Source of the DNA: Candidatus Acidiferrales bacterium
Lineage (GTDB): Bacteria; Acidobacteriota; Terriglobia; Acidiferrales; UBA7541
Length of the DNA: 64,000 bases
Assembly (NCBI GenBank): GCA_044447665.1
Contig: JBIOGB010000021.1
Location: 2,403-66,402, forward strand
Reading direction: 5' to 3'
Shown here one piece after another: positions 1 through 64,000 of the stretch (its first letter is position 1; each line of letters begins with the position of its first letter). A program made the position numbers and the translations under genes. The notes below the pieces were generated by a model that worked only from the letters and a program-made list of their open reading frames with translations, was not told the origin of the DNA and did no database searches.

Positions 1-1
1 G

Positions 2-1960
2 ACGGTTCGCCTGAACGGCATTGAGTTCACCGTGATTGGCGTCGCACCGGAATCCTTCCCCGGGATGCTAATATTCGGGCATCCCGACTTCTACATGCCG
101 CTGGCGATGGCGCGGGTGTTTTCGACCGACCGCCAGAAGAATTTTTTCGAGGACCGCGACGATCGCGAGTTGCTTGTAAGGGCGCGCTTGAGACCGGGCA
201 CGACGCTGCAGCAGGCGCGGATTGAACTGGCCGTGCTCGCAAAAAATTTCGAAGGCGAGTATCCGAAGGTCAATCGCAGCCGCGGCGCGGCGGTACACAC
301 CCAGTTCGAAATGCGGACTCGAGAGGACGACGCTAATTGGAAATTCGGCGTGATCTTTGTGATCCTTGCGCTGGCGGTCCTGCTGGTGGCTTGCACCAAC
401 GTTGCGGGACTTCTTTTGAGCCGTGCCCGCGCGCGAAAGCGCGAAATCGCTGTACGGCTGGCGATTGGCGCCGGGCGTTTCCGGCTCATCCGGCTGCTGT
501 TGACGGAAAGCCTGATTCTGGCGTCCTTGGGTGGATTGGCCGGGATTGCCATCGGGTACGGCGTCGTACAGTGGTTCCACACTAAACAAAGCATAATATT
601 TCAGACCGAGTTGCCGGTCTCGATCCCTTTCCAGATGGACACGCGCGTGCTGCTGGCAAGCCTCGCGTTGTCCGCCTTGAGCGCGCTCCTTTGCGGCCTG
701 GCGCCGGCGCTGCAGAGCACGCGCGTGGACCTGGTGAACGGACTCAAGTCGGCCGACGTGGATGTGCCCGGACGCAAGCGCCTGTGGGGCCGGAATGTGC
801 TGGTGGTGGCGCAGGTTTCCACGTCCCTGATGCTGCTGACGGCGTCTTTCCTGATGGTGCGGGGTTTCCAGCATAGCCTGCTGGATGGAACCGGTTTCGC
901 GAAAGACCATCTGCTGATGACCAGCTTCGATCCGCGCCTGATGCAGTACAACGCAGCTCAGACGCAGCAGTTCTATAAGCTGCTGGCCGAACGTGTACGG
1001 GAAGCGCCCGGAGTTCAGAGCGAGGCTCTCACGCAGAACGTTCCGTTTGGGCAGGACGACTTTGACGGCGTGGCGTTCGTGCCGGACGGCTTCCAGATGC
1101 CGCGCGATCGCGAGAATTTTAATTCGACGATGGATACGGTGGATGAAGGATACTTCGAGACGATGGGGATTCCGATTTTGCGCGGCCGCGGCTTCCTGGC
1201 GTCCGATACCGCGGAGGCCCCGCGTGTCGCCGTCGTGAATCAGCAGCTCGCGAATCACTATTGGCCGGGCGCCGATGCGGTGGGCAAACACATCCGGCTC
1301 GATAGCCGCACCGGGACGCTGGTTGAGATTGTAGGCGTCGCGCAGACCATCAAGTATCAAGGGGGCACCGAAAAGCCGATGGATTTCGTGTATATGCCGC
1401 TGGCCCAGCATCCTGTCGCGCGAATGGTCCTGATGTTGCGCTCGAGCGGCGATCCGCTGCAATTGGTCAAGTCCGTGAAGGACGTTGTCCGGACCCTCGA
1501 TCCGAACCTGCCGATGTTGCAGACGAGGTCTTACGAGGATTTATACGTGAACCAAGCCATAAAAGGGCCACGGATTGCGATGGACCTGGTGGGTAGCATG
1601 GGCGTAGTTGGCCTCCTTCTGGCCATCGCCGGTTTGTATGGACTGGTGGCGTACAACGTGAGCCGCAGAACCCGCGAGATCGGCATACGCATGGCCCTTG
1701 GCGCGGGAAGCTCGGACGTGCTGCGGTTGATGATGGGCAAGGGCCTCGTGCTGGTGGGTATTGGAACGGTGATCGGGCTGGCGATGGGTTTCGGCGTCGA
1801 GCAGCTCATGAATTCGATGCTGTTCAATGCCGGAGGAGTCGACATTGTGGCTTATATCGTCGTCGTGCCGTCGCTGTTTCTGGTGACCATCCTGGCGGCC
1901 TACGTGCCCGCGCGAAGAGCGTCAGGGATTTCGCCGACACAGGCGCTGCGATACGAGTAG
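2..1960 (+). CDS. ABC transporter permease, ADOP/MacB-FtsX family (5'-truncated by window edge)
   Basis: Frame open from position 2. Two FtsX-type TM blocks with 'LLVACTNVAGLLLSRARARKREIAVRLAIGA' and 'YNVSRRTREIGIRMALGA', C-terminal 'PARRASGISPTQALRYE'. Confidence 0.92.
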   Translation, partial: TVRLNGIEFTVIGVAPESFPGMLIFGHPDFYMPLAMARVFSTDRQKNFFEDRDDRELLVRARLRPGTTLQQARIELAVLAKNFEGEYPKVNRSRGAAVHTQFEMRTREDDANWKFGVIFVILALAVLLVACTNVAGLLLSRARARKREIAVRLAIGAGRFRLIRLLLTESLILASLGGLAGIAIGYGVVQWFHTKQSIIFQTELPVSIPFQMDTRVLLASLALSALSALLCGLAPALQSTRVDLVNGLKSADVDVPGRKRLWGRNVLVVAQVSTSLMLLTASFLMVRGFQHSLLDGTGFAKDHLLMTSFDPRLMQYNAAQTQQFYKLLAERVREAPGVQSEALTQNVPFGQDDFDGVAFVPDGFQMPRDRENFNSTMDTVDEGYFETMGIPILRGRGFLASDTAEAPRVAVVNQQLANHYWPGADAVGKHIRLDSRTGTLVEIVGVAQTIKYQGGTEKPMDFVYMPLAQHPVARMVLMLRSSGDPLQLVKSVKDVVRTLDPNLPMLQTRSYEDLYVNQAIKGPRIAMDLVGSMGVVGLLLAIAGLYGLVAYNVSRRTREIGIRMALGAGSSDVLRLMMGKGLVLVGIGTVIGLAMGFGVEQLMNSMLFNAGGVDIVAYIVVVPSLFLVTILAAYVPARRASGISPTQALRYE

Positions 1961-2043
1961 TGCAGTTAGTTCGTGAACGCCAAATGCGCTACGCACGCTT
2001 GCCGAAAGCACGCCGGCGGGCGAGAAATCAAGGGACCTACGTG

Positions 2044-2060
2044 CCCCGACCCGGTCGGGG
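2044..2060. repeat. Palindromic element CCCCGACCCGGTCGGGG (copy 1)
   Basis: Inverted repeat around a central base. Near-identical copy at 2938-2954, both followed by TAAA. Confidence 0.6.
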
Positions 2061-2271
2061 TAAACGCCACCGGCATGTGGGGAACGCTGCGGGGGCCTGG
2101 AATCAGGGGATTGATCCTTGACAGGCTGTTGCGGCGAGGAGTAGCGTCTGGCGGAGTTGCAGAACGCGGTGCCCCTCGTCGAGACTTCCTGCACTTACTC
2201 TCGCTGGACACTGCGAGCTGTCAGAAAAAATCGGAGATTGCGGTTCAATCCCAGCTACGGAGGCACATACC

Positions 2272-2607
2272 ATGCGTATGCTGATGAAAGTGTCGTTGCC
2301 CGTGGAAGCAAGCAATGAGGTGTTCAAGTCCGGCACCTTTCCCAAGACAATGGAATCTATCCTGGCCGAGCAGAAGCCCGAGGCTGCGTACTTTTTTGCA
2401 AACGAGGGCAAGCGGGGCGGGTTTCTCGTCGTGAACATGAAAGATACTTCGGAAATACCGGCATTCGCTGAACCCTGGTTCCTTGCATTCAACGCGCACG
2501 TGGAATTTCACCCAGTCATGTCCGTTGAAGATTTGGCTCGAGCCACCCCAGCCATCGAGCAGGCGGTGAGGAAGTACGGGAGTCGCGCAGCTAAGGCTGG
2601 CGCCTGA
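2272..2607 (+). CDS. Small hypothetical protein, DUF3303/GYD-like ferredoxin fold
   Basis: GGAGG RBS upstream. 'KPEAAYF...GKRGGFLVVNMKDTSEIPAFAEPWF...VEFHPVM' resembles this family. Confidence 0.7.
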   Translation: MRMLMKVSLPVEASNEVFKSGTFPKTMESILAEQKPEAAYFFANEGKRGGFLVVNMKDTSEIPAFAEPWFLAFNAHVEFHPVMSVEDLARATPAIEQAVRKYGSRAAKAGA

Positions 2608-2889
2608 CACCGGAGGGTTAATCGAGGGTTCCGGCGGCGAGACTCTGGATGTCTTGTGCGGCGGATTCTTCGGTGCCGTTGAAACGGTAACGGTTCAGGT
2701 TATGTGCCGCACCTACGGCGCTTGCCTTTCTCTTTGCTAGATTTCCCAGCCCTGACGGGGTGGGTGTCCCAGTAGAAGACGCCGGGACGCAGACTGCGCG
2801 AACTTGTGGCGCGCCCATGGCGCTACACATCCGAGGCGTCCGGGCTTGTGGGGCGCAGCCCGCTGCGGCGGACGTCCCTTGTATCTTGG

Positions 2890-2975
2890 TGGCGAGGTGA
2901 ACTCACCTCTACAAGGGCAGGGGAGAAGATGGCGAGGTCCCGACCCGGTCGGGATAAATTCCCTCGCCTCTACAA
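2890..2975. repeat. Two tandem GTAG-type REP-like hairpins (TGGCGAGGT...CTC[A/G]CCTCTACA)
   Basis: Copies at about 2890-2913 and 2930-2974. The reverse complement begins TGTAG followed by a hairpin. The second copy carries an inserted palindrome in its loop. Confidence 0.6.
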
Positions 2976-3521
2976 AGAAATTCTCGAATCATTACTTTGC
3001 GTGGCGTCGTGGCGGACGCGGTAGGCCAGCCACGCGACGGTTGCGAACATGCCGATCCATCCGATATCGCGAGCGATGCCCCCAATCGTTCGATCGTGCT
3101 GCAAGACTCCCCACTGCGCGAACAACAAGCCCCAATCGTGTTCGCCGCCACCAAAGAGCGGCAGCGCTTGATCGCGGGCGTCGGACATGTAGGTGCCGAT
3201 GTAAGGAAAGTTTTCGAAAAACCAGAAGCCGCAAAAAGCAAATCCAGTGGTTTCGCGTTGAAAAAAGAAATAGGCCGCGCAGAGGAGCGGCACGAGGAGC
3301 TCCCCGAGGGTTCCGCCAAGAATCATAATGGTTTCGCCGAACCAGCTGAAAAACAGGTGCCCGCCTTCGTGAATCATCAGATTGACGTAATCGAGAAAGA
3401 GAAAGCCGCTGCGGTCAAGCGCGGCGTACAGGAGAAAGAGCGCATAGAAGCAAACCCAGCCAATTCCAGCGGCACGGGAAACAGGCTTCCATGCACCGAA
3501 GGTGTCTTCGAGAAAGGCCAC
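2970..3521 (-). CDS. Hypothetical membrane protein with HEGGH motif (metallopeptidase-like)
   Basis: 183 aa, several TM segments, 'NLMIHEGGHLFF' and 'GGGEHDW'. Confidence 0.7.
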   Translation of the reverse strand: MAFLEDTFGAWKPVSRAAGIGWVCFYALFLLYAALDRSGFLFLDYVNLMIHEGGHLFFSWFGETIMILGGTLGELLVPLLCAAYFFFQRETTGFAFCGFWFFENFPYIGTYMSDARDQALPLFGGGEHDWGLLFAQWGVLQHDRTIGGIARDIGWIGMFATVAWLAYRVRHDATQSNDSRISL

Positions 3522-3706
3522 TTCGCCAAGCGTAGCAAGCGGGATTCAGCGGGAAAAGGGGTTCGGAGAAAAGTGTTTCGATACAAGAAAGCAAGATGCC
3601 GGGCTCCCGACCGGGCCCCCGAGAGGCTCGGGGCAAGCGGGATGAATTCCGCCCGGCGCTACAAAAGCAGGAGCAAAAAGCAGCTTGTTAGGGAGCGTCG
3701 TGGCGG

Positions 3707-4690
3707 TTATTTGCCGATCACCGCCAGCGCCTCGTAAGCCGCGCCGAGAAGCGGAGCCGACTCGTTCAGCACGACGGTAACGGGAATCTTGCTGAGCAGT
3801 CCTTCGAAGTTCCCCTTGTCCTTGAAGGCGCGGAAAAATGCACCGTCCTTGATTTTTTCGAGAATCTTGACAGCGATGCCTCCGGCAACGTAAACGCCGC
3901 CCAGAGCAAGAACTTTCAGAGCGAGGTTGCCAGCTTCCGATCCGTAGATCGCTGTCCAAAGATCCAAAGTGTCCGCGCATACGCGGCAAGATTTCGCAAG
4001 ACCCTGGCGGGTGATTTCCGGCGCGGGGTCGGCGTCTGGATCGTCGAACGAAGGATGTTTGACTTCGGGCGCGAGAAATTCGTGGATGGTGCGGAATCCC
4101 CGGCCAGACAGAATGAGCTCCCAGCTCACATGCGGATGGCGGCGTCGCATGAAGCGAAGCAGCTCGATTTGCTGTTCGGTATGCGGCGCAAAGTCGGCGT
4201 GACCTCCTTCCGAAGGCGCGACTCGATAGCGCTCGCCATCCCACACGAGAAAGGACTGGCCGAGACCCGTACCCGCCGCGATCAAGGCGCGCGTACCGCC
4301 GGGTTCCGGTTTCCCTGGATTTAGCACGCAAAATTCCTCGGGTAAAAGGTGCTCAATGCTGTGCCCCGTGGCCCCCAGGTCATTCAAAAGCACAATGTGC
4401 GGCACATGGAGTTCTCTCGTGAGAGACTCCGCGTCGACAATCCAGGGAAGATTCGTGGCGCGAACCCGATTATTCAGCACGGGACCCGCTACGCCAAATC
4501 CCGCGGCAAGGATCCCATTGGAAGAGAGATGCGGCGCCGCTTGCCGCGAGAATTCCTTTACGATCAGGTCAAACTGCGCGAAGTCTTTGCTCGCAAAGCG
4601 CTGACGGAAGACAGGCGTGAGTTTGCCAGCACTCTCCGAAAAGAGCGCGAGATTGCACTTGGTTCCGCCGACGTCGCCTGCAAGAATCAC
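3707..4690 (-). CDS. glk: Glucokinase
   Basis: 'ILAGDVGGTK', 'GVAGPV', 'LLNDLGA', 'GTGLG', 'SEGGHADF', 'GGVYVAGGIA'. GTG start at 4690 inferred. Confidence 0.93.
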   Translation of the reverse strand: MILAGDVGGTKCNLALFSESAGKLTPVFRQRFASKDFAQFDLIVKEFSRQAAPHLSSNGILAAGFGVAGPVLNNRVRATNLPWIVDAESLTRELHVPHIVLLNDLGATGHSIEHLLPEEFCVLNPGKPEPGGTRALIAAGTGLGQSFLVWDGERYRVAPSEGGHADFAPHTEQQIELLRFMRRRHPHVSWELILSGRGFRTIHEFLAPEVKHPSFDDPDADPAPEITRQGLAKSCRVCADTLDLWTAIYGSEAGNLALKVLALGGVYVAGGIAVKILEKIKDGAFFRAFKDKGNFEGLLSKIPVTVVLNESAPLLGAAYEALAVIGK

Positions 4691-4726
4691 CGGTACCCCC
4701 TGTGCCTCTCCCCTGCAAAAACTCAA

Positions 4727-6244
4727 CTATGGTTGACGCCACGCGTTACCGTCACGTTCGAGCATGTGATCCGCTTCACGGGGGCCCCAGCTTCCCGCGG
4801 GATACTCGGGAACAGGGGCGCTTCGCGCGGCTGTCCATACGTCGAGGATGGGATCGAGGAGCGCCCAGGCCGCCTCGACGCTGTCCGCACGGTCGAAAAG
4901 CGTTGCATCGCCGCGCACGCAATCGTTCAAGAGAGTCGCGTAAGCGCTGCGCGTCGCTTCGCCAAATCCTTCCCGGTAACTGAAGTTCATCGTCACGTTG
5001 CCGATGTTCATCTCCGTCCCCGGCCGTTTGGCGCCAAAGGAAATGGAAATGCCTTCATCAGGCTGAATATTCAAGATCAAGCGGTTCGGTTCCACCTGCC
5101 GCCCGCGAAAAACGATATGCGGTGCTCGCCGGAATTGAATGACAATCTCGGTGGTGCGCTTGGCGAGGCGCTTGCCCGTGCGCAGGTAGAACGGCACACC
5201 GGCCCAGCGCCAGTTGTCGATCAGCAAGCGCGTCGCCACAAAAGTTTCCGTGCGAGAGTTTGGATTTACGCCCGGCTCCGCGCGATAACCCGGGACCCGC
5301 GTGCCGTCGATCTGTGCGGGTGCATATTGGCCGCGAACAACATATTGCGACACCATTTCCAGATCGAACGGCCGGATGGACTGCAGCACCTTCAGCTTCT
5401 CATTGCGGACGGCCGTCGCGTCGAACGATGCGGGGGGCTCGACGGCAACGAGAGAGGTCAGTTGCAATACGTGGCTCTGGATCATGTCCCGCAATGCGCC
5501 TGCCGTTTCGTAAAAGCCTCCGCGCCGCTCCACGCCCAGCGTCTCCGCAGCGGTAATCTGAACCTGGTCCACATAGTTGCGATTCCAAAGCGGCTCGAAG
5601 ATGCCGTTGCCGAAGCGCAGCACCAGTAAATTCTGAACCGTGTCCTTGCCGAGATAATGATCGATGCGATAGACCTGTTTTTCATCGAACACGTTTAAAA
5701 CGATTTTGTTCAGCTCTTTGGCTGAGGCCAAGTCGCGGCCGAAAGGCTTCTCAATAATAATCCGCACCCAGGAATTTGGCGAGGGCGGATGCGCCAGCCC
5801 GGCCCGCCCCAACTGCTCGACGATGTTGGGATAGACCTCCGGCGGCGTCGAGAGATAGAAGAGACGGTTCCCGCCGAGATTCCTGGCCGCTTCAAGCTCG
5901 GCGAGGCGGTTTGCCAGTCTCGCGTACGCTTCCTGATCCCCGTAATCACCGGCGCTGTAATAGAGATTGGAGGCGAACTCGCTCCAGCCCTTTGGATCGA
6001 TGGGCCCTACTTCGGAGATACTCTTGGCCGCATCGCCTGCGGTGGTCCGGAATGCCTCGTCGGTCATGGGCGTGCGGGCAAACCCCGCGACTGCATAGCG
6101 CGGCCCCAGGGAATTGTGCACAGCAAGATCGTACAGGGCAGGAATAACTTTGCGCTTGGCGAGATCTCCAGACGCGCCGAACAAAATTACCGCGCAGGGT
6201 TCCGCCACTCCGCCGTAGCCAGATCCGGAACGGTTATTATCCAC
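4727..6244 (-). CDS. zwf: Glucose-6-phosphate 1-dehydrogenase
   Basis: 'GASGDLAKRK', 'EKPFGRDL', 'RIDHYLGK', 'RWAGVPFYLRTGKRL'. Confidence 0.97.
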   Translation of the reverse strand: MDNNRSGSGYGGVAEPCAVILFGASGDLAKRKVIPALYDLAVHNSLGPRYAVAGFARTPMTDEAFRTTAGDAAKSISEVGPIDPKGWSEFASNLYYSAGDYGDQEAYARLANRLAELEAARNLGGNRLFYLSTPPEVYPNIVEQLGRAGLAHPPSPNSWVRIIIEKPFGRDLASAKELNKIVLNVFDEKQVYRIDHYLGKDTVQNLLVLRFGNGIFEPLWNRNYVDQVQITAAETLGVERRGGFYETAGALRDMIQSHVLQLTSLVAVEPPASFDATAVRNEKLKVLQSIRPFDLEMVSQYVVRGQYAPAQIDGTRVPGYRAEPGVNPNSRTETFVATRLLIDNWRWAGVPFYLRTGKRLAKRTTEIVIQFRRAPHIVFRGRQVEPNRLILNIQPDEGISISFGAKRPGTEMNIGNVTMNFSYREGFGEATRSAYATLLNDCVRGDATLFDRADSVEAAWALLDPILDVWTAARSAPVPEYPAGSWGPREADHMLERDGNAWRQP

Positions 6245-6299
6245 GGACTTGATCCCCCTGTTCTCGCGCGCGTATTCAACCGATCCAGTGGCTCAAAAA

Positions 6300-6911
6300 C
6301 TATACCTCAACACCGTGATTCCTCAGCTCGGAACGCAATTGCTCCGCGCTTTGATAGTGGATGACGTTCATCCCCAGCCGCCGCGGGCTTTCGAGATTCA
6401 AGGGCCGGTCATCAATGAAGATACATTGCTCCGCCGGGCGCTGCGTGACGCCAAGCGCCACACGAAATATCAACTCTTCCGGCTTGCGAGAGCCGACATA
6501 GCAGGAGCTGAAGAAAACTGCGAAATCGCGCCGAAGATGGAAGGCCTCGATGCGGTATTGATTGAGCTCCAGCGGCTCGTTGTTGATAGCGCCGATGAAG
6601 TATTTTCCCGAACTGGCGGCGGCATCGAGGATTGCGCGGGATTCGGGAAATTCCTTGGATTGCGCAAACATGAAAGCAGTGAATTCTTCGCGTGTAAAGG
6701 AGCGCGGGCGATAGAAGAGCGTGCGGTCGAGGTATTCATTCAAGCTGAGTTGGCCCGAATCAAAAGCTGGAAAAGAAAGTTCGTGGCGATCCTGGAACTC
6801 TTCCCAGTCCAAGTGGAACGCCTCCGCGGCCTGTTCGCGTAAAACCCTGTCCCAGCCATTCGTCAGAATAACTCCCCCAATATCCCAGAAGAGAGTTTCG
6901 ATCTCCGCCAT
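6300..6911 (-). CDS. HAD-family phosphatase
   Basis: 'FWDIGGV' motif I, 'RKPE' and 'FIDD' motifs. Co-oriented with zwf and glk. Confidence 0.88.
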   Translation of the reverse strand: MAEIETLFWDIGGVILTNGWDRVLREQAAEAFHLDWEEFQDRHELSFPAFDSGQLSLNEYLDRTLFYRPRSFTREEFTAFMFAQSKEFPESRAILDAAASSGKYFIGAINNEPLELNQYRIEAFHLRRDFAVFFSSCYVGSRKPEELIFRVALGVTQRPAEQCIFIDDRPLNLESPRRLGMNVIHYQSAEQLRSELRNHGVEV

Positions 6912-6965
6912 GTCTGCCAACCCTCCCGTCGCTTGGCTTTCCTTCTGTACCTGTTATCCGATGAG

Positions 6966-7125
6966 CCAGACGGCTCTACGGTTTCAACCGTGGCGGGATG
7001 CGCCCATCGCAAAACCCGGATACTCCGGCCGAAAGGAAACTGGCTGGGCCCCTTGCGGTTGGTGTTCCGGGACAAGTCTACCTTGTTCTTTCAAGTTTCA
7101 GGGCGGGCCGTGAAGCCGCAGCTGG
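6966..7125. ncRNA. Putative structured non-coding RNA (rod-like, 6S-sized, family unassigned)
   Basis: Nested complementarities: 6966-6981/7108-7125, 7001-7005/7101-7105, 7015-7020/7066-7071, 7025-7030/7042-7047, 7072-7076/7082-7086. Confidence 0.4.
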
Positions 7126-7195
7126 ACAGCGCCGACTAGGAAAATTGCCAAACTTGAAGTAAGGTGAAAAATAGCGTTGTTCCGAGGAGAGCAGA

Positions 7196-7528
7196 ATGGC
7201 TAATGATACTTGCGGCCCTGAGCCAGCAACGAACGAGCCGGTCAAGCCCGGCACGCGAATGGTCCACTGCGTGAAATTCGGGAAGGAAATGCCCGGCCTC
7301 GAACGCATTCCTTGGACAGGTGAGTTGGGCAAGCGCGTCTACGAAAATGTTTCGAAAGATGCGTGGAAGCTCTGGCTGGAGTATTCCAAGATGGTCATGA
7401 ATGAATACCGGCTGAATCCCCTCGACCCCAATTCCCAGAAGATCATGAGCGAACAGATGGAGCAATTTTTCTTTGGCGAGGGCGCAAAACTTCCCGAAGG
7501 TTACGTGCCGCCGAAGGCGAAGGGCTAG
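7196..7528 (+). CDS. yggX: Oxidative damage protection / Fe(II)-trafficking protein YggX
   Basis: 'RMVHCVKFGKEMPGL...GELGKRVYENVSKDAWKLWLE...MVMNEYRLN...MEQFFFG'. AGGAG RBS. Confidence 0.9.
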   Translation: MANDTCGPEPATNEPVKPGTRMVHCVKFGKEMPGLERIPWTGELGKRVYENVSKDAWKLWLEYSKMVMNEYRLNPLDPNSQKIMSEQMEQFFFGEGAKLPEGYVPPKAKG

Positions 7529-8838
7529 CTATCTGGCGCTGTAACACGGCGCGTGACAGGGTGTTCGACCGGCAGGCGGGTCGTCAACGTAAACTGCAGT
7601 TTGGCATGGGCTTGGCGCAACGCCGTCTCCGCCTCCTCCGGAGTTTTCCCCCGCGCAAAAATGAATCCGAGATAGCTCGATCCTTCGGGCCAAGCCGCGA
7701 TGTAATCGTGCAGCCGCGCGGTGATGTGCAGCTCCGCGATTCCAGGAGTCGCGCGCGCCGCCTCTTCACCTTCCACTTTTTCCAGGACACCGCTCTTCGG
7801 GACTGGAATCATCATCACGCCGGAAGAATATTGTTCGCGGGGCCAATCGCTGCCGGGCAGGCCGAGTGCATGGCGAAGCAGCATCTCTTCCAAGCCGATC
7901 GTCGCTCCGGTATCTTTCTCGCCGAATCGTAGCGCGCGCGCGCAGAGCCCTCCGATGGGACGCGGCGCAATTTCCAGCGGCCAGATTCCTTTCTCATTGA
8001 CACGAAATTCTGCGTGAATCGGTCCTTGCGACAAACCCAATGCGCGAACAGAACCAATGGTGCATTGTTCAATCGCGAACTGCTGCGGCGTGGACAGCCG
8101 GGATGGTGTTACGTAGATTGTCTCTTCAAAGTACGGACCTTCGAGAGGATCCGGTTTATCAAAAATGGCCAAAATCCGCAGTGAGCCATCGGTGAGCAGA
8201 CCTTCCACTGCCACTTCCCTGCCCGGAATGTACCCTTCGACGAGCATCTTATCGAGATGGGGTTCGCGGGTGGCCTGAATTTCGGGTGATTCGAGTAGCC
8301 GCCCAAGCCGATGGGCAGCCGCGAGAAATTCATCCCGGTTGTTGGCGCGCACCACACCCTGGCTCGCCGAAAGCGAGAGCGGCTTCAGAACACAGGGATA
8401 AGAAACTCCGGCAAGTGAAGGTTCGGGAGAAGGAGTGAGAGGCAAGGATCGAAACCACGGCACCAGGAAACCGGCATTGCGAAATACCTCGCGCATTCGC
8501 AGCTTGCTGCGGCAGGCTTCCATCGCAGCTGGATGGTTGTAGTGAATACCCAAACCGCGTGCGGCATAGGCAGCAGCAACGGCAGGCCGGTCGCCGAGAG
8601 CCAGAATCCCAGCTACCTCTTGTTTGCGCTGAGATTCCATAACCGCAAGTGCCGCCGCTTCGGGGGATTCGAAATGCACCGCAATGGCGAGGTCACCCCA
8701 CGGGTCCTCCAGTTGATGACACCGGTCGGTGACAAACACGAGTTCGACCCCCAGCTTCTCGGCGGCCTCGCCGAAGCTGCGGGTCTGATAACCCAGCTTG
8801 CTGGTGAAGAGCAGTAATCGTTTCTGTTGCGTAGACAT
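7525..8838 (-). CDS. ATP-grasp domain protein
   Basis: 'YPCVLKPLSLSASQGVVRA', 'LVEGYIPGREVAVEG', 'GPIHAEFR', 'LEIAPRPIGG'. Confidence 0.88.
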   Translation of the reverse strand: MSTQQKRLLLFTSKLGYQTRSFGEAAEKLGVELVFVTDRCHQLEDPWGDLAIAVHFESPEAAALAVMESQRKQEVAGILALGDRPAVAAAYAARGLGIHYNHPAAMEACRSKLRMREVFRNAGFLVPWFRSLPLTPSPEPSLAGVSYPCVLKPLSLSASQGVVRANNRDEFLAAAHRLGRLLESPEIQATREPHLDKMLVEGYIPGREVAVEGLLTDGSLRILAIFDKPDPLEGPYFEETIYVTPSRLSTPQQFAIEQCTIGSVRALGLSQGPIHAEFRVNEKGIWPLEIAPRPIGGLCARALRFGEKDTGATIGLEEMLLRHALGLPGSDWPREQYSSGVMMIPVPKSGVLEKVEGEEAARATPGIAELHITARLHDYIAAWPEGSSYLGFIFARGKTPEEAETALRQAHAKLQFTLTTRLPVEHPVTRRVTAPDS

Positions 8839-8863
8839 TACGGAAGAGCCGTACTCAGGTTAC

Positions 8864-10318
8864 TCAGACGAATCCATCGGCAGCAACGACAGTTTCTTCT
8901 AATTTTCTCTTGGCCCCGCCAATCGAGACCAACTGGTCTCGCGTCGGCTCCGCGCAACAATACCAGGGCTCGCTCAGGAACGGCACGGCGGCGCTCGATG
9001 CCTGCGTATCCCGAAGACCAGGAACATCCACGCCGGCAACTTCATGGGACGCTTTCCAAATCCGCTGAAACACTGCGGAGCGGGATTCTTTTTTGCGGTC
9101 ACCTTCCGCGGCCAGAGCTTGCACGGTTTCGCTCAACTCATCAAGTCGCGGGTTCGCATGCTTCCACGGATAAACCAGCGATTGCGGATCAAACGTTCCC
9201 ACGAGTCGCCGCACCTCTTCCAACTCCAGCAGCCGCGAACCTTCTGGAATCAGCAAGCGAATGCCGAGCTGAATGGGCGCGACATTTTCGGCGAGCCCTT
9301 CCGCTTGAATAACCTCGAGTAAGTCAAGATACGAATCCATTGTCGTCCACGGACTAAACGGCACGAAAGTCGGATGAAGAGTCATTCCCAGCTCGCGAAA
9401 GTTCCGCACAATCCGAAGGAAATCCTCGCGTGTGTGCCCTTTGTCAAGGATTTTCAGAAAAGTGTCATCCACGGATTCGACGGCACTAATGACAAAGAGG
9501 CATCCGGTCTCCTTGAGCTTAGGCAAGTAACTCTCATGCTTGCGCAGGTGTTCGATCTTGATTGTGGCGTCGTACGTGACCCCGGGAAATTCACGATGAA
9601 ACGCTTCGACCAGTTCCATCGCGTGGCGAATTCCATTGAAAAAGTCCGGATCACCGAACGAAATATGTTGCGCGCCGGCAGCCACCTGGCGGCGAATGTC
9701 CTCAAGAACGACATCGCGGCTAACGATGCGGAAAACACCTTTGTACACAGGCACAATCGGGCAGTGCCGGCAGAGATGCTTGCAGCCACGGCTGGCTTCG
9801 GTGGAACCCACAATGCGGTAACCCTTACCGGGCATGATAAGGTGCGCATACTTTTCGAGCGCGGGCATTCCTGTGCGATCGGGAACTTCGAAGGCCAGCC
9901 GATTCATAGATACTATCGGCTCTTCCTGTGGCTGCGCTGAGACTTGTTCGGCCGAAGCGATACGCTCCGCTAAATGAACAAGTCCCTCTTCGAACTCGCC
10001 CCCCAGAACCGTAGAGACTCCCAGCGACCGCAAGTATTCCGCATTCATTGGTGCGTAGAGGCCATAGCAACAGAGAGCGGCCCGCGGATTTCGCTCGCGC
10101 AAACCGGGAATGAGCTGTGCCGCAAGCCTCGTGGCCGTGTGCATGGGCAGGTAAAGGGCGATCAGGCCGGCCGTGCGGATCGCAGCTTCGTCCAGCGATT
10201 GTCTCGTGAGGTCCAGGCACACGACGCAGTGGCCGCGCTTACGCAACCACGCCGCCGGCGAGGCCAGCCCGAAAGGCTGCCGCCCGAGCTCATAAGTCGA
10301 AATCAGGACGATGTTCAC
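8864..10318 (-). CDS. CUAEP/CCAEP-tail radical SAM protein (B12-binding-like N-terminal domain), Cys form
   Basis: CxxxCxxC 'CKHLCRHC', C-terminal 'EPWYCCAEP', N-terminal 'LISTYELGRQPFGLASPAAWL'. GTG start at 10318 inferred because the longer ORF overlaps acnA. Confidence 0.85.
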   Translation of the reverse strand: MNIVLISTYELGRQPFGLASPAAWLRKRGHCVVCLDLTRQSLDEAAIRTAGLIALYLPMHTATRLAAQLIPGLRERNPRAALCCYGLYAPMNAEYLRSLGVSTVLGGEFEEGLVHLAERIASAEQVSAQPQEEPIVSMNRLAFEVPDRTGMPALEKYAHLIMPGKGYRIVGSTEASRGCKHLCRHCPIVPVYKGVFRIVSRDVVLEDIRRQVAAGAQHISFGDPDFFNGIRHAMELVEAFHREFPGVTYDATIKIEHLRKHESYLPKLKETGCLFVISAVESVDDTFLKILDKGHTREDFLRIVRNFRELGMTLHPTFVPFSPWTTMDSYLDLLEVIQAEGLAENVAPIQLGIRLLIPEGSRLLELEEVRRLVGTFDPQSLVYPWKHANPRLDELSETVQALAAEGDRKKESRSAVFQRIWKASHEVAGVDVPGLRDTQASSAAVPFLSEPWYCCAEPTRDQLVSIGGAKRKLEETVVAADGFV

Positions 10319-10403
10319 GCTGGTACAAGTATAGCTGCCCGCCGCCCGGAATCGATTTCGGTTATCATAGAGGCCTGCCGGTGGCAGGGAAAGGACGGCG
10401 AGA

Positions 10404-13070
10404 ATGCCTTTATCCACGGGAAATTCCTTCGGCACGCGCGACACACTCAACGTCGGCGCACAGACCTTCGAGATCCACCGTCTCGAAGCGCTCGAGAAGC
10501 AGCGCATTACCAGCCTTGAAAAACTGCCCTTTTCACTCCGCATTCTGCTCGAAAATCTCCTGCGCTGCGAAGACGGCCGCTTCGTGCGGGCCGACGACAT
10601 TCGCGCACTGGCCACGTGGACTCCCGGGGTAGCGCAAAAAGAAATCGCTTTCATGCCTGCGCGTGTCTTGCTGCAGGATTTCACGGGTGTTCCGGCGGTG
10701 GTCGACCTTGCAACAATGCGCGAGGCCGTCAAGCACATGGGCGGCAATCCTAAGCTGATCAACCCGCTCTTCCCCGCCGAACTGGTCATCGATCATTCCG
10801 TTCAAGTCGATAGTTTCGGCAATGCCAAAGCATTCGGCCTGAACGCAGAGCTGGAATTCCAGCGTAATGTGGAGCGCTATGCGTTCCTGCGGTGGGGTCA
10901 GACCGCATTCCAGAATTTCAAAGTGGTTCCGCCGGACACGGGCATCTGTCATCAGGTAAACCTCGAATATCTCGCGCGCGTCGTTTGCGCCATGCCTTCC
11001 GGAACAAAGGTGCAAGCCTACCCCGACTCCGTGGTCGGCACCGATTCGCACACCACGATGGTGAACGCGCTCGGCGTCTTCGGCTGGGGCGTCGGTGGGA
11101 TCGAAGCAGAAGCGGCCATGCTCGGCCAGCCGTCTTCGATGCTGATACCCGAAGTGGTGGGCTTCCGCCTGCACGGCCGGTTGAGCGAGGGCGCAACGGC
11201 GACTGATCTCGTCTTGACCGTGACCGAGATGCTTCGCAAAAAAGGCGTGGTCGGAAAATTCGTTGAATATTACGGCAGTGGACTCTCCAGCTTGAGTGTG
11301 CCGGACCGCGCCACCATCGCCAACATGGCTCCAGAGTACGGTGCAACGATGGGCTTCTTCCCCGTCGACGCCGAAACGCTGGCCTACTTGCGATTCACCG
11401 CGCGGCCCCACGAGCAGGTCGCCCTGGTCGAGGCATACTGCAAGGAACAGTCGCTCTTCCGCACCGACGCCACCCCCGAACCATCCTTCAGCGATAAGCT
11501 CGAGCTCGACCTCGGATCAGTCGAACCCACCGTCGCGGGGCCAAAGCGCCCGCAGGACCGCGTACCGCTGCGTCAGGCGAAGACCTCGTTCACGAAGGTT
11601 GTCGAAGGAATTCCGGACAAGCACATCGCCGTTCGAAACAATGGCGACTCGTTCGATTTTTCGAGCGGCGCGGTCGTCATCGCCGCCATCACCAGTTGCA
11701 CGAATACTTCAAATCCGTCGCTGATGCTCGGTGCGGGCCTGCTCGCGAAAAAAGCGGTCGACAGAGGTCTGCACGTGAAGCCCTGGGTGAAGACGAGCCT
11801 CGCCCCGGGCTCGAAGGTCGTGACGGATTACCTGCTGTCGTCGGGGCTGATGCCATATCTTGAGAAGCTGAAGTTCCATCTCGTCGGGTACGGTTGCACA
11901 ACCTGCATCGGCAACAGCGGTCCATTGCCGGAACCCATCGCCGCCGCAATCAAGGAAAACAACCTCGTGGCTGTGGCGGTCCTCAGCGGCAACCGAAATT
12001 TCGAAGGCCGCATTCATCCGCTGGTTCGCGCGAACTATCTTGCTTCGCCGCCGCTCGTGGTGGCGTATGCGCTGGCGGGCCGCATGGACCTTGACCTGAC
12101 CACCGAAGCGCTGGGCAAGGACACAGCGGGAAAACCCGTCTACTTGCGCGACATCTGGCCGACGCCACAGGAAGTGGAAGCGACGGTGCGCTCGGCAGTT
12201 TCCAGCGAGATGTACCGCAAGGTGTACGCCGAAGTGTATGAAGGCGACGCACACTGGAAGTCCATGCCCACGCCCGAAGGTGACTTGTACTGCTGGGATC
12301 CAAAATCCACCTACATTAAGATGCCGCCGTATTTCGAAAACATGCCGAAGGATCCGCCGGCACTCGCGGACGTTCACGGCGCCCGCGTCCTCGCCATTCT
12401 CGGCGACAGCATCACTACGGACCACATCTCGCCTGCCGGCTCCATTCCCGTCGATTCCCCCGCCGGCAAATATCTCATCGCCAACGGAGTCAAGCCGCAC
12501 GAGTTCAACTCCTACGGCGCGCGGCGCGGCAATCACGAAGTGATGATGCGCGGAACATTTGCAAATATCCGGCTGCGCAATCAGCTTGCACCGGGTACGG
12601 AAGGCGGCTGGACCCGCTACATCCCCGGCGGCGAACAAATGCCCATCTACGACGCCGCGGTTCGTTATCGCGAGGCCGGCGTGCCGCTGATTGTAATCGC
12701 CGGCAAAGAGTACGGCTCGGGCTCTTCGCGCGACTGGGCTGCGAAGGGCGCGCGCCTTCTCGGAGTGCGCGCGGTGATTGCAGAGAGCTACGAGCGCATT
12801 CACCGCAGCAACTTGCTTGGCATGGGAGTTCTGGCATTGGAATTCAAGCCGGGCGAAACCCGCGAATCTCTGGGCCTGACAGGGCACGAAGTCATTGAAA
12901 TCGAAGGCGTCGCAGGCCTGGCGCCTCGAAAAGAGCTTAAGGTCCGCGCGAAATCGGACGGCGGCAAGGAAAAAACATTCAGCGTAATTGCCCGCGCGGA
13001 CACCCCGGAAGAGGTTGCCTATTATCGTCACGGTGGCATCTTGCAGTATGTCCTCCGCCAGATGCTGTGA
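10404..13070 (+). CDS. acnA: Aconitate hydratase A
   Basis: '[13 protein letters not shown]', 'DHSVQVD', 'GTDSHT', '[10 protein letters not shown]', '[12 protein letters not shown]', '[10 protein letters not shown]'. Confidence 0.97.
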
Positions 13071-13102
13071 TCGGTAGCTGACGAATTTCCGAGAGGATCT
13101 TT

Positions 13103-14416
13103 GTGCCAAAAAAAATGGTTTGGTCTCTTCTTCTGATGCTTTGCGCCGCGATTTCCTCCTTTGGGCAGCAAGCGCAATCCCCCGCGGCGTCACCCGTCAC
13201 GGCGATCCGCGCAGGAAAACTCTTGGATGTCGAATCCGGCCGCCTGCTGGCGAACCAAATCATTCTTGTGCGCGACGGAAGGATCCAGGCAGTCGGCGAG
13301 AACTTTCCCGTTCCCGCAAGCGCCAGCGTTATCGATCTTTCCAAAATGACTGTGCTCCCCGGCCTGATTGACTGTCATACGCATCTGGCTGATGGCGCTC
13401 GCGACACCGATCCCGTTTCCCAGCTAAAGAAAACCGCTGCGCAGGTTGCCCTGGAATCCGTACCAAACGCGCGCGTCACCCTCGAATCCGGTTTCACGAC
13501 GGTCCGCGACGTTGGCGTCTATCGCGCGCTTGGCGACATCGCTCTCCGTGACGCGATTGCGCGCGGATACGTCGTCGGCCCCCGCATGTTTGTGGCGGGA
13601 GCGTACATCACCATTACAGGCGGCGCTGGAGCCATGACCGGCTTCGCGCCGGATATTCAGCTCCCTTGGGATTTGCGCTATGGCGAAGCCAACAGCCCCT
13701 GGGAAGTGCGCCAGAAGGTGCGCCAGCTCGCGCACGACGGTGTGGACCACATCAAAGTGCTTTCTACCGGAGCCGTGCTCACCCACGGAAGCAATCCCAG
13801 CTCTCTCGAATTCACTCCCGAAGAGCTTGAAGCGGCCGTGATTGAAGCCAGGAATTTCGGTCTTCGTGTCGAAGCCCACGCGCACGCCCCCGAAGGCATC
13901 AAGAACGCCATTCGGGCCGGAGTCGCTTCCGTCGAACACGCCACGTTAATCGACGACGAAGGCATCGCACTCGCCAAAGAGCGCGGCACATACCTCGACA
14001 TGGACATTTATGACGAAGAGTGCATCCAGGAGGACGGCAGGAAAAGTAATATTCCTCCCGATTTTCTCGAACACGACCGGGACCTCGGAGAGGCTCAGCG
14101 TCAGCGCTTCGGAAAGGCGGTCCGCGCAGGAGTGAAAATGTCGTTTGGCACGGACGCCGGCGTGTGCCCCTATGGCGTCAGCGCTCGTCAATTCGCATTC
14201 ATGGTGAAGTACGGAATGACGCCCATCCAAGCCATCCGCTCCGCCACCAGCAATGCTGCGGACCTGCTGGGCAAATCAAATCTCTTTGGCTCCTTGCAGC
14301 CCGGCAAGTATGCGGACATCATTGCCGTCACCGGCGATCCTCTGTCCGATATCCGCGTCCTCGAACATGTGAATTTCGTAATGAAAGAGGGGAAGATCTA
14401 CAAGCAGGAACCGTAA
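13103..14416 (+). CDS. Secreted amidohydrolase (Xaa-Pro dipeptidase-like)
   Basis: Signal peptide, 'PGLIDCHTH', 'AHAH', 'SVEHA', 'FGTDAG'. Confidence 0.88.
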   Translation: MPKKMVWSLLLMLCAAISSFGQQAQSPAASPVTAIRAGKLLDVESGRLLANQIILVRDGRIQAVGENFPVPASASVIDLSKMTVLPGLIDCHTHLADGARDTDPVSQLKKTAAQVALESVPNARVTLESGFTTVRDVGVYRALGDIALRDAIARGYVVGPRMFVAGAYITITGGAGAMTGFAPDIQLPWDLRYGEANSPWEVRQKVRQLAHDGVDHIKVLSTGAVLTHGSNPSSLEFTPEELEAAVIEARNFGLRVEAHAHAPEGIKNAIRAGVASVEHATLIDDEGIALAKERGTYLDMDIYDEECIQEDGRKSNIPPDFLEHDRDLGEAQRQRFGKAVRAGVKMSFGTDAGVCPYGVSARQFAFMVKYGMTPIQAIRSATSNAADLLGKSNLFGSLQPGKYADIIAVTGDPLSDIRVLEHVNFVMKEGKIYKQEP

Positions 14417-14443
14417 AATACATTCACTTCCCGACTTGAGAGT

Positions 14444-14476
14444 AAGGGCGCATTCAGCGGCGCCCTTCTTTTTTTT
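14444..14476 (+). terminator. Intrinsic terminator after the amidohydrolase gene
   Basis: AAGGGCGC-attcagcg-GCGCCCTT hairpin followed by CTTTTTTTT. Overlaps the 3' end of the convergent lgt fusion. Confidence 0.6.
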
Positions 14477-15827
14477 GCGCCAAAACGAGGCCACGCGGTG
14501 TCGGCAGTAGCAGCACCGACAGTAATCCTTCGCTCTCGAGTCTCAGCGCCGCTTCCCTGACCGTTTTCATCGCCGAACTCGCGTCATGCATCGCGATCAA
14601 CCCATGCGGATTCATCTGCGGAAGGAACCGCCGCACTTCCCGTTCGCGCAGCGGCGCGTCGCTGTCGCAGAAAAGCAGGTCAATTCTACCGTCCAGCTTT
14701 ACCTCCAGGCTCGATTCATTCCGCGCCTCAATCCATTCGCCAAGACCTGACGACGCAAACCGCTTCTGCGCGGATGCAAAAACTTTCGGGTCATATTCGC
14801 AGGTCACGACCCGGCCAAAACCGTTGGCCCTCAATCCTTCCGCGATGTGCAGTGTGCTGAGCCCCGAAAAAGTACCCGTCTCCACCACCAGCTCCGGCTT
14901 GGTTGTAGTGACGAGGGCTTTCAGAAAATCGAGCACTTCCGCTTCCGCGCTCATCGAGTCGTACATGTGCCAGCGCTCCGGGTGAGGGCATTCCGGCGTG
15001 GGTTTGTGATATTCCTGCTGCAAAACGTCGCCGCGCGAAGCGATATGCTCTACGATGCGGTGCTCCTTCTTGAGCGCGTGGAATTGGCTCTTGATACGCC
15101 AAAGCAACACCGCGCCAAAAAGAATCGAGGCGACGCTCGCGGCCTGTGCATTTGACAAACCGAAGAAAGACCGCGGATTGATGCGGATAAATTCGACCAA
15201 GAAGCGCGCCACGCCCGTCCAAATCAGATAGTTGGCAAAAATTTCGCCCTTGGCCTTGGGCCCTCGCAGCGCTTTCGTCCCCATGTGCCACAGGAAAGCC
15301 GCAATCGCAAGCCAGATGAAAAACTCGTAGAGCGGTGTGGGGTGTACGCGCTCTGTCGTCGGCACGATTCCGTTGGGGAAGCTCATCCCCCACGGAAGCG
15401 TTGTGGGCATGCCGTAGTCGCCGTCGCCGGAGAGGAAACATCCGATACGCCCGACGGCGTAGCCGGCGGCACCTGCCGGCGAACAAGCGTCCAAGAACTC
15501 GAGGAGCGGAATCTTTGCGCTCCTCGCCAGCAGGATCAGCGCCGCGAATCCACCCAGGAATCCGCCGAACCACGCGAATCCCACGCGGCTGAAAATGTAG
15601 GGCCACGGATCCGCAAAAAATTCGCTCGGGCTTTCCAGCACATGATAGAGGCGCGCGCCGGCAATCCCCGCCAGCCCGGCGATACCGATGATCAGGAATG
15701 CGTCCGCTTGAAGTTTGCGCCGCTTGAAATCCGCATCCAGGATGTATGCGGCGCAAAGAAGCGCGGTTGCAACCATCAAGCCGAATGTGGGAAGGGTCAG
15801 CGGGCCCAGGTGTATGTACGGAATCAT
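14454..15827 (-). CDS. lgt: Prolipoprotein diacylglyceryl transferase fused to a class I SAM-dependent methyltransferase
   Basis: Lgt motifs 'GARLYHV', 'GRIGCFLSG', 'HPTPLYE', 'RFLVEFIR'. C-terminal 'VVETGTFSGLST' and 'IDLLFCDS...IAMHD' (Methyltransf_24-like). Confidence 0.85.
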   Translation of the reverse strand: MIPYIHLGPLTLPTFGLMVATALLCAAYILDADFKRRKLQADAFLIIGIAGLAGIAGARLYHVLESPSEFFADPWPYIFSRVGFAWFGGFLGGFAALILLARSAKIPLLEFLDACSPAGAAGYAVGRIGCFLSGDGDYGMPTTLPWGMSFPNGIVPTTERVHPTPLYEFFIWLAIAAFLWHMGTKALRGPKAKGEIFANYLIWTGVARFLVEFIRINPRSFFGLSNAQAASVASILFGAVLLWRIKSQFHALKKEHRIVEHIASRGDVLQQEYHKPTPECPHPERWHMYDSMSAEAEVLDFLKALVTTTKPELVVETGTFSGLSTLHIAEGLRANGFGRVVTCEYDPKVFASAQKRFASSGLGEWIEARNESSLEVKLDGRIDLLFCDSDAPLREREVRRFLPQMNPHGLIAMHDASSAMKTVREAALRLESEGLLSVLLLPTPRGLVLAQKKEGRR

Positions 15828-15884
15828 GTCAATGAGACGAGCTCTTGCCCACGAAAGTATACACGACGCTGCCGGTAAGCCCGG

Positions 15885-17198
15885 TCAAGACCTACGGTGA
15901 AGCAGAATTCCGATGGTGAGCCAGACACCAAGCGCCGCCCATTCCGCCGGAGTGAAATGCCCGGGGAAAATGGGCAGCAATTTCATAAGCAGCAGGAGCA
16001 GTGAAATGACAATCCCAAGCCCAGTAATCACGCGCAATCTTGGCCGCGGCTCCACAAGCCAAAAAGACAAGCACGCCGCGAGCCACCCGAACGCGGAGGC
16101 CATCGAGCCAACTTCGGTAACCGGGACCAGCAGCGCGTCGCCGAGAAATAGCCCGATTAGAGTGCCTACGGTAATCCCGATGACTGCGACAGAAGGAGTG
16201 GAGAATACTTCGTGGATGACGCCAAATCGCGCAGCGACAGTGCCTCGGCGGGCAAATGCAAAAAGCAAACGGGTCGAGGCTGCGAAGTTGCCGTTGAAGC
16301 ATTGAAACAAGCCGAAAAGCCCCATGGTAAAGATCAGGCTGACCGGCCACCTGGAACCGAGGGCTCCCTCGAAAGCGATGGCGGTGGCGAAGCGCTTTCC
16401 AAGCAGGCTCTGCCACGGAGCAATGTAAGCCACCGCCGCGATGGAAAGCGCGTAGAAAAACGCTCCTACCCCCAAGGCGAGCGCAATGGCCCGCATGTAG
16501 TTCTTCCCGCGAAAGTCTGGATTAGCCTCCTCCGCATATTTAGGAACGGACTCGAAGCCGGTCATGAAATACGGCACGATCTGCAGCGTGAGCAGGATCG
16601 AGACAAATGGAGTTGCGCGAAATACCGGATGAAAATTGGCGGGAGCGCCACGCGTGGCGCTGACTCCCACAATGATCAGAAAGAGCAGGAGAACCGTACT
16701 GGTCATGGTTTTCTGGAAATTTGCGCTAAGCCGGATGCCGCGGTAATTGAGGACGGCGAGGAAGAGTGTTAGGGCGATTCCCAGAATGAGGCGCGGCAAA
16801 AACACAGGCTGGCCCGCGACTCGATACAATTCGAGGGAGTCAAGCGACGGAAAAATGTACGCTGCGATTTTTCCTAAGGCCACGGCTTCCCAGGGGCAAA
16901 CGATGAAATAGGCGAGAAGCATTATCCAGCCGGTGAAGTAGCTGACGATCGGGGGAAAGACCTGCGCCGTATAGGCAGCCTCACCGGCCGCATCGGGAAG
17001 GCGCAGCACCCATTGCCCGTACACGTAGCCGACGGGCAGCAAAATGATTCCGCCAAATGCGAAGCCCAGGATGGCGCCCAGCGGCCCGCCGCGCCCGAGC
17101 CAATCGTCCATCAAGATGAGCCACCCGGTGCCAATCATTGTGCCGAAGGCCAGCGCGAAATAATCGTGGCCCCTGAGTTTGCGCGCCAGGGTGGGCAT
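15885..17198 (-). CDS. APC-family amino acid/polyamine permease
   Basis: 'FGTMIGTGW', 'GFESVPKYAEE', about 12 TM segments. Confidence 0.88.
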   Translation of the reverse strand: MPTLARKLRGHDYFALAFGTMIGTGWLILMDDWLGRGGPLGAILGFAFGGIILLPVGYVYGQWVLRLPDAAGEAAYTAQVFPPIVSYFTGWIMLLAYFIVCPWEAVALGKIAAYIFPSLDSLELYRVAGQPVFLPRLILGIALTLFLAVLNYRGIRLSANFQKTMTSTVLLLFLIIVGVSATRGAPANFHPVFRATPFVSILLTLQIVPYFMTGFESVPKYAEEANPDFRGKNYMRAIALALGVGAFFYALSIAAVAYIAPWQSLLGKRFATAIAFEGALGSRWPVSLIFTMGLFGLFQCFNGNFAASTRLLFAFARRGTVAARFGVIHEVFSTPSVAVIGITVGTLIGLFLGDALLVPVTEVGSMASAFGWLAACLSFWLVEPRPRLRVITGLGIVISLLLLLMKLLPIFPGHFTPAEWAALGVWLTIGILLHRRS

Positions 17199-18149
17199 TT
17201 ACAGCACGCAGAGCAATTCGAAAAGAAGATTGGCGGCGAGCAAGGAGGTAATCTCGCCGGTATCATAAGGGGGCGAGACCTCAACGAGGTCGCACCCAAC
17301 AATATTCAGTCCGCGCAGCGCGCGCACGAGCTCCAGGATTTGCACGCTCGTCAACCCGCCCACCTGAGGTGTCCCCGTTCCGGGTGCATAAGCTGGATCC
17401 ACCGCGTCAATATCAAGAGTGACGTACACCTGTTTGCTGCGGAACGTCTTCAAATGCCGCTTAACGACCGCCATGCCCTTTTCGTGAAATACTTCGGCGG
17501 TCACCATTTTCACCTTGTGGGCGCGCGCAAAGTCGAAGTCTTCCTCACCGTAAACCTGCCCGTGAAGGCCGACTTGCAACACGCCGCCGTCCAACAGCAG
17601 ACCTTCTTCGAAGGCGCGGCGGAACGGGGTTCCATGCGAGTATTTGCTGCCGAAATACTCGTCCCACAAATCATTGTGGGCGTCGAATTGGATCAACGAA
17701 ACCGGTCCGTGCTTCTTCGCCACCGCACGCAGAATCGGCAGGCTGATCGAGTGATCTCCTCCAACGCAAACACAGCGCGCACCCGCCTGCAATACGAGCC
17801 GGATGCCCTCTTCGATCCGGCGAAAAGTATCCTCAATGGACAGCGGATTGACGGAAAGGTCTCCGAAATCGGCAATGCGGTACTTGGCGAAGGGATTCAC
17901 ATTCAAGACAGGATTCCAAGGCCGGATAATCGCCGATTGTGCGCGGACATGACGCGGCCCGAAACGAGGTCCCGGCCGATACGTTGTGCCGCCGTCGAAC
18001 GGCACTCCGATCAAGGCGATCTCCAGCTCCTCGGGCTGTGAGATATGCGGCAAACGCATAAATGTGGGGATCCCCGTAAAGCGCGCAGAGGTGAGCGCGT
18101 CGACCGGTTCGGGATGGGGTAAACGAAACTTCCGCTGTGCTGAAGGCAT
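17199..18149 (-). CDS. speB: Agmatinase (ureohydrolase)
   Basis: 'GGDHSI', 'DAHNDL', 'SHGTPF', 'DIDAVDPAYAPGTGTP', 'DLVEVSP'. Confidence 0.88.
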   Translation of the reverse strand: MPSAQRKFRLPHPEPVDALTSARFTGIPTFMRLPHISQPEELEIALIGVPFDGGTTYRPGPRFGPRHVRAQSAIIRPWNPVLNVNPFAKYRIADFGDLSVNPLSIEDTFRRIEEGIRLVLQAGARCVCVGGDHSISLPILRAVAKKHGPVSLIQFDAHNDLWDEYFGSKYSHGTPFRRAFEEGLLLDGGVLQVGLHGQVYGEEDFDFARAHKVKMVTAEVFHEKGMAVVKRHLKTFRSKQVYVTLDIDAVDPAYAPGTGTPQVGGLTSVQILELVRALRGLNIVGCDLVEVSPPYDTGEITSLLAANLLFELLCVL

Positions 18150-18338
18150 GGCGGTGCATCTTAGTTTCCCGAAATAGCCAAAGTCAACGCGCAACGATCC
18201 GCATGTCGCGCTCCATTCGGTATGACCAAGTCACACCTCGACTTTCAGGCCTTGAACCAGACGTTGCCTTTCTTCGCCCGCACTAAGTCACCGGGACGCT
18301 GTTCCGCGGCCTCTCGCCTGTACTAAACTCCCTGCATC

Positions 18339-19262
18339 ATGAAACACAACAAACTCATCAAAGAGGCCGCGCGCCTCGCAGAACCCTTCTGCATCGCGGA
18401 TGGTGAGAAGTTTCGCCTGCAGGACTACGACCCCGCTGATACGAACGGGGTGAAAAACAAAGAACACGCTCAGAGCATCCTGGATAGACGCGTTGGCCTG
18501 CTCAGTCACATGCAGGAGAAACTTTACGCCCAGGACCGCTGGGCGCTCTTGGTCATACTCCAAGCTGTGGACGCCGCCGGCAAGGACGGCGTGATCAAGC
18601 ACGTCATGTCCGGAGTAAATCCACAAGGCTGCGAGGTTTTCTCCTTCAAGTCACCGAGCAATGAAGAGCTGAATCACGATTATCTTTGGCGGATCCACAC
18701 CCGAATGCCAGAGCGTGGCAGGATCGGAATCTTCAACCGCTCCTATTATGAAGATGTCCTAGTCGTGAGAGTTCACCGGGAATTCTTGAAGGCGGAAAAA
18801 CTGCCGGAACGGTTGCTGACGGATCGCATCTGGGAAGACAGGTTTGAGGATATTAGAGCGTTTGAACGCTACTTGACACGGAATGGCGTGGTCATTCGCA
18901 AATTCTTCCTGCATGTCTCGAAAAAGGAGCAAGAAAAAAGGTTTCTGGAGAGACTTGAGGATCCCAATAAGAATTGGAAGTTCTCGATGTCGGATATCCA
19001 GGAGCGCGGCTTCTGGAAGGACTACCAGCAAGCATACGAAGAGATGATTCAAAAAACGGCAACGAAGCACTCCCCGTGGTACGTCGTTCCCGCCGATAAC
19101 AAGTGGTTCACAAGACTGGTGGTGGCCTCGGCGATCATCGAAACGCTGGACGGGCTGGATTTGGCATTCCCTGCCGTTGATAAAGCAAAAAAGAAGGAAT
19201 TGAAGGCCGTGCGCGAATCTCTCCTGCAAGGCAAAGATTACACCAACGCGAATCCGGTGTAG
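18339..19262 (+). CDS. ppk2: Polyphosphate kinase 2 family (class III-like)
   Basis: Walker A 'DAAGKDG', 'FNRSYYE', 'PWYVVPADNKW'. Confidence 0.92.
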   Translation: MKHNKLIKEAARLAEPFCIADGEKFRLQDYDPADTNGVKNKEHAQSILDRRVGLLSHMQEKLYAQDRWALLVILQAVDAAGKDGVIKHVMSGVNPQGCEVFSFKSPSNEELNHDYLWRIHTRMPERGRIGIFNRSYYEDVLVVRVHREFLKAEKLPERLLTDRIWEDRFEDIRAFERYLTRNGVVIRKFFLHVSKKEQEKRFLERLEDPNKNWKFSMSDIQERGFWKDYQQAYEEMIQKTATKHSPWYVVPADNKWFTRLVVASAIIETLDGLDLAFPAVDKAKKKELKAVRESLLQGKDYTNANPV

Positions 19263-19302
19263 CGCGAATCCTGTCCCGCCAGCACGCGCTGTCCCTTCAA
19301 AT

Positions 19303-20367
19303 TCACTTGGATAGTTGCCGCGTGGATTCGCGCACCACCAATTCCGCAGGCACTTTGCGCCGTATCACCGGCACATCGCTCTTCTGTCGCACCGCGTTAA
19401 TCGCGTCCAGCACGATTCCCACGCTCAGCGTTCCCATGACTTCCATCGGCTGCCGCACCGTCGAAAGCGACGGCACGGAAATCGCCGCCTGCGCCACGTC
19501 GTCGAAGCCCATCACGGAACAATCCTCCGGCACGCGTACGCCTTTCTTTTTCAGCGCGCGGAGCGCGCCCAGCGCCGTCATGTCGTCGAACGCCATCAGC
19601 GCGGTGAACGGCTTGCCTCCCCGCAGCAATTCCGCCGTCAGCCTTGCGCCCGCCTCAAAACTCGAATTGGGATCGAGCGATTCCGGCACTTCCGCGATGC
19701 GCTTCCGATCCAGCGCTATCCCGGCGGATTGCGCATAACCCCGAATGCCTTTCCAGCGTTGCCCGCTGCTGGCCAGCGTCTTCGGCCCGCGAATGAAAGC
19801 AATCTCGCGGTGGCCGAGGCGGTGAAGATATTCCAGTGCCGCTCGCGCGCCGGCTTCGTTGTCCACCGACACCGTGCTCACCGTATCAATGTCGATCTCC
19901 CGCCCCACGATGACCGTCGGCACCTGCTTCCGCGTCAAATCGGCAAGCAGTTTGATGTCCATCACCAGCCAATTAGCAATCACGATCAGCGCCTCGACGC
20001 GCCGGTCCAGCAACATTTCCAGATACCGCTCGAAGCGATGCGGCTCGTTGTGCGCGTCCGCCAGCAACGACAAATAATTTCCCTGGTACAGTGAATTTTC
20101 GATCCCCCGCAAAATCGGCGTGCAGTACGGATCGGTGATGTCAAAAACCATCACGCCGACTACGTTCGAGCGCTGGCTCCGCAGCGAGCGCGCCAGCGGA
20201 TTCGGCCGGTAACCCAGCCGTTTCGCCGCCGTCTCGATGCGCTGCTTCGTATCGCTCGGGATATACCGCGCCAGCGGTGCATTGTTTAGAACAATGGAAA
20301 CCGTCGAAGCGGAGTATCCGCTCTTGCGCGCCACATCTCGAATCGTCACGACCGCGCTTTTCGGCAT
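19303..20367 (-). CDS. LacI-family transcriptional regulator
   Basis: 'TIRDVARKSGYSASTVSIVLN...GYRPNPLARSL' HTH plus sugar-binding domain. Confidence 0.93.
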   Translation of the reverse strand: MPKSAVVTIRDVARKSGYSASTVSIVLNNAPLARYIPSDTKQRIETAAKRLGYRPNPLARSLRSQRSNVVGVMVFDITDPYCTPILRGIENSLYQGNYLSLLADAHNEPHRFERYLEMLLDRRVEALIVIANWLVMDIKLLADLTRKQVPTVIVGREIDIDTVSTVSVDNEAGARAALEYLHRLGHREIAFIRGPKTLASSGQRWKGIRGYAQSAGIALDRKRIAEVPESLDPNSSFEAGARLTAELLRGGKPFTALMAFDDMTALGALRALKKKGVRVPEDCSVMGFDDVAQAAISVPSLSTVRQPMEVMGTLSVGIVLDAINAVRQKSDVPVIRRKVPAELVVRESTRQLSK

Positions 20368-20640
20368 GGTGTCCTTTCTGAAATCATTGCGCGGAATGCC
20401 GTGGCATCGGCAAGCTAGGTTCTGGAGCAACGAAGATTCTGTGGGTTCACCGCCGCATCGTCAACCGTTTTTGTACTGCATGCCGGGACTCTGGGCCACA
20501 TCGGTCGCCGCCCGCCAATCGCTCAATTTTCCTCCGCGTCCAATTTCCACCGAATGAGTTACACTACGCCCCATGAACCGCCGCACATTTGTGCAGTCTT
20601 CGATTACGCCACGAATTTCGCGCGGGCGCTGCTGGAGAGT

Positions 20641-21549
20641 CTACGCTTTCCAGGGAGAGAGCTCGTCGAGCGGTGGGATCGAAGCTGGCATCGTCAATGC
20701 GCGCTCGGGTGGCTGTTTTCCGTGCTGAATGGCCTGCACGAACATTTCAATCGCCTGGCCGGCATTCGGAGGCACAAAAACGGTCGCGGCAAGCAACCCG
20801 CTGTGCACCCACGTTTGACCCGTTTTCGGCAAGCCGTCGCAGCCGGTAAAAGGCAGCGCCAGCCACTTTTCCCGGTCAGCTTCATTCGTCAATTCCTGAA
20901 AGGCTTTGCGCGCGCCCATGGCCATCGAATCATCCTGCGCGCCGATCAAGTCCACCGGCATTTTATGCGACGTCGAAAGCATTAACCATGACCGCACCGC
21001 ACGCTGCGCACTATCCTCGGTCCACTGTCCCCTCAACAAAGTCAATTGGATATTCGCGGGTTTGATTTCCTGCATCCCCGCGGTGCGCTCTTTCGCGGCA
21101 GAATTTTCTGTGGGCCCCTGAATATAAAGAACTGAGCCGCCTTTCGGCAGAAATGCGGCAAATTGCTTGCCCTGGATGCGCCCGATTTCAAGGTGATCGG
21201 AACTGACCGCGAAGACCGGCACCGCCGAAGTTTGGCGCAGTTCTGCGATGTAATTTGCGTCCCGGTTCAGCACCGCCCATCCAATTTTTGCCGCGGCCGC
21301 CGCGCGCGCCACCTGTGGGAGCGCGGTGCCGCCGACCGGTTCGAACACGATCGCATCAGGCCGCGTTTCCGCCGGGGCCTGAATGGCTTTCAAAATCTGC
21401 GTGCTTTGATTGATCGCGTCGTTGTCGGCAAAAATGATCTGCGCGTCCACGCCCAGCCTCTTCGCCGCCTGCTCTGCGGATTGTGCCTGTTCGATCTGGT
21501 AGTCGTTGTCGTTGGTAGTCAGAGAGACTAGAAATCTGATCTTTTTCAT
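20641..21549 (-). CDS. Periplasmic-binding-protein type I (RbsB-like) domain protein without evident signal peptide
   Basis: RbsB-like 'DHLEIGRIQG', 'AQDDSMAMGA', 'TGCDG'. No hydrophobic N-terminal signal. Confidence 0.75.
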   Translation of the reverse strand: MKKIRFLVSLTTNDNDYQIEQAQSAEQAAKRLGVDAQIIFADNDAINQSTQILKAIQAPAETRPDAIVFEPVGGTALPQVARAAAAAKIGWAVLNRDANYIAELRQTSAVPVFAVSSDHLEIGRIQGKQFAAFLPKGGSVLYIQGPTENSAAKERTAGMQEIKPANIQLTLLRGQWTEDSAQRAVRSWLMLSTSHKMPVDLIGAQDDSMAMGARKAFQELTNEADREKWLALPFTGCDGLPKTGQTWVHSGLLAATVFVPPNAGQAIEMFVQAIQHGKQPPERALTMPASIPPLDELSPWKA

Positions 21550-21819
21550 GGCCCCGCCGCTTGCACCCTACTCGCCTCGACGCCTTTCTACGATACACTT
21601 TGCCGGTGCTGAATCCATCGAATCGTGGCGCGGTGTGTCATCAAAGCAAATCGGGGTCACATGGTCGTCAAGACACCGGGAAGATAAATTCGTACGCAGA
21701 AAAGCCGTCCGCGCATCCATTCATTAACGCTTATGCCAAAATTGGCGCCAAAGCTGCTTTCGGGACAAGAAATACGGCTAATCTGATGGCGATCCCAGTG
21801 CGCTGACGGAGAACTTTCC

Positions 21820-24800
21820 ATGCCCGAGCAGGAAACCAACTGGCGGCGTGGCTTCTGGAGCCTGATCGCCACTCAGTTTCAGGGCGCGTTCAACGAAAAC
21901 GGCCTGAAAAGTCTCGTCTTCTTCCTCATCCTGGCAATGCATTTGAAGCCGGAGGAGGAAAACAATCGGGTCTTTGTCCTCAATCTCCTTTTTTCCGTGC
22001 CCTTCATCCTGTTCTCGATGACCGGCGGGTATCTCGCCGATCGCTTCAGCAAACGAACGGTCACCATCGGAACTAAGCTGTTCGAGATGGCGGTGATGCT
22101 CCTGGCGATCGTGGCATTTGCGCAGGAGAACTTGCCGCTCGCCCTGGCCTCAGTGTTTCTGGCCAGCACACAGGCCGCTCTTTTCGGCCCTTCGAAGTAC
22201 GGCCTGCTGCCGGAACTTCTGCCGCAAGAGGAGCTGTCCTGGGGCAATGGTGTCATCGAACTGGGAACGTTTCTCGCGATTATTTCGGCTGTCATCGCGG
22301 CCGGATTCCTGTCCGACACATTCCGCGGCCGCCAGGCGATTTCCGGGCTGTTATTTCTGGGTGGCGCGGTGGCAGGCCTCGCTTGTGCCTTTGCGATTAC
22401 GCGTGTTCCTGCCGCAGATCCCTCAAGAACTTTCCGGGCCAACGTGTTCGGCGATCTGTGGGCGCAAGGCCGCTTGATCCGTGCAGACCGCGTTCTGTGG
22501 CTTGCGGTTCTGGGCAACACCTACTTCTGGTTCTTCGGAGCACTCCTGCAGAACAATGTGATTTTTTACGGCGAAAGACTCCTGAGGATCGACAGCTCCC
22601 GCACCGGCCCGCTCCTGGCCTCAGTCGCCATCGGCATCGGCGTGGGCAGTTTGGCGGCAGGTTTTCTTTCCGGGGGGAAAATCGAGTACGGACTGATTCC
22701 TCTTGGCGCGCTTGGCATGACGGTCTTTGGCTTCGCGCTATCCGTTCCTGGCCTTTCTTTCGTTCAGGTGCTGATACTGCTGGCTGCACTGGGCTTTGCC
22801 GGTGGATTTTTCATTGTCCCCATCAACGCGCTGATTCAGCACCGTCCGGAAGAACAGCACAAAGGAGGCGTGATTGCCTCAGCGAATTTGCTTTCTTTTG
22901 CGGGGATCGGCGCAGCGGGCGCGCTCTACTACGCGTTGACGAACTACTTGCACCTTGACCCTGCAGGAGTTTTTCACTGGGCGGCTTTGGGCACGGTCGT
23001 TGCCGCTGCTTATGTGTTGTACTTGCTTCCCGATTCACTCTTACGCCTTCTGCTCTGGTTTGCGACGCATACGCTCTACCGCATGGACATTCAGGGCCGC
23101 GAACACGTTCCAGTGCGCGGCGGCGCGTTGCTGGCTCCGAATCACGGCTCCATCGCCGACGCCGCGCTGGTGATTGCTTCCACCGATCGTCCCGTGCGTT
23201 TTCTCATGTTCAAAGAATCCTACGAATCTGCCTTGATCAAGCCCTTCGCAAAAATCCTTGGCGTAATTCCGATCTCCTCGCAGCAGAGGCCTCGCGAGAT
23301 GATTCACTCGTTGCGCGAAGCCAGCGAAGCGCTACGCAACGGCGAGCTCGTATGCATTTTCCCGGAAGGCCAAATGACGCGCATCGGCCAGATGCTTCCC
23401 TTCCGCCGAGGCATGGAACGCATTGTAAAGGGCCTAGATGTGCCGATCATCCCCGTGAATATCGACGGCATCTGGGGATCGATTTTCAGTTTTTCGGGAG
23501 GCCGATTTTTCTGGAAACTTCCCCGGCGGATTCCCTATCCCGTTCGCGTCACCTTCGGAAAACCGCTGTCTCCGACAGCAACGGCGCAGGAAGTGCGTCA
23601 GGTTGTTCAAGAATTGGGAGTGGAAGCGTTTCTGCGCCGCAAGCGCTACATGAAAACGCTGACGCGCTCGTTTATCCAAACTGCGCGGCGGCATCCGCTG
23701 CGCTTCGCCATGGCCGACCGGCGAACGCCGCGGCTTCGTTTCTTCTCAGTACTGGTCAAATCCATTTTCCTCGCCCGGCGATTGCGCAAGCACTGGGACG
23801 GCCAGCGAATGATCGGAATTTTACTTCCTCCGTCGATTCCGGGGGCGCTGGTGAATCTTGCCGCTTTGCTGATGGGCAAAGTGCCCGTCAATCTCAACTA
23901 CACTGCGTCAAACGAAACGCTGGCGTCCTGCGCGGAACAGTGCGGACTGAAAACAGTAGTCACCTCGCGGCTCTTTCTCGACAAAATTCACGTGCAGCCG
24001 CCGGGAGAAACCATTTTTGTGGAAGACCTGGCGAAAAGACCGCGGCTCGGGGAGCGGCTGGCCGCGTTGTTCGCGGCTTGTTTTCTGCCCGCGAACGGAA
24101 TTGAAAAAGTTGCCGGCGCCGAACGCAAGACCGAGCTTGATGAAGTGGCCACGATTATTTTCTCGAGCGGCTCGACGGGAGAACCCAAGGGCGTTGTGCT
24201 AACGCACTACAACGTCGCGTCCAACGTGGAGCAGCTCAACCAGGTCTTCATGCTGAAGGCCGACGACCGCATTCTCGGCATTCTTCCCTTCTTTCACTCG
24301 TTTGGCTTCACGGGCACCCTGAGTTTGCCGATGGCGGTCGGTGTGGGCGTTGTTTTTCATCCGAATCCTCTCGAATCGCGCGCGATTGGTGCGCTCATCA
24401 GCCAGCATGGTGTCACCATGCTGCTGGCGACTCCCACTTTCCTGAACGCCTACGCACGGCGGTGTTCGCCGGAAGATTTTGGCAGCTTGCGCTTCGTCAT
24501 GGCGGGCGCGGAAAAACTTCCCGAACGGATTTCCCAAGCGTTCGAAGACCAGTTCGGCATCCGCCCGCTCGAAGGATACGGCTGCACCGAATGTTCTCCG
24601 GCGGTTGCCGTGAATACGCACGATTTTCGCGCCGCTTTTTTCCGCCAGGTCGGAGCGAAGCGCGGCACCATCGGCCATCCGCTTCCGGGGATGAGCGTGC
24701 GGATCGTGGACCCGGAAACGCGCCAGCCTCTCCCCACGAATCAGCCCGGTTTGCTCTTCGTGCGCGGCCCTAACGTGATGCAAGGCTATTTGAATCGCCC

Positions 24801-25227
24801 CGAGAAAACTGCCGAGGTCTTGATCGATGGCTGGTACAACACCGGCGACATCGCGGCGATGGATGAAGACGGGTTTATCCGCATCACGGACCGCTTGAGC
24901 CGCTTCAGCAAAATCGGCGGAGAAATGGTCCCGCACATCAAGATCGAAGACAAGCTGCACGAACTGGCCGAAGCAACCGAACAAGTATTTGCCGTGACCT
25001 CCATTCCGGATGAAAAGAAGGGCGAGCGGCTTATCGTTCTTCACACACTGCCAGAAGGAAGCCTGCGCGAATGCCTGAACCGGCTGGCGAAGAGCGATCT
25101 GCCAGCGCTCTGGAAACCGCGGCCCGACCAGTTTCTCCAGATTGAGAACCTGCCCTATCTGGGAACCGGCAAGCTGGACTTGCGCCGGCTGCGCGAGCTG
25201 GCGCTGGAATTGGCGCAGCAGGATTGA
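21820..25227 (+). CDS. MFS (LplT)-acyltransferase-acyl-ACP synthetase fusion (Aas-like, lysophospholipid recycling)
   Basis: N-terminal MFS 'ATQFQGAFNEN...GYLADRFSK', PlsC 'NHGSIAD' and 'FPEG', AMP-binding 'FSSGSTGEPKG' and 'EGYGCTE'. Confidence 0.92.
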   Translation: MPEQETNWRRGFWSLIATQFQGAFNENGLKSLVFFLILAMHLKPEEENNRVFVLNLLFSVPFILFSMTGGYLADRFSKRTVTIGTKLFEMAVMLLAIVAFAQENLPLALASVFLASTQAALFGPSKYGLLPELLPQEELSWGNGVIELGTFLAIISAVIAAGFLSDTFRGRQAISGLLFLGGAVAGLACAFAITRVPAADPSRTFRANVFGDLWAQGRLIRADRVLWLAVLGNTYFWFFGALLQNNVIFYGERLLRIDSSRTGPLLASVAIGIGVGSLAAGFLSGGKIEYGLIPLGALGMTVFGFALSVPGLSFVQVLILLAALGFAGGFFIVPINALIQHRPEEQHKGGVIASANLLSFAGIGAAGALYYALTNYLHLDPAGVFHWAALGTVVAAAYVLYLLPDSLLRLLLWFATHTLYRMDIQGREHVPVRGGALLAPNHGSIADAALVIASTDRPVRFLMFKESYESALIKPFAKILGVIPISSQQRPREMIHSLREASEALRNGELVCIFPEGQMTRIGQMLPFRRGMERIVKGLDVPIIPVNIDGIWGSIFSFSGGRFFWKLPRRIPYPVRVTFGKPLSPTATAQEVRQVVQELGVEAFLRRKRYMKTLTRSFIQTARRHPLRFAMADRRTPRLRFFSVLVKSIFLARRLRKHWDGQRMIGILLPPSIPGALVNLAALLMGKVPVNLNYTASNETLASCAEQCGLKTVVTSRLFLDKIHVQPPGETIFVEDLAKRPRLGERLAALFAACFLPANGIEKVAGAERKTELDEVATIIFSSGSTGEPKGVVLTHYNVASNVEQLNQVFMLKADDRILGILPFFHSFGFTGTLSLPMAVGVGVVFHPNPLESRAIGALISQHGVTMLLATPTFLNAYARRCSPEDFGSLRFVMAGAEKLPERISQAFEDQFGIRPLEGYGCTECSPAVAVNTHDFRAAFFRQVGAKRGTIGHPLPGMSVRIVDPETRQPLPTNQPGLLFVRGPNVMQGYLNRPEKTAEVLIDGWYNTGDIAAMDEDGFIRITDRLSRFSKIGGEMVPHIKIEDKLHELAEATEQVFAVTSIPDEKKGERLIVLHTLPEGSLRECLNRLAKSDLPALWKPRPDQFLQIENLPYLGTGKLDLRRLRELALELAQQD

Positions 25228-25255
25228 AATTGCTCGCAAAGCGCCGCTGAAATGG

Positions 25256-25265
25256 GTAACGTTAC
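25256..25265. promoter_or_regulatory. Possible LacI-family operator GTAACGTTAC
   Basis: Perfect intergenic palindrome with a central CG, upstream of the cupin gene. Confidence 0.3.
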
Positions 25266-25392
25266 TGCGGAATTCCGCGCATCGTGAAACTTGCGGATGC
25301 TTCGATCACGAATGCGGAAAATTCGCTTCCCCGGCGCAACCTGGCCGCAGGCCGAACGGTTGGGATTTGGCTCACCTTCACAGGAGGAAAGC

Positions 25393-25860
25393 ATGCTCAC
25401 TTCGCACAAGCCCCCGCGCTACTGGCTCGTGGCTTTCGCAATGGCGACGGCCGTCTCGCTCGGAGCCGCAAAAACCGCGGATCTGAACCCCGCCGCGATC
25501 GCCTACAAATTGCCGGATCAGATCAAATGGACCGATGAGCCCATCGGCTCAAAGCACGCTGTTGTACTGGGCGATCCCGAGAAACCAGGACTCTACATCG
25601 TCCTTGTCAAATGGACTGCCCACCACATGAGCCGTCCGCACTTTCACCCCAATGATCGGTTCATCACAGTGTTGTCGGGCACGTGGTGGGTGGGCACTGG
25701 CACCAAGTTCGATCCGGACAACACGGTGCCGTTGCCGGCGGGCAGTGTGGTCACGCACTTTGGGAAGCAAGTTCATTACGATGGAGCAAAGGACGGGGAC
25801 GCGGTGTTAGAAATCGTTGGTGAGGGGCCTGCGACGGCGACGCCGGCCGAGGAGAAGTAG
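25393..25860 (+). CDS. Secreted cupin-domain protein
   Basis: AGGAGG RBS, signal peptide, 'PHFHPNDRFITVLSGTW...VHYDGA'. Confidence 0.82.
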   Translation: MLTSHKPPRYWLVAFAMATAVSLGAAKTADLNPAAIAYKLPDQIKWTDEPIGSKHAVVLGDPEKPGLYIVLVKWTAHHMSRPHFHPNDRFITVLSGTWWVGTGTKFDPDNTVPLPAGSVVTHFGKQVHYDGAKDGDAVLEIVGEGPATATPAEEK

Positions 25861-25915
25861 TTGTTTTGCTGTGGTGGCGCGTCTCGCAGCGCTGGTGGAT
25901 CTCCCGGCGCTCGCT

Positions 25916-26884
25916 TCAAAATCTGTAGAGCTTAGCTGGGTTGTCCACCAAGATGGTCTTGCGCTGCGCGGCATCCGGAGCCCAGACGGCGAGCTGATTG
26001 AACAGGCAGCCGTCGTCGATTTGAAGCAACGGCGTGATCTCCGTTGGTTTGCGGCCGGGAATTTGCGCAGGGTGCGGCCAATCCGTCCCCCACAAAATGC
26101 GCTGCGGATTCGCGGCGATCAGGGCTTTCGCTAGAGGCGCGACGTCGGGGTAGTCCGGCGCTTGCTTGGAAATGCGGTATGCCGCGGAGATTTTTACGTA
26201 AGCTTTCCCCTTTTGCACGAGCTTCACGAGAGTATCGAAGCCAGGCTGCTGGATGCCGAGCGCCGCCTGCGCTCCTCCGAAGTGATCGAAGACGACCGGA
26301 ACGGGCGCGGCGAGGACTTGGCCGGCAAGACTTTCGATTACGGAGAGGCGCGTGTAGATCTGCACATGCCAGTTGCGGCCGCGGATGCGTTCGATCGCGA
26401 CCTTGAAACACTGACGGGCGAGCGTGGGATCCGTCAGGCCAGCGGTTTCGAGATTGATGCGTATTCCCCGAATGCCGCCGCGATCCATTTCATCGAGCGA
26501 GGTGTCCGATGTCTTATCATCAATGACGGCGATGCCGCGAGCGCTGGAGCCGAACTGCCTTATCGCATCGAGCGTGCAAGCGTTATCCGTGCCGTAGACG
26601 CTGGGATGCACGACGACGACGCGGTCCGTGTGCAGTGCCCGATGCAGGGAACGCATTTCGTCGATCGAGGCGGGCTCGGGCGTGTAGACGCGCGCGGGCG
26701 TAAAGGAGAAGCGCTGCGGATCTCCGAAGATGTGCGTGTGGGAGTCGCAGGCGCCCGCCGGAACCTCGAAATTGACTGGTGTGGAGGGCTGCGAAGCGGA
26801 GGCAAGAACAATTGTCGCCGGCCGGACGAGCGCGGCAGCTCCGGTTGCTGCAGCTCCAATCAGAACCTCGCGCCGCGATAGCAT
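25916..26884 (-). CDS. Tat-exported amidohydrolase (2-pyrone-4,6-dicarboxylate lactonase-like)
   Basis: 'SRREVL' Tat motif, 'CDSHTH', 'PSVYGTDN', 'FDHFG', 'WGTDWPHP'. Confidence 0.85.
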   Translation of the reverse strand: MLSRREVLIGAAATGAAALVRPATIVLASASQPSTPVNFEVPAGACDSHTHIFGDPQRFSFTPARVYTPEPASIDEMRSLHRALHTDRVVVVHPSVYGTDNACTLDAIRQFGSSARGIAVIDDKTSDTSLDEMDRGGIRGIRINLETAGLTDPTLARQCFKVAIERIRGRNWHVQIYTRLSVIESLAGQVLAAPVPVVFDHFGGAQAALGIQQPGFDTLVKLVQKGKAYVKISAAYRISKQAPDYPDVAPLAKALIAANPQRILWGTDWPHPAQIPGRKPTEITPLLQIDDGCLFNQLAVWAPDAAQRKTILVDNPAKLYRF

Positions 26885-27099
26885 GCGAATCCGCCTTTTC
26901 ATTGGGACCGGCGCTATCGAATGGACCTATGCGCCGGAAGACGGATGGTATATCAGGCGGTGCAGGCGCGGAACAAAAACTTCTCAGCAAAGATGAGTGA
27001 GATCCGGACGAAGACTTGGGTGAGTCCCTCCCGTTTCCAAAATGGCTTTCCAAGATATACTGCGGGCTTTCCAGGATTGTGCGAAGGATAGGAGGACGT

Positions 27100-28548
27100 A
27101 TGCGGCGGAATCACGGCGCTCTGGCCGGATCAGAAGTGCTCTGCATTCTTGCGTGGGGGCTGACGGTCTTCGTCCCTGCAAGCGCGTCAGCGCAGCAGCA
27201 GACCGAAAAGAAAAATATGGAACTGGCGGGTTACCACGACCTGCAAGGCCGCAGCGCCTATCAACCCGTGATCCACCGGCAAGGTGAGCGCTGGATCGCC
27301 TACATCGGCCATCATGGCGGCTCGCAATTGAACACGATCACGGGCAAGCAGGAAAGCAACGGTACCTCGATCCTCGACGTCACCGATCCAAAACTGCCGA
27401 AGTATCTTGCGCATATTCCCGGTGAGCCCGGCACCGCGGGCAGGTCCGAAGCCGGTGGAGCGCAAATGGTGCGCGTGTGCGACGGCAGCTCCCTGCCACA
27501 TGCGGACAAGAGCAAAGTGTATTTGCTGCGTACCTTCGGCAACTCCGCGCATGAAATTTGGGATGTAACCAACCCGGCGAATCCGAATCGTCTGACGGTC
27601 ATCGTCAGCGGGCTCCGCGACACGCACAAAAGCTGGTGGGAGTGCGACACCGGCATTGCCTATCTTGTCTCGGGCTTGCCCGACTGGCGCACGCGCCGCA
27701 TGGCGCAGATCTACGATCTAAGCGATCCGGCGAAGCCGGTATTTATCCGCAATTTCGGCTTGCCCGGCCAGCAGCCCGGCGCGACAGGTCCGGCGCCAAG
27801 CGATCTGCATGGGCCAATTTCCACCGGGCCAAAAAGTAATCGCGTGTATTTTGCCTACGGTCCGACGGGTGGCGGCATCTTGCAAATCGTGGACCGCGAA
27901 AAGCTCCTGAATGGGCCTAAAGAGCCGACCGACGAGAATCTCCTCTATCCGCAAGTAGCGCGGCTCGATCTTCCTCCGGAAGCGGGCGCCCACACCGCTT
28001 TCCCTCTTCTCGGCGTGGAGGTCGCCGAGTTTTCTAAAAACAAAAATGGAAAGGTGCGGGATTTCGTGGTGATCTCCGGCGAGGCGATGGCCAATGAGTG
28101 CCTCGAGTCCCGGCAGATGGTCCGGATCGTCGACATCACCACGGAGTCGCGGCCTCTCGGCGTCTCGACCTGGACAGTCCCCGAGGCCAGCGGGAATTTC
28201 TGCAGCCGCGGCGGGCGCTTCGGCACGCATTCCTCGAACGAGAGCTTCACCCCGATCTACTACAAGCGCGTCATTTTTTTCGCGCATTTCAACGCCGGCG
28301 TGCGCGCCCTCGACGTCCGCGATCCATTCCATCCGAGAGAAATCGGCTATTACATTCCCGCCGTCACCGACAAAACGGACAAGCGCTGCGTCGGCACCGG
28401 CGCGGAAGAGCGCTGCAAAGTCGCCATCCAGACTAACAATGTGGAAGTGGACGACCGCGGCTACATTTACATCACGGACCGCGCCAATACGGGCTTGCAC
28501 ATTCTTGAGCTCACCGGCACGGCGCGTGAAGTCGCCAAGTTCCCCTGA
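27100..28548 (+). CDS. Secreted LVIVD-repeat beta-propeller protein
   Basis: GGAGG RBS, signal-like N-terminus, repeated 'ILDVTDPKLP', 'IWDVTNPANP', 'IYDLSDPAKP', 'ALDVRDPFHP'. Confidence 0.8.
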   Translation: MRRNHGALAGSEVLCILAWGLTVFVPASASAQQQTEKKNMELAGYHDLQGRSAYQPVIHRQGERWIAYIGHHGGSQLNTITGKQESNGTSILDVTDPKLPKYLAHIPGEPGTAGRSEAGGAQMVRVCDGSSLPHADKSKVYLLRTFGNSAHEIWDVTNPANPNRLTVIVSGLRDTHKSWWECDTGIAYLVSGLPDWRTRRMAQIYDLSDPAKPVFIRNFGLPGQQPGATGPAPSDLHGPISTGPKSNRVYFAYGPTGGGILQIVDREKLLNGPKEPTDENLLYPQVARLDLPPEAGAHTAFPLLGVEVAEFSKNKNGKVRDFVVISGEAMANECLESRQMVRIVDITTESRPLGVSTWTVPEASGNFCSRGGRFGTHSSNESFTPIYYKRVIFFAHFNAGVRALDVRDPFHPREIGYYIPAVTDKTDKRCVGTGAEERCKVAIQTNNVEVDDRGYIYITDRANTGLHILELTGTAREVAKFP

Positions 28549-28838
28549 GACGCGCCCGGGCGGTGAATCAGTGGTTTAAATTTCCAGTAACTTTTTGCAC
28601 CCCTCGCGGTGAGCGAGATCTCCTCGCTCCCGCGCCTGTCCGTAAACTGAATCTGGGCGCAACATGTGGACCTATATTCTTGGGCCATTCCTCTCGCTTC
28701 TGCCAAAGCGTTGGCGCAAATCCTTTCGATTCGACTCGTCCAGCCATTGGGCGCGGGCTGCTGCGATTAGTGGTCTTGCGGAGTCTGTCGCCGCCGTCAT
28801 CGCGCTGATGTACTGATATTCCTACTCGGCTCTGTTCT

Positions 28839-29399
28839 TCATCCGAGCCAGTGGATCTCCGCAGGCTCTCGCCCGCGAGATTCCGGCCATGCTTTGGGAT
28901 GGCCAAGAATAATGGGCGCAACCACATGGAATCTCTCGGGTAATTTGAGCTCCGCCTTGGTCGATGACAGATTAAGCCAGGGACGCGCAAGGCCAATCCA
29001 GCAAGTGCCCAGCCCTTCGTTGCGAGCCGCGAGCATCAGGTTTTGAGCTGCCAGGCAACAATCTTCCGCAGCTTGAACCTCGGAAGATTTGGCCAGCACC
29101 ATCACAAGTGAAGGCGCGTGATAGAACATCACAAAAGCTGGATCCTCAAGCATCTGGCGGAGACGCGGCTCAAATGAAGTCTGCGAGAAATTTGCAAGCG
29201 TCCAAGCCTTGACGCGTTTACCATTGTCATTGATCCGGTCGCGATCGAGAAGCACAGCAAACGCCCACGGTTGCGCGTTTGTCGCGCTCGGTGCCAGGAT
29301 TGCAGCATCTATCAGGCGTCCCACGGTCGACCGCTCAACGCTCGCGTTCGTATACTCTCGAACCGCGCGGCGATTCCTCATAACTTCCATCAGATCCAT
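28839..29399 (-). CDS. Nitroreductase family protein
   Basis: 'RRAVREY', 'APSATNAQPW', 'AQNLMLAARNEGLGTCWIG'. Confidence 0.9.
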   Translation of the reverse strand: MDLMEVMRNRRAVREYTNASVERSTVGRLIDAAILAPSATNAQPWAFAVLLDRDRINDNGKRVKAWTLANFSQTSFEPRLRQMLEDPAFVMFYHAPSLVMVLAKSSEVQAAEDCCLAAQNLMLAARNEGLGTCWIGLARPWLNLSSTKAELKLPERFHVVAPIILGHPKAWPESRGREPAEIHWLG

Positions 29400-29653
29400 G
29401 AGCTCCTCCCCGGATCCAGATGACTCTCAAAGACACCTCTGCTCGTTTGTTCAGAGGCCTTCCGTGTCCTTCGTCCACCGCGATTGCAGAGATAGTGCGA
29501 AAGCCTCGCCGACCTGACTAGACGTCGCTTTCTCAGGCCAAGCCTCTAAAATTCGGGATAGGGTTCCAAGGTGTAGGGCAATGGGTGCACTTCCCTGGCT
29601 TGCCTCTTCCGTCTAACCGGCTGATGCCTCTTGGCACTCTCCAGCGATTTGAA

Positions 29654-29707
29654 AAGCTGACAGAATCCCGCAAGCAAATCAGTGATGAGGATCACGGCAG
29701 TGCGTGA
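29654..29707 (-). promoter_or_regulatory. CRP/FNR-like box GTGA-tgagga-TCAC (29682-29695), half-site GTGA at 29704, -10-like TGtCAGCTT
   Basis: Same 22-bp tandem spacing and box-to--10 distance as six other island promoters. Confidence 0.6.
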
Positions 29708-29736
29708 TCGTAGGTTGGCAGGAATTGTGGCACAAC

Positions 29737-30045
29737 ATGTTCCCGAGCAGACTTTTCTCCGGCCTCCTTACCGATCTTCATGAATTTACGATGGCGGCGG
29801 GCTACGTCCAGAATCGATCAGACGCCCGCGCAACCTTTGAGCTCTTCGTACGTCATCCGCCCCGCAATCGCAACCATCTGGTCGCTGCAGGTCTCGAACA
29901 AGCTCTCGACTTCCTTGAAAACGTTCACTTCTCAACCCAAGAAATGTCCTACACGAGCAAGATCGTCCAGTTAGGGACCGAACACTCACTTTTCAACGTG
30001 GATGTGACGAGCTTCACAGCTTCGGATTCGGGTCCTGAAGTATAA
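29737..30045 (+). pseudogene. pncB: Nicotinate phosphoribosyltransferase N-terminal fragment
   Basis: 'LLTDLHEFTMAAGY...ATFELFVR...VAAGLEQALDFLENVHF' matches the NAPRTase N-terminus. Similarity stops after about 70 aa. Confidence 0.8.
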
Positions 30046-30109
30046 GGCTTGTGAGCCGGCGATGCCGCGACCCGTTTGTAATAAGCCATTTGCAAATTGA
30101 ACATTCACA

Positions 30110-32599
30110 ATGACCATGTTCCGCAAAGACCGATTCCCGCCCATGTCAACGCGGCAGAACCTCGTGGATTTTTTTTGCGGATTCTCGAGATCCCCAACCG
30201 AGTTCCTCCAATACGATACCGGGTATCGCAGTTGGAGATACACATATACACAAGTAGGCCTGGCCGCGCGTCATTTCGCGGTGCGACTGTCGGAAAACAA
30301 CATTCAGAAGGGTGACAAAGTCATCTTCTGGTCCGAAAACCGTCCCGAGTGGATCGCGGCGTTCTGGGGTTGCGTCCTTGCAGGCGTAATCATTGTACCC
30401 ATCGACCACCGCTCCTCGCTGCGTTTTTTGCGGCATGTTCACGAGATCGTGGATGCGCGATTGATATTGATCGGAGAGGAAGTTCAATTAACCGCCTGGA
30501 AGGGGCAGGCGCCCGCTTGGCGACTTTGCGACCTCGAATGGACCGCGACGGATTGTGAAGCGCCCGCGGTCCCAATCGGCAAGAATGACGTCGTGGAAAT
30601 CGTGTTTACCTCGGGCGCCACCGGCGAGCCCAAAGGCGTCCTGATCACGCATCGCAATATTCTCGCCAATATCGTGTCTCCAGAACGGATTGTTTCTGCT
30701 TACCGCAAATGGTTCCGGCCGGTGCTGCCGCTGCGTTTTCTGAGCCTGATCCCCTTGAGTCACATGTTTGGACAGGTAGTCACAATGTTTATTCTGCCGT
30801 TCATTCCTGGCACCGCCGTCTTCATGCACGGATACAGCCCACACGAAATCGTGCGCCAGATCCGCAGCCGGCGCGTGTCGGTAGTTGTCGCTGTGCCCAA
30901 GATCCTTGAAGTCCTGCGGAAGCACATCCTGTTACAATTTCCGGAAACTGCTGATCCGCCTCCGGCCACGGCACACTGGATCATCCGCTGGTGGCGATAC
31001 CGCCGTTTGCATTGGTGGTTAGGATGGAAGTTTTGGGCGTTTGTGGTCGGAGCAGCACCGCTCGCGAGAGACCTCGAGGAGTTCTGGTCTCGTCTGGGAT
31101 TCGCCGTCATTCAGGGTTACGGACTCACCGAGACGGCACCCGTCGTGGCCTTCAACAACCCTTTCGACATCCAGGAAGGAACAGTCGGCAAGCCTGCCGC
31201 CGGCGTCGAAGTGAAGATCGCGCCGGACGGTGAGATTCTCGTCCGCGGCGACAGCGTAACATCCGGGTACTACCACGCTCCCTCTGAGACCGCGTCAGCA
31301 TTCGAGGACGGATGGTTTCACACCGGTGACATCGGGAGATTTGACGAGGCAGGCAACCTGACGATACAGGGCCGCAAAAAGGAAATGATCGTCACACCGG
31401 AGGGCCTCAACGTATTCCCGGAGGATGTAGAGCATGCGCTGAATCGACTTCCCGGTGTGCGGGAATCCGCAGTAGTGGGCAGAGATCGCGTCCACGCGGT
31501 TCTGGTGCTGCACAACAGCGTAGACGCGGACGAAATTGTCCGCCGGGCCAACTTGCAACTCGAAGACCACCAGAGAATCCGAAGTTTCTCGATATGGCCT
31601 GGTGACCGCCTACCGCGTACGGAAGGCACACAAAAGCTAAAACATGGCGAGATCCAAGCTTGGGTGGAGACCGGGGCTTCTGTCGCGGCAACAGCCACGA
31701 GTGGAGGTGCCGTGGTCGATCTCCTCCGGAAATATGCGCTGGACCGGGCCATCACACCAGAGACAACGCTCGACCAGTTGGGGCTGAGCTCGCTCGATCG
31801 AGTCGAACTCATGCTGGATCTCGAGGAACAGTTCAATATCAGTGTTGACGAATCGCTATTGACCGGCACGCGCACAATTTCCGCTCTAGAGGAAATAAGC
31901 GCTCCACCCAGCGCCCCCGAATTCCCCACCTGGAACCGCTTTTGGCTCGCCAGAATCATTCGCCGCGTGGCTCTTTCCGCACTCTTTATGCCACTCGTTC
32001 GCATGATTGCGCACGCTCGAATTTCGGGCGTCCAGCATTTGGCTTCGCTGCAGGGACCCGTCATTTTTGCGCCGAACCACCAGAGTCACTTGGACACGCC
32101 TTTGATCTTGGCCTCCCTGCCCTCGCGCTACCGTTACCGCGTGGCTCCAGCAGTGTGGAAGGAATACTTCGATGCACACTTTTCTCCGAGCCGTCACACG
32201 CGCTACGAATGGCTTCGGGATAGTCTCACCTACGTGCTCGTGGCGTTCTTCTTCAATGCGTTTCCCATTCCACAGACGGAGGTTGGCGCGCGCCAGTCGC
32301 TGCGCTACCTGGGAGAGTTGGTAGGTGACAACTGGTCCGTATTATTCTTTCCGGAAGGTGAACGAACCGAGGCAGGAGAGATCAAGCACTTTCAACCAGG
32401 TATCGGGTTGATCGCCGGGCGGCTCGGAGTGCCTGTTGTTCCCATTCGATTGCGGGGGTTCGAAAAGATCCTCCCTCGACACGCGCGATGGCCGCGCCCT
32501 GCCAGAGTCGAAATATCCTTCGGACCGCCTCTATACCTGAAGGGCCAAGATTACACTGCTCTGGCAAAGCAGGTGGAAGAAGCGGTCCTCGCGCTGTAG
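30110..32599 (+). CDS. Long-chain acyl-CoA/AMP ligase - acyl carrier - PlsC acyltransferase fusion
   Basis: 'FTSGATGEPKG', 'QGYGLTE', 'FHTGD'. Carrier domain 'LGLSSLDRVEL'. PlsC 'NHQSHLD' and 'FPEGER'. Confidence 0.88.
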   Translation: MTMFRKDRFPPMSTRQNLVDFFCGFSRSPTEFLQYDTGYRSWRYTYTQVGLAARHFAVRLSENNIQKGDKVIFWSENRPEWIAAFWGCVLAGVIIVPIDHRSSLRFLRHVHEIVDARLILIGEEVQLTAWKGQAPAWRLCDLEWTATDCEAPAVPIGKNDVVEIVFTSGATGEPKGVLITHRNILANIVSPERIVSAYRKWFRPVLPLRFLSLIPLSHMFGQVVTMFILPFIPGTAVFMHGYSPHEIVRQIRSRRVSVVVAVPKILEVLRKHILLQFPETADPPPATAHWIIRWWRYRRLHWWLGWKFWAFVVGAAPLARDLEEFWSRLGFAVIQGYGLTETAPVVAFNNPFDIQEGTVGKPAAGVEVKIAPDGEILVRGDSVTSGYYHAPSETASAFEDGWFHTGDIGRFDEAGNLTIQGRKKEMIVTPEGLNVFPEDVEHALNRLPGVRESAVVGRDRVHAVLVLHNSVDADEIVRRANLQLEDHQRIRSFSIWPGDRLPRTEGTQKLKHGEIQAWVETGASVAATATSGGAVVDLLRKYALDRAITPETTLDQLGLSSLDRVELMLDLEEQFNISVDESLLTGTRTISALEEISAPPSAPEFPTWNRFWLARIIRRVALSALFMPLVRMIAHARISGVQHLASLQGPVIFAPNHQSHLDTPLILASLPSRYRYRVAPAVWKEYFDAHFSPSRHTRYEWLRDSLTYVLVAFFFNAFPIPQTEVGARQSLRYLGELVGDNWSVLFFPEGERTEAGEIKHFQPGIGLIAGRLGVPVVPIRLRGFEKILPRHARWPRPARVEISFGPPLYLKGQDYTALAKQVEEAVLAL

Positions 32600-32691
32600 C
32601 AAAGTTTCTGTCAAAGAAAGGGCCGCGCCACAGGCCTACACATTAGCAGGCAGCGACAAGGCATAGCTCTATTGACACGGCGTGGTGCATG

Positions 32692-34113
32692 TCAGCCCTT
32701 GACGCAAATCAAAGGTACGAGCCGCGCAACTCGCCGCGCCAAACCCACCTGCTCGGCCGCCTGAGCGACGGCATTCACATCCTTGTACGCGCCGGGCGCC
32801 TCTTCGGCAACACCGCGATAGCTACGAGTGCGTATTAGCACACCCTTTTCGGCCAATTCGTCAATCAGCTTGCGCCCCTGCCAGAGCTTCGCAGCCTGTG
32901 TGCGACTCATCGACCGGCCAGCGCCATGGCATGCTGACGAGAACGCAAGATGCTCACTTTGGCCCGTGCCGATTAAGATATAGGATTCCGTTCCCATCGT
33001 TCCGCCAATCAGCACCGGCTGCCCCGCTCCCCGCAGCGAAGCCGGCAATTCCGGATGGCCGGGGCCAAAGCTGCGCGTTGCACCTTTGCGATGAACGAAC
33101 AGTTCTCGACTTTCGCCGTCGATGACGTGCCGCTCAATCTTGCAGGTATTGTGGGAAACGTCGTAAAGCAGCGCGAGTTCGGCACCCGGAATGAGCTCGG
33201 CGAAAGCGCCGCGAACCAGATGCGTGATGATCTGCCGGTTCGCCAAAGCGCAATTCGTGGCGGCGCGCATCGCGCCAAGATAGTGTTGCCCCAGTTCCGA
33301 GCGGATCGGGGCACAGGCAAGTTCACGATCCGGAATGGGCCGATAACCCTCGATCACCATGGTTTTCAGATAGTCTGTTCCCACCTGGTGGCCGAGACCT
33401 CTCGATCCACAATGAATGCTTACGACAATGTCGTTTTGCTGCAGCCCTAGTACAGAGGCGGTCGGGGAATCGAAGATCTCAGCCACCCGCTGCACCTCCA
33501 GATAGTGGTTGCCCGATCCCAGCGTTCCCATCTCGTGAGCTTGGCGCTTCTTCGCGTGATGCGAAACGCACTCGGGCTTCGCGTCAGATGCACTTCCACC
33601 TTCTTCAATGCGCTCGAGATCTTTTGGGATTCCGTATCCGCGAGCCACAGCCCATTGCGCGCCGCCGCGCAGCATCTCATCCATCTCGTTTTCGCTGAGC
33701 AGGATCGCACCCGTACTGCCGACTCCGGCAGGGATTTTTCTGAACAGCGCATCCGCAAGGTCGGCTTTGCGCGGCTCTAGCCGGTCCGCTGCCAGCCCCG
33801 TTTGTAACGCGCGTACTCCACAGGAAATATCGAAGCCAACGCCTCCGGCAGAGATCACTCCACCCTCATCGGGATCGAAGGCGGCGACACCGCCAATTGG
33901 AAAACCGTAGCCCCAATGAGCATCCGGCATTGCGTAAGCCGCTCGTTGGATTCCGGGCAAAGTAGCGACATTGGTGAGCTGCTCGCGAACTTTTTCATCC
34001 ATGTCACGGATCAATTGCTCACCGGCATAGATGATTCCTGGGACGCGCATCTGCCCCGTCGGTTCGATGCACCACTCGAATTCAGAATGGCGCGTGAGCG
34101 ATTGCAGGTTCAT
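32692..34113 (-). CDS. rtcB: RNA-splicing/repair ligase RtcB (archaeal/eukaryotic-like type)
   Basis: 'MPDAHWGYGFPIGGV', 'GFDISCGVR', 'GTLGSGNHYLE', 'HCGSRG', 'SHN', 'HGAGR', 'EEAPGAYK'. Confidence 0.95.
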   Translation of the reverse strand: MNLQSLTRHSEFEWCIEPTGQMRVPGIIYAGEQLIRDMDEKVREQLTNVATLPGIQRAAYAMPDAHWGYGFPIGGVAAFDPDEGGVISAGGVGFDISCGVRALQTGLAADRLEPRKADLADALFRKIPAGVGSTGAILLSENEMDEMLRGGAQWAVARGYGIPKDLERIEEGGSASDAKPECVSHHAKKRQAHEMGTLGSGNHYLEVQRVAEIFDSPTASVLGLQQNDIVVSIHCGSRGLGHQVGTDYLKTMVIEGYRPIPDRELACAPIRSELGQHYLGAMRAATNCALANRQIITHLVRGAFAELIPGAELALLYDVSHNTCKIERHVIDGESRELFVHRKGATRSFGPGHPELPASLRGAGQPVLIGGTMGTESYILIGTGQSEHLAFSSACHGAGRSMSRTQAAKLWQGRKLIDELAEKGVLIRTRSYRGVAEEAPGAYKDVNAVAQAAEQVGLARRVARLVPLICVKG

Positions 34114-34131
34114 ACATTCTCCAGCGGCGGC

Positions 34132-34548
34132 TCAGACGTCAACCACGCACTGCGCAACCCATTGACCATCTTGCTCACGATGCACTCGAAGCGCGGTGAC
34201 GGTGGCCCCCTTTGGCTCAACCCCAACCCGATGGCGTTCAGGATCAACTCTCTCGCCCACAAGAGTCCCGGTCAGAGAGCACCCAGACGTAACGACCCGA
34301 AACGTCCTGAACAACATCGTGCGCACCGCCATTTCATAGATGACCGCGTTGAGCCAACTGACAAAAAGCAGTTCGAGGTCGGGCGCATCGCAGCGGACTT
34401 CAACGGTTTCGCTTTCCCTAATCCTCGAAACGTCGGCCACAACCGCCGTGAGGGCAACCGCCGCTTGTTCAAATGCCTCTTCGACAGAGGCCCCGAATCC
34501 ACGCACGCCTATGTCCGAACCATGCGAAAAATGTTCCCAGGTGGCCAT
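34132..34548 (-). CDS. Archease
   Basis: 'WEHFSHGSDIGVRGFG', 'LFVSWLNAVIY', 'EPKGAT', C-terminal 'VVDV'. Directly upstream of rtcB. Confidence 0.92.
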   Translation of the reverse strand: MATWEHFSHGSDIGVRGFGASVEEAFEQAAVALTAVVADVSRIRESETVEVRCDAPDLELLFVSWLNAVIYEMAVRTMLFRTFRVVTSGCSLTGTLVGERVDPERHRVGVEPKGATVTALRVHREQDGQWVAQCVVDV

Positions 34549-34615
34549 CCTCTTCACGCATGCCCTGAGACTGGGCCGAGTTACGAACTTCGTTCGATTT
34601 CCCGTCGGACCCGAA

Positions 34616-34903
34616 TCACAACCTCGCGAGGAATTCTTTCCACGGCGTCGCCCCGAGTGTCTCCGTCGTCGAGTGCCCGTAAGCGCGGATAATCATTACC
34701 GCCTTCTCGATTTCTTTTGGATCATCCGTCTCCACGACATCAACGACATCGAACCGGCCGAGAGTCGCAAAACTATGTTTCCACTCCAACCCACGGCAAT
34801 CGGCCTTGATCTTGGTCGATACGGTTTCGGCCAACTTCTTAAAATCCTTGGGCTCCCGGAAAGCGTCGGGTGAAAATCGGCTTAGGATCACGTAAGTCGC
34901 CAT
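34616..34903 (-). CDS. GYD-domain protein
   Basis: AGGAGG RBS, 'MATYVILSRF...ATLGRFDVVDVVE...STTETL'. Confidence 0.82.
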   Translation of the reverse strand: MATYVILSRFSPDAFREPKDFKKLAETVSTKIKADCRGLEWKHSFATLGRFDVVDVVETDDPKEIEKAVMIIRAYGHSTTETLGATPWKEFLARL

Positions 34904-35330
34904 ACAATACCTCCTTCTAAGATTCATGCCGGTCGCTACCAAAGGTGTTTCGCAAACGATCAAATTCCGGTTTTACCAGCTGGCGTCTTTTTTCAAGACT
35001 TGCCTTGCTTCGCCAATTTCTTAGGTTTCGGGCTGCGCCACCGTTTCCGTTGCAAGCCAGAAGCCAAAAATTTAAGGGCAGCGGCAGGCTGCGAAGTGTT
35101 TCCGACCCTCTCGGGCCGGTGCGTCGAAACTCCCGGGCGCCTCGCTTACGCTTCGTGCCTGGCCGCTGCCTCAAACCGAAGGATGAAAGACTTGCGACTG
35201 GTCAAACCCTGGTTGTCGCTTCGCACCACATCAGAAGGCGACCAAGGGGAATTTCTGTGCTGCGGATTTATTCAATCCGTTGAGTCTCGGAAACTCTCTC
35301 CCATCGCATTCCCCATCCTCCGATGCTTCG

Positions 35331-35394
35331 TTTTTAGCTAACGTGTACTAAAAATGCTGTGACCTGGCTCACCCCTCGAAGTGATGAGCGTTAC
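35331..35394 (-). promoter_or_regulatory. Tandem CRP/FNR-like boxes TGTGA-cctggc-TCAC (35359-35372) and GTGA-tgagcg-TTAC (35381-35394), -10-like TAAAAA
   Basis: 22-bp spacing. Upstream of GYD-archease-rtcB, though about 430 nt from the first gene. Confidence 0.65.
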
Positions 35395-35516
35395 ACGCTG
35401 ACTAAACTCCAGCATCCATTCGGAAAGTTAGCTCAAGCCTGTTTTGGCTTTGCTGCATGGAAACAAGGAAGAGCTCCTACTCATCGCATCAGCGGGAAAA
35501 GAAGCCTGCGTGGGCG

Positions 35517-35966
35517 TCAAGTTGCTTTGACGGATGGGATTCGAACAATTTCAACGGAACAAAGCGCGTGGCGGAGAACAGCTTGCGATGTGCTCCCGAT
35601 CAGAAATCGGTCGATACCCTTGCGGCCATGGGAGCCCATAAAGATCAGATCAGCATCCCACTGCACCGCCCTGTCGAGGATGGCGGTTTTCGGTTCACCT
35701 TCTTCGATAACCGTATGCACCTGGAAACCTGCCGATCGAAGCTGTTGCGCGGTCCGCTCCCCCAATTCTTTCCCTTCTTTCAACCTCTCCCGCTGCGCGG
35801 CCTCAAGTGTTTCCACCTGTCCCACATATGCGTAAGGGATGATCACGGGCGGAACGACCACGTGGAAGACGCACACTTCCGCGCCTTCTGGCCTCATCTG
35901 CCGCACAACAGCCTGCGTGGCGGCTTCCGAGTATTTGGAGTCGTCAACCGCCAGCAAGATCTTCAT
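35517..35966 (-). CDS. Universal stress protein
   Basis: 'KILLAVDDSKYS', 'DLIFMGSHGRKGIDRFLIGSTSQAVLRHALCSV'. Confidence 0.93.
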   Translation of the reverse strand: MKILLAVDDSKYSEAATQAVVRQMRPEGAEVCVFHVVVPPVIIPYAYVGQVETLEAAQRERLKEGKELGERTAQQLRSAGFQVHTVIEEGEPKTAILDRAVQWDADLIFMGSHGRKGIDRFLIGSTSQAVLRHALCSVEIVRIPSVKAT

Positions 35967-36021
35967 GGGCAAGATCCTCTCCCCTTCGAGCAAATTGCAC
36001 GAGTCCAAAGGAGCCTAGGGA

Positions 36022-36096
36022 TTACTTCCCTTTCGCTTCCTTCAGGGTTTTCTTAGCTTCCTTCTTCGTTCTCTTGATCGCCTTCTTCTTTGCCAT
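36022..36096 (-). CDS. Putative 24-aa lysine-rich peptide MAKKKAIKRTKKEAKKTLKEAKGK
   Basis: ATG after purine-rich GGGAAAGAG. Fills the gap between two co-oriented genes. Confidence 0.4.
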   Translation of the reverse strand: MAKKKAIKRTKKEAKKTLKEAKGK

Positions 36097-36145
36097 TTCC
36101 GTTCTCTTTCCCAAAAGACTTACCTGACGATACTTAAGACGATAC

Positions 36146-36451
36146 TTAATCCGTGGCTCTTCGTCTGTAGAAGGTGACCTTGCTGTCCACGACGTTGGCA
36201 ATGTACCGGCCTTCGGAAAGAAACTGCATGATCGTGTGACCTTGTCTCGCCAGTTGCGCCCAGCGGGAGGAGGTTTCCGGGTTCTGTTCAAGACCGCGCA
36301 TTACCTCTCCATCGAGAAGGAAACCCACTTGAAGCAGGTGCTTCTTCGTGGTGCGTAGAACCGGGAATAGCCGCTCGTTGAGTTTTATTTTCTCAACTCC
36401 GTCAACAAGAGACTGCCGCCACACGGAAATCAAGGTTTCTTCGAAGCTCAT
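36146..36451 (-). CDS. Hypothetical protein
   Basis: 101 aa, GGAGG RBS, operonic with the YbaK and USP genes. Confidence 0.7.
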   Translation of the reverse strand: MSFEETLISVWRQSLVDGVEKIKLNERLFPVLRTTKKHLLQVGFLLDGEVMRGLEQNPETSSRWAQLARQGHTIMQFLSEGRYIANVVDSKVTFYRRRATD

Positions 36452-36469
36452 CTCTGCACCTCCTGACTC

Positions 36470-36963
36470 CTACGCGACGCGCCGCTTAGAACCACCCCAG
36501 GCTCTTTCCGCGAACGAGCAGACCTTGGGTTTCACGAGTCGTACAAAATCACCATTGCCCATGCGGACGCTTTCGGAGAGTGTCCCCGTACCGAAAATGA
36601 TCTCTACGTCTTCAGCGAGCGCCTCGTCCAAGTATACCGGCACGCCATAGAGCTCCCCAAAAGGCGGAATCGCTCCTGCCTCACAATCGGGAACGTCTCG
36701 TTGCATCTCTCCGGTTCCAGCAGCTGCACCTGGTGACCGACCACGGCGGACAGTTTTTCGAAATTGATGCGGTACGAAGCCGGGAGCACTGCGAGGAGAA
36801 TCTTCTCTCCGGCACGGAGAGCGACCGTTTTGCCCACCTCCTTGCCGGGAAAGTGCATGAGCGAAGCCGCGACCTGGGCACTGTGAGTGGGTACGTGCAG
36901 AATCAGCGAGTATGCGATTTGATTTTGATCTAGGTGCGATTCCAAACGTTCTGGCATAAGCAT
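36470..36963 (-). pseudogene. YbaK/EbsC aminoacyl-tRNA deacylase, one-base frameshift near 36690
   Basis: N-terminal half 'VGKTV...LAVLPASYRIN...RCNETFP' continues as 'DCEAGAIPPFG...VYLDEAL' in another frame (minus strand ttc ccg att gtg, one nt short). Confidence 0.8.
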
Positions 36964-37021
36964 AATGAAACCTCCTGCGACTTGATCGCAACTGCCATGT
37001 CTTGCGACACGGCACAATACA

Positions 37022-38446
37022 CTAATCCGCCGCCGTCGCTCCCTGGACCTGAGCCTTCTCCGCGGGAGTGAAATGGCGCGAGAACCACTCGGCGGCAACC
37101 CTTGCCGCTTCTTCGAGTGTTCCCGGCTCTTCGAACAGATGCGTGGCACCGGGAATGATCACCAGTTTCTTGTCAGGACATTTGAGCTTCGCAAGGGCTT
37201 CCCGATTCATGGTGATCACTGGCTCGTCGTCTCCTCCGACGATCAGCAGCGTGGGTGCGCGGACAATGGTAAGTGCGCCTCCCGCAAGATCCGGTCTGCC
37301 GCCCCGCGACACGACAGTGCAAACAATTTTGGGAAGTTCGGCAGCCGCCACGAGCGCCGCGCCCGCCCCGGTGCTGGCTCCGAAATAACCTATTTTGAGC
37401 TCTCGTGTTCCCGGACTGCCTTTGATCCACTGCGTCGCTGCAACCAGACGCCTTGCAAGGAAGGGGATGTCGAAACGCAGTTCGCCGGTATATTGATCAA
37501 TGGACTCCTCTTTCCGAGTCAAAAGATCAAACAAAAAGGTTGCGATTCCCTTGGATTGGAGTACCTGTGCAACATAGCGATTGCGCGGGCTATGGCGGCT
37601 GCTTCCGCTGCCATGCGCAAAAAGGACGATCCCATCCGCGTCCTTCGGAAGAGCCAAAGAGCCTTCCAGTGTTACACCTTCGAGGTCGAGCGTGACCTCT
37701 CGCCTGTCGCCGTCCCATTCTGACTTTCTCATGGTCGAGCTCCTTTCAGCGTCACTCGGGTCTTCCTTGTCCACCTTTTGAAGAGCCGGCTGCGCAGCCT
37801 GCTGCAGCAGTTCAGTTACTTTCTCATCCGCCACTTGTGAGAAATCCTCGTAGAACTGCCCGATCGCATAGAAGTACTTCGGCGTGTTGACGCAAATAAG
37901 CTCATCGACCTCAGTTCTCAGGCGATTGCAAGTCGATATCGGGGCTACAGGGACGGCGACTATCAGCCGAGCTGGCTTCATCTGTCGTAACGCCTGGATA
38001 GCAGCGCGCATGCTGGACCCTGTGGCAATTCCGTCATCCACCAGCACAACAACCTGCCCTTCCACATGAAGTGGAGGCCAGGCACCTCGATAGATGCTTT
38101 CACGTCTCGTAAGCTCCTTTTTTGCTTTTTCGGTGATCTGTTCGATCTGCGTCTCGGAAATCCCTGCTCCCTCGACGATCTCCCGATCGAGCACACGCAC
38201 CCCGCCGCTCGCCACTGCTCCGAATGCGAGCTCTTCTTGCCCAGGAACGCCGAGTTTGCGTGAAACAAACGTGTCTAGCGGGGCATGCAACGCTTTTGCG
38301 ACTTGAAAGGCGACCGGAACACCCCCGCGTGGAATTCCGAGCACAATCACATCCTTCCGGCCTGCGTAGGTACGCAGTTGCTCTGCCACCCTGCGGCCAG
38401 CATCTTCGCGATCTTTGAAAATCAGTTGCTCATCACCAAAATCCAT
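37022..38446 (-). CDS. Phosphoribosyltransferase - alpha/beta (dienelactone) hydrolase fusion
   Basis: 'FKDREDAGR', 'GIPRGGVPVA', PRPP loop 'LVDDGIATGSS'. C-terminal 'FAHGSGSSRHSPRN', 'GYFGASTG', 'HLFEEPG'. Confidence 0.88.
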   Translation of the reverse strand: MDFGDEQLIFKDREDAGRRVAEQLRTYAGRKDVIVLGIPRGGVPVAFQVAKALHAPLDTFVSRKLGVPGQEELAFGAVASGGVRVLDREIVEGAGISETQIEQITEKAKKELTRRESIYRGAWPPLHVEGQVVVLVDDGIATGSSMRAAIQALRQMKPARLIVAVPVAPISTCNRLRTEVDELICVNTPKYFYAIGQFYEDFSQVADEKVTELLQQAAQPALQKVDKEDPSDAERSSTMRKSEWDGDRREVTLDLEGVTLEGSLALPKDADGIVLFAHGSGSSRHSPRNRYVAQVLQSKGIATFLFDLLTRKEESIDQYTGELRFDIPFLARRLVAATQWIKGSPGTRELKIGYFGASTGAGAALVAAAELPKIVCTVVSRGGRPDLAGGALTIVRAPTLLIVGGDDEPVITMNREALAKLKCPDKKLVIIPGATHLFEEPGTLEEAARVAAEWFSRHFTPAEKAQVQGATAAD

Positions 38447-38517
38447 GTATATCCTCGTTTCGAGTGTCAGGCCACTTAGATCCTTTCCTACCACTCTGAT
38501 CTGTGCGTCAACCAAAT

Positions 38518-38609
38518 CTTTTAGTCCATCTCACTAACATGCGCAGTGAAGCCCATCACAGTCCTGTGTGACGCACGCTACACAACTTGGACCGGGGATA
38601 CCCCAGAAT
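38518..38609. promoter_or_regulatory. Tandem CRP/FNR-like boxes GTGA-agccca-TCACA (38546-38559) and TGTGA-cgcacg-CTACA (38568-38581) in a divergent promoter
   Basis: 22-bp spacing. -10-like TAAAAG (minus, 38518-38523) and CAGAAT (plus, 38604-38609), each 22 nt from the nearer box. Confidence 0.7.
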
Positions 38610-38624
38610 CTTTAAGCGGATATC

Positions 38625-39080
38625 ATGGCGAAACGAACGTCCAACGCCCGCCATCTAGGGATCGATCTGAGGTCAAAGAGAGAAGAAGAACTCTTCAAGT
38701 GGTTTCTTGCATGCCTGCTTTTCGGAAAACCAATTCAGACCGAAATTGCTGAGCAAGCCTACCGGGAACTCGTGGCTGCACGCCTGACGAGTCCCGCAGC
38801 GATTCTCCAGGCTGGCTGGGACAAGCTCGTGCTTCTCCTAGACCAGGCCCACTACGTCAGATACGATTTCTCCACGGCAACCAAAATCCTTGAAGTATGC
38901 AAGGAACTGAAACGCGGCTACGGTACGGTCAAAAACCTTGTCGCACAGGCTAAAACAACGTCCGAGCTTTCGCAGAAGCTGCAGGAATTCAAACACATCG
39001 GTCCAGTAACGACCCGAATTTTCTTGCGTGATGTGCAGCCAGTCTGGTATCGCAGCGCCACAACCCGCAGAAAACGATAA
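38625..39080 (+). CDS. HhH-GPD-like DNA-binding protein of unknown function
   Basis: 'FKWFLACLLFGKPI', 'YVRYDFSTA', helix-hairpin-helix 'LQEFKHIGPVTTRIFLR'. Confidence 0.72.
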   Translation: MAKRTSNARHLGIDLRSKREEELFKWFLACLLFGKPIQTEIAEQAYRELVAARLTSPAAILQAGWDKLVLLLDQAHYVRYDFSTATKILEVCKELKRGYGTVKNLVAQAKTTSELSQKLQEFKHIGPVTTRIFLRDVQPVWYRSATTRRKR

Positions 39081-39134
39081 ACCTGCAGATTTTCCAGGTC
39101 CTCTCACTCGAAGAAAAATCGCGGATGATAGGAC

Positions 39135-40232
39135 TTACCCAGCCGCCCGCATCGGTTTTTCATGTTCGAGGCTGGAGCAGTCGATCTTGAGGAACCGCAG
39201 CGATTGATTCCAGTTCGCCGAAGTGCCGAAGGCCTCAGAAAGCGCCCTCATTTTGTCCGCGATACTTAGCGCGTACACTCCCTCGGCGCGAAAGGACCGG
39301 CAGCCACGAATCAGAGTTGGATACAGGCGCAAACTCTGGGCGATCCTTTCCTGCACATCTATCACATAGATAAAGGACTGATCGTTGCGCTCGGTCTTGT
39401 CAACTGCATAATCGTCTACAAAATCGCCCGCACCATACAGAATTGTGCGGCCTTGGTAAAATTCGATCCCCCGGAAAACGTGGCTCGAGTGACCGAAAAC
39501 AACATCAGCTCCCGCATCGACGAGCGCATGAGCCAACGCCACGTGGTCCTTGGGAGGCGTATACCCCCAGTTGGATCCCCAGTGAGCAGATACAATTAAG
39601 AAATCCACAGCTTCTCGCTGCTCTCGAATGATGTCCAATAGCCTCGACGCCCGCGGATCGTTAATATTCGTAGGCACAAAAAAAACGCCGGGCCAGTCCT
39701 TGGTGGCTTCCCAATCGGACTCATTGTCGGTGAACGCAAGTAATCCAATCTTCCGTCCTGACACCTCGGCTGCGGCGACCCTCGAGGCTTGCGCCAGATT
39801 CATCCCAGCGCCGCTATGCACAATGCGGGCTCGGTCAAGGATTTCCAGCATTTCGAACATCGCATCGTATCCATAGTCAAGAACGTGATTATTGGCTAGG
39901 GAGACGGCGTTGATCTCAGCGATTTTCAGCACCTCGATGTTCTTTGCTGCTGACTGAAAGTGAAATGCTTTTGGATAGGCAGACCACGGCTCGCCCCGAT
40001 CCGAGATGACGCATTCAAGGTTGCAGAGCCGCCAGTCGGCGCTATGCAGGATAGGCAGCGTATCTCCCCACGGATACTCTGGCGGCGCATTTTCCAAAAC
40101 CTCGTTCACCAGGCGTCCGAGCATGCAATCGCCCAGCAGCAGCAGCTCTAGGGGCTTCCTCTTCCCGGCTTCAGAAGCTAATCGCCGTGCTTGTTCTCGG
40201 GGGGACACGTGTTCGCGACAATCGTTACTCAT
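39135..40232 (-). CDS. CapA-family metallophosphatase (poly-gamma-glutamate synthesis protein-like)
   Basis: 'GDCMLGR', 'NLEC', 'SLANNHVLDYG', 'SAHWG', 'GHSSHVF'. Confidence 0.88.
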   Translation of the reverse strand: MSNDCREHVSPREQARRLASEAGKRKPLELLLLGDCMLGRLVNEVLENAPPEYPWGDTLPILHSADWRLCNLECVISDRGEPWSAYPKAFHFQSAAKNIEVLKIAEINAVSLANNHVLDYGYDAMFEMLEILDRARIVHSGAGMNLAQASRVAAAEVSGRKIGLLAFTDNESDWEATKDWPGVFFVPTNINDPRASRLLDIIREQREAVDFLIVSAHWGSNWGYTPPKDHVALAHALVDAGADVVFGHSSHVFRGIEFYQGRTILYGAGDFVDDYAVDKTERNDQSFIYVIDVQERIAQSLRLYPTLIRGCRSFRAEGVYALSIADKMRALSEAFGTSANWNQSLRFLKIDCSSLEHEKPMRAAG

Positions 40233-40346
40233 TCCACTCCTTGGCCACTGCGCCGCATGCTGGGGCCACGCAACGAGCTGAATTCTCCATCAATCTCGAC
40301 AGGGCCCACCTGTTAGAAGTGCGGTCTCGTTCAGGAGCGTTAGAAG

Positions 40347-41273
40347 TCATCGGCCTCCGGCGATTTTTCGTTTTGCCGTTTTGTCTGTTAAGGACAGTTC
40401 TCCCGCAATCAGCGGAGCCACTGAGATGATAGAAATGTTTGTAGTATCGATGTCCGCGCGAAGAGGAACTGTGTCAGTGCAGAATATGCGTTTTACCCCG
40501 AGAGACCATATTTTTGTCCATTGTGATCCCGTGAAGAGGCCGTGAGTGACTAGGATGTAGATCTCTTTCACGCCCACTTCTCTCAGCTTTTCGCAGGCGG
40601 AGACCAGGGTTCCCCCCGTATCGAGCATGTCGTCGATGATCACCACTCTAGCCCCCACTCTGCCCACGGGGCCTTGATGGATGATTCCTTGCTCGGTCCT
40701 CTTTTTTTCAAAGTATGGGGTCTCACCGATCGGCATGCCCGCTGCATTCTTCACTTCTTCGCAACGGCTGATTGCTCCGTTGTCGGGAGCAACGATGGTT
40801 GCATCAGTTAGACTTTGGTTTCTTAAGACCTCGGCGAAAATACGCGCCGTTGAGAGGGAACGCACAGGCAAGCAAAGCAATTCCTTGTCACGCTCGCTGT
40901 GCACGTCTACCGTAATCACCTGATCTAAGCCGGAGCCCTTCAGAAGGGAACCAATCCAGGCCGTTCCCAAGCTCTCTCCAGGCTTCTCCTTGTCCTGCCG
41001 GCTGTAGGCAAAATATGGAAGGACCGCCGTTACCTTGCCGGCGCCTCCCTTCTTGAGCGTGTGGGCCAACAACATCGGAGAAAGCGTCTGTTCGTCCGGA
41101 GGAGCGATCGAACCTAAGACCAAGCAGTGTTCGCCTGATACGCTGCCTTGCACTTTGGCGCGCAATTCCTGGTTGTCATATCGGCTGATTGCGAATTGGC
41201 CCACTTGTAGCAAAAGAGTGCTGCGTAATTCCCGCGCGATATGTTCGTAGTTGGAAAAGCTAAACAGAATCAT
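40347..41273 (-). CDS. prs: Ribose-phosphate pyrophosphokinase (divergent copy)
   Basis: 'PYFAYSRQDK', 'VDVHS', 'VAPDNGA', 'IIDDMLDTGGT', 'THGLF', 'TDTVP'. Confidence 0.88.
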   Translation of the reverse strand: MILFSFSNYEHIARELRSTLLLQVGQFAISRYDNQELRAKVQGSVSGEHCLVLGSIAPPDEQTLSPMLLAHTLKKGGAGKVTAVLPYFAYSRQDKEKPGESLGTAWIGSLLKGSGLDQVITVDVHSERDKELLCLPVRSLSTARIFAEVLRNQSLTDATIVAPDNGAISRCEEVKNAAGMPIGETPYFEKKRTEQGIIHQGPVGRVGARVVIIDDMLDTGGTLVSACEKLREVGVKEIYILVTHGLFTGSQWTKIWSLGVKRIFCTDTVPLRADIDTTNISIISVAPLIAGELSLTDKTAKRKIAGGR

Positions 41274-41512
41274 AACGATTCCCATGCGGGCTTTATCGGA
41301 GGCTCTCCTCTTTTCGTCGCCTTCCCGCAGGCATTGGCCGGGGCCGCTTCTTCTCCTCACCCGAGCCAGTAACCCGTCTTGAACTTGATTTCTTGCAACT
41401 CCGGAATCAGTTCAAGGGTGTAATCGAAAGGGCGGCTCGTACGCTTTACCAGTCGCGCCATCGGGAACCGCAATGACTGTGCGTGTTGGTCATGCGGCGT
41501 CCTGGATTACGC

Positions 41513-41553
41513 CGTTCCAGTCGGACGGGCCCTTCGCCCGTCCAACTGGAACG
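41513..41553. terminator. Long stem-loop downstream of hsp20
   Basis: CGTTCCAGT-C-GGACGGGC / GCCCGTCC-A-ACTGGAACG, about an 18-bp stem. No long U-tract. Confidence 0.6.
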
Positions 41554-41563
41554 TATTTGGACC

Positions 41564-42079
41564 TTAAGCGGCTTTTGGATGAATACGGATTGTTTGGGCT
41601 TTCGCAACCTTCGGCAGGTTGAACTCCAGGATGCCGTTCTTTAACGTCGCGTTCACCTTATCCGTCTCGACATCGGCAGGCAGGTCCACCATCCGCAAGA
41701 TTTGGTCGCAGCACCTCTCCGCATAGACTGTCTTGCCTTTTTTTTCTTCTTTCTTGGCTTCCCGCTTGCCGGTGATCGTTAGCCGGCGCGGCTCAAGGCT
41801 GATCTCGAGTTCTTTTTCGCTAAAACCGGGTACCTCGGCCTTCACGGCGAAAGAATCATCGAACTCCTCGATGCTCACGTGCACCGGATGAAATAGCTCC
41901 CTTTCCGCCTGGAACCAGTTCTCGAGGTCGCGGCCAAATGAGCGGCCGTTACCTTCGAAGATTTCATAGGCTCTGCGCGAAAGAGCGTTGAATGTGTCTT
42001 GGATCTGGTCAAATACAGAACCGTACTTGATCGGCTTCGCCGGCTCTTCAGCACGTTTCACTGCTGCAGTTTCCGCCAT
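41564..42079 (-). CDS. Hsp20/alpha-crystallin small heat shock protein with DUF2934-like N-terminus
   Basis: 'RRAYEIFEGNGRSFGRDLENWFQAERE' then 'AEVPGF...LPADVETDKVNATLKNGILEFNLPK'. Confidence 0.9.
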   Translation of the reverse strand: MAETAAVKRAEEPAKPIKYGSVFDQIQDTFNALSRRAYEIFEGNGRSFGRDLENWFQAERELFHPVHVSIEEFDDSFAVKAEVPGFSEKELEISLEPRRLTITGKREAKKEEKKGKTVYAERCCDQILRMVDLPADVETDKVNATLKNGILEFNLPKVAKAQTIRIHPKAA

Positions 42080-42168
42080 GGTTTCTTCTCCTTTGCCAAA
42101 TCATGTCAGCGCCGACCGCGGGGATCATCGGCCTGAACCAAAAAACCCAAAGCTGGCGCTGCAAAGAG

Positions 42169-42232
42169 AGCTTGCCAAAATGAACGAACGGAAGCAGTGA
42201 TGCAGGTCACCAGGTTCTGTGAGGGCCGTCTC
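42169..42232 (-). promoter_or_regulatory. Tandem CRP/FNR-like boxes GTGA-tgcagg-TCAC (42197-42210) and TGTGA-gggccg-TCTC (42219-42232), -10-like TGgCAAGCT
   Basis: 22-bp spacing. Upstream of hsp20. Confidence 0.7.
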
Positions 42233-42386
42233 TCATGGCAAACCAGTCTTTTTTCTCATACAGGTGAGTGAGCCGTGCTGGAAGCGATGCCCAGACACCG
42301 AAGACAGGCATGTGTCGATATGCAACTCGCCCGCGAGTTCGACGATTCCTCACCGGGGCTTTCACGATCGCTAGTCTTGTATCTGC

Positions 42387-43037
42387 TCAATCCCCTGAGG
42401 CCGCCGCTTGTTTAGCCGGAGGCGGCATTCTCCCCTTGCTGAGAATTCGAACTGTGCTCGCCTGTGACCCTTTTTCCCCCGGCTCTTCCACAAAACTCAC
42501 TCTCGTTCCTACCTTCAAACGCGAAAATGCCCGGTTGAGAACACTGTTCTTGTGGAAATAAATCCCACGCCCGTCATCCGATGTCAGGAACCCGTAGCCT
42601 TCACCTTGGAGAATCTTGCTCACGCGCGCTACCTGGAGCGGTGCATGGCTCTTTATGTCGCCGCGCTGACGGCGAGCGTAATCCTGCAAACGCCGGCCGG
42701 CGGCCTTGAACGCGTCATTAATTGCCAGCTGGAGATTCTTGTGCGGAGTTTTCAGTTCCAGGTGTTTCTCGATCTCGGTCTCCCCCAACTGCCGGGCACG
42801 ATGACTTATGCTGGGCTCGCGCTTGACCACGATCTCTTCTCCCGGCACAGTCAGATCAATGCGAATGTGATACGGGCTCCCCCTCCTGTGATGACGGTGT
42901 GGCATTTCTATCGCTACTCGACACCCCATCACGCGGTTGTAGAAGCTATCGAGCTTGTCTGCTTCAGCGCGGACCCATTCCTCGATGGTTTCTGACGGTG
43001 TCACATTCCGGAAGGTAATTTGCAGCGGAGATTGCAT
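42387..43037 (-). CDS. HPF/RaiA ribosome hibernation factor fused to a cold-shock domain
   Basis: 'LQITFRN...CRVAIE...IRIDLTVPG...AINDAF' plus CSD 'GYGFLTSDDGRGIYFHKNSV'. AAGGAGG RBS. Confidence 0.9.
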   Translation of the reverse strand: MQSPLQITFRNVTPSETIEEWVRAEADKLDSFYNRVMGCRVAIEMPHRHHRRGSPYHIRIDLTVPGEEIVVKREPSISHRARQLGETEIEKHLELKTPHKNLQLAINDAFKAAGRRLQDYARRQRGDIKSHAPLQVARVSKILQGEGYGFLTSDDGRGIYFHKNSVLNRAFSRLKVGTRVSFVEEPGEKGSQASTVRILSKGRMPPPAKQAAASGD

Positions 43038-43225
43038 GGTGGCCTCCTTCAATCAAACTTTCCATAGTGCGTCCACTTGAGCTACGTCTCTTCGAGAATC
43101 TGCTTCCTGACGATTTCCCAATCTTTCCGGGATTCTCATCTCCCAAACCGGTACTACTGCACTTCGTCAAGCGGCATTCCGCTTCGCGCTCTTTCTTTGT
43201 GTTGTCTTCGCCCAATTCTGTTTCT

Positions 43226-45028
43226 CTAGACCGTGCAAAACGCATAGCCACAAGAGAGGCAAGAAACGCAGGCCGAATCCTCCACCATCGTGCCACCGCA
43301 TTCCGGACAGGCCTGCGCGCCAACCGGGACATCTTCCCTCAATTCTCCTGCTCGTAAGACCTGCTCGCCCTTGCAACCATCACGAAAGACTGTGATCCCT
43401 TTGCATCCCAGCTCATGCGCCAAGAGAAAGACACTCTCGATATCCCGCCGCGTGGCCGTGCGAGGGAGATTCGCAGTTTTGCTCACGGCATTCTCCACAT
43501 GTCGCTGAAAGACTGCCTGCATCCGAACGTGCCACTCCGGCGCAATGTCATGCGCGGTCACAAAAACACGCCGGATGGATTCCGGGATTTCTTTCAGATT
43601 CTGGATACTACCGGTTCGTGAAATCGATTGGCGAACGCTTTCGTTCAAGTAAGGTGCGGCCATAGCCTCGAACAAAGGATGAAGATGCGACTGGCTTGGA
43701 CGACCAAGCACGCTGCGGATGTAGCAGAGCGCAAAGATTGGTTCGATACCGCTCGAGCATTCGGCAATGAGACTAATCGTTCCCGTCGGCGCTATCGTCG
43801 TGACCGTGGCGTTACGCCTCTTGATGCCCTGAGCCGCGAAAATACTTCGCGGGTAGTTTGGGAACACTCCGCGCGATTCAGCGAGCCGGCACGACTCTTC
43901 TTTGGCTTCCACAGAGAGAAACTTCATCAGTTCGTCCGCCGTGGCCAACGCCTCCGCTGAATCGTACGGCAACCCCAGCAGGAAAAGCAGATCGGCGAAC
44001 CCCATGATGCCGAGACCGATTTTCCGGTTCGCCAGCGTCTGCTCTTCGATCTCGGACAGCAGATAGTGGTTGGCATCAATCACGTCATCCAAAAATCGTA
44101 CTGCGAGTCGCGTAATGGACCGGAGACGCTCGTAGTCAATCCGTGACTCGCGTACAAAATGCGCGACATTGATTGACCCAAGATTGCACGATTCATATGG
44201 GAACAATGGCTGCTCACCGCAAGGGTTGGTAGCTTCAATCTCACCCAGAGCAGCCACCGGATTCTGCCTGTTGATGGCGTCCAGAAACACCAGACCGGGA
44301 TCACCCGTCTTCCAGGCACAATCGACAATCGCATTGAAGACTTGTCGGGAATTCAGACACCTGGCTTCCTGACCATTGCGGGGATTAATCAGCGGATAGT
44401 CGGCACTCCGTCGGACGCAATCCATGAATCTGTCCGTGACGGCCACGGAAATATTGAATGTGGGCAAAGTGTCGGCTTCGCTCTTCGCTGCGATGAATTC
44501 CAATAGATCGGGGTGATCGAAACGGAGAACACCCATGTTTGCACCCCTTCGCGCGCCACCCAAACGTGTGACCTGGCAGGCATAGTCGTACAGTTTCATG
44601 AAGGAGACCGGACCACTGGACTCCCCCCGGGATGAGCCAATCGGGTCACCGCGAGGCCGAAGATGGGAAAATGAAAACCCGGTTCCGCCGCCTGTTTTCT
44701 GGATCAGGGCCATCGCCCGGAGGCCACCAAAAATGGAATCCATGGAATCTTCGATCGGCACGACAAAGCAGCCGGAGAGCTGCGCCTCCGGAAGACCGGC
44801 GTTCATAAGAGTCGGCGAGTTGGGCAGAAAATCAAGGTCCCTCATCATCCTGGAAAATGCGTCAGCAGATTCTCGAACCTGGGTTGACGGAATGTTTCTG
44901 CGTTCTGCGGTCGCAACATGCCACGCCACCCGTGAAAACATCTCTCCCCGCGTTTCAAGAAGCTTCCCGGAAGCATCCGCCAGCAATATCCGCTTCTCCA
45001 ACACTTCGCGAGCGATGTTGGAATTCAC
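43226..45028 (-). CDS. nrdJ: Adenosylcobalamin-dependent (class II) ribonucleotide reductase
   Basis: 'PNSPTLMNAG', 'QLSGCF', 'GGGTG', 'TNPCGEQPL', 'TIAPTGTIS', C-terminal CxxC...CxxC ribbon. Confidence 0.9.
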   Translation of the reverse strand: MNSNIAREVLEKRILLADASGKLLETRGEMFSRVAWHVATAERRNIPSTQVRESADAFSRMMRDLDFLPNSPTLMNAGLPEAQLSGCFVVPIEDSMDSIFGGLRAMALIQKTGGGTGFSFSHLRPRGDPIGSSRGESSGPVSFMKLYDYACQVTRLGGARRGANMGVLRFDHPDLLEFIAAKSEADTLPTFNISVAVTDRFMDCVRRSADYPLINPRNGQEARCLNSRQVFNAIVDCAWKTGDPGLVFLDAINRQNPVAALGEIEATNPCGEQPLFPYESCNLGSINVAHFVRESRIDYERLRSITRLAVRFLDDVIDANHYLLSEIEEQTLANRKIGLGIMGFADLLFLLGLPYDSAEALATADELMKFLSVEAKEESCRLAESRGVFPNYPRSIFAAQGIKRRNATVTTIAPTGTISLIAECSSGIEPIFALCYIRSVLGRPSQSHLHPLFEAMAAPYLNESVRQSISRTGSIQNLKEIPESIRRVFVTAHDIAPEWHVRMQAVFQRHVENAVSKTANLPRTATRRDIESVFLLAHELGCKGITVFRDGCKGEQVLRAGELREDVPVGAQACPECGGTMVEDSACVSCLSCGYAFCTV

Positions 45029-45173
45029 ACCATCCTGCTCCTGTGCGACGAAATCGGCGCCAAAGGCATCTGCGGCTTAGGCAGCGCCCCTGGCATGCGC
45101 AATCTGCGAAAAGCGGCGTTGCTCCGAGTCGATGAGCGCGACGACCTGGCCTTTCTCCACTTTCGTAGCTCTC

Positions 45174-45725
45174 TCATCGTTGAGCGACCAGTTCGAATAC
45201 TTGCGGCTGTGCAGCGGCGGCCCTCAGTTCCTGCTCCGACCTCGCTTGCGTTTTCCTCAAGAGAACTTCCAGAGACGGCCCGTTAAACCTCGTTGTGACT
45301 CGGGAAGGATCGACCTCGACAGCGAGGTCGAGGACACGGAAGACCATTTTTCCATCGGGACGTGCCCTGGTCTGCTTCCGAGCAGCATCCACCTTGTCCA
45401 CCTTCGGCTTCCCGCAAATTGTGATCTGGCGGGGCCCAACCCAAATCTCAATCGTACCTTCCTCGAAGATGGCAACGTCAGCGCCCACCCAGAGGCTATC
45501 GTCAACCGTCATTCGTCCACAGCAGAGCGGGCCTACTAGTTCGCATTCCGCTTGACGCCAGTCCTCCAGTTCATGGCCAGATGCAGAACCACGACGTTCA
45601 AAGATTGCGTAAGCGCGGCAAGCCACGGCTTCATGCACCCTGCGTGTTTGCTCGTCGACGTCCACCATCGCCAACTTCACTTTTTCGTCTGCCCTTGAGT
45701 GCTTCCCTGCTCTTCCTGCCCTCAT
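45174..45725 (-). CDS. DUF2934-domain protein with degenerate Hsp20-like C-terminus
   Basis: 'RAYAIFERRGSASGHELEDWRQAECEL' and 'LDLAVEVDPSRVTTRFNGPSLEVLLRK'. GGAGG RBS. Confidence 0.75.
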   Translation of the reverse strand: MRAGRAGKHSRADEKVKLAMVDVDEQTRRVHEAVACRAYAIFERRGSASGHELEDWRQAECELVGPLCCGRMTVDDSLWVGADVAIFEEGTIEIWVGPRQITICGKPKVDKVDAARKQTRARPDGKMVFRVLDLAVEVDPSRVTTRFNGPSLEVLLRKTQARSEQELRAAAAQPQVFELVAQR

Positions 45726-45764
45726 GGCCTACCTCCAACTTCTCCCCATTCCTTATATAAATAA

Positions 45765-45828
45765 AGTATTGGCCATTTGCCTTGGCATTCCTGTGACGCG
45801 TGTCACAGCCTCATGTGAGCAAATACAC
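45765..45828 (-). promoter_or_regulatory. Tandem CRP/FNR-like boxes CTGTGA-cgcgtg-TCACAG (core 45793-45806) and TGTGA-gcaaat-ACAC (45815-45828), -10-like AATACT
   Basis: Near-perfect palindrome, 22-bp spacing. Confidence 0.75.
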
Positions 45829-45941
45829 TCTGTTTCCAATAAAATCTCAGGCCGACACGCACGCCGATTGCAAACCAGCTGCTTCCGTTTCTTGAGCATC
45901 GTCTTTGGCGTGTTCTCCCAATGTGGAGTATGGACCAAACT

Positions 45942-46005
45942 GTGATTTCTCATACCGTCTTGTGTGATGGAGGTCACGATATCGGGAACCACACAGGAAT
46001 AAATT
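45942..46005 (+). promoter_or_regulatory. Tandem CRP/FNR-like boxes TGTGA-tttctc-ATAC (45942-45955) and TGTGA-tggagg-TCAC (45964-45977), -10 TAAATT (46000-46005)
   Basis: 22-bp spacing. Upstream of osmC-acsA-pdh. Confidence 0.75.
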
Positions 46006-46069
46006 GTTGATAGTAATTCTGGAGCGCCCAAACAAACGGGCTTGCTTGCGCAGAGAAGAGGAGGGACGA

Positions 46070-46552
46070 ATGGAAGCTCACTATATATACCGCGTTAACG
46101 CGTCTTCGACGACAGTTCGGAGCGGCACCGTGGCCGCCGATAAAATAGAACGCCCGATTGCATTCAGCGCGCCACCTGAATTCCAAGGTGAGCCCGGCAA
46201 TTGGACGCCCGAACACTTTCTGATAGCCTCCGTGGCCGGGTGTTTCGTAAGCACCTTCTCCGGAATGGCCCATTTCTCCAAGTTTGAATTCCTCTCGCTT
46301 GAGGTGGGCGTCGAAGGAATCATCGGAAAGGATCAGGGAGGCTGGCGCTTCACGCAGGTCAACGTGCGTCCTCGATTGAAAATCGCGCACGAAAAGGATC
46401 GTGAACGCGCCAATCGCTTACTGGAAAAGGCCGAAAAGACTTGTCTCGTTGTGCGTTCCCTGACGTCCCAAGTTGCGCTCGAACCCGAAATTCTGGTTGA
46501 AGAGAAAATTCTGGAACGCGAAAAGATGGGGAATGCCATTCCCATAACGTAG
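46070..46552 (+). CDS. OsmC-family protein
   Basis: 'FSAPPEFQG...WTPEHFLIASVAGCF...AEKTCLV', two conserved Cys. Confidence 0.88.
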   Translation: MEAHYIYRVNASSTTVRSGTVAADKIERPIAFSAPPEFQGEPGNWTPEHFLIASVAGCFVSTFSGMAHFSKFEFLSLEVGVEGIIGKDQGGWRFTQVNVRPRLKIAHEKDRERANRLLEKAEKTCLVVRSLTSQVALEPEILVEEKILEREKMGNAIPIT

Positions 46553-46663
46553 CGATGGGCTGTGAGCCTCGGGGGATTTGCAGAACATACCGGACAACTG
46601 GAGAGTGCCGGGACGTTGAACTAGCATTCACAGGTAATGACCGGGCGCGGTCAGGAAATCGAG

Positions 46664-48427
46664 ATGGGTTGGCAACCAATCGTGAAGTCAGAGCAAGACT
46701 GGGCCGTCGTCCCCAATCTCAAGAACTATGAGCAAGCCAGACGATCCTTCTCCTGGGAAGAGGCTCGCCGGGAGCTCGACGGCCTTCCCGGTGGTCAAGG
46801 GCTGAACATCGCCTATGAAGCGATTGATCGTCATGCAAATGGTTTACTCCGCGATCATCTGGCTATCCGTTGGTTGGGCAAAAACGGAGAAGTACAAGAC
46901 TACACCTACGGCCAACTGCAAGCGCTCACGAACCGATTCGCGAACGCTTTAAAAAGCCTCGGGGTGAGCAAAGGAGATCGCGTTTACGTGCTCGCCGGCC
47001 GCATTCCAGAGTTGTACATCGCTGCCTTGGGTACCCTCAAGCATCGGGCTGTCTTCTGTCCTCTTTTTTCAGCATTTGGTCCCGAACCGCTTCGGGCGCG
47101 CCTTACGATCGGAGGCGCCAAGGTACTTGTCACTACGCAATCCCTCTATGATCGTAAGGTGAAATCGATCCGGCCATCCCTCACGTCTCTCGAGCACGTG
47201 CTAATTATCGGGGAAGACCGCCAGTCAACTAATGTGCCGGATACAATCGACTATCTGCGCTTGATCGACGATGCCTGCGAATTCTACACTATCCAACCGA
47301 CGGCGCCTGAAGACACGGCTCTCTTGCATTTCACAAGCGGGACCACAGGCACGCCCAAGGGGGCAGTGCATGTCCACGGAGCCGCCGTCGCCCACCACAT
47401 CACCGGGAAACTGGCGCTCGACTTCCATAACGAGGATATTTTTTGGTGCACCGCCGATCCCGGATGGGTTACGGGGACTTCCTATGGAATCATTGCCCCG
47501 CTGACGAACGGGATTACCAGCATCATTGATGAAGGAGACTTCGACGCGGAGCGTTGGTATGGGGTTCTTCAGTCGCAGAAAGTGACCGTCTGGTATTCTG
47601 CGCCGACGGCGATTCGCATGTTGATGAAGGCCGGGTCCGACATCGTTAGGAAATACGATCTTCGCGCACTTCGTTTTCTCTCGAGCGTCGGTGAACCCCT
47701 GAATCCCGAAGCAGTGGTCTGGAGCAAAGAGGCTTTTGGGCGCCCTTTCCACGACAACTGGTGGCAAACGGAGACAGGCGGAATCATGATTGCCAACTTT
47801 CTGGCGATGGACATTCGACCCGGGTCCATGGGCCGTCCGCTGCCCGGAATCGAAGCGGCCATTGTGCAGAGGAGCGAGGATGGCTCCATGCATGAAATTC
47901 TGCAACCTGATGTCCAGGGCGAATTAGCTCTCCGCCCCGGCTGGCCTTCGATGTTCCGCGCTTACTGGGAAGAGCCCGAACGTTACAAGAAGTGTTTCGC
48001 CGGTGGGTTCTACCTGACGGGAGACCTTGCCAAGCGAGATAAGGACGGGTATTTCTGGTTCGTCGGCCGCAAGGATGATGTGATCAAGACTTCGGGACAC
48101 CTGATCGGGCCATTCGAGGTGGAGAGTGCCCTAATGGAACACAAAGCTGTCGCCGAATCCGGGGTAATCGGCAAACCCGACCCCATTGCATTCGAGATCG
48201 TTAAGGCCTTCGTTGTGCTCCGGAAAGGTTTCGAACCGAGTGAAGCCTTGCAACGTGAAGTGCTAGGGTTCGCGCGATCTCGCTTGGGAGCTGTCGTCGC
48301 TCCGAAAGAAATCGAGTTCGTGAGCACGCTGCCGAGGACTCGGAGCGGCAAGATCATGCGTCGTCTGCTGAAAGCCCGTGAGCTCGGCCTTCCCGAAGGG
48401 GATATCTCCACATTGGAATCGAATTAA
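46664..48427 (+). CDS. acsA: Acetate--CoA ligase
   Basis: '[12 protein letters not shown]', '[10 protein letters not shown]', 'DNWWQTETG', '[12 protein letters not shown]'. Alternative start at 46637. Confidence 0.92.
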
Positions 48428-49426
48428 ATGCCCACGACTTCAGTTTCGAACCGTCCGCCGGTCGACCGCGAACACGCTCTTTTTCTATTGAGCGAAATGC
48501 TGCGTATCCGCCGCTTCGAAGAAAAAGCAGCTGAGATGTACAGTCTGCAAAAGATTCATGGGTTCCTCCACCTCTACATCGGCGAGGAAGCAACGGGAGT
48601 CGGAGCCATGCAGGCATTTACGCCGGACGACGCGATTGTCGCGACCTATCGCGAACATGGCCAGGCACTGGCGCGGGGCATCCCATCCACAGTCTTGATG
48701 GCCGAGATGTTTGGTAAAGTCACCGGATGCAGCCACGGCCACGGTGGCTCGATGCATTTCTTTGACGCACGCCGCCGCTTCTACGGCGGCTACGCTATCG
48801 TCGGAGGCGGTTTGCCGATTGCAGTCGGCCTGGCCCTGGCCGACAAACTGCAAAATCGAAAGAGAGTCACCGCCTGTTTCTTTGGAGATGGCGCGGTTGC
48901 CGAAGGCGAGTTCCACGAGTCTTTGAATCTTGCGGCGCTCTGGAAGCTCCCCGTCGTTTTTCTGTGCGAGAACAACCTCTACGCGATGGGGACAGCTCTG
49001 GAACGGCATCAAGCACAGACCAACATCAGTCAGAAGGCAGCCTCCTACAATTTGGCTTCTAGTGTTGTGGATGGGATGGATGTGCTTGGGGTTGAAACCG
49101 CTGCCAGACAGGCTGCCGATTCCGTGCGCAATGGAAATGGACCTTTTCTTTTGGAGCTCCGCACCTACCGCTTCCGCGCCCATTCCATGTCCGATCCGGA
49201 TTTATATCGTACGAAGGAAGAAATCGAAGAATGGAAGAAACGCGATCCGATCGCGCTGTTCCAGTCTCAACTCCGAGCCTGGAATCTGCTGACTGATTCG
49301 GACGTGACGCGATTGGAAGCCGAAATCAGCGCGGAAGTCGATGAAGCGGTGCGATTCGCGGAAACAAGCCCCTTCGAGCCGGTTGAGCAGCTTCTTAAAG
49401 ACGTGGAAGGACCAGTGGCGCCGTGA
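48428..49426 (+). CDS. pdhA: Pyruvate/2-oxoacid dehydrogenase E1 alpha
   Basis: '[11 protein letters not shown]', 'TYREHG', TPP motif 'GDGA...ENN', '[11 protein letters not shown]'. Confidence 0.9.
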
Positions 49427-50406
49427 CAAAGATGACTTATCGCGAAGCCGTACGTGCGGCACTCCGCAAAGCCCTTCGAAGCGATCCTCGCGTTTTTCTG
49501 ATGGGCGAGGACGTGGGCCGCTACGGCGGAGCTTTTGCAGTAAGCCACGGCCTCCTCGGTGAGTTCGGACCGGAACGCATCCGCGACACTCCGCTTTCGG
49601 AATCGGCCTTTGTCGGCGCGGGGATTGGGGCGGCCCTCGGGGGCATGCGCCCTATCGTCGAGATCATGACAGTCAACTTCAGCATGCTGGCCATGGATCA
49701 AATTCTGAATAACGCTGCAACTTTGCGGCACATGTCCGGCGGGCAATTTAACGTTCCCCTCGTAGTCCGCGTGGCTACCGGTGGAGGTCGTCAGATGGCG
49801 GCGCAACATTCTCACAGCCTGGAGGGATGGTACGCTCACATTCCGGGCATCAAGGTGCTCACACCGGCGACCGTCGCCGATGCTTACGGAATGCTGCTGG
49901 CGGCGCTTCAAGAGCCCGATCCGGTTTTCCTCTTCGAACACGCGACCTTGTATCCGTTGGAAGGCGAAGTTGATGAAGCGGCAGGACAAGCAGACATCAG
50001 CCGAGCCGCGGTACGTCGCGCCGGTCAGGACATCACCCTCATCACGTATGGTGGCACGCTGGGAAAGACGATGCAGGCAGCCGATCTTCTCGCGAAGAAC
50101 GGCGTCGAAGCAGAAGTGATCGACTTGCGTCTTCTGCGTCCGCTCGACATCGCGACGATCGTAAACTCCGTGACCAAGACGCACCGCGCCGTGATTGTCG
50201 ACGAGGCTTGGCGCACCGGAAGCTTTGCGGCCGAGGTCAGCGCACAAATCATGGAACACTCCTTCGACGAGCTGGACGCGCCTGTGCAGCGCGTGTGCAG
50301 CGCCGAGGTTCCGATGCCCTACGCGAAACATCTCGAGACGGCAGCTCTACCCAAAGTGGAGGAAATCGTCAGCGCAGCGCAGAGGATGATTTCTCACCAT
50401 GGCTGA
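49423..50406 (+). CDS. pdhB: Pyruvate/2-oxoacid dehydrogenase E1 beta
   Basis: 'MGEDVG', 'DTPLSE', 'AQHSHS', '[10 protein letters not shown]'. Confidence 0.9.
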
Positions 50407-51595
50407 ATTTCTCATGCCGCAGCTCGGCGCCGACATGAGTGCTGGCAAACTCTTGCGTTGGCGCAAGAGTGTTGGAGACCGAGTCCAACGCGGTGACATC
50501 ATCGCGGACGTTGAGACGGATAAAGCGGATATCGAGATCGAAATTTTTACGAGCGGGATGATTGAAAGATTCCTTGTCCAGCCGGGAGAAAAGGTTCCCG
50601 TCGGGACTCTTCTCGCAATCATCCGGCAGCAAGGAGAGGTAATCCAGCCGGGAGCAGTACGCGTTCCGACAGCGGTACCCAGTGTACCGGCCCCTGCAAG
50701 ACCAGCAGTTCCAACGCCTCCGCCTCCAGTACAGCCTTCCCTGGTTACAGAGAGGCCGGGACGTCTGCACATCTCCCCTGCCGCAAGAAAAATTGCGGCT
50801 GATCTTGGAATTGATCCAGCATCCCTTGTCGGAATCGGAACAGGCCCAGCAGGCCGAGTAACGATCGAAGATGTCCAGCAAGCCGCAAAAGCGAAAGCAG
50901 TGCAACCGAAGCCTGAAGTTGCACTGGACAGGCAAGCTCGAATGCGGCAAGTTATCGCCGCCGCGATGGCGCGTTCCAAGCGAGAGATCCCGCACTACTA
51001 CCTGAGCACCACGATCAACATGAGCCGCGCCATGGCCTGGCTTGCACAGGAGAATCTCAAACGCTCCGTCGAGGACCGGCTCGTATACGGAGTTCTTCTC
51101 GTCAAGGCCGTGGCACTCGCCTTACGGGAGACTCCGGAATTAAATGCTGTATGGACAGGCGGAAAGGCAACCCCGGGCTCGGAGGTCCATGTGGGATTGG
51201 CCATTTCCCTGAGGGGTGGCGGTCTCGTTGCTCCCGCGCTGCATAACACCGATCGACAGACTCTTGACGAATTGATGAGAAACTTTCGAGATGTAATTCA
51301 AAGAGCGCGCGCGGGTTCACTGCGGAGTTCCGAGCTGAGCGACACCACGATCACAGTTACCAGCTTGGGTGAACAAGGAGTTGAGACCGTTTTCGGTATC
51401 ATCTACCCTCCTCAGGTCGCGCTCGTGGGTTTTGGCAAGCTGGTCGAACGCCCGTGGTCGTCGGAGGGCAAGGTCATCTCGCAACCCGTTATCACAGCCT
51501 CGCTGTCGGCTGACCATCGAGTGAGCGATGGACACCGCGGCGCGCTCTTTCTCTCCGCTCTTGACCGCAAGCTCCAGGAACCGGAGAAGCTGTGA
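50399..51595 (+). CDS. pdhC: Dihydrolipoamide acyltransferase E2
   Basis: Lipoyl 'VETDKA', E3-binding 'ISPAARKIA', catalytic 'ADHRVSDG'. Confidence 0.9.
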
Positions 51596-51843
51596 CGAAA
51601 GACCAGGTCAAAGAAGTTGTACTTCGCGTTCTTGGCCAGATTGCTCCGGAGGCCGAATTGTCGCAGATCAAAACCAATCTCAGAATCCGCGACCAGTTGG
51701 ATATCGATTCCATGGACTTGTTGAACTTCGTGATCGGCTTGCACAAGGAACTAGGGGTTGACATTCCAGAAGCGGACTATCCTAAGCTCGCGACCTTGGA
51801 CGGTTGTATCGATTATCTTGCAGCTCGCGGAGAACGCCGCTAG
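51592..51843 (+). CDS. Acyl carrier protein
   Basis: '[11 protein letters not shown]' phosphopantetheine Ser, 'GVDIPEADY'. GTGA overlap with E2. Confidence 0.88.
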
Positions 51844-52154
51844 CGCACCGAGATTGAATGAAGAGAAGACAGAACACAGCCGTCAACCCAAGCCGATTCT
51901 GCCGTAGCGACTGGCGGCCGATTGAACCTGAAGCTTCGTAGCGGGTTTGAGATGACAACTGAACGACCTCGCAGCCATGGGAACGCTCAGCGCGTTATAA
52001 GGGTGTTTGCGCCTGCAGATTCGCGCAGGAGAGCAGGCCGAGAACGAGAAGCAAAGCGATCCGCGTCCACCGGCGAACGACCCGACCATTTTTCTCTTGC
52101 TTAGCCCTGGACGCAGCTTTCCCTATGGAAGTGCTTGCCCTATCCCTGCGTCTT

Positions 52155-52964
52155 TCAGCGCGGGGTCCATTGCGGGTGGCTGCTAAAAAGACCGCCCGCG
52201 AACCCGATCTGATAAGCGAGAAATAGGCCGAACCCCAAGCTGATCAGGCCAGAAGATACGCGGAGTCCCCAACCGATGCGCGAGGAAACTTTACCGGTAA
52301 GTACAACGGGCAAGCTGATCGCAGCTGTGATGAGAATCATGCCCGCGATGGTTCCGATGCCAAAGACGAGCAGGTAGACCACCGCCCAAAGGGGGTCGCG
52401 AATCGTCGCTAAAACGAGGAGCGCAACGGCGGCAGAGCCAGCCAGCCCGTGCACGATACCTACGACGAGGGGACGTACGAACTGGTACAGGCCGATGCGC
52501 CCGAAGTGGCAGTCGAACCAGGTCAGGGGGGTGTCCTCGGTACCGTGGTCGTGCCCCTCAGGATCGTGCGTGTGCGGGTGCAACTGGATGTGATCGCCGT
52601 GAACGTGCGGATAAGAGTGAGCTTCTATTTGGTCGCCGGGCGCGGAAGAAAAACGGCCGTTGATCCACTGGAGGAAACCAGTGAGGTTCATGATGCCGAG
52701 GAGAATCAGCATCAATGCAACGGAAAACTCCATGGACAGACCGATTCGTGTGGGAATGACCCATCCGAGGAGAACGATGGCACCACCGACCGCGACAATT
52801 GTGAGTGTGTGGCCGACTCCCCACAGCGCGCCAATCAGGGAAGCGTCCTTGATCGTACGGTGGCGCGCCACGATCGTGGTGACGGCGATGACGTGGTCGG
52901 GATCGGTAGCGTGGCGCATCCCGAGGAAAAAACCCAGCGCGATAATAGAGAGCAAGCTAATCAT
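52155..52964 (-). CDS. High-affinity nickel transporter (NicO/UreH-like)
   Basis: 'GMRHATDPDH', 'WGVGHT', His-rich loop, 'GIVHGLAGSA'. Confidence 0.88.
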   Translation of the reverse strand: MISLLSIIALGFFLGMRHATDPDHVIAVTTIVARHRTIKDASLIGALWGVGHTLTIVAVGGAIVLLGWVIPTRIGLSMEFSVALMLILLGIMNLTGFLQWINGRFSSAPGDQIEAHSYPHVHGDHIQLHPHTHDPEGHDHGTEDTPLTWFDCHFGRIGLYQFVRPLVVGIVHGLAGSAAVALLVLATIRDPLWAVVYLLVFGIGTIAGMILITAAISLPVVLTGKVSSRIGWGLRVSSGLISLGFGLFLAYQIGFAGGLFSSHPQWTPR

Positions 52965-53020
52965 TGCATCCAAAGTCCAAGTAAAGCCATCTTAAATGAA
53001 TGCCACGAAGAGTCATGCGC

Positions 53021-55351
53021 TCATTGAACTTTTTCCACTTCCGTATCCGTGGCTGATAGGAAGGATAAATCCTCCGAGCCCACGCGATGCGCGGCCACGA
53101 CAGCTTGGCCGAGACTGATTCCACCGTCTCCAGTGGGCACTTGAGAATGCGTATAGACTTCGAACCCTTCGCTTTGCAGTCGATGCTCCAAACCGTTTGC
53201 GAGACATGCGTTCTGAAAGGTCCCTCCACTCAAGCAGACAGTCTTCAAGGATGTCCGTTTGCGCAGAATCCGCGCAATTGCTGCCAGCGCTTCAACCAGC
53301 CCGTCATGGAAACGCCGGCTGATTTCCCCTGCCGTTGCACCCCGAAGCAAGTCTTCTACGATTGCCCGAAAAAGCGGCCTGCAGTCGATTTGTAAATGGT
53401 CACCTGCTTCGCTCAATCCAAAAGGATATGGCTGACCAGCGGCAGCTTCGTCTCGACACATTTCGAGTTCAACAGCCGCTTGCGCTTCGTAATTCACTTC
53501 GTGGCGAAGATTGACGAGTGCTGCCACAGCATCAAATAGGCGTCCACAACTAGAGGTGAGGGGAGAATTCACCTGACGTTCCATCATTTGAAGAACAGTT
53601 AGAACTCTTGTTTCCGAAATCTGCCGGAAGAGAGGGATGGGCAGTTTAAGCAGGTCGGGCCCGAAGGATGCCCACAGGTGGCTCACGGCCATACGCCATG
53701 GCTCACGAATCGCTGCCGCTCCGCCAGGCAAGGGAACGTAGGCGAGGTGCGCCGCGCGCTCGAAATTCAGGTAGTCCGCCAACAAGACTTCGCAGCCCCA
53801 GATGCGGCCGTCGGTGCCATAGCCAGTCCCATCAAGTGCGAATCCGATGACCCGTCCTTCGAGATGATTTTCGGCCATGCAACTGGCGATATGCGCATGA
53901 TGGTGTTGCACACCCACAGCCTTCATTTCACTCTGCTTCAGGGCCCAACGAGTGGCGAGATAATCCGGATGAAGGTCATACGTCACGATGGAGGGCCGAA
54001 GTTCGAGGATTTCTTGCATATGTTTGACAGTTTCCTGGAAAAACCTGTAGGCCTCGACATTTTCGAGATCACCGATGTGCTGGCTCAGAAACGCCTCAGG
54101 CCCCTTTAACAAACAGATTGTGCTCTTCAGTTCACCTCCGACGGCAAGGATGGCCGGGAATTCCTTCTTTAGAAATACCGGCACGGGCACAAAGCCGCGG
54201 GAACGGCGAAGCTGCCTTACGCGCCCTCCTACGCAACGAACCACGGAATCATCACAGCGGAGCAGGATCTCCCGGTTGTGCACCAGGAAATAATCAGCCA
54301 CGCCAGCCAGACGCATCACCGCTTCGGAGTTTTCTATGGCGATCGGCTCCTCACTCAAATTGCCGCTCGTCATAACCAGCGCTTGCAGTCGACTCTTCGC
54401 GAAGAGGACGTGATGCAAGGGCGTATAGGGAAGAAAAGCTCCGAGAAATTTGTTAAACGGTGCGACTTCCTCAGGAATACCACTCGAATCTTTGCGTTGG
54501 AGAAGCACGATGGGACGCTGAGGCCGTGTCAGTAAATCGCGCTCCTGAGTGTCGAGTTCACAGAATTGCGCGGCTGTTTCCAAGTTGGGAACCATAACGG
54601 CGAAAGGCTTTTCCACGCGGTGTTTGCGTGCTCGAAGCAGCCGCACCGCTTCGATGTTTGTAGCGTCCACTGCGAGATGAAAACCACCCAGTCCTTTGAC
54701 GGCTACGATGGCCCCACCACGCAAATATTGGGCAGCTTCTGCAATCGGATCATTGGATGAGCTGAGCCGCCCACGCCCATCCCATAGTTCCACTTGCGGG
54801 CCGCAGTCCCAACAAGCGTTTGGCTGCGCGTGGAAGCGGCGATTCAGCGGGTCCTCGTACTCCGCACGGCATGCCGCGCACATCGGAAAGACTGCCATCG
54901 ACGTTTGCGGACGATCGTATGGAATGGAGCGAACGATGGTGAAACGCGGGCCGCAATTCGTGCAGTTGATGAACGGATACAAGTAACGCCTGTCCGCCGG
55001 GTTGAACAACTCACCAAGGCAAGCGTCACAGATGGCGATGTCTGGTGGAATCAGGGTGCGAACGGTCTCAGACTTTTCACTGGGCAAAATCCGGAAGTCT
55101 TCGTCGCCATTCAGACTGATTTCTGTAACTTGGAACCCGGTGATCAGAGCCAGGGGTGGGGCTTCTGCGGGCAGCCGAGCCAGAAAGTCATCCACCACCT
55201 CGGGGAAACCCTGCACTTCAATGACGACTCCGGCGGCGGTGTTGGCGATTTGACCTGCGAGATGACACCCAGCCGCAAGGCGGTATACGAAGGGACGAAA
55301 TCCCACGCCTTGCACAATGCCAGAGACGCGTATTCGCCGGCGAACTTGCAT
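53021..55351 (-). CDS. hypF: Carbamoyltransferase HypF
   Basis: 'GIVQGVGFRPF', zinc fingers 'CTNCGPRF', 'HHHAH', 'DGTGYG', 'GDGGISLGQ'. Confidence 0.96.
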   Translation of the reverse strand: MQVRRRIRVSGIVQGVGFRPFVYRLAAGCHLAGQIANTAAGVVIEVQGFPEVVDDFLARLPAEAPPLALITGFQVTEISLNGDEDFRILPSEKSETVRTLIPPDIAICDACLGELFNPADRRYLYPFINCTNCGPRFTIVRSIPYDRPQTSMAVFPMCAACRAEYEDPLNRRFHAQPNACWDCGPQVELWDGRGRLSSSNDPIAEAAQYLRGGAIVAVKGLGGFHLAVDATNIEAVRLLRARKHRVEKPFAVMVPNLETAAQFCELDTQERDLLTRPQRPIVLLQRKDSSGIPEEVAPFNKFLGAFLPYTPLHHVLFAKSRLQALVMTSGNLSEEPIAIENSEAVMRLAGVADYFLVHNREILLRCDDSVVRCVGGRVRQLRRSRGFVPVPVFLKKEFPAILAVGGELKSTICLLKGPEAFLSQHIGDLENVEAYRFFQETVKHMQEILELRPSIVTYDLHPDYLATRWALKQSEMKAVGVQHHHAHIASCMAENHLEGRVIGFALDGTGYGTDGRIWGCEVLLADYLNFERAAHLAYVPLPGGAAAIREPWRMAVSHLWASFGPDLLKLPIPLFRQISETRVLTVLQMMERQVNSPLTSSCGRLFDAVAALVNLRHEVNYEAQAAVELEMCRDEAAAGQPYPFGLSEAGDHLQIDCRPLFRAIVEDLLRGATAGEISRRFHDGLVEALAAIARILRKRTSLKTVCLSGGTFQNACLANGLEHRLQSEGFEVYTHSQVPTGDGGISLGQAVVAAHRVGSEDLSFLSATDTEVEKVQ

Positions 55352-55358
55352 ACAGTCT

Positions 55359-56033
55359 TCAGGTGGCGGCAAAACTCTTACGGCTGGATTCCATCCGACC
55401 TTCGAGCCAGGACTGCCATTGTGGCAATCCCTCCCCGCTCAGGCACGAGAGCTCAATAGTCTCGATACCAGGATGCACCAACTGCGCGTTCTCACGAGCC
55501 TTCGCGAGACTGAAAGGCACATAGGGAACCAGGTCGATCTTATTTAGTATCAAGAGCTCTGATCTAAGAAACATCGCCGGATACTTGAGTGGCTTCTCCT
55601 CACCCTCCGCGACGCTCAAGACAACGATCTTCGCCGCCTCTCCGAGGTCGTAGCTCGACGGACAGACCAAGTTTCCGACATTCTCGATCAACAACAGATC
55701 GAGATCCTCCAGGCGCCATTCGCCCAGGGCTTTATCCACCATACGCGCGTCCAGATGACACGTGCCTCCGGTCGTGATTTGCCGCACGGGAAAACCAAAG
55801 CGAGCCAGCCGGACCGCATCGTTGTCCGTCTGGATGTCTCCCGTGAGGATTGCGACTCGCTGTTCTCGTGGAAAAGCTTCGAGTGTACGTTCGAGCAAAC
55901 TCGTCTTCCCTGCACCTGGTGAACTCACCAGATTCAGGCAGAGGATGCCATTCTCAGAGAAGCGGCTCCGCAAATCAGCCGCGATACGATCATTTTCGCT
56001 CAATACTTTCCACTCCAGAGGTACCCGATTCAT
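55359..56033 (-). CDS. hypB: Hydrogenase nickel incorporation GTPase HypB
   Basis: 'SSPGAGKT', 'CHLDA', 'ENVGNLVCP', 'NKID'. Confidence 0.96.
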   Translation of the reverse strand: MNRVPLEWKVLSENDRIAADLRSRFSENGILCLNLVSSPGAGKTSLLERTLEAFPREQRVAILTGDIQTDNDAVRLARFGFPVRQITTGGTCHLDARMVDKALGEWRLEDLDLLLIENVGNLVCPSSYDLGEAAKIVVLSVAEGEEKPLKYPAMFLRSELLILNKIDLVPYVPFSLAKARENAQLVHPGIETIELSCLSGEGLPQWQSWLEGRMESSRKSFAAT

Positions 56034-56377
56034 AAGTCCTCCATCTCCAAGTATGCCAATTCGAGTTCATTGCCACTCACAAATGTGGTCATTGTCTCGC
56101 CGCACGCGGGACACGCTGTGACGTAGTTGACGACCTCGAATTCGCTGCCACATCGCGGGCAGCGATGACGCTGCGCTCGCCGCTCGATCTCCAGAATGAC
56201 TGACTCCATCTCCGTTTCCTTGACCAGCGCCTCAAAACAGAAACTCAGGGCATCCGGGTCAACGCCGGCCAGATCTCCTATGCGAATTACAATTTTTGCC
56301 AATCTCATCGCCGGCCGGAGTTGCGCTTCCGCGCGGACTGCGTCTAGGACGGAGTTGGCGATTGCGAATTCGTGCAT
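56030..56377 (-). CDS. hypA: Hydrogenase maturation nickel metallochaperone HypA
   Basis: N-terminal 'MHE', two CxxC motifs. Confidence 0.95.
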   Translation of the reverse strand: MHEFAIANSVLDAVRAEAQLRPAMRLAKIVIRIGDLAGVDPDALSFCFEALVKETEMESVILEIERRAQRHRCPRCGSEFEVVNYVTACPACGETMTTFVSGNELELAYLEMEDL

Positions 56378-56381
56378 GGCA

Positions 56382-57443
56382 TCAACAAATACGAGGAAGC
56401 TGGTCGCCCGCGAGCATGTCCACGATCCGCATAGTGCCAAGAGTCGTGCGCACGACCACCAGGCCTGGATCCTCGGCGGTCACGGTGCCGATGATTTGGG
56501 CTTCGCGTCCGAGTGGATGACGCCGCATCGCATCTAACAGCGGTTCCGCCGCGCCGGGTTCCACGATGGCCACGAGTTTTCCTTCGTTGGCAACGTAGAA
56601 CGGGTCCAAACCCAACATCTCGCATGCGCCGCGCACTTCTTCGCGAATTGGAATGCTACGCTCCTCAAGCGTCATCCCAACACCGGATCGCGCAGCAATC
56701 TCGTTGAGCGAGCTGGACAACCCGCCGCGGGTCGGGTCTCTCATGCAGCGAATGCCCTCGGATGTCTTCAACATCTCGGCGACAAGGGAATGCAGGGGAG
56801 CGCTGTCACTTCGTACCGGGTTTTCAAACTCCAGGCCTTCGCGCACAGCGAGGATGGCGATCCCGTGTTCGCCGATGGGACCGCTTAGCAGGATGCGGTC
56901 GCCCGGGCGGGCAAGATCGGCGGACAAGTGCAAACCGGGCTTCACCGAACCAATTCCGGAGGTGTTGATGAACATTCCGTCGCAGCTTCCCTTCTCCACG
57001 ACTTTCGTGTCGCCCGTGACGACTTCGACCTGCGCTGCCGCAGCCGCGTTCCGAAACGACTCCACAACACGGCGAAGCGTCTCAAACGGAAGTCCCTCCT
57101 CCAGGATAAATGCCGCGCTGAGATAAAGTGGGCGCGCTCCCCCCATCGCCAGATCGTTGACGGTTCCATGGACGGCCAGCGACCCGATGTCGCCGCCCGA
57201 AAAAAAGAGAGGCTTCACAACGAATGAATCCGTCGTAAAGGCCAAGCATTCTCCGTTCACATTCACAATCGCCTGGTCATCGAGACGAGAAAGCACAGGG
57301 TTTTCGAATGCAGGCAAGAAAAAACGCTGGAGCAAATCGGCACTCAATCTCCCGCCGCTCCCGTGGCCCAACAGCACACGTTCAACCGCCCGCAAGGGTA
57401 CGGGACACGAAAGAGAGCTTAATGAGGGGGCTTGGTTAGCCAT
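56382..57443 (-). CDS. hypE: Hydrogenase maturation protein HypE
   Basis: 'GHGSGG', 'TTDSFVV', 'RDPTRGG', C-terminal 'LPRIC'. Confidence 0.96.
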
Positions 57444-58551
57444 TGCAGGCCCTTTCTTGCAAAACCTTGTGCCTTCGATAGCGGTAGTACGCTGCGCATG
57501 CACCTTCCGCGGAGACCATGGGCGCACCGAGCGGACTCTCCGGCGTACACCTGTTTGCAAATGCCGGACAATCCGGCGGCTTTTTAAGCCCCTTGAGAAC
57601 CTGCGCGCTGATGCATTCGGTGGGTTCTTCGACCTTGATCTCTGACATGCCGAAGATTTTCTCTGCGTCATGCGCCGAGAACTCAGGGCGTATGCGCAGA
57701 CCGCTCCGCGGGATGGTGCCGATCCCGCGCCACTTCTGGTCGCACACTTCAAATACGGTTTCGACGATTTGCTGCGCCGGTAGATTCCCTTCACGCGTCA
57801 CGGAACGCACGTATTGGTTTTCCATCACTGCTTGCCCTTCTTCGAGCTGCCGCACCAGCATCAAAATGGCCTCCAGAAGATCGACTGGCTCGAAACCACC
57901 CACTACAATCGGAACGCGGAACTCCTTTACCATCTCTTCGTATTGCCGATAGCCCATTACCGTGCACACGTGGCCGGGGGCAATAAATCCTTGCACCCGA
58001 TTGTCAGGGGATCCCATAAGTAGCCGCATAGCAGGCGGAACCAAGACGTGGGATGCCAGAACGGAAAAGTTATTGAGTCCCTCCCGCCGCGCTTGCCAGA
58101 CGGCCATGGCGTTTGGGGGAGCAGTGGTTTCGAATCCGATTGCTAGAAAAACAACCTTCCGGCTGGGATTGGCCTTTGCAATCTTGAGCGCTTCGAGAGG
58201 CGAGTACACCACGCGCACATCGCTCCCGCTCGCCTTGGCGTGAAAGAGATCGGAAGTCGACCCTGGAACGCGCAGCATGTCGCCATAAGAAACGAGCGTC
58301 AAGTCCGTACGCGCGGCAAGCTCAAGAGCCTTGTCGATCGTTTCCAACGGAGTGACACAGACCGGGCACCCGGGCCCGTGAACGAGTTCCACTTCCCGTG
58401 GCAGAAGCTCGTCGATTCCGTACCGCATGATGGTATGCGTTTGGCCGCCGCAAATCTCCATCAACACCCACGGGTGTGTTACACGCTCGCGGATCTCTTG
58501 CGCGAGAGCGAGGGCAATCTTCTCGTCACGATACTCGTCGAGGTATTTCAC
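57436..58551 (-). CDS. hypD: Hydrogenase maturation protein HypD
   Basis: 'MEICGGQTH', 'GPGCPVC', 'GFETT', 'PGHV'. Confidence 0.96.
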
Positions 58552-58823
58552 TGCACCGTCTCCGAAGGTCCTTGCGCCGAAGGCGATAACTCGCCTTCGA
58601 GAAGCCCCATCGCTTCCAGAAGCTGGTAGGTGCGCTCAGCCTCTTCGCGGTCCACCCGGCTGATCGCGAATCCAACATGCACCACGACGTAATCGCCTAC
58701 CCCTGCTTCGGGGACAAAATCCAGGCAGACCTGATTGACGATTCCGCCGAATTCGACGCGGCCAGCGCACACGCCATCTTTTTTTGAAATGTCGAGAATC
58801 TTACCGGGAATTGCTAAGCACAT
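58548..58823 (-). CDS. hypC: Hydrogenase chaperone HypC
   Basis: 'MCLAIPG', 'VVHVGFAI'. Confidence 0.95.
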
Positions 58824-58861
58824 GAAACGCTCCAGAGACCCAGCCTCTATTCGAAACCAGC

Positions 58862-59410
58862 TCACCCTTCCAAGGCCGGAATCGCCACACCTTTTTCTTC
58901 CGCTCCAACTGCCTCACATACAGAAGATTCGTTGGAAGGACCCCATCGGCAAAGTTCCGTCACTGCAGCTTCGACCAGAGCCGGCAAGGCTTGTAGCACG
59001 GGAATAGAAAGCACAGTGCCAAGTTCAGTAATCAAAGGCTGAACACCCAGGAGCACGATCTCTTTGGGTTCATAACCCATCATGCGAAGGGCATTCAAGA
59101 TATCCGCCAACGCCAGTTCGTGGACATTGCCATTCCCGGGAATTGAGCGGAGATCCTCGCCCGCGATCCGGAAAACCGTTCCCGGGGTAGCTCCCACGTC
59201 CACTGCGTCTAAAACCAAGAGACACGACGCATCACAAATGTACGGCACGAGCTCCAGCCCTTTCGTCCCGCCTTCCACCAAACTCACAAAGGGAGGAAGT
59301 CTCGGATCCTCCTCCAGATGCCGCAGCGCGAAAAGACCGATGGCGTCGTCGGAGCGGATGAGATTCCCCAGTGCTAGCACTACTATTTTCGGTGCGTCCG
59401 AAGGATCCAT
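58862..59410 (-). CDS. Hydrogenase maturation endopeptidase (HyaD/HybD)
   Basis: 'LGNLIRSDDAIG', 'EGGT', 'LDAV', 'VHE'. Confidence 0.92.
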   Translation of the reverse strand: MDPSDAPKIVVLALGNLIRSDDAIGLFALRHLEEDPRLPPFVSLVEGGTKGLELVPYICDASCLLVLDAVDVGATPGTVFRIAGEDLRSIPGNGNVHELALADILNALRMMGYEPKEIVLLGVQPLITELGTVLSIPVLQALPALVEAAVTELCRWGPSNESSVCEAVGAEEKGVAIPALEG

Positions 59411-59467
59411 GCGTCATTCCAGTTCTGCGAGCTGTGCCGCCGCGCAAGACATTTTTCCAGGCGGCCA

Positions 59468-60202
59468 CTAATCCTTGTGGTTGGCGGCTTTTGATTCTTG
59501 CACTTCTGCTTCCGGCAGAAATTTATAACCGGTAAAAATGCTTTCGATCAGGCCGTTGCGTTCTTCCGAGGAGACAAGCACTGCGCTGTACACGTGATGA
59601 ATCACAAAGATGAAAAACGCAAACATAATCAAGAAATGGCCAAGTCTTAGATAAGAGATGTCGATTAGGCGCGGAAGCCAGCCGATGAAAAACGACAGAA
59701 CTCGATTGCTCACGGTGTAACTATAAAGGGCCAGCCCCGTCACGATCTCTACAAACATCACGAGGTACATCACAGTGTACGTGGCTGTGGCCAGGGCATT
59801 GTGACCAATTACATGCACGATGTTCCGGCGAAAGAAGGTGTAGTAGGCGACCATGTCGCCGATTCCTCGCCATTGCTCACGCCGGATGGGAAGGAACGCT
59901 CTCCAGGCCGCCCATTTGTTCCCCTCAAAAAACCAGTACATCCGCAGAAGGAACGCCGCAATAAATACGGAGGCAGCCACCAGGTGAATGAAGCGCATGG
60001 TGCCCATCACGTACGCGGTTCTGGATCGTGCAATGAGAAATGGATTATGCATGTAGTAGCCGGTGAAGGAGAGAACGACAACGGAGGCGAAGATAAACCA
60101 GTGCGAAGCCCGGACCGGAAACTCCCACACATATACCCGGACGAAATCGTGTCCGGTGAATGGGGAGCGAAATTTGGCCCAAGCGTGTGTGGCAGAACTC
60201 AT
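59468..60202 (-). CDS. Ni/Fe-hydrogenase b-type cytochrome subunit
   Basis: 'VWEFPVRASHW', 'RFIH', 'GHNAL', 'HFLIM...IHHVY'. Confidence 0.92.
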   Translation of the reverse strand: MSSATHAWAKFRSPFTGHDFVRVYVWEFPVRASHWFIFASVVVLSFTGYYMHNPFLIARSRTAYVMGTMRFIHLVAASVFIAAFLLRMYWFFEGNKWAAWRAFLPIRREQWRGIGDMVAYYTFFRRNIVHVIGHNALATATYTVMYLVMFVEIVTGLALYSYTVSNRVLSFFIGWLPRLIDISYLRLGHFLIMFAFFIFVIHHVYSAVLVSSEERNGLIESIFTGYKFLPEAEVQESKAANHKD

Positions 60203-60215
60203 CGGCGCCTCCCTT

Positions 60216-61928
60216 CTAGTGAACCTGCACTTCGGCGAAGCGGTGACCGCGCGCGTCGGTTACGTGCACAGCGCACGCCAGACAGGGATCGAAAGAATGG
60301 ATTGTGCGCAGGATTTCGACGGGACGCTCGGGGTCCGCGACGGGAGTCTTCAACAGGGCAGCTTCATAAGCGCCGCGCTGACCTTTTGCGTCCCGCGGCC
60401 CTGCATTCCAGGTGGTAGGAACTACACACTGGTAATTCTTGATGGCGCGATCTTCGATTTGAACCCAATGTCCCAATGCTCCGCGAGGAGCTTCATGGAA
60501 ACCCCAGCCCCGGGCAGACTTCGGCCAAGTGGCAGGGTCCCACTTTTCGCCCTCGTGAATTCGGAGGTTTCCATGAGCGAGATTAACGCCGAGTTCATCA
60601 ATCCACTTCGGAACCTCTCTGGCCATCAGTTGAGTCTCAATCGCGCGTGCCGCAATCCGCCCGAGCGTGGAAAACAGTGCCGTTGCCGGAGCGTTCAGTT
60701 TGGTCAGAACGCCGTTAACCAGCTCCTTGACTCCTGCATGCCCTGAAGCGTACGCCACCAGCATTCGAGCAAGCGGACCTACTTCCATGGGAGTATCCAT
60801 GTAGCGGGGCGATTTTAGCCAGGAATACTTTTGATCAACATTCAAGTGCTCAAACGGAGGGGTGGGCCCAGTGAACTTCGGCTGCGTCTCCCCGTCATAG
60901 GGGTGCTTGCCGGCAGAATCGCCGCCCGAATACTCATACCAGGAATGCGTTACATACTCGGTGACACTCGCCGGATCCACTGGATGAACTTGGGACAAGT
61001 CGCGCCCGAGGATGGCCCCGCGTGGCAGAAAGTATCGCCCAGCGTCATGAATTCCTCCCATGGGATATTCCCCATAAGAAAGGAAGTTTCCCAGCCCTTC
61101 ACCGCGCCCGAACCAATCGCGATAGAAACCAGCGACAGCCAGCACATCCGGAATATAAACCTGCTCGACAAAGGTCTGCGCCGTCTTGGCAATCTCCGCA
61201 AGAAACGTAATTCGCTCTGAATTGATCGGAGCTTGAGGCTCGTTTGAATCCATTGCACATGCCATTCCACCCACGAGGTAGGTCTGAAGGTGCGGGTTTT
61301 TGCCTCCAAGCACGGCATGGATGCGGATGAATTCCCGCTGAAATTCCAGCGCCTCGATGTAGTGTGCTACAGCAAGCAAATTTGCTTCGGGTGGCAGATG
61401 GTAGGCTGGGTGACCCCAATATCCGCTCGAAAACAGGCTCAACTGCTTGCTCTCCACCAGGGCCTTAACGCGGTCCTGGATCGCCTTAAAATAATTGCGA
61501 CTGGACTTCGGCCAGCTCGAGATGGATTCGGCGAGTTGCGAAGTCTTGGCCGGGTCGGCTCTCAGGGCCAGCGTAACGTCCACCCAGTCCAGCGCGTGCA
61601 GGTGATAGAAGTGAATTACGTGGTCCTGCACATACTGCGTTGCTCCGATGATGTTCCGTATGATCCGCGCGTTATCGGGAACTTCGATTCCGAGCGCGTC
61701 TTCGACCGCACGCACTGAAGTGAGCGCGTGAACTGTGGTGCAGACTCCGCAGATGCGTTGCGCCCAAATCCAGGCTTCACGCGGGTCACGACCGCGCAAA
61801 ATCAGCTCAATCCCTCGGAACATGGTTCCGGAACTCCAAGCGTCGGTGATTGCTCCACCCTCCACCTCTGCTTCGATACGCAGATGCCCTTCAATGCGAG
61901 TGACTGGGTCTACGACAATTCGTGCCAT
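60216..61928 (-). CDS. Group 1 [NiFe]-hydrogenase large subunit
   Basis: 'DPVTRIEGH', L1 'QRICGVC', L2 'FDPCLACAVH' plus a 15-aa cleavable tail. Confidence 0.96.
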   Translation of the reverse strand: MARIVVDPVTRIEGHLRIEAEVEGGAITDAWSSGTMFRGIELILRGRDPREAWIWAQRICGVCTTVHALTSVRAVEDALGIEVPDNARIIRNIIGATQYVQDHVIHFYHLHALDWVDVTLALRADPAKTSQLAESISSWPKSSRNYFKAIQDRVKALVESKQLSLFSSGYWGHPAYHLPPEANLLAVAHYIEALEFQREFIRIHAVLGGKNPHLQTYLVGGMACAMDSNEPQAPINSERITFLAEIAKTAQTFVEQVYIPDVLAVAGFYRDWFGRGEGLGNFLSYGEYPMGGIHDAGRYFLPRGAILGRDLSQVHPVDPASVTEYVTHSWYEYSGGDSAGKHPYDGETQPKFTGPTPPFEHLNVDQKYSWLKSPRYMDTPMEVGPLARMLVAYASGHAGVKELVNGVLTKLNAPATALFSTLGRIAARAIETQLMAREVPKWIDELGVNLAHGNLRIHEGEKWDPATWPKSARGWGFHEAPRGALGHWVQIEDRAIKNYQCVVPTTWNAGPRDAKGQRGAYEAALLKTPVADPERPVEILRTIHSFDPCLACAVHVTDARGHRFAEVQVH

Positions 61929-61937
61929 GAAACCCTC

Positions 61938-63062
61938 CTATGACTGAGCAGCGTTGTCCGGCTTTGCCTTCTGTTTTTCGGGAGGCGTCGTTTCGTGCCG
62001 TGGACGGTCCCGTACTGCACTGGCGATTCCGTGAAGAATCGTTGCGCCAGCAACCGCACCCGTTAGGACCAAGCCAATCTCACCCGCGGGAACATCCACG
62101 CCAAAGCCAGGCACCTGCGGCAACCGCTCATAAAACGGCGACTTGGTATCCCAGAAACGGTGGGAGGCACATGCCAGGCAGCCGTGGCCTGCTTTCACCG
62201 GCCAGCTCGTCTGATCGTTCCAACGAACGTTGGGGCAGTTGAAGGTGGCTTGCGGCCCTTTGCAGCCCATCTTATAGAGGCACCAGCCCTTTCGGTGCCC
62301 TTCGTCTCCCCACTCCTCGACGTAGCGTCCGGCGTCGTAGTGAGCGCGCCGCTCGCACTGGTCATGAATGATGCGGCCGTAGGCGAATAGCGGCCGGCGG
62401 TACTGATCCGTGGCAGGCAGTTCGCCGAAGGTCAAGTAGTGCACCAGAACCGCAACGGTATTCGCGGGGTTTTGCGGACATCCAGGCATGTTGATAAGGT
62501 TGATCCCAGGCACGGCTTCCTCGAGCCCTACCGCGCCGGTGGGATTCGGATGAGCGGCTACCAAACCGCCGTCCCAAGCGCAAGCGCCCACGGCAATGGA
62601 TGCGGCCGCATTTCCACAGACTTCGCGCGCAAGGTCGATTGCCGTTCGCCCAGCCACCGTACAGTAGACCCCACCGTCCGCCAGAGGTATGGCCCCTTCC
62701 ACGACCGCTAAGTACTTTCCTTTCTCTTCCTTGACAACACGCTGGAGCGCTGCCTCGGCGTGCTTTCCGGCTCCTGCCATGATGAGTTCGTGGTACTCCC
62801 AGGAAAGTAAATCCAGGACGACTTCCAGCACAGTTGGGTGACTGGCCCGTAAGATGGATTCGGAATTTCCGGCGCAGTCCTGGAATTGTAGCCAGACCAG
62901 TACAGGCTTCTTGGCCTTGCCAAGAGCTTCAACGACTTGTGCCAGGTAGCGGTCGGGCAGAGCCAAGGTCGCCACCATTGCACTGCAGAACTCAATAAAG
63001 CGCCTGCGAGAAACTCCATGAGCTTTCAATGCGCCGGAGAGAGACTGTCCTTCAGGAAACAT
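61938..63062 (-). CDS. Group 1 [NiFe]-hydrogenase small subunit (Tat signal, C-terminal TM anchor)
   Basis: 'SRRRFIEFC', 'QDCAGNSES', 'PGCP', 'HDQCERR', 'CLYKMGCKGP', 'WPVKAGHGCLAC'. Confidence 0.95.
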   Translation of the reverse strand: MFPEGQSLSGALKAHGVSRRRFIEFCSAMVATLALPDRYLAQVVEALGKAKKPVLVWLQFQDCAGNSESILRASHPTVLEVVLDLLSWEYHELIMAGAGKHAEAALQRVVKEEKGKYLAVVEGAIPLADGGVYCTVAGRTAIDLAREVCGNAAASIAVGACAWDGGLVAAHPNPTGAVGLEEAVPGINLINMPGCPQNPANTVAVLVHYLTFGELPATDQYRRPLFAYGRIIHDQCERRAHYDAGRYVEEWGDEGHRKGWCLYKMGCKGPQATFNCPNVRWNDQTSWPVKAGHGCLACASHRFWDTKSPFYERLPQVPGFGVDVPAGEIGLVLTGAVAGATILHGIASAVRDRPRHETTPPEKQKAKPDNAAQS

Positions 63063-63144
63063 GCGTCACCTCAGTTGGGGGGAGACCCGGCGGGATTCTT
63101 GCTTGGGTTCAAAGGTTACCTCGTCCGCCCTTCATGGCTGATTT

Positions 63145-63208
63145 GGTGTAGCAAGGTCCTTAACCAGCTTCAGTGACCGGCATCACCTATCAAAGTGACC
63201 TTGCTCAC
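63145..63208 (-). promoter_or_regulatory. Two perfect GTGA-N6-TCAC boxes (63173-63186, 63195-63208), extended -10-like TGcTACACC
   Basis: 22-bp spacing. Directly upstream of the hydrogenase operon. Confidence 0.78.
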
Positions 63209-63414
63209 TACGGACCTGTAACGAAGGCTTCACGAAATGGCTAGCTTGGCCCGGAGCCGCGGATCGCCCTTCGCGTCGCCGGTCGGATCGTTCGATCACT
63301 TCGTTGCGGCGGGACCCGGCCCGGAGCTTTGTGCGCGGAGGAGGTCCGGTGTAAATTACAGTCCACAATGACCGCGGGTTTCTGCGCGGCAGGAACAACC
63401 GGGGACGGAATCGA

Positions 63415-64000
63415 ATGGCCGAACATATGAGCGAACTCGAAGCAGCTTGGAAGACGGATCCACGCTGGAATGGAATCGTGCGGCCGTATTCAGCGAGCGA
63501 CGTGGAGCGGTTGCGCGGCACGCTGCGCATCGAATACACGCTCGCGAAAGCCGGAGCCGAACGGCTTTGGAAGCTGCTGCACTCAGAGATGCATGTGAAG
63601 GCGCTCGGCGCGATGACGGGCAACCAGGCGGTCGAGCAGGTGTCTGCGGGGCTGCCGTCCGTGTACGCAAGCGGATGGCAGGTGGCTGCCGATGCAAACA
63701 GTGCGGGGCAAATCTATCCGGATCAGGGATTATACCCGGCCGATAGCGTTCCCCGGCTCGTGCGCAGCATCAACAATGCCCAGCAGCGCGCCGACCAGCT
63801 GGACCATGCGGAGGGAAAGGACGGCACCTACTGGTACGCGCCGATTGTGGCCGATGCGGAGGGCGGCTTCGGCGGCACGCTGAACGCCTTTGAGCTGATG
63901 AAGGCGATGATCGAAGCGGGCGCCGCCGGAGTGCATTTCGAGGACCAGCTTTCGTCGGTGAAGAAATTCGGCACGATGGGCGGAAAAGCGGTTGTGCCTA
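63415..64000 (+). CDS. aceA: Isocitrate lyase homolog (3'-truncated by window edge) with altered catalytic motif
   Basis: Translated manually, absent from the ORF track: '[12 protein letters not shown]...[10 protein letters not shown]...[10 protein letters not shown]...YPDQGLYP...[11 protein letters not shown]...[20 protein letters not shown]'. Confidence 0.88.

Follow-up and report, generated by a model that had tools for sequence, protein, structure and literature searches.

A GTGA-N6-TCAC box ahead of maintenance and hydrogen-uptake genes in a proposed regulon of an uncultured acidobacterium

Described systems and gene content of the island

For the mycobacterial DosR/DevR regulon, both the gene list and tandem Dev boxes have been published, and its repertoire parallels that of the locus studied here, as originally predicted from the shared, unusual mix of genes (PMC3177182, PMC5309233). 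M. smegmatis hydrogenases are under DosR control (PMC13098282), and usp genes of Acidobacterium capsulatum are induced at nanomolar O2 (PMC11636273). The closest known system is the lxa locus of Burkholderia cenocepacia. The lxa study had pointed to overlap with the DosR regulon for a locus under a CRP/Anr-type motif, so a DosR-like kit with CRP-type control is not new as an idea (PMC3721108). Low oxygen induces both of these nearest analogues, DosR and lxa (PMC3721108, PMC3177182). By analogy, lxa in Burkholderia and DosR in mycobacteria would be functional counterparts of the regulon described here, with different wiring.

We analyzed a stretch of 64,000 nucleotides (the window), in which a soil acidobacterium appears to keep ribosome-hibernation, chaperone, RNA-repair, nucleotide-supply and hydrogen-uptake genes behind a common DNA switch within ~34 kb (the island, 28839-63208). 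The nearest named relatives of the host are Candidatus Acidiferrales/Acidoferrum (Acidobacteriota, class Terriglobia), which fits the earlier assignment to a probable acidobacterium. Families were assigned by Pfam and NCBIfam profile scans of the window ORFs, and operon boundaries were set from gene spacing and box positions. The scans recovered within the island every gene family that had been listed, and added GYD, a frameshifted YbaK-like gene, a second PRPP synthetase, a DUF2934 protein, an acyl-AMP ligase-carrier-acyltransferase, an Acs-E1alpha-E1beta-E2-ACP operon and a NicO-type nickel transporter. The features, including the GTGA-N6-TCAC boxes, are as follows.

28839..29399, minus: small nitroreductase of generic type, 186 aa (PF00881, E 8e-27); the box at 29682 lies 283 nt away
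29682..29695: box, half-conserved partner 22 bp to the right
29704..30045, plus: second pncB remnant, 113 aa, NAPRTase N-terminal domain only (PF17767, profile positions 1-67 of 125)
30004..30017: box, ~100 nt upstream of the next gene
30110..32599, plus: acyl-AMP ligase, carrier domain and acyltransferase, 829 aa (PF00501, PF00550, PF01553)
32692..34963, minus: operon of GYD (34616-34963), archease (34132-34557) and RtcB (32692-34113) (PF08734, PF01951, PF01139)
35056..35324, minus: conserved leader or sRNA whose start coincides with the transcription start predicted for the box promoter; contains structured motif R1 (35072-35175, 103 nt), then a U run
35359..35394: primary box (35359-35372) and 7/8 secondary box (35381-35394), 22 bp apart, facing the leader and GYD-archease-RtcB
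35517..38515, minus: PRTase-dienelactone-hydrolase fusion (37022-38515; Pfam), YbaK-like gene with a located frameshift (36470-37149; Pfam), conserved unknown protein (36146-36451) and USP (35517-36008; Pfam, NCBIfam UspF-like), probably a single operon
38546..38559: box in the divergent promoter of the PRTase-hydrolase and 151-aa genes, half-conserved partner 22 bp away
38625..39080, plus: 151-aa protein without a Pfam family; helix-hairpin-helix/glycosylase-like from language-model features alone
39135..42079, minus: Hsp20-DUF2934 (41564-42079; Pfam), second PRPP synthetase (40347-41360; Pfam, TIGR01251 above cut-off) and CapA/PGA_cap (39135-40232; Pfam)
42197..42232: primary box and 7/8 secondary box, 22 bp apart, upstream of Hsp20
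42387..45725, minus: DUF2934 protein (45174-45725; Pfam), class II B12-dependent RNR (43226-45028; TIGR02504 NrdJ_Z, 678 bits, cut-off 400) and HPF (S30AE) fused to a cold-shock domain (42387-43052; Pfam)
45793..45977: divergent control region with two boxes, 45793 with a 7/8 partner at 45815 (DUF2934-RNR side) and 45964 with a half-conserved partner (OsmC operon)
46004..51843, plus: operon (Pfam) of OsmC (46004-46552, first), acyl-CoA synthetase, E1alpha, E1beta, E2 and acyl carrier protein (51592-51843, last)
52155..63062, minus: group-1 [NiFe]-hydrogenase operon (Pfam, NCBIfam) of small subunit with Tat signal (61938-63062), large subunit (60216-61928; nearest solved structure 3MYR), cytochrome b (59468-60202), maturation protease (58862-59410), HypC/D/E/A/B/F (53021-58865) and NicO-type Ni transporter (52155-52973)
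63173..63208: pair of exact boxes, 22 bp apart; the hydrogenase small-subunit gene lies 111 and 133 nt downstream of them
63415..64000, plus: isocitrate-lyase-family gene (PF00463), cut at the window end

The pncB gene, predicted to be a fragment, is indeed one; it is 76% identical to a full-length pncB elsewhere in the genome (G000:C7:81069-82487). The divergent isocitrate-lyase-family gene is 213-235 nt away from the boxes at 63173..63208, and from this position it is possibly a regulon member through a control region in common with the hydrogenase operon.

In the comparison with DosR-type loci, other mycobacteria stood in for the M. tuberculosis genome. The Acs-E1-E2 genes match a block of the DosR-type cluster L073 of Mycolicibacterium peregrinum at 49-69% identity (Acs 63%, E1alpha 58%, E1beta 69% and E2 49% to genes in or beside DosR-type loci), against at most 43% for the own-genome paralogs of E1alpha, E1beta and E2. 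The class II RNR shows 51% identity to its mycobacterial homolog versus 30% to an own-genome RNR paralog of unclassified type, and the PRTase-hydrolase fusion is 48-51% identical to mycobacterial homologs over its full length. In the mycobacterial loci, a Dev box lies upstream of two PRTase matches and of hypA. The predicted closeness to DosR subfamilies thus held in part: on sequence, the likeness is real for RNR, PRTase-hydrolase and Acs-E1-E2 (48-69%), but is at family level only for the nitroreductase, HPF, Hsp20 and RtcB. RtcB is only 27-35% identical to its actinobacterial matches, HPF and Hsp20 differ in architecture from those of the DosR regulon, and CapA had no match in four actinobacterial proxy genomes. 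Acg-type nitroreductases have ~330 aa; an Acg assignment was rejected for the 186-aa, generic protein found here.

We observed that the core genes also co-occur in related genomes, as had been anticipated, with gene order and boxes kept in the Candidatus Acidiferrales contigs L079, L081, L089, L172 and L173. The PRTase-hydrolase/YbaK-like/unknown/USP order is retained in L079, L089 and L172, and archease-RtcB adjoins this module in L172 and L173. The Hsp20-DUF2934/PRPP synthetase/CapA order is found in L089 and L173, and the OsmC-Acs-E1alpha-E1beta-E2-ACP operon in L079. The ligase-carrier-acyltransferase gene adjoins RtcB in L173, a nitroreductase homolog lies within the syntenic module of L089, and the same contig has a 151-aa gene, likewise without a Pfam family, in the place and orientation of the 151-aa gene here. 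Counterparts exist for box 38546 (L089:9888, L081:9897, L173:7472) and for the Hsp20 box at 42197 (L079:7535, L089:5591, L172:3828), and tandem boxes occupy the place of the 45793..45977 region in L079 (18942/18964) and L173 (1400/1422).

The GTGA-N6-TCAC box within and beyond the island

The shared promoter motif that had been proposed proved to be real. The exact GTGA-N6-TCAC palindrome occurs 10 times in the window and 9 times within the island, every time in intergenic DNA, and exact matches to the longer form TGTGA-N6-TCACA lie at 30003 and 45792. Of the promoters in this 34-kb stretch, about eight bear a box, and in most cases a second, weaker one lies exactly 22 bp upstream of it. Genome-wide, we counted 124 sites versus ~53 expected; 39 of them are intergenic, with non-coding DNA making up only ~7%. 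The island is the densest box cluster of the genome (9 in 34.4 kb; Poisson P ~2.5e-6). At 41 of the 124 sites, a partner with at least 6/8 half-site bases lies exactly 22 bp away, compared to three or fewer at any other offset. A 'TA' peak is found 22 nt past the box (11 of 71 promoters); most other offsets give 1-4, and the runners-up reach 8 at +33 and 6 at +5 and +44.

The box defines a genome-wide regulon of ~40 promoters, ~8 in the 34 kb and ~30 elsewhere, CRP/FNR regulator genes included. Targets outside the island comprise four tandem-USP genes, a second Hsp20-DUF2934, a second OsmC, a second PRTase, a P-type ATPase, an FDH-like molybdoenzyme, a USP-glycogen phosphorylase pair and a multihaem cytochrome. 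A Zn-ADH gene and a CBS-pair gene lie in the C15 cluster adjoining a regulator paralog, with no box mapped before either.

No group-1 hydrogenase besides the island copy was found in the genome. In 52 of 72 metagenomic relatives hydS is preceded by an exact box, with varying spacers, versus a single site in the ~240 kb remainder of these loci; membership of the hydrogenase operon in the regulon is conserved. Of the suggestion that a hydrogenase is coupled to the stress genes in one island, the common regulation stood, but the physical linkage did not extend to the relatives. Because the operon is box-regulated yet unlinked there, the single island is partly an accident of this genome.

Regulators and the inducing signal

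The window contains no CRP/FNR gene; the genome has four CRP/FNR paralogs, all on contigs outside it, and a box lies directly upstream of the C14, C68 and C7 copies. Three of the four combine a CRP-type RETVTR recognition helix with four invariant cysteines (C31, C34, C43 and C82, invariant with RETVTR across 24 aligned sequences). The cysteines are arranged as C-x2-C-x8-C, held on an N-terminal extension, plus one in the beta-roll, whereas the canonical FNR set is C-x2-C-x5-C plus C122; likewise, the FNR box is TTGAT-N4-ATCAA and the box here is CRP-type. The nearest solved relatives of the regulators are CRP and GlxR of M. tuberculosis, both of which bind TGTGA-N6-TCACA, but alignment to M. 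tuberculosis CRP shows that the cAMP-binding Arg-Thr/Ser pair is replaced. The RETVTR helix would fit the GTGA half-site. No Dev box was found when looked for in the island, and together with the CRP-type helix and the boxed regulator genes this argues for the predicted CRP/FNR-type control instead of DosR.

We propose that CRP/FNR-family activators, whose genes lie on other contigs, bind the boxes. All four genes would themselves have upstream boxes, and activation would occur from a class II position, with the box centre near -41.5. The paralogs would most likely sense oxygen or redox state by an Fe-S cluster or thiols. Because the cysteine pattern is non-canonical for FNR and the box is CRP-type, oxygen sensing is what we infer; a thiol, zinc or other ligand is possible. 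With the regulon on, ribosomes would be parked by HPF-CSD, proteins held by Hsp20 and USPs, RNA mended by RtcB/archease, and dNTPs made without oxygen by the B12-dependent class II RNR. PRPP synthetase and PRTase-hydrolase may sustain PRPP, nucleotide and NAD salvage, the OsmC-linked acyl-CoA/2-oxoacid dehydrogenase module would run, and H2 would be taken up for energy via the membrane-bound [NiFe]-hydrogenase. No cytochrome bd oxidase was found in the genome (84% complete), so the classic microaerobic respiratory arm is not evident.

Judged as a whole, our best explanation is probable: the stretch would be the densest portion of a genome-wide regulon in an uncultured Candidatus Acidiferrales-like Terriglobia acidobacterium. 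It is rather unlikely, though worth weighing, that the regulon and regulators are as proposed but answer to a signal other than oxygen, in a general programme for stationary phase, starvation or other stress, for which SdrP of Thermus, a CRP-family regulator, offers a model. The likeness to hypoxia regulons would then reflect a common 'non-growth' toolkit. Such a signal would suit a target set in which generic maintenance genes predominate (USPs, Hsp20, HPF, OsmC), the non-canonical cysteines and the lack of a high-affinity oxidase among the genes searched. However, four invariant cysteines in a CRP/FNR scaffold without the cAMP-binding Arg point to oxygen or redox, as do an oxygen-independent class II RNR so distant from its own-genome paralog, the multihaem cytochrome and FDH-like enzyme among the targets, the alcohol dehydrogenase of the C15 cluster, and the low-oxygen induction of the closest analogues.

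The two exact TGTGA-N6-TCACA sites, and nearest solved structures that are cAMP-binding CRP proteins, would also suit a catabolite-type cAMP-CRP regulon with cyclic-nucleotide-responsive regulators. We consider this extremely unlikely, given the replaced cAMP-phosphate-binding residues, three invariant cysteines on the N-terminal extension, and targets in stress and maintenance instead of carbon-source catabolism. Recent acquisition as a mobile island, for example from Actinobacteria, would explain the DosR likeness by direct transfer of one block, and is very unlikely. Its GC content (56.2% versus 58.3% for the genome, the 2.5th percentile of 34-kb windows), the unusually high identity to mycobacterial Acs/E1/E2, RNR and PRTase-hydrolase, and the decayed pncB and YbaK genes speak for it. 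Yet marks of a mobile island are absent (no tRNA was found in the island, and the ORFs scanned gave no integrase or transposase family), the modules and boxes occur family-wide in varied arrangements, boxes and regulators are scattered across many contigs, and in relatives the hydrogenase and the stress genes lie apart. Single modules may have been transferred in ancient times.

The R1 RNA motif

The leader or sRNA at 35056..35324 had no match in Rfam. Its nucleotide identity is 89-91% in L172, L079 and L089, and 20 of 28 base pairs in R1 show covariation across 23 sequences. We also observed that R1 lies downstream of a box and precedes archease-RtcB and small heat-shock genes.

Gene content of the island and its conservation in relatives

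Six-frame ORFs of the window, which makes up nearly all of a 66.8-kb contig in a 3.86-Mb MAG (84% complete), were searched against Pfam and NCBIfam. Every gene family named in the original prediction was recovered in its place within the island (28839-63208). The stress-type genes encode a nitroreductase, RtcB with archease, a USP, a PRTase fused to a dienelactone-hydrolase-type domain, CapA/PGA_cap, Hsp20 fused to DUF2934, a fusion of S30AE/HPF with a cold-shock domain (HPF-CSD), OsmC and a class II adenosylcobalamin RNR (NrdJ/NrdZ; TIGR02504, 677.6 bits vs a cut-off of 399.95). Genes beyond the original list were also found. A GYD gene precedes archease, and OsmC is followed by an operon for acyl-CoA synthetase, E1alpha, E1beta, E2 and ACP. 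The others encode a second PRPP synthetase, a DUF2934 protein, an acyl-AMP ligase-carrier-acyltransferase and a YbaK-like protein, whose gene is broken by a frameshift here and whole in relatives. For three different proteins, the nearest named relatives were Candidatus Acidiferrales/Acidoferrum MAGs (Acidobacteriota, class Terriglobia; NCBI taxonomy). The GC content of the island is ~2 points under the genome mean (2.5th percentile). The window is free of tRNA and tmRNA genes, and none of the ORFs scanned in it belongs to an integrase or transposase family. The individual features discussed here are:

29704-30045(+), remnant of a second pncB gene
35056-35324(-), leader ahead of the GYD-archease-RtcB genes
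35072-35175(-), R1, a structured RNA motif within that leader
36470-37149(-), YbaK/aminoacyl-tRNA-editing-like gene
38625-39080(+), gene for a 151-aa protein
42387-43052(-), HPF-CSD gene
46004-51843(+), OsmC-Acs-E1alpha-E1beta-E2-ACP operon
61938-63062(-), hydS, hydrogenase small-subunit gene

The HPF-CSD gene encodes both domains in one 221-aa protein, and this fusion is kept in all related clusters seen (L079, L089 and L173, contigs of other Candidatus Acidiferrales). The OsmC operon is without E3. The YbaK-like gene lies in two frames with a break near 36690, while relatives hold an intact 171-aa gene in the same place; the split is either a true frameshift or an assembly error. The 151-aa protein has no Pfam family and is encoded divergently from the PRTase-hydrolase promoter. 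Its language-model features lie near those of small helix-hairpin-helix/glycosylase-like proteins that are automatically named 'DNA methylase'. In L089, the same place is taken by a 151-aa gene without a Pfam family, matched by position and length only.

Modules and their order are shared by the contigs of relatives that carry close homologs. The series runs from HPF-CSD through Hsp20, (nitroreductase), PRPP synthetase, (CapA) and the divergent 151-aa gene to PRTase-hydrolase, and then on to YbaK, a small gene of unknown function, (USP), archease-RtcB and the ligase-carrier-acyltransferase. A further recurring unit is the OsmC-Acs-E1-E2-ACP operon. These contigs also hold extra USPs, CBS proteins, GroEL and Lon-like proteases, and their equivalent promoters have exact copies of the GTGA-N6-TCAC palindrome (the box). 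The genes had been expected to stay together in related genomes, and the core stress genes do co-occur, with boxes, in related contigs. The view of the locus as one island held in part: the core stress module and its boxes are kept, but their union with the hydrogenase genes in a single 34-kb block is a peculiarity of this genome. We dropped the candidate of a conserved, physically joined hydrogenase-stress island, because the genes upstream of hydS in relatives are not island genes. The conserved unit is therefore the regulon together with the core stress module.

In a 200-genome sample of the phylum, PRTase or hydrolase homologs were present in 34 genomes, mostly as two adjacent genes and not as a fusion. 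On L173, an IS element (HTH_Tnp_1 and rve; 8388-9532) sits between a PRTase gene without the hydrolase part and archease, which indicates that the module is subject to rearrangement.

The GTGA-N6-TCAC regulon and its candidate regulators

The original prediction had proposed a shared promoter motif. The FNR consensus TTGAT-N4-ATCAA was rejected as this motif: four sites were seen vs 1.7 expected, and 8 of 100 shuffles reached four, so it is not enriched. The shared motif is instead the CRP-type palindrome GTGA-N6-TCAC, which is enriched in both window and genome. Ten sites lie in the window, nine of them inside the island and all nine between genes. The genome holds 124 sites vs ~53 expected; 39 are intergenic, including six of the island's nine, and intergenic DNA makes up ~7% of the genome by a crude ORF call. 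With nine sites in 34.4 kb, the island is the densest cluster of boxes in the genome (Poisson P ~2.5e-6). We observed a marked preference for tandem sites: 41 of the 124 have a partner box, with six or more of the eight half-site bases, at a distance of exactly 22 bp, and no other offset has more than three such cases. Most primary boxes in the island have such a partner. A 'TA' lies 22 nt past the box in 11 of 71 oriented promoters, far above most other offsets. This fits a -10 element with the box centre near -41.5, i.e., a class II arrangement. As judged from box positions and gene spacing, with predicted operon limits, ~8 transcription units span nearly all 34 genes.

Outside the island, the genes that come first after an intergenic box include four for tandem USPs, others for a second Hsp20-DUF2934 and a second OsmC, and a stand-alone PRTase gene whose boxes are in tandem. 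They also include genes for a P-type ATPase, an FDH-like molybdoenzyme (with an OmpR-type regulator encoded divergently), a multihaem cytochrome adjoining the regulator gene on contig C7, a USP-glycogen phosphorylase pair and CFA synthase. Read from its gene families, this target set has the profile of a putative non-growth or low-oxygen programme. No equivalents of tgs1, narK2/narX or fdxA were seen among the annotated box targets, and cytochrome bd was not found in the 84%-complete genome. A second box-rich cluster (G000:C15:45000-65000, on another contig of the same MAG) holds three tandem-USP genes, glycogen phosphorylase and a regulator paralog. Genes for a Pat-like ADP-forming acetyl-CoA synthetase/GNAT, a zinc alcohol dehydrogenase, a CBS-pair protein and a PAS-sigma54 activator also lie in this cluster, with no box mapped ahead of them.

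The window holds no CRP/FNR-family gene, and the genome has four paralogs, on contigs C14, C68, C15 and C7. Boxes immediately precede those on C14, C68 and C7; the one on C15 is part of the second box-rich cluster. The fold combines a cNMP-binding-like domain with HTH_Crp_2. The C14, C68 and C15 copies and 21 metagenomic homologs share four invariant Cys residues, in an N-terminal C-x2-C-x8-C and one in the beta-roll. Their recognition helix, RETVTR, is invariant as well. Among solved structures, M. tuberculosis CRP (Rv3676) and Corynebacterium GlxR are closest. Both of these proteins bind TGTGA-N6-TCACA through an equivalent Arg-Glu...Arg helix, and the RETVTR helix thus fits the box. The Arg-Thr/Ser pair that holds the cAMP phosphate is replaced, as seen in an alignment to M. 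tuberculosis CRP, which argues against a cAMP switch.

The four Cys residues suggest an Fe-S or thiol redox sensor. Canonical FNR ligates a [4Fe-4S] cluster through C-x2-C-x5-C and C122 and reads the TTGAT-N4-ATCAA box with an E..SR helix. Our regulators resemble FNR in their Cys-rich N-terminus, but their motif is C-x2-C-x8-C, the fourth Cys is in the beta-roll and not at the C122 position, and the helix is of the CRP-like RE..R type. Since the Cys spacing is unlike that of canonical FNR, we can only infer oxygen sensing by these proteins. Features in common with both FNR/Anr and CRP/GlxR are the cNMP-binding-like fold with HTH_Crp_2, a palindromic box with GTGA half-sites and a 6-bp spacer, and box spacing compatible with class II activation.

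We weighed these candidates against DosR-type control. The Dev box GGGAC-N4-GTCCC has no match at up to one mismatch within 28839-63208; the only two in the window lie at 2032 and 5292. In mycobacterial and Nocardia control loci, perfect Dev boxes were found upstream of two PRTase hits and in a Nocardia locus, and a one-mismatch box upstream of hypA. No NarL-type DosR with haem-GAF kinases DosS/DosT was seen among the window ORFs scanned. CRP/FNR-type control in place of DosR, as originally predicted, therefore remains the probable reading: the island is without a Dev box, the helix fits the GTGA-N6-TCAC box, and boxes precede three of the regulator genes.

The regulon offers an operator, candidate sensors and ~40 target promoters for testing. 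Its gene content predicts that one switch would control ribosome hibernation together with RNA repair, dNTP synthesis without oxygen and the uptake of H2. What signal acts on the switch, which cofactor the regulators carry, how the paralogs share the work and what H2 uptake does for the cell are all inferred. Terriglobia rank among the most abundant bacteria in soil, and their persistence through anoxic or starved periods is poorly understood. The organism occurs in public sequencing runs, all DNA and at small shares, from soil, sediment and aquatic metagenomes.

The hydrogenase and the structured RNA motif R1

The island contains a complete operon for a membrane-bound [NiFe]-hydrogenase, with a small subunit carrying a Tat signal, a large subunit, cytochrome b, a protease, HypC/D/E/A/B/F and a NicO-type nickel transporter. 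This is the feature set of the group 1 membrane-bound uptake type, and the large subunit is nearest to structure 3MYR, followed by Hyd-5 and Hyd-1. In metagenomic loci with enough upstream sequence, an exact box lies ahead of hydS in 52 of 72, mostly at 107-155 nt and with variable spacers; the ~240 kb of remaining sequence in these loci holds just one site. The conserved box provides a route to predicting when these bacteria consume H2, using metatranscriptomes. The usual proximal Fe-S cluster motif of a group 1 small subunit is C-x-G-C, with four-Cys ligation. Here, residues ~62-69 are DCAGNSES: the second Cys is replaced by Asn, and this Asn is kept in 79 of 79 metagenomic relatives. The ligand set of the proximal cluster is thus probably unusual.

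A stretch of ~400 nt without a convincing ORF separates the box at 35359 from GYD-archease-RtcB. The first ~270 nt form the leader 35056-35324(-), which begins at the expected start of transcription from a class II promoter and is 89-91% identical in the related contigs L172, L079 and L089. The 3' part of this leader recurs on contig C26 of the same genome, 191 nt past a box and 40 nt ahead of an Hsp20-like gene (copy at G000:C26:9644-9746(+)). The core, R1, is a 103-nt element of four helices with invariant loop nucleotides.

To characterize R1 we used a covariance model of 103 positions. Full-length copies were found in 14 of 40 genomes of the acidobacterial family, while a 150-genome sample of the phylum gave none beyond it. 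Across 23 sequences, 92% of cells pair, vs 27-45% with the partners slid, and compensatory changes occur in 20 of 28 pairs; none of 500 shuffles reached the observed values. Of 19 loci, 11 have an exact box at a distance of 171-217 nt upstream, and in seven a small heat-shock gene begins 40-63 nt downstream. R1 is found in leaders of archease-RtcB and of small heat-shock genes. Rfam 15 gave no match in the window at gathering scores and none in the leader at E values up to 1. We conclude that R1 is a real structured RNA tied to the box regulon, and it provides a separate lead for RNA biology.

R1 may be a riboswitch-like leader, a thermometer or an sRNA. In the window, its outer helix is followed by a U run, which is terminator-like. 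In the mechanism we propose, R1 would be transcribed from GTGA-N6-TCAC promoters and might work either as a switch, riboswitch-like or protein-binding, or as an sRNA driven by the box, so that it would add an RNA layer to a low-oxygen or dormancy-type programme. It is possible, if on balance slightly doubtful, that R1 as a new box-transcribed switch or sRNA forms, together with the four-Cys sensor and the Asn-ligated cluster, a mechanism distinct from those of DosR and lxa.

Comparison with the lxa and DosR regulons

The nearest described analogue is the lxa locus of Burkholderia cenocepacia J2315, which comprises 50 low-oxygen-induced genes (Sass et al. 2013, PMC3721108). A 4-bp inverted repeat with a 6-bp gap occurs at 17 of its intergenic points and at more sites elsewhere in that genome, and three CRP/Anr-related regulators are present (PMC3721108). 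The locus encodes USPs, alpha-crystallin, a nitroreductase, a class II RNR and a cation ATPase; co-induction extends to isocitrate lyase, and the authors noted the overlap with the DosR regulon (PMC3721108). The acidobacterial system has the same plan, with clustered genes and a 4-bp inverted repeat with a 6-bp gap at nine island sites and further intergenic sites genome-wide, a likeness judged on the layout of the repeat. It also has several CRP/Anr-related paralogs (four copies, three with upstream boxes), and shares with lxa the USPs, Hsp20, nitroreductase, class II RNR, cation ATPase and a pentose-phosphate/nucleotide theme. Next to the island lies an ICL-family gene.

However, the two differ in phylum, and the regulators here have a CRP-type recognition helix with C-x2-C-x8-C, and the boxes here stand in tandem at a fixed 22 bp. 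The [NiFe] uptake hydrogenase with hyp genes, RtcB/archease, CapA, the PRTase-hydrolase and HPF-CSD fusions and the RNA leader motif set our system apart, whereas PHA synthesis, cytochromes and ABC transporters belong to lxa and were not seen here. Induction and phenotype have been shown for lxa; for the acidobacterial system, low-oxygen induction is a prediction. In Acidobacterium capsulatum, usp genes rise at nanomolar O2 (PMC11636273). We found no description in the literature of such a regulon, operator or regulator in Acidobacteriota. The predicted distinguishing points are the four-Cys regulator with CRP-type DNA recognition, the 22-bp tandem boxes, the conserved hydrogenase member and the RNA element.

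The DosR-regulon gene families named in the original prediction agree with published DevR lists (PMC3177182, PMC5309233). These hold Rv0079 (ribosome-associated factor), Rv0570 (B12-dependent RNR), Rv0571c (PRTase), Rv0573c (pncB2), Rv0574c, Rv2630, Rv2631 (RtcB), hspX, the nitroreductases Rv2032/Rv3127/Rv3131, several USPs and ctpF, and tandem Dev boxes are needed at every promoter (PMC3177182, PMC5309233). In M. smegmatis, the hydrogenases Hhy and Hyh are under DosR control (PMC13098282). At the level of gene repertoire, the island and its regulon parallel this profile in USPs, alpha-crystallin, nitroreductase, nrdZ, the Rv0571c-type PRTase, pncB2, the CapA-like Rv0574c, RtcB, a ribosome-associated factor, a ctpF-type ATPase, a CBS protein, tandem operators (required at DosR promoters) and, as in M. 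smegmatis, hydrogenases within the regulon.

Proteins were compared with those of Mycolicibacterium vanbaalenii, M. peregrinum, Mycolicibacter algericus and Nocardia vermiculata, as proxies for M. tuberculosis. For mycobacterial loci only Pfam-confirmed ORFs were used, since greedy ORF calling on high-GC DNA gave spurious ORFs. Over its full length, the PRTase-hydrolase fusion shares 48-51% identity with a protein of Mycolicibacterium vanbaalenii. The RNR is 51% identical to the class II enzyme adjoining the PRTase gene in Mycolicibacter algericus, and 30% to its own-genome paralog. The M. peregrinum locus L073 has counterparts of Acs (63%), E1alpha (58%), E1beta (69%), E2 (49%) and the hydrolase domain (54%), as well as HypA/B. 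Other genes of this locus encode two tandem USPs, an HPF-type factor, a CBS protein, a flavodoxin, an Acg-type nitroreductase and two WS/DGAT proteins, and it is thus a typical DosR-type cluster. RtcB reaches 27-35% identity to the actinobacterial proxies; the nitroreductase, HPF and Hsp20 differ from their DosR-type counterparts in size or architecture. CapA had no match in the four proxies, which is no evidence of its absence in M. tuberculosis.

Because identities and architectures split in this way, the proposed likeness to DosR is orthology-grade for RNR, PRTase-hydrolase and Acs-E1-E2, which are 48-69% identical to genes in or beside mycobacterial DosR-type loci, but family-grade for nitroreductase, HPF, Hsp20 and RtcB. 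Further differences are the CRP/FNR-family regulator, vs a NarL-type response regulator with haem-GAF kinases, the lack of the Dev box in the island, the other subfamilies or architectures of nitroreductase, HPF and Hsp20, and a group 1 membrane-bound uptake hydrogenase that is not Hhy or Hyh. Together with mycobacterial DosR and Burkholderia lxa, the regulon adds evidence for a recurring 'non-growth survival' toolkit under different regulators across phyla. The close sharing of the Acs-E1-E2, nrdZ and PRTase-hydrolase modules suggests, at the level of protein identity, an exchange between phyla.

The Acs-E1-E2 counterpart spans L073:1-4629, and own-genome E1/E2 paralogs are just 34-43% identical. 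The pncB remnant at 29704-30045(+) is a 113-aa N-terminal piece of NAPRTase, the first ~90 residues of a second pncB, and shares 76% identity with the complete pncB of contig C7. The next promoter box falls inside the remnant. It looks like a decayed regulon copy, recalling pncB2 of the DosR regulon.

Follow-up and report, generated by a model that had tools for sequence, protein, structure and literature searches.

What do the operons of this locus share? In the 64-kb window (the whole stretch of DNA that was analysed), which comes from a soil acidobacterium, almost all operons of a 35-kb island of stress and hydrogenase genes begin behind two abutting predicted regulator sites, each a GTGA-N6-TCAC box (Table 1). 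The targets include USPs, Hsp20s, a B12-dependent ribonucleotide reductase, PRTases, OsmC, a NiFe uptake hydrogenase, acetate activation and RtcB repair. Judged by this content, the predicted regulon is a persistence programme, which probably switches on low-oxygen survival. The window holds 10 perfect boxes against 0.74 expected from shuffling, a number reached in none of 100 shuffles. The original prediction had proposed seven box pairs with a spacing of 22 bp. Six are true tandems at exactly that distance, and a scan of offsets 14 to 69 finds window pairs with at most two mismatches at offset 22 only. But what is the seventh, at 29682/29704? At 29704 the GTGA half alone matches and four of the eight positions are wrong; furthermore, 29652-29702 is a 51-bp copy, 98% identical, of the Hsp20 promoter on contig C52, and this copy stops where the second box would start. 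The window count is thus six true tandems plus one single box beside a chance half-site. All window pairs are intergenic and none lies in the first 28 kb, both as predicted; the sole box there, at 4766, is single and within a gene. A single perfect box at 30004, ahead of the gene at 30110, had been overlooked.

Table 1. Boxes, -10 candidates and associated genes, in window coordinates
Feature	Position	Strand	Context
Perfect single box	29682..29695		Inside the 51-bp copy of the C52 Hsp20 promoter
-10 candidate CAGCTT	29654-29659	-	TGT precedes; faces nitroreductase gene 28839-29399 (-)
Single perfect box	30004..30017		TATAAG at 30041-30046 (+), 23 nt downstream
Gene behind box 30004	30110-32599	+	Acyl-CoA synthetase/ACP/acyltransferase fusion
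Tandem pair, 0+1 mismatches	35359..35394		-10 TAAAAA at 35331-35336 (-); predicted start near 35324
Operon of pair 35359	GYD 34616-34963, archease 34132-34557, RtcB 32692-34113	-	After a leader of ~420 nt
Pair 35359, right side			Adjoins 3' end of USP gene
Tandem pair, 0+2 mismatches	38546..38581		Divergent region
Pair 38546, minus -10 TAAAAG	38518-38523	-	PRTase-dienelactone hydrolase 37022-38515, YbaK-like gene, USP 35517-36008
Pair 38546, plus -10 CAGAAT	38604-38609	+	Gene of unknown function 38625-39080
Tandem pair, 0+1 mismatches	42197..42232		Weak -10 CAAGCT at 42169-42174 (-), TGG precedes
Genes of pair 42197	Hsp20-DUF2934 41564-42079, PRPP synthetase 40347-41360, PGA_cap protein 39135-40232	-	
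Pair 42197, right side	42268-42995	+	ORFs of unknown function
Tandem pair, 0+1 mismatches	45793..45828		-10 AATACT at 45765-45770 (-)
Genes of pair 45793	DUF2934 protein 45174-45725; NrdJ/Z 43226-45028	-	NrdJ/Z, adenosylcobalamin-dependent ribonucleotide reductase
Tandem pair, 2+0 mismatches	45942..45977		-10 TAAATT at 46000-46005 (+)
Genes of pair 45942	OsmC 46004-46552; to 51843	+	OsmC, acetate-CoA ligase, E1 alpha, E1 beta, E2, ACP
Tandem pair, 0+0 mismatches	63173..63208		-10 TACACC at 63145-63150 (-), TGC precedes
Genes of pair 63173	Small subunit 61938-63062; to 53021	-	NiFe hydrogenase small subunit, large subunit, cytochrome b, maturation protease, hypCDEABF
Pair 63173, right side	63415	+	Isocitrate-lyase-like gene

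The 22-bp spacing across genomes

Is the arrangement confined to the island, as had been supposed? It is not. A genome-wide scan for the bipartite unit finds 34 pairs (at most two mismatches) at offset 22, spread over about 20 contigs; at 55 other offsets the count averages 1.8 and never exceeds 8. Perfect boxes have 41 partners in the genome at 22 bp and 0-5 at every other distance from 1 to 60. Measured centre to centre, 22 bp is about 2.1 helical turns, so that the sites of all 34 pairs, including the six in the window, share one helical face upstream of one promoter, as in class III (tandem) CRP/FNR promoters. Of the 34 pairs, 31 lie outside rough gene calls, and the other three are no further than 55 nt into ORFs that were called too long. 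A minimum of one perfect box is retained in 32 of the 34, and where a pair has two mismatches both tend to sit in one box (n = 8; split, n = 2). Within the window it is the proximal box that is perfect, but this is no general rule: genome-wide, about 10 pairs are for it and 8-9 against. Isolated perfect boxes, which show no -10 register and of which 60 of 82 are within genes, look like chance.

Could the pairs have arisen by chance, or by the copying of a promoter cassette that is repeated or mobile? The near-identical copy at 29652-29702 is of the cassette kind, but it is the exception; otherwise N6 cores, 8-bp spacers and flanks differ between pairs, and the profile shows conservation from pair to pair only in the half-sites, at the -10 register and, more weakly, in an outer flank (GC-W). 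Chance is opposed by the shuffle expectation and by a reversed-pattern control, which gave 0 matches in 401 genomes. We regard this explanation as extremely improbable.

The spacing recurs in other Acidobacteriota, where 36 loci (427 kb) contain 99 perfect boxes; these have 39 partners at a distance of 22 bp, and distances of 21 and 23 bp yield none. Boxes occur no more often than by chance, and never in pairs, in 41 loci taken from other phyla (Actinomycetota for the most part) around the same gene family. Of the 12 pairs in genome G075, 11 share a contig with two regulator orthologues (60-62%). Pairs are missing from two genomes of genus g8; in G087, the one of these in which the regulator was sought, the search gave only a 36% homologue. 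Our literature search found no published description of this regulon.

Register to the -10 element and promoter class

Where do the pairs sit relative to the promoter? The -10 register was scored by PWM, a flank being counted when its score exceeded 3. In this genome a -10-like hexamer lies at offset 22 in 18 of 72 flanks, against about 1 at other offsets, and 22-24 nt past the box core in 33 of 72; in relatives, independently of this genome, 20 of 68 flanks have it at exactly 22 nt. This enrichment supports the class II geometry that the original prediction had put forward. For a transcript start 7 nt past the hexamer, the boxes centre at about -41.5 and -63.5; the last box base is at -35, so the activator site overlaps the -35 position. 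The eight hexamers quoted earlier were all found 22 nt past their boxes, with A at the second position in every one and T at the last in five. The register is a statistical one, and poor window hexamers include CAGCTT, CAAGCT and TACACC. The extended TG is real in the window (TGn before three hexamers) but is not enriched genome-wide. No TTGACA-like hexamer is seen at -35 in the flanks or the profile, judged by eye, and the promoters therefore look activator-dependent. As isolated boxes have no promoter register, the pair, rather than the single site, looks like the productive form.

Activation from -41.5/-63.5 is not self-evident, because abutting CRP dimers at the Mycobacterium tuberculosis (Mtb) whiB1 promoter repress (PMC2844151). 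There, sites for Mtb CRP (Rv3676) lie 21 bp apart on one DNA face, at -58.5 and -37.5; filling one helps the other, and double occupancy represses since the polymerase alpha C-terminal domain can then no longer fit in (PMC2844151). Might the acidobacterial unit likewise be a repressing or biphasic operator, one dimer activating and two filled sites blocking that domain? The abutting layout is the same and the regulators are related, Mtb CRP being the closest solved relative of the acidobacterial candidate. The whiB1 case is a single promoter and not a regulon-wide rule, and its protein binds cAMP. In dozens of acidobacterial promoters from several genomes, however, the -10 lies 22-24 nt from the proximal site, which is the canonical class II register, and both the apparent activator dependence and the pair as productive form argue against repression. 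In addition, DevR promoters with an equal -42.5/-63.5 layout are activated and require both sites (PMC3177182). Repression is thus unlikely, and we favour an activating pair.

Candidate regulators

Which protein would bind the pairs? As predicted, the window lacks a gene for the regulator; the likely regulators of the tandem sites are four CRP/FNR paralogues (P0001-P0004), on contigs C14, C15, C68 and C7. All four score 72-75 bits for PF13545 (HTH_Crp_2; cut-off 27), and their close homologues carry PF00027 plus PF13545, in keeping with the cNMP-binding-like beta-roll and C-terminal HTH that mark the CRP/FNR superfamily. PDB matches are CRP, FNR, NtcA, DNR and CooA (E from 1e-22 to 1e-8), the closest to P0001 being M. 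tuberculosis CRP (3h3u, 3mzh, 3d0s; E about 1e-22). Common to the four is a CRP-type recognition helix, R-E-T-V-T/A-R (RETVxR), which is nearly invariant in 131 diverse family members (R201 in 128, E202 in 121, R206 in 124) and fits the GTGA half-site. An FNR-proper helix, E-x-x-S-R reading TTGAT, was rejected: the helix is RETVTR, and because it is CRP-type the box is GTGA and not FNR's TTGAT. A tandem pair stands directly upstream of three of the four regulator genes (C14, C68 and C7), which suggests positive autoregulation.

What would such a regulator sense? The Arg-Ser/Thr that binds the cAMP phosphate is R82/S83 in E. coli CRP and R89/T90 in Mtb CRP. In this family it is replaced by Tyr or His, then Glu (Tyr-Glu in P0001), the first position being Tyr in 84 and His in 30 of the 131 members, and a role as cAMP receptor is unlikely. 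A conventional catabolite regulon under cAMP-CRP would explain why the core is TGTGA-N6-TCACA-like and why the recognition helix is RE...R, both as in CRP. Yet the pocket is altered throughout the family, the NCBIfam CRP score is 56 bits, far under the cut-off of 266 (NCBIfam Fnr, 48 against 228), and the targets are stress, dormancy and hydrogenase genes, not those of carbon catabolism; we consider it very improbable.

The regulator looks like a cysteine-ligated redox or oxygen sensor. In E. coli FNR the cluster cysteines are C20, C23, C29 and C122. Here, C13-x2-C16-x8-C25 and C64 are each present in 84-97 of the 131 family members and C112 in 58, and these conserved cysteines most likely ligate a centre of iron-sulfur or other redox-sensitive type. 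The N-terminal triad with a further cysteine, the domain order and the low-oxygen-type targets are like those of FNR from E. coli and Aliivibrio fischeri (PDB 5e44 family); the spacing is not, FNR having C-x2-C-x5-C and a fourth cysteine placed differently. An Fe-S cluster is less certain because of the C-x2-C-x8-C spacing, because the cysteines are absent in about one third of family members, and because P0001 and P0003 lack a cysteine aligned with FNR Cys122. P0004 has no N-terminal cysteine triad.

This last point raises another question: might the two boxes of a pair be read by two paralogues, such as P0004 (cysteine-less) and a sensor with cysteines, so that each promoter integrates two signals? 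Four paralogues with one recognition helix would allow it, and the boxes of a pair are often unequal in quality. However, no consistent sequence difference was found between proximal and distal boxes, and pairs persist in relatives with fewer matches to P0001 (two in G075, two in G014, one in G229). Contact between like dimers is also the simpler account of the invariant 22 bp. Binding by two different paralogues is rather unlikely, and two like dimers are assumed below.

Proposed mechanism and known systems

From the sites and the distance between them, the register to the -10, the conservation, the joint occurrence with regulators and the sequence features of those regulators, it is probable that two CRP/FNR activator dimers use the 36-bp unit (GTGA-N6-TCAC, 8 bp, GTGA-N6-TCAC) as a composite operator, giving class II-type activation of a redox/low-oxygen persistence regulon. 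The dimers would bind abreast on one DNA face. The proximal one, at about -41.5, would stand in for the -35 element and recruit RNA polymerase as at class II promoters; the distal one, at about -63.5 and invariably 22 bp away, would probably steady it through dimer-dimer contact. We infer cooperative binding from the invariant spacing and from the concentration of mismatches in one box, since direct contact could let one box degenerate. In divergent regions one unit can serve both directions because each box is proximal to one promoter. The cysteine centre would act as the sensor, turning the regulon on when oxygen drops, or on a related redox or NO signal, and the regulator would activate its own genes through their tandem pairs.

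How does this compare with known promoters? In E. coli class II/III CRP/FNR promoters a palindromic TGA-N6-TCA-type site near -41.5 also replaces the -35 element, and class III promoters add a second dimer upstream; the superfamily is the same, as is the CRP helix R-E-x-x-x-R. In the E. coli tandem promoters studied, the second site is at least 30 bp further upstream (e.g. -74.5, -93.5), leaving room for the alpha C-terminal domain, whereas here the two lie side by side, always 22 bp apart, and the paired form predominates. The regulator also differs from E. coli CRP and FNR in having neither the cAMP pocket nor FNR's E-x-x-S-R helix.

The predicted target set resembles the mycobacterial DosR regulon, which also includes USPs, a nitroreductase, nrdZ and an Rv0571c-type PRTase-hydrolase. 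For M. tuberculosis DevR/DosR, tandem sites are 'an architectural hallmark', with class I tgs1-Rv3131 having them in phase on the helix at -42.5/-63.5; of the two sites one is conserved while its partner is often degenerate, binding is cooperative, and one pair serves divergent promoters (PMC3177182). The likeness thus extends to tandem layout, one strong box, divergent use and overlapping gene content (hspX is named in PMC3177182). The proteins differ: DevR is a NarL-type response regulator, activated by phosphorylation and reading an unrelated 18-20-bp motif, whereas here a one-component CRP/FNR protein is predicted. DosR-type control by a NarL-type regulator with DevS/DosT kinases was rejected, the motif being a CRP-type palindrome and the linked regulators CRP/FNR proteins. 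By this comparison the likeness is one of gene content and promoter layout only, convergent and not homologous. More tentatively, and with greater doubt than belief, an obligate dimer-of-dimers on the 36-bp operator may be an oxygen/redox master switch for DosR-like persistence, Terriglobia-wide and convergent with the mycobacterial -42/-63.5 design. If so, Terriglobia and mycobacteria would have arrived separately at one promoter design with unrelated regulators. To our knowledge, an obligate dimer-of-dimers has not been described as a regulon-wide rule for the CRP/FNR superfamily.

Similar gene content is found in a different phylum, at the low-oxygen-induced lxa locus of Burkholderia cenocepacia, whose roughly 50 genes include USPs, alpha-crystallin, ribonucleotide metabolism and CRP/FNR-family regulators, and whose motif, a 4-bp inverted repeat with 6 bp between, occurs at 17 intergenic points (PMC3721108). 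The text of PMC3721108 has no tandem 22-bp arrangement; for that locus and for this regulon alike the regulator is a predicted one. Within the acidobacteria, several usp genes of Acidobacterium capsulatum are up at 0.1 uM O2, the top two 7- and 56-fold (PMC11636273).

Box pairs at a single spacing

The window holds ten perfect GTGA-N6-TCAC boxes where 0.74 would be expected, a number reached by none of 100 dinucleotide shuffles. But are these boxes paired exactly 22 bp apart, as the original prediction had it? Inspection of each sequence showed that this is genuine for six of the seven listed pairs (see table), and no pair with two or fewer mismatches occurs in the window at any other offset from 14 to 69 bp. 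The seventh pair fails. The 51-bp promoter copy at this place, which matches the core promoter of an Hsp20 gene on contig C52, spans only a box and its −10 and stops right where the distal box (the one farther from the −10 hexamer) would begin. The intergenic region here is a mosaic of this copy and a 5' fragment of a nicotinate phosphoribosyltransferase gene; the fragment forms a 113-aa ORF with the N-terminal domain only, and its closest full-length match is on contig C7. The first 28 kb had been described as free of pairs, and so they are: the sole perfect box there, single and intragenic, accords with the roughly 0.7 boxes per window expected by chance. GC content is 0.54-0.57 in the window's 28000-64000 part vs 0.57-0.61 over most of 1-28000, and the per-residue score against the genome's codon usage is far lower in the island (the box-fronted genes from about 28-29 kb rightward) than in the first 28 kb, as would fit either a foreign origin or weak expression in growing cells.

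Coordinates of pairs, boxes and associated features (window positions unless a contig, locus or genome is named; mismatches as left + right box)
Feature	Position	Mismatches	Remark
Tandem pair	35359	0+1	
Tandem pair	38546	0+2	
Tandem pair	42197	0+1	
Tandem pair	45793	0+1	
Tandem pair	45942	2+0	
Tandem pair	63173	0+0	
Failed seventh pair	29682/29704		only GTGA kept in second 'box'
Promoter copy	29652-29702		98% identical to C52 Hsp20 core promoter
Mosaic intergenic region	29652-30045		
Gene part matching the mosaic's fragment	C7:81108-81324		5' part; 78% DNA identity
Single perfect box	30004		TATAAG 23 nt downstream, ahead of gene at 30110
Probable single-site promoter	30004-30046		
Single perfect box	4766-4779		within coding region 4727-6244 (-)
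Box-derived false starts	29704, 35359, 38515; C18:47017		
ORF with false TTG start	37022-38515		
Leader of GYD-archease-RtcB	34964-35324		
Leader core	35077-35183		minus strand
Copy of leader core	C26:9646-9725		76%; leader of an Hsp20 gene
Pair-fronted genes without NCBIfam family	38625-39080, 42268-42995, 45174-45725		DUF2934 in 45174-45725
Probably decayed paralogue	L084:2438-2941		C7:95437-95940, minus strand
Regulator fragment in a relative	G384:C34:4646-5113		182-aa open frame

Is the pairing then a property of the island, to which the regulon was originally confined? It is not. A scan of the whole assembly (3.86 Mb, 86 contigs, 58% GC; the window being C21:2403-66402) found 124 perfect boxes, with 41 partners of up to two mismatches at exactly 22 bp and 0-5 at each other distance from 1 to 60. 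Pairs with no more than two mismatches in total number 34 at offset 22; the 55 other offsets average 1.8 and never exceed 8. Since these pairs occur on about 20 contigs (C7, C14, C15, C52 and C57 among them), the regulon is genome-wide. Thirty-one of the 34 lie outside rough gene calls and the other three in the first 55 nt of ORFs with over-extended starts. Mechanical ORF calling takes the GTG of the box, or a TTG just past it, as start codon, and false starts of this kind are found in the window and on contig C18. For the ORF that begins at 38515, the TTG comes before the predicted transcript start (~38511), and alignments to homologues begin only at residues 14-33, which places the true start further inside the ORF.

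At least one perfect box is retained in 32 of the 34 pairs, and where there are two mismatches both are in one box in eight pairs and split in two. This gathering of mismatches in one box suggests, as far as sequence can tell, that a primary site recruits to a weaker one beside it. Isolated perfect boxes mostly fall within genes (60 of 82), and no −10 register was seen at the intergenic ones of the genome. Because isolated boxes behave like chance occurrences, the tandem pair is the predominant functional unit. A probable exception is the perfect box at 30004, absent from the original list, which has no distal partner and stands before the gene of an acyl-CoA synthetase/ACP/acyltransferase fusion; this is probably a single-site promoter of the same regulon.

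Promoter geometry and its parallels

When a sigma-70 −10 matrix was scored at every offset beyond the box, a good hexamer was found at offset 22 in 18 of 72 flanks in this genome, at 23 in seven, at 24 in eight and at other offsets in about one. The pairs of relatives show the same peak (20 of 68 flanks at offset 22), which supports the predicted −10 at class II spacing. With the hexamer placed at −12 to −7, the box centres lie at about −41.5 and −63.5; the −35 position is taken up by the box, and no TTGACA-like hexamer is visible there by eye. The eight −10 hexamers originally quoted, all with A at −11 and five with T at −7, had been read correctly. In the window it is the proximal box, nearer to the −10, that is perfect; this does not hold for the genome as a whole, where about 10 pairs are for and 8-9 against when the −10 is taken as guide. 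The extended TGn noted at three of the hexamers has no general enrichment genome-wide (6 of 72 flanks vs a background of about 5).

The sites are laid out as in a class II promoter, with a second site abutting the first. What would two dimers do there? Judging from the promoter sequences, abutting CRP/FNR dimers apparently activate at the paired sites, and we infer binding, activation, cooperativity and an oxygen or redox signal. The regulon would then be a natural case of activation from a layout that is repressive at Mycobacterium tuberculosis whiB1, where CRP sites abut 21 bp apart and double occupancy represses (PMC2844151). Repression of the whiB1 type is the main mechanistic caveat to activation from paired sites, and a rival reading, in which the paired unit would be a repressing or biphasic operator, is built on it. 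The same tandem-box arrangement as in the pairs here is found at the DevR/DosR promoters of M. tuberculosis, where it has been called 'an architectural hallmark' (with an example at −42.5/−63.5) and where insertions of +5 or +15 bp abolish binding to the second site (PMC3177182). Since DevR is unrelated to the CRP/FNR regulator, the likeness in gene content and promoter design is convergent, and the parallel suggests a general way of inducing dormancy genes in a switch-like manner. The paper on the Burkholderia lxa locus describes a similar gene set, CRP/FNR candidates and a motif in which a 4-bp inverted repeat is interrupted by 6 bp; its text gives no tandem rule (PMC3721108). No published description of the regulon was found by full-text search for GTGA-N6-TCAC or by a search on acidobacterial FNR and low oxygen.

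Regulon content and a conserved leader

Acidobacteriota rank among the commonest bacteria in soil and, to our knowledge, almost nothing is known about their gene regulation. The pairs offer a concrete, testable regulon with a 36-bp operator, four candidate regulators with a predicted sensing site and about 35 target promoters covering hydrogen scavenging, oxygen-free nucleotide supply, chaperones, USPs (the products of usp genes) and RNA repair, and thus a handle on how acidobacterial 'aerobes' survive anoxic spells in soil and peat. All inferred transcription units from 28.8 kb to the window's right end are fronted by a box or pair. They encode a nitroreductase; the acyl-CoA synthetase/ACP/acyltransferase fusion; GYD, archease and RtcB behind a long leader; a PRTase-dienelactone hydrolase, a YbaK-like gene and a USP; Hsp20, PRPP synthetase and a PGA_cap protein; a DUF2934 protein and NrdJ/Z (which passes TIGR02504); OsmC, acetate-CoA ligase, E1 alpha, E1 beta, E2 and ACP; a NiFe uptake hydrogenase together with its hyp genes; an isocitrate-lyase-like gene; and genes without known function. 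Pairs outside the window front four tandem-domain USPs, two more Hsp20s, a second OsmC, a PRTase, a formate-dehydrogenase-like molybdoenzyme, glycogen phosphorylase, a PfkB kinase, a P-type ATPase, a PAS/sigma-54 activator, an OmpR-type regulator, a BadF/BcrA-type activase, an M48 peptidase, a cyclopropane-fatty-acid-type synthase and many proteins of no known family. Such a set of genes is what a hypoxia or persistence stimulon contains. Several usp genes of Acidobacterium capsulatum go up when O2 is lowered to 0.1 uM, the top two 7- and 56-fold, and the paper names no CRP/FNR regulator (PMC11636273). For ten regulon proteins directly behind tandem pairs NCBIfam gave no family, and Pfam nothing except one DUF2934; besides the three in the table, proteins without an NCBIfam family are found at loci L093, L098, L101, L104, L106 and L111. 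Such family-less, pair-fronted genes are candidate new members of the low-oxygen programme.

Between the predicted start and the GYD-archease-RtcB genes there are about 420 nt free of ORFs. Within this leader, a core of ~107 nt is 71-91% conserved in relatives, with an invariant outer stem GAGGCAGCGGCC...GGCCGCTGCCTC and compensatory changes in 7 of 23 predicted base pairs, and a copy of it is also present in another pair-fronted leader, that of an Hsp20 gene. Rfam gave nothing in the window at gathering thresholds and nothing in the leader at E up to 1; a permissive stem pattern gave 432 uninformative matches in the whole genome. The core may be an undescribed leader RNA of the regulon.

Relatives and candidate regulators

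Judged by PRTase-hydrolase loci in other genomes, the assembly belongs to Acidobacteriota, class Terriglobia, close to 'Candidatus Acidiferrales'. Does the spacing hold in other genomes? Thirty-six loci around PRTase-hydrolase homologues from other acidobacterial genomes (427 kb) contain 99 perfect boxes, or 14.8 per 64 kb, with 39 partners at 22 bp and none at 21 or 23. The same gene family in other phyla, mostly Actinomycetota, gave 10 boxes in 489 kb over 41 loci, which is chance level, and no paired boxes. The strict 36-bp pattern of two perfect boxes is present in 15 of 401 sampled Acidobacteriota genomes, mostly of the same class (Terriglobia), and a reversed-pattern control over the 401 had zero matches. 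When all GTDB species were scanned, about 62 of the first 80 loci listed were from Acidobacteriota.

The regulator was predicted not to be encoded in the window; indeed, no CRP/FNR gene is found there, and four paralogues that pass PF13545 (P0001-P0004) sit on contigs C14, C15, C68 and C7. Tandem pairs lie immediately upstream of three of the four genes, with predicted leaders of ~100, 99 and 20 nt, and the regulators linked to pairs appear to be autoregulated. The recognition helix of all four reads R-E-T-V-T/A-R, as in E. coli CRP, and is nearly invariant among 131 diverse family members aligned from among the 514 representatives that a search found at E 1e-30 or better. Cysteines C13, C16, C25 and C64 are present in 84-97 of these 131 and C112 in 58, and the cAMP-phosphate residues of CRP are replaced by Tyr or His, then Glu. 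None of the NCBIfam equivalogs CRP, FNR, FixK, NtcA and FtrB is reached by the paralogues; among solved structures, M. tuberculosis CRP is the nearest. Soil metagenomes contain a great many homologues at 85-97% identity, under generic names only. Do pairs and regulator occur together? One relative (G075) has two orthologues (60-62%) on a single contig. Of the 12 pairs in G075, 11 are on that contig too, including one immediately upstream of a regulator gene. Pairs are absent from two genomes of genus g8, in one of which (G087) a search with P0001 gave only a 36% homologue. Co-occurrence fits, as G075 has both and G087 neither pairs nor a close orthologue.

Two partial regulator genes were also seen. 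The ORF in L084, right upstream of the tandem pair fronting P0004, terminates in a CRP/FNR helix-turn-helix remnant (GTSREIVTRLFAGFKK) with no recognisable in-frame sensor domain and is probably a decayed paralogue. The open frame in the relative G384 matches regulator residues 11-166 only, that is, the sensor and dimerisation helix without the DNA-binding domain, and adjoins a full-length orthologue and a tandem pair.
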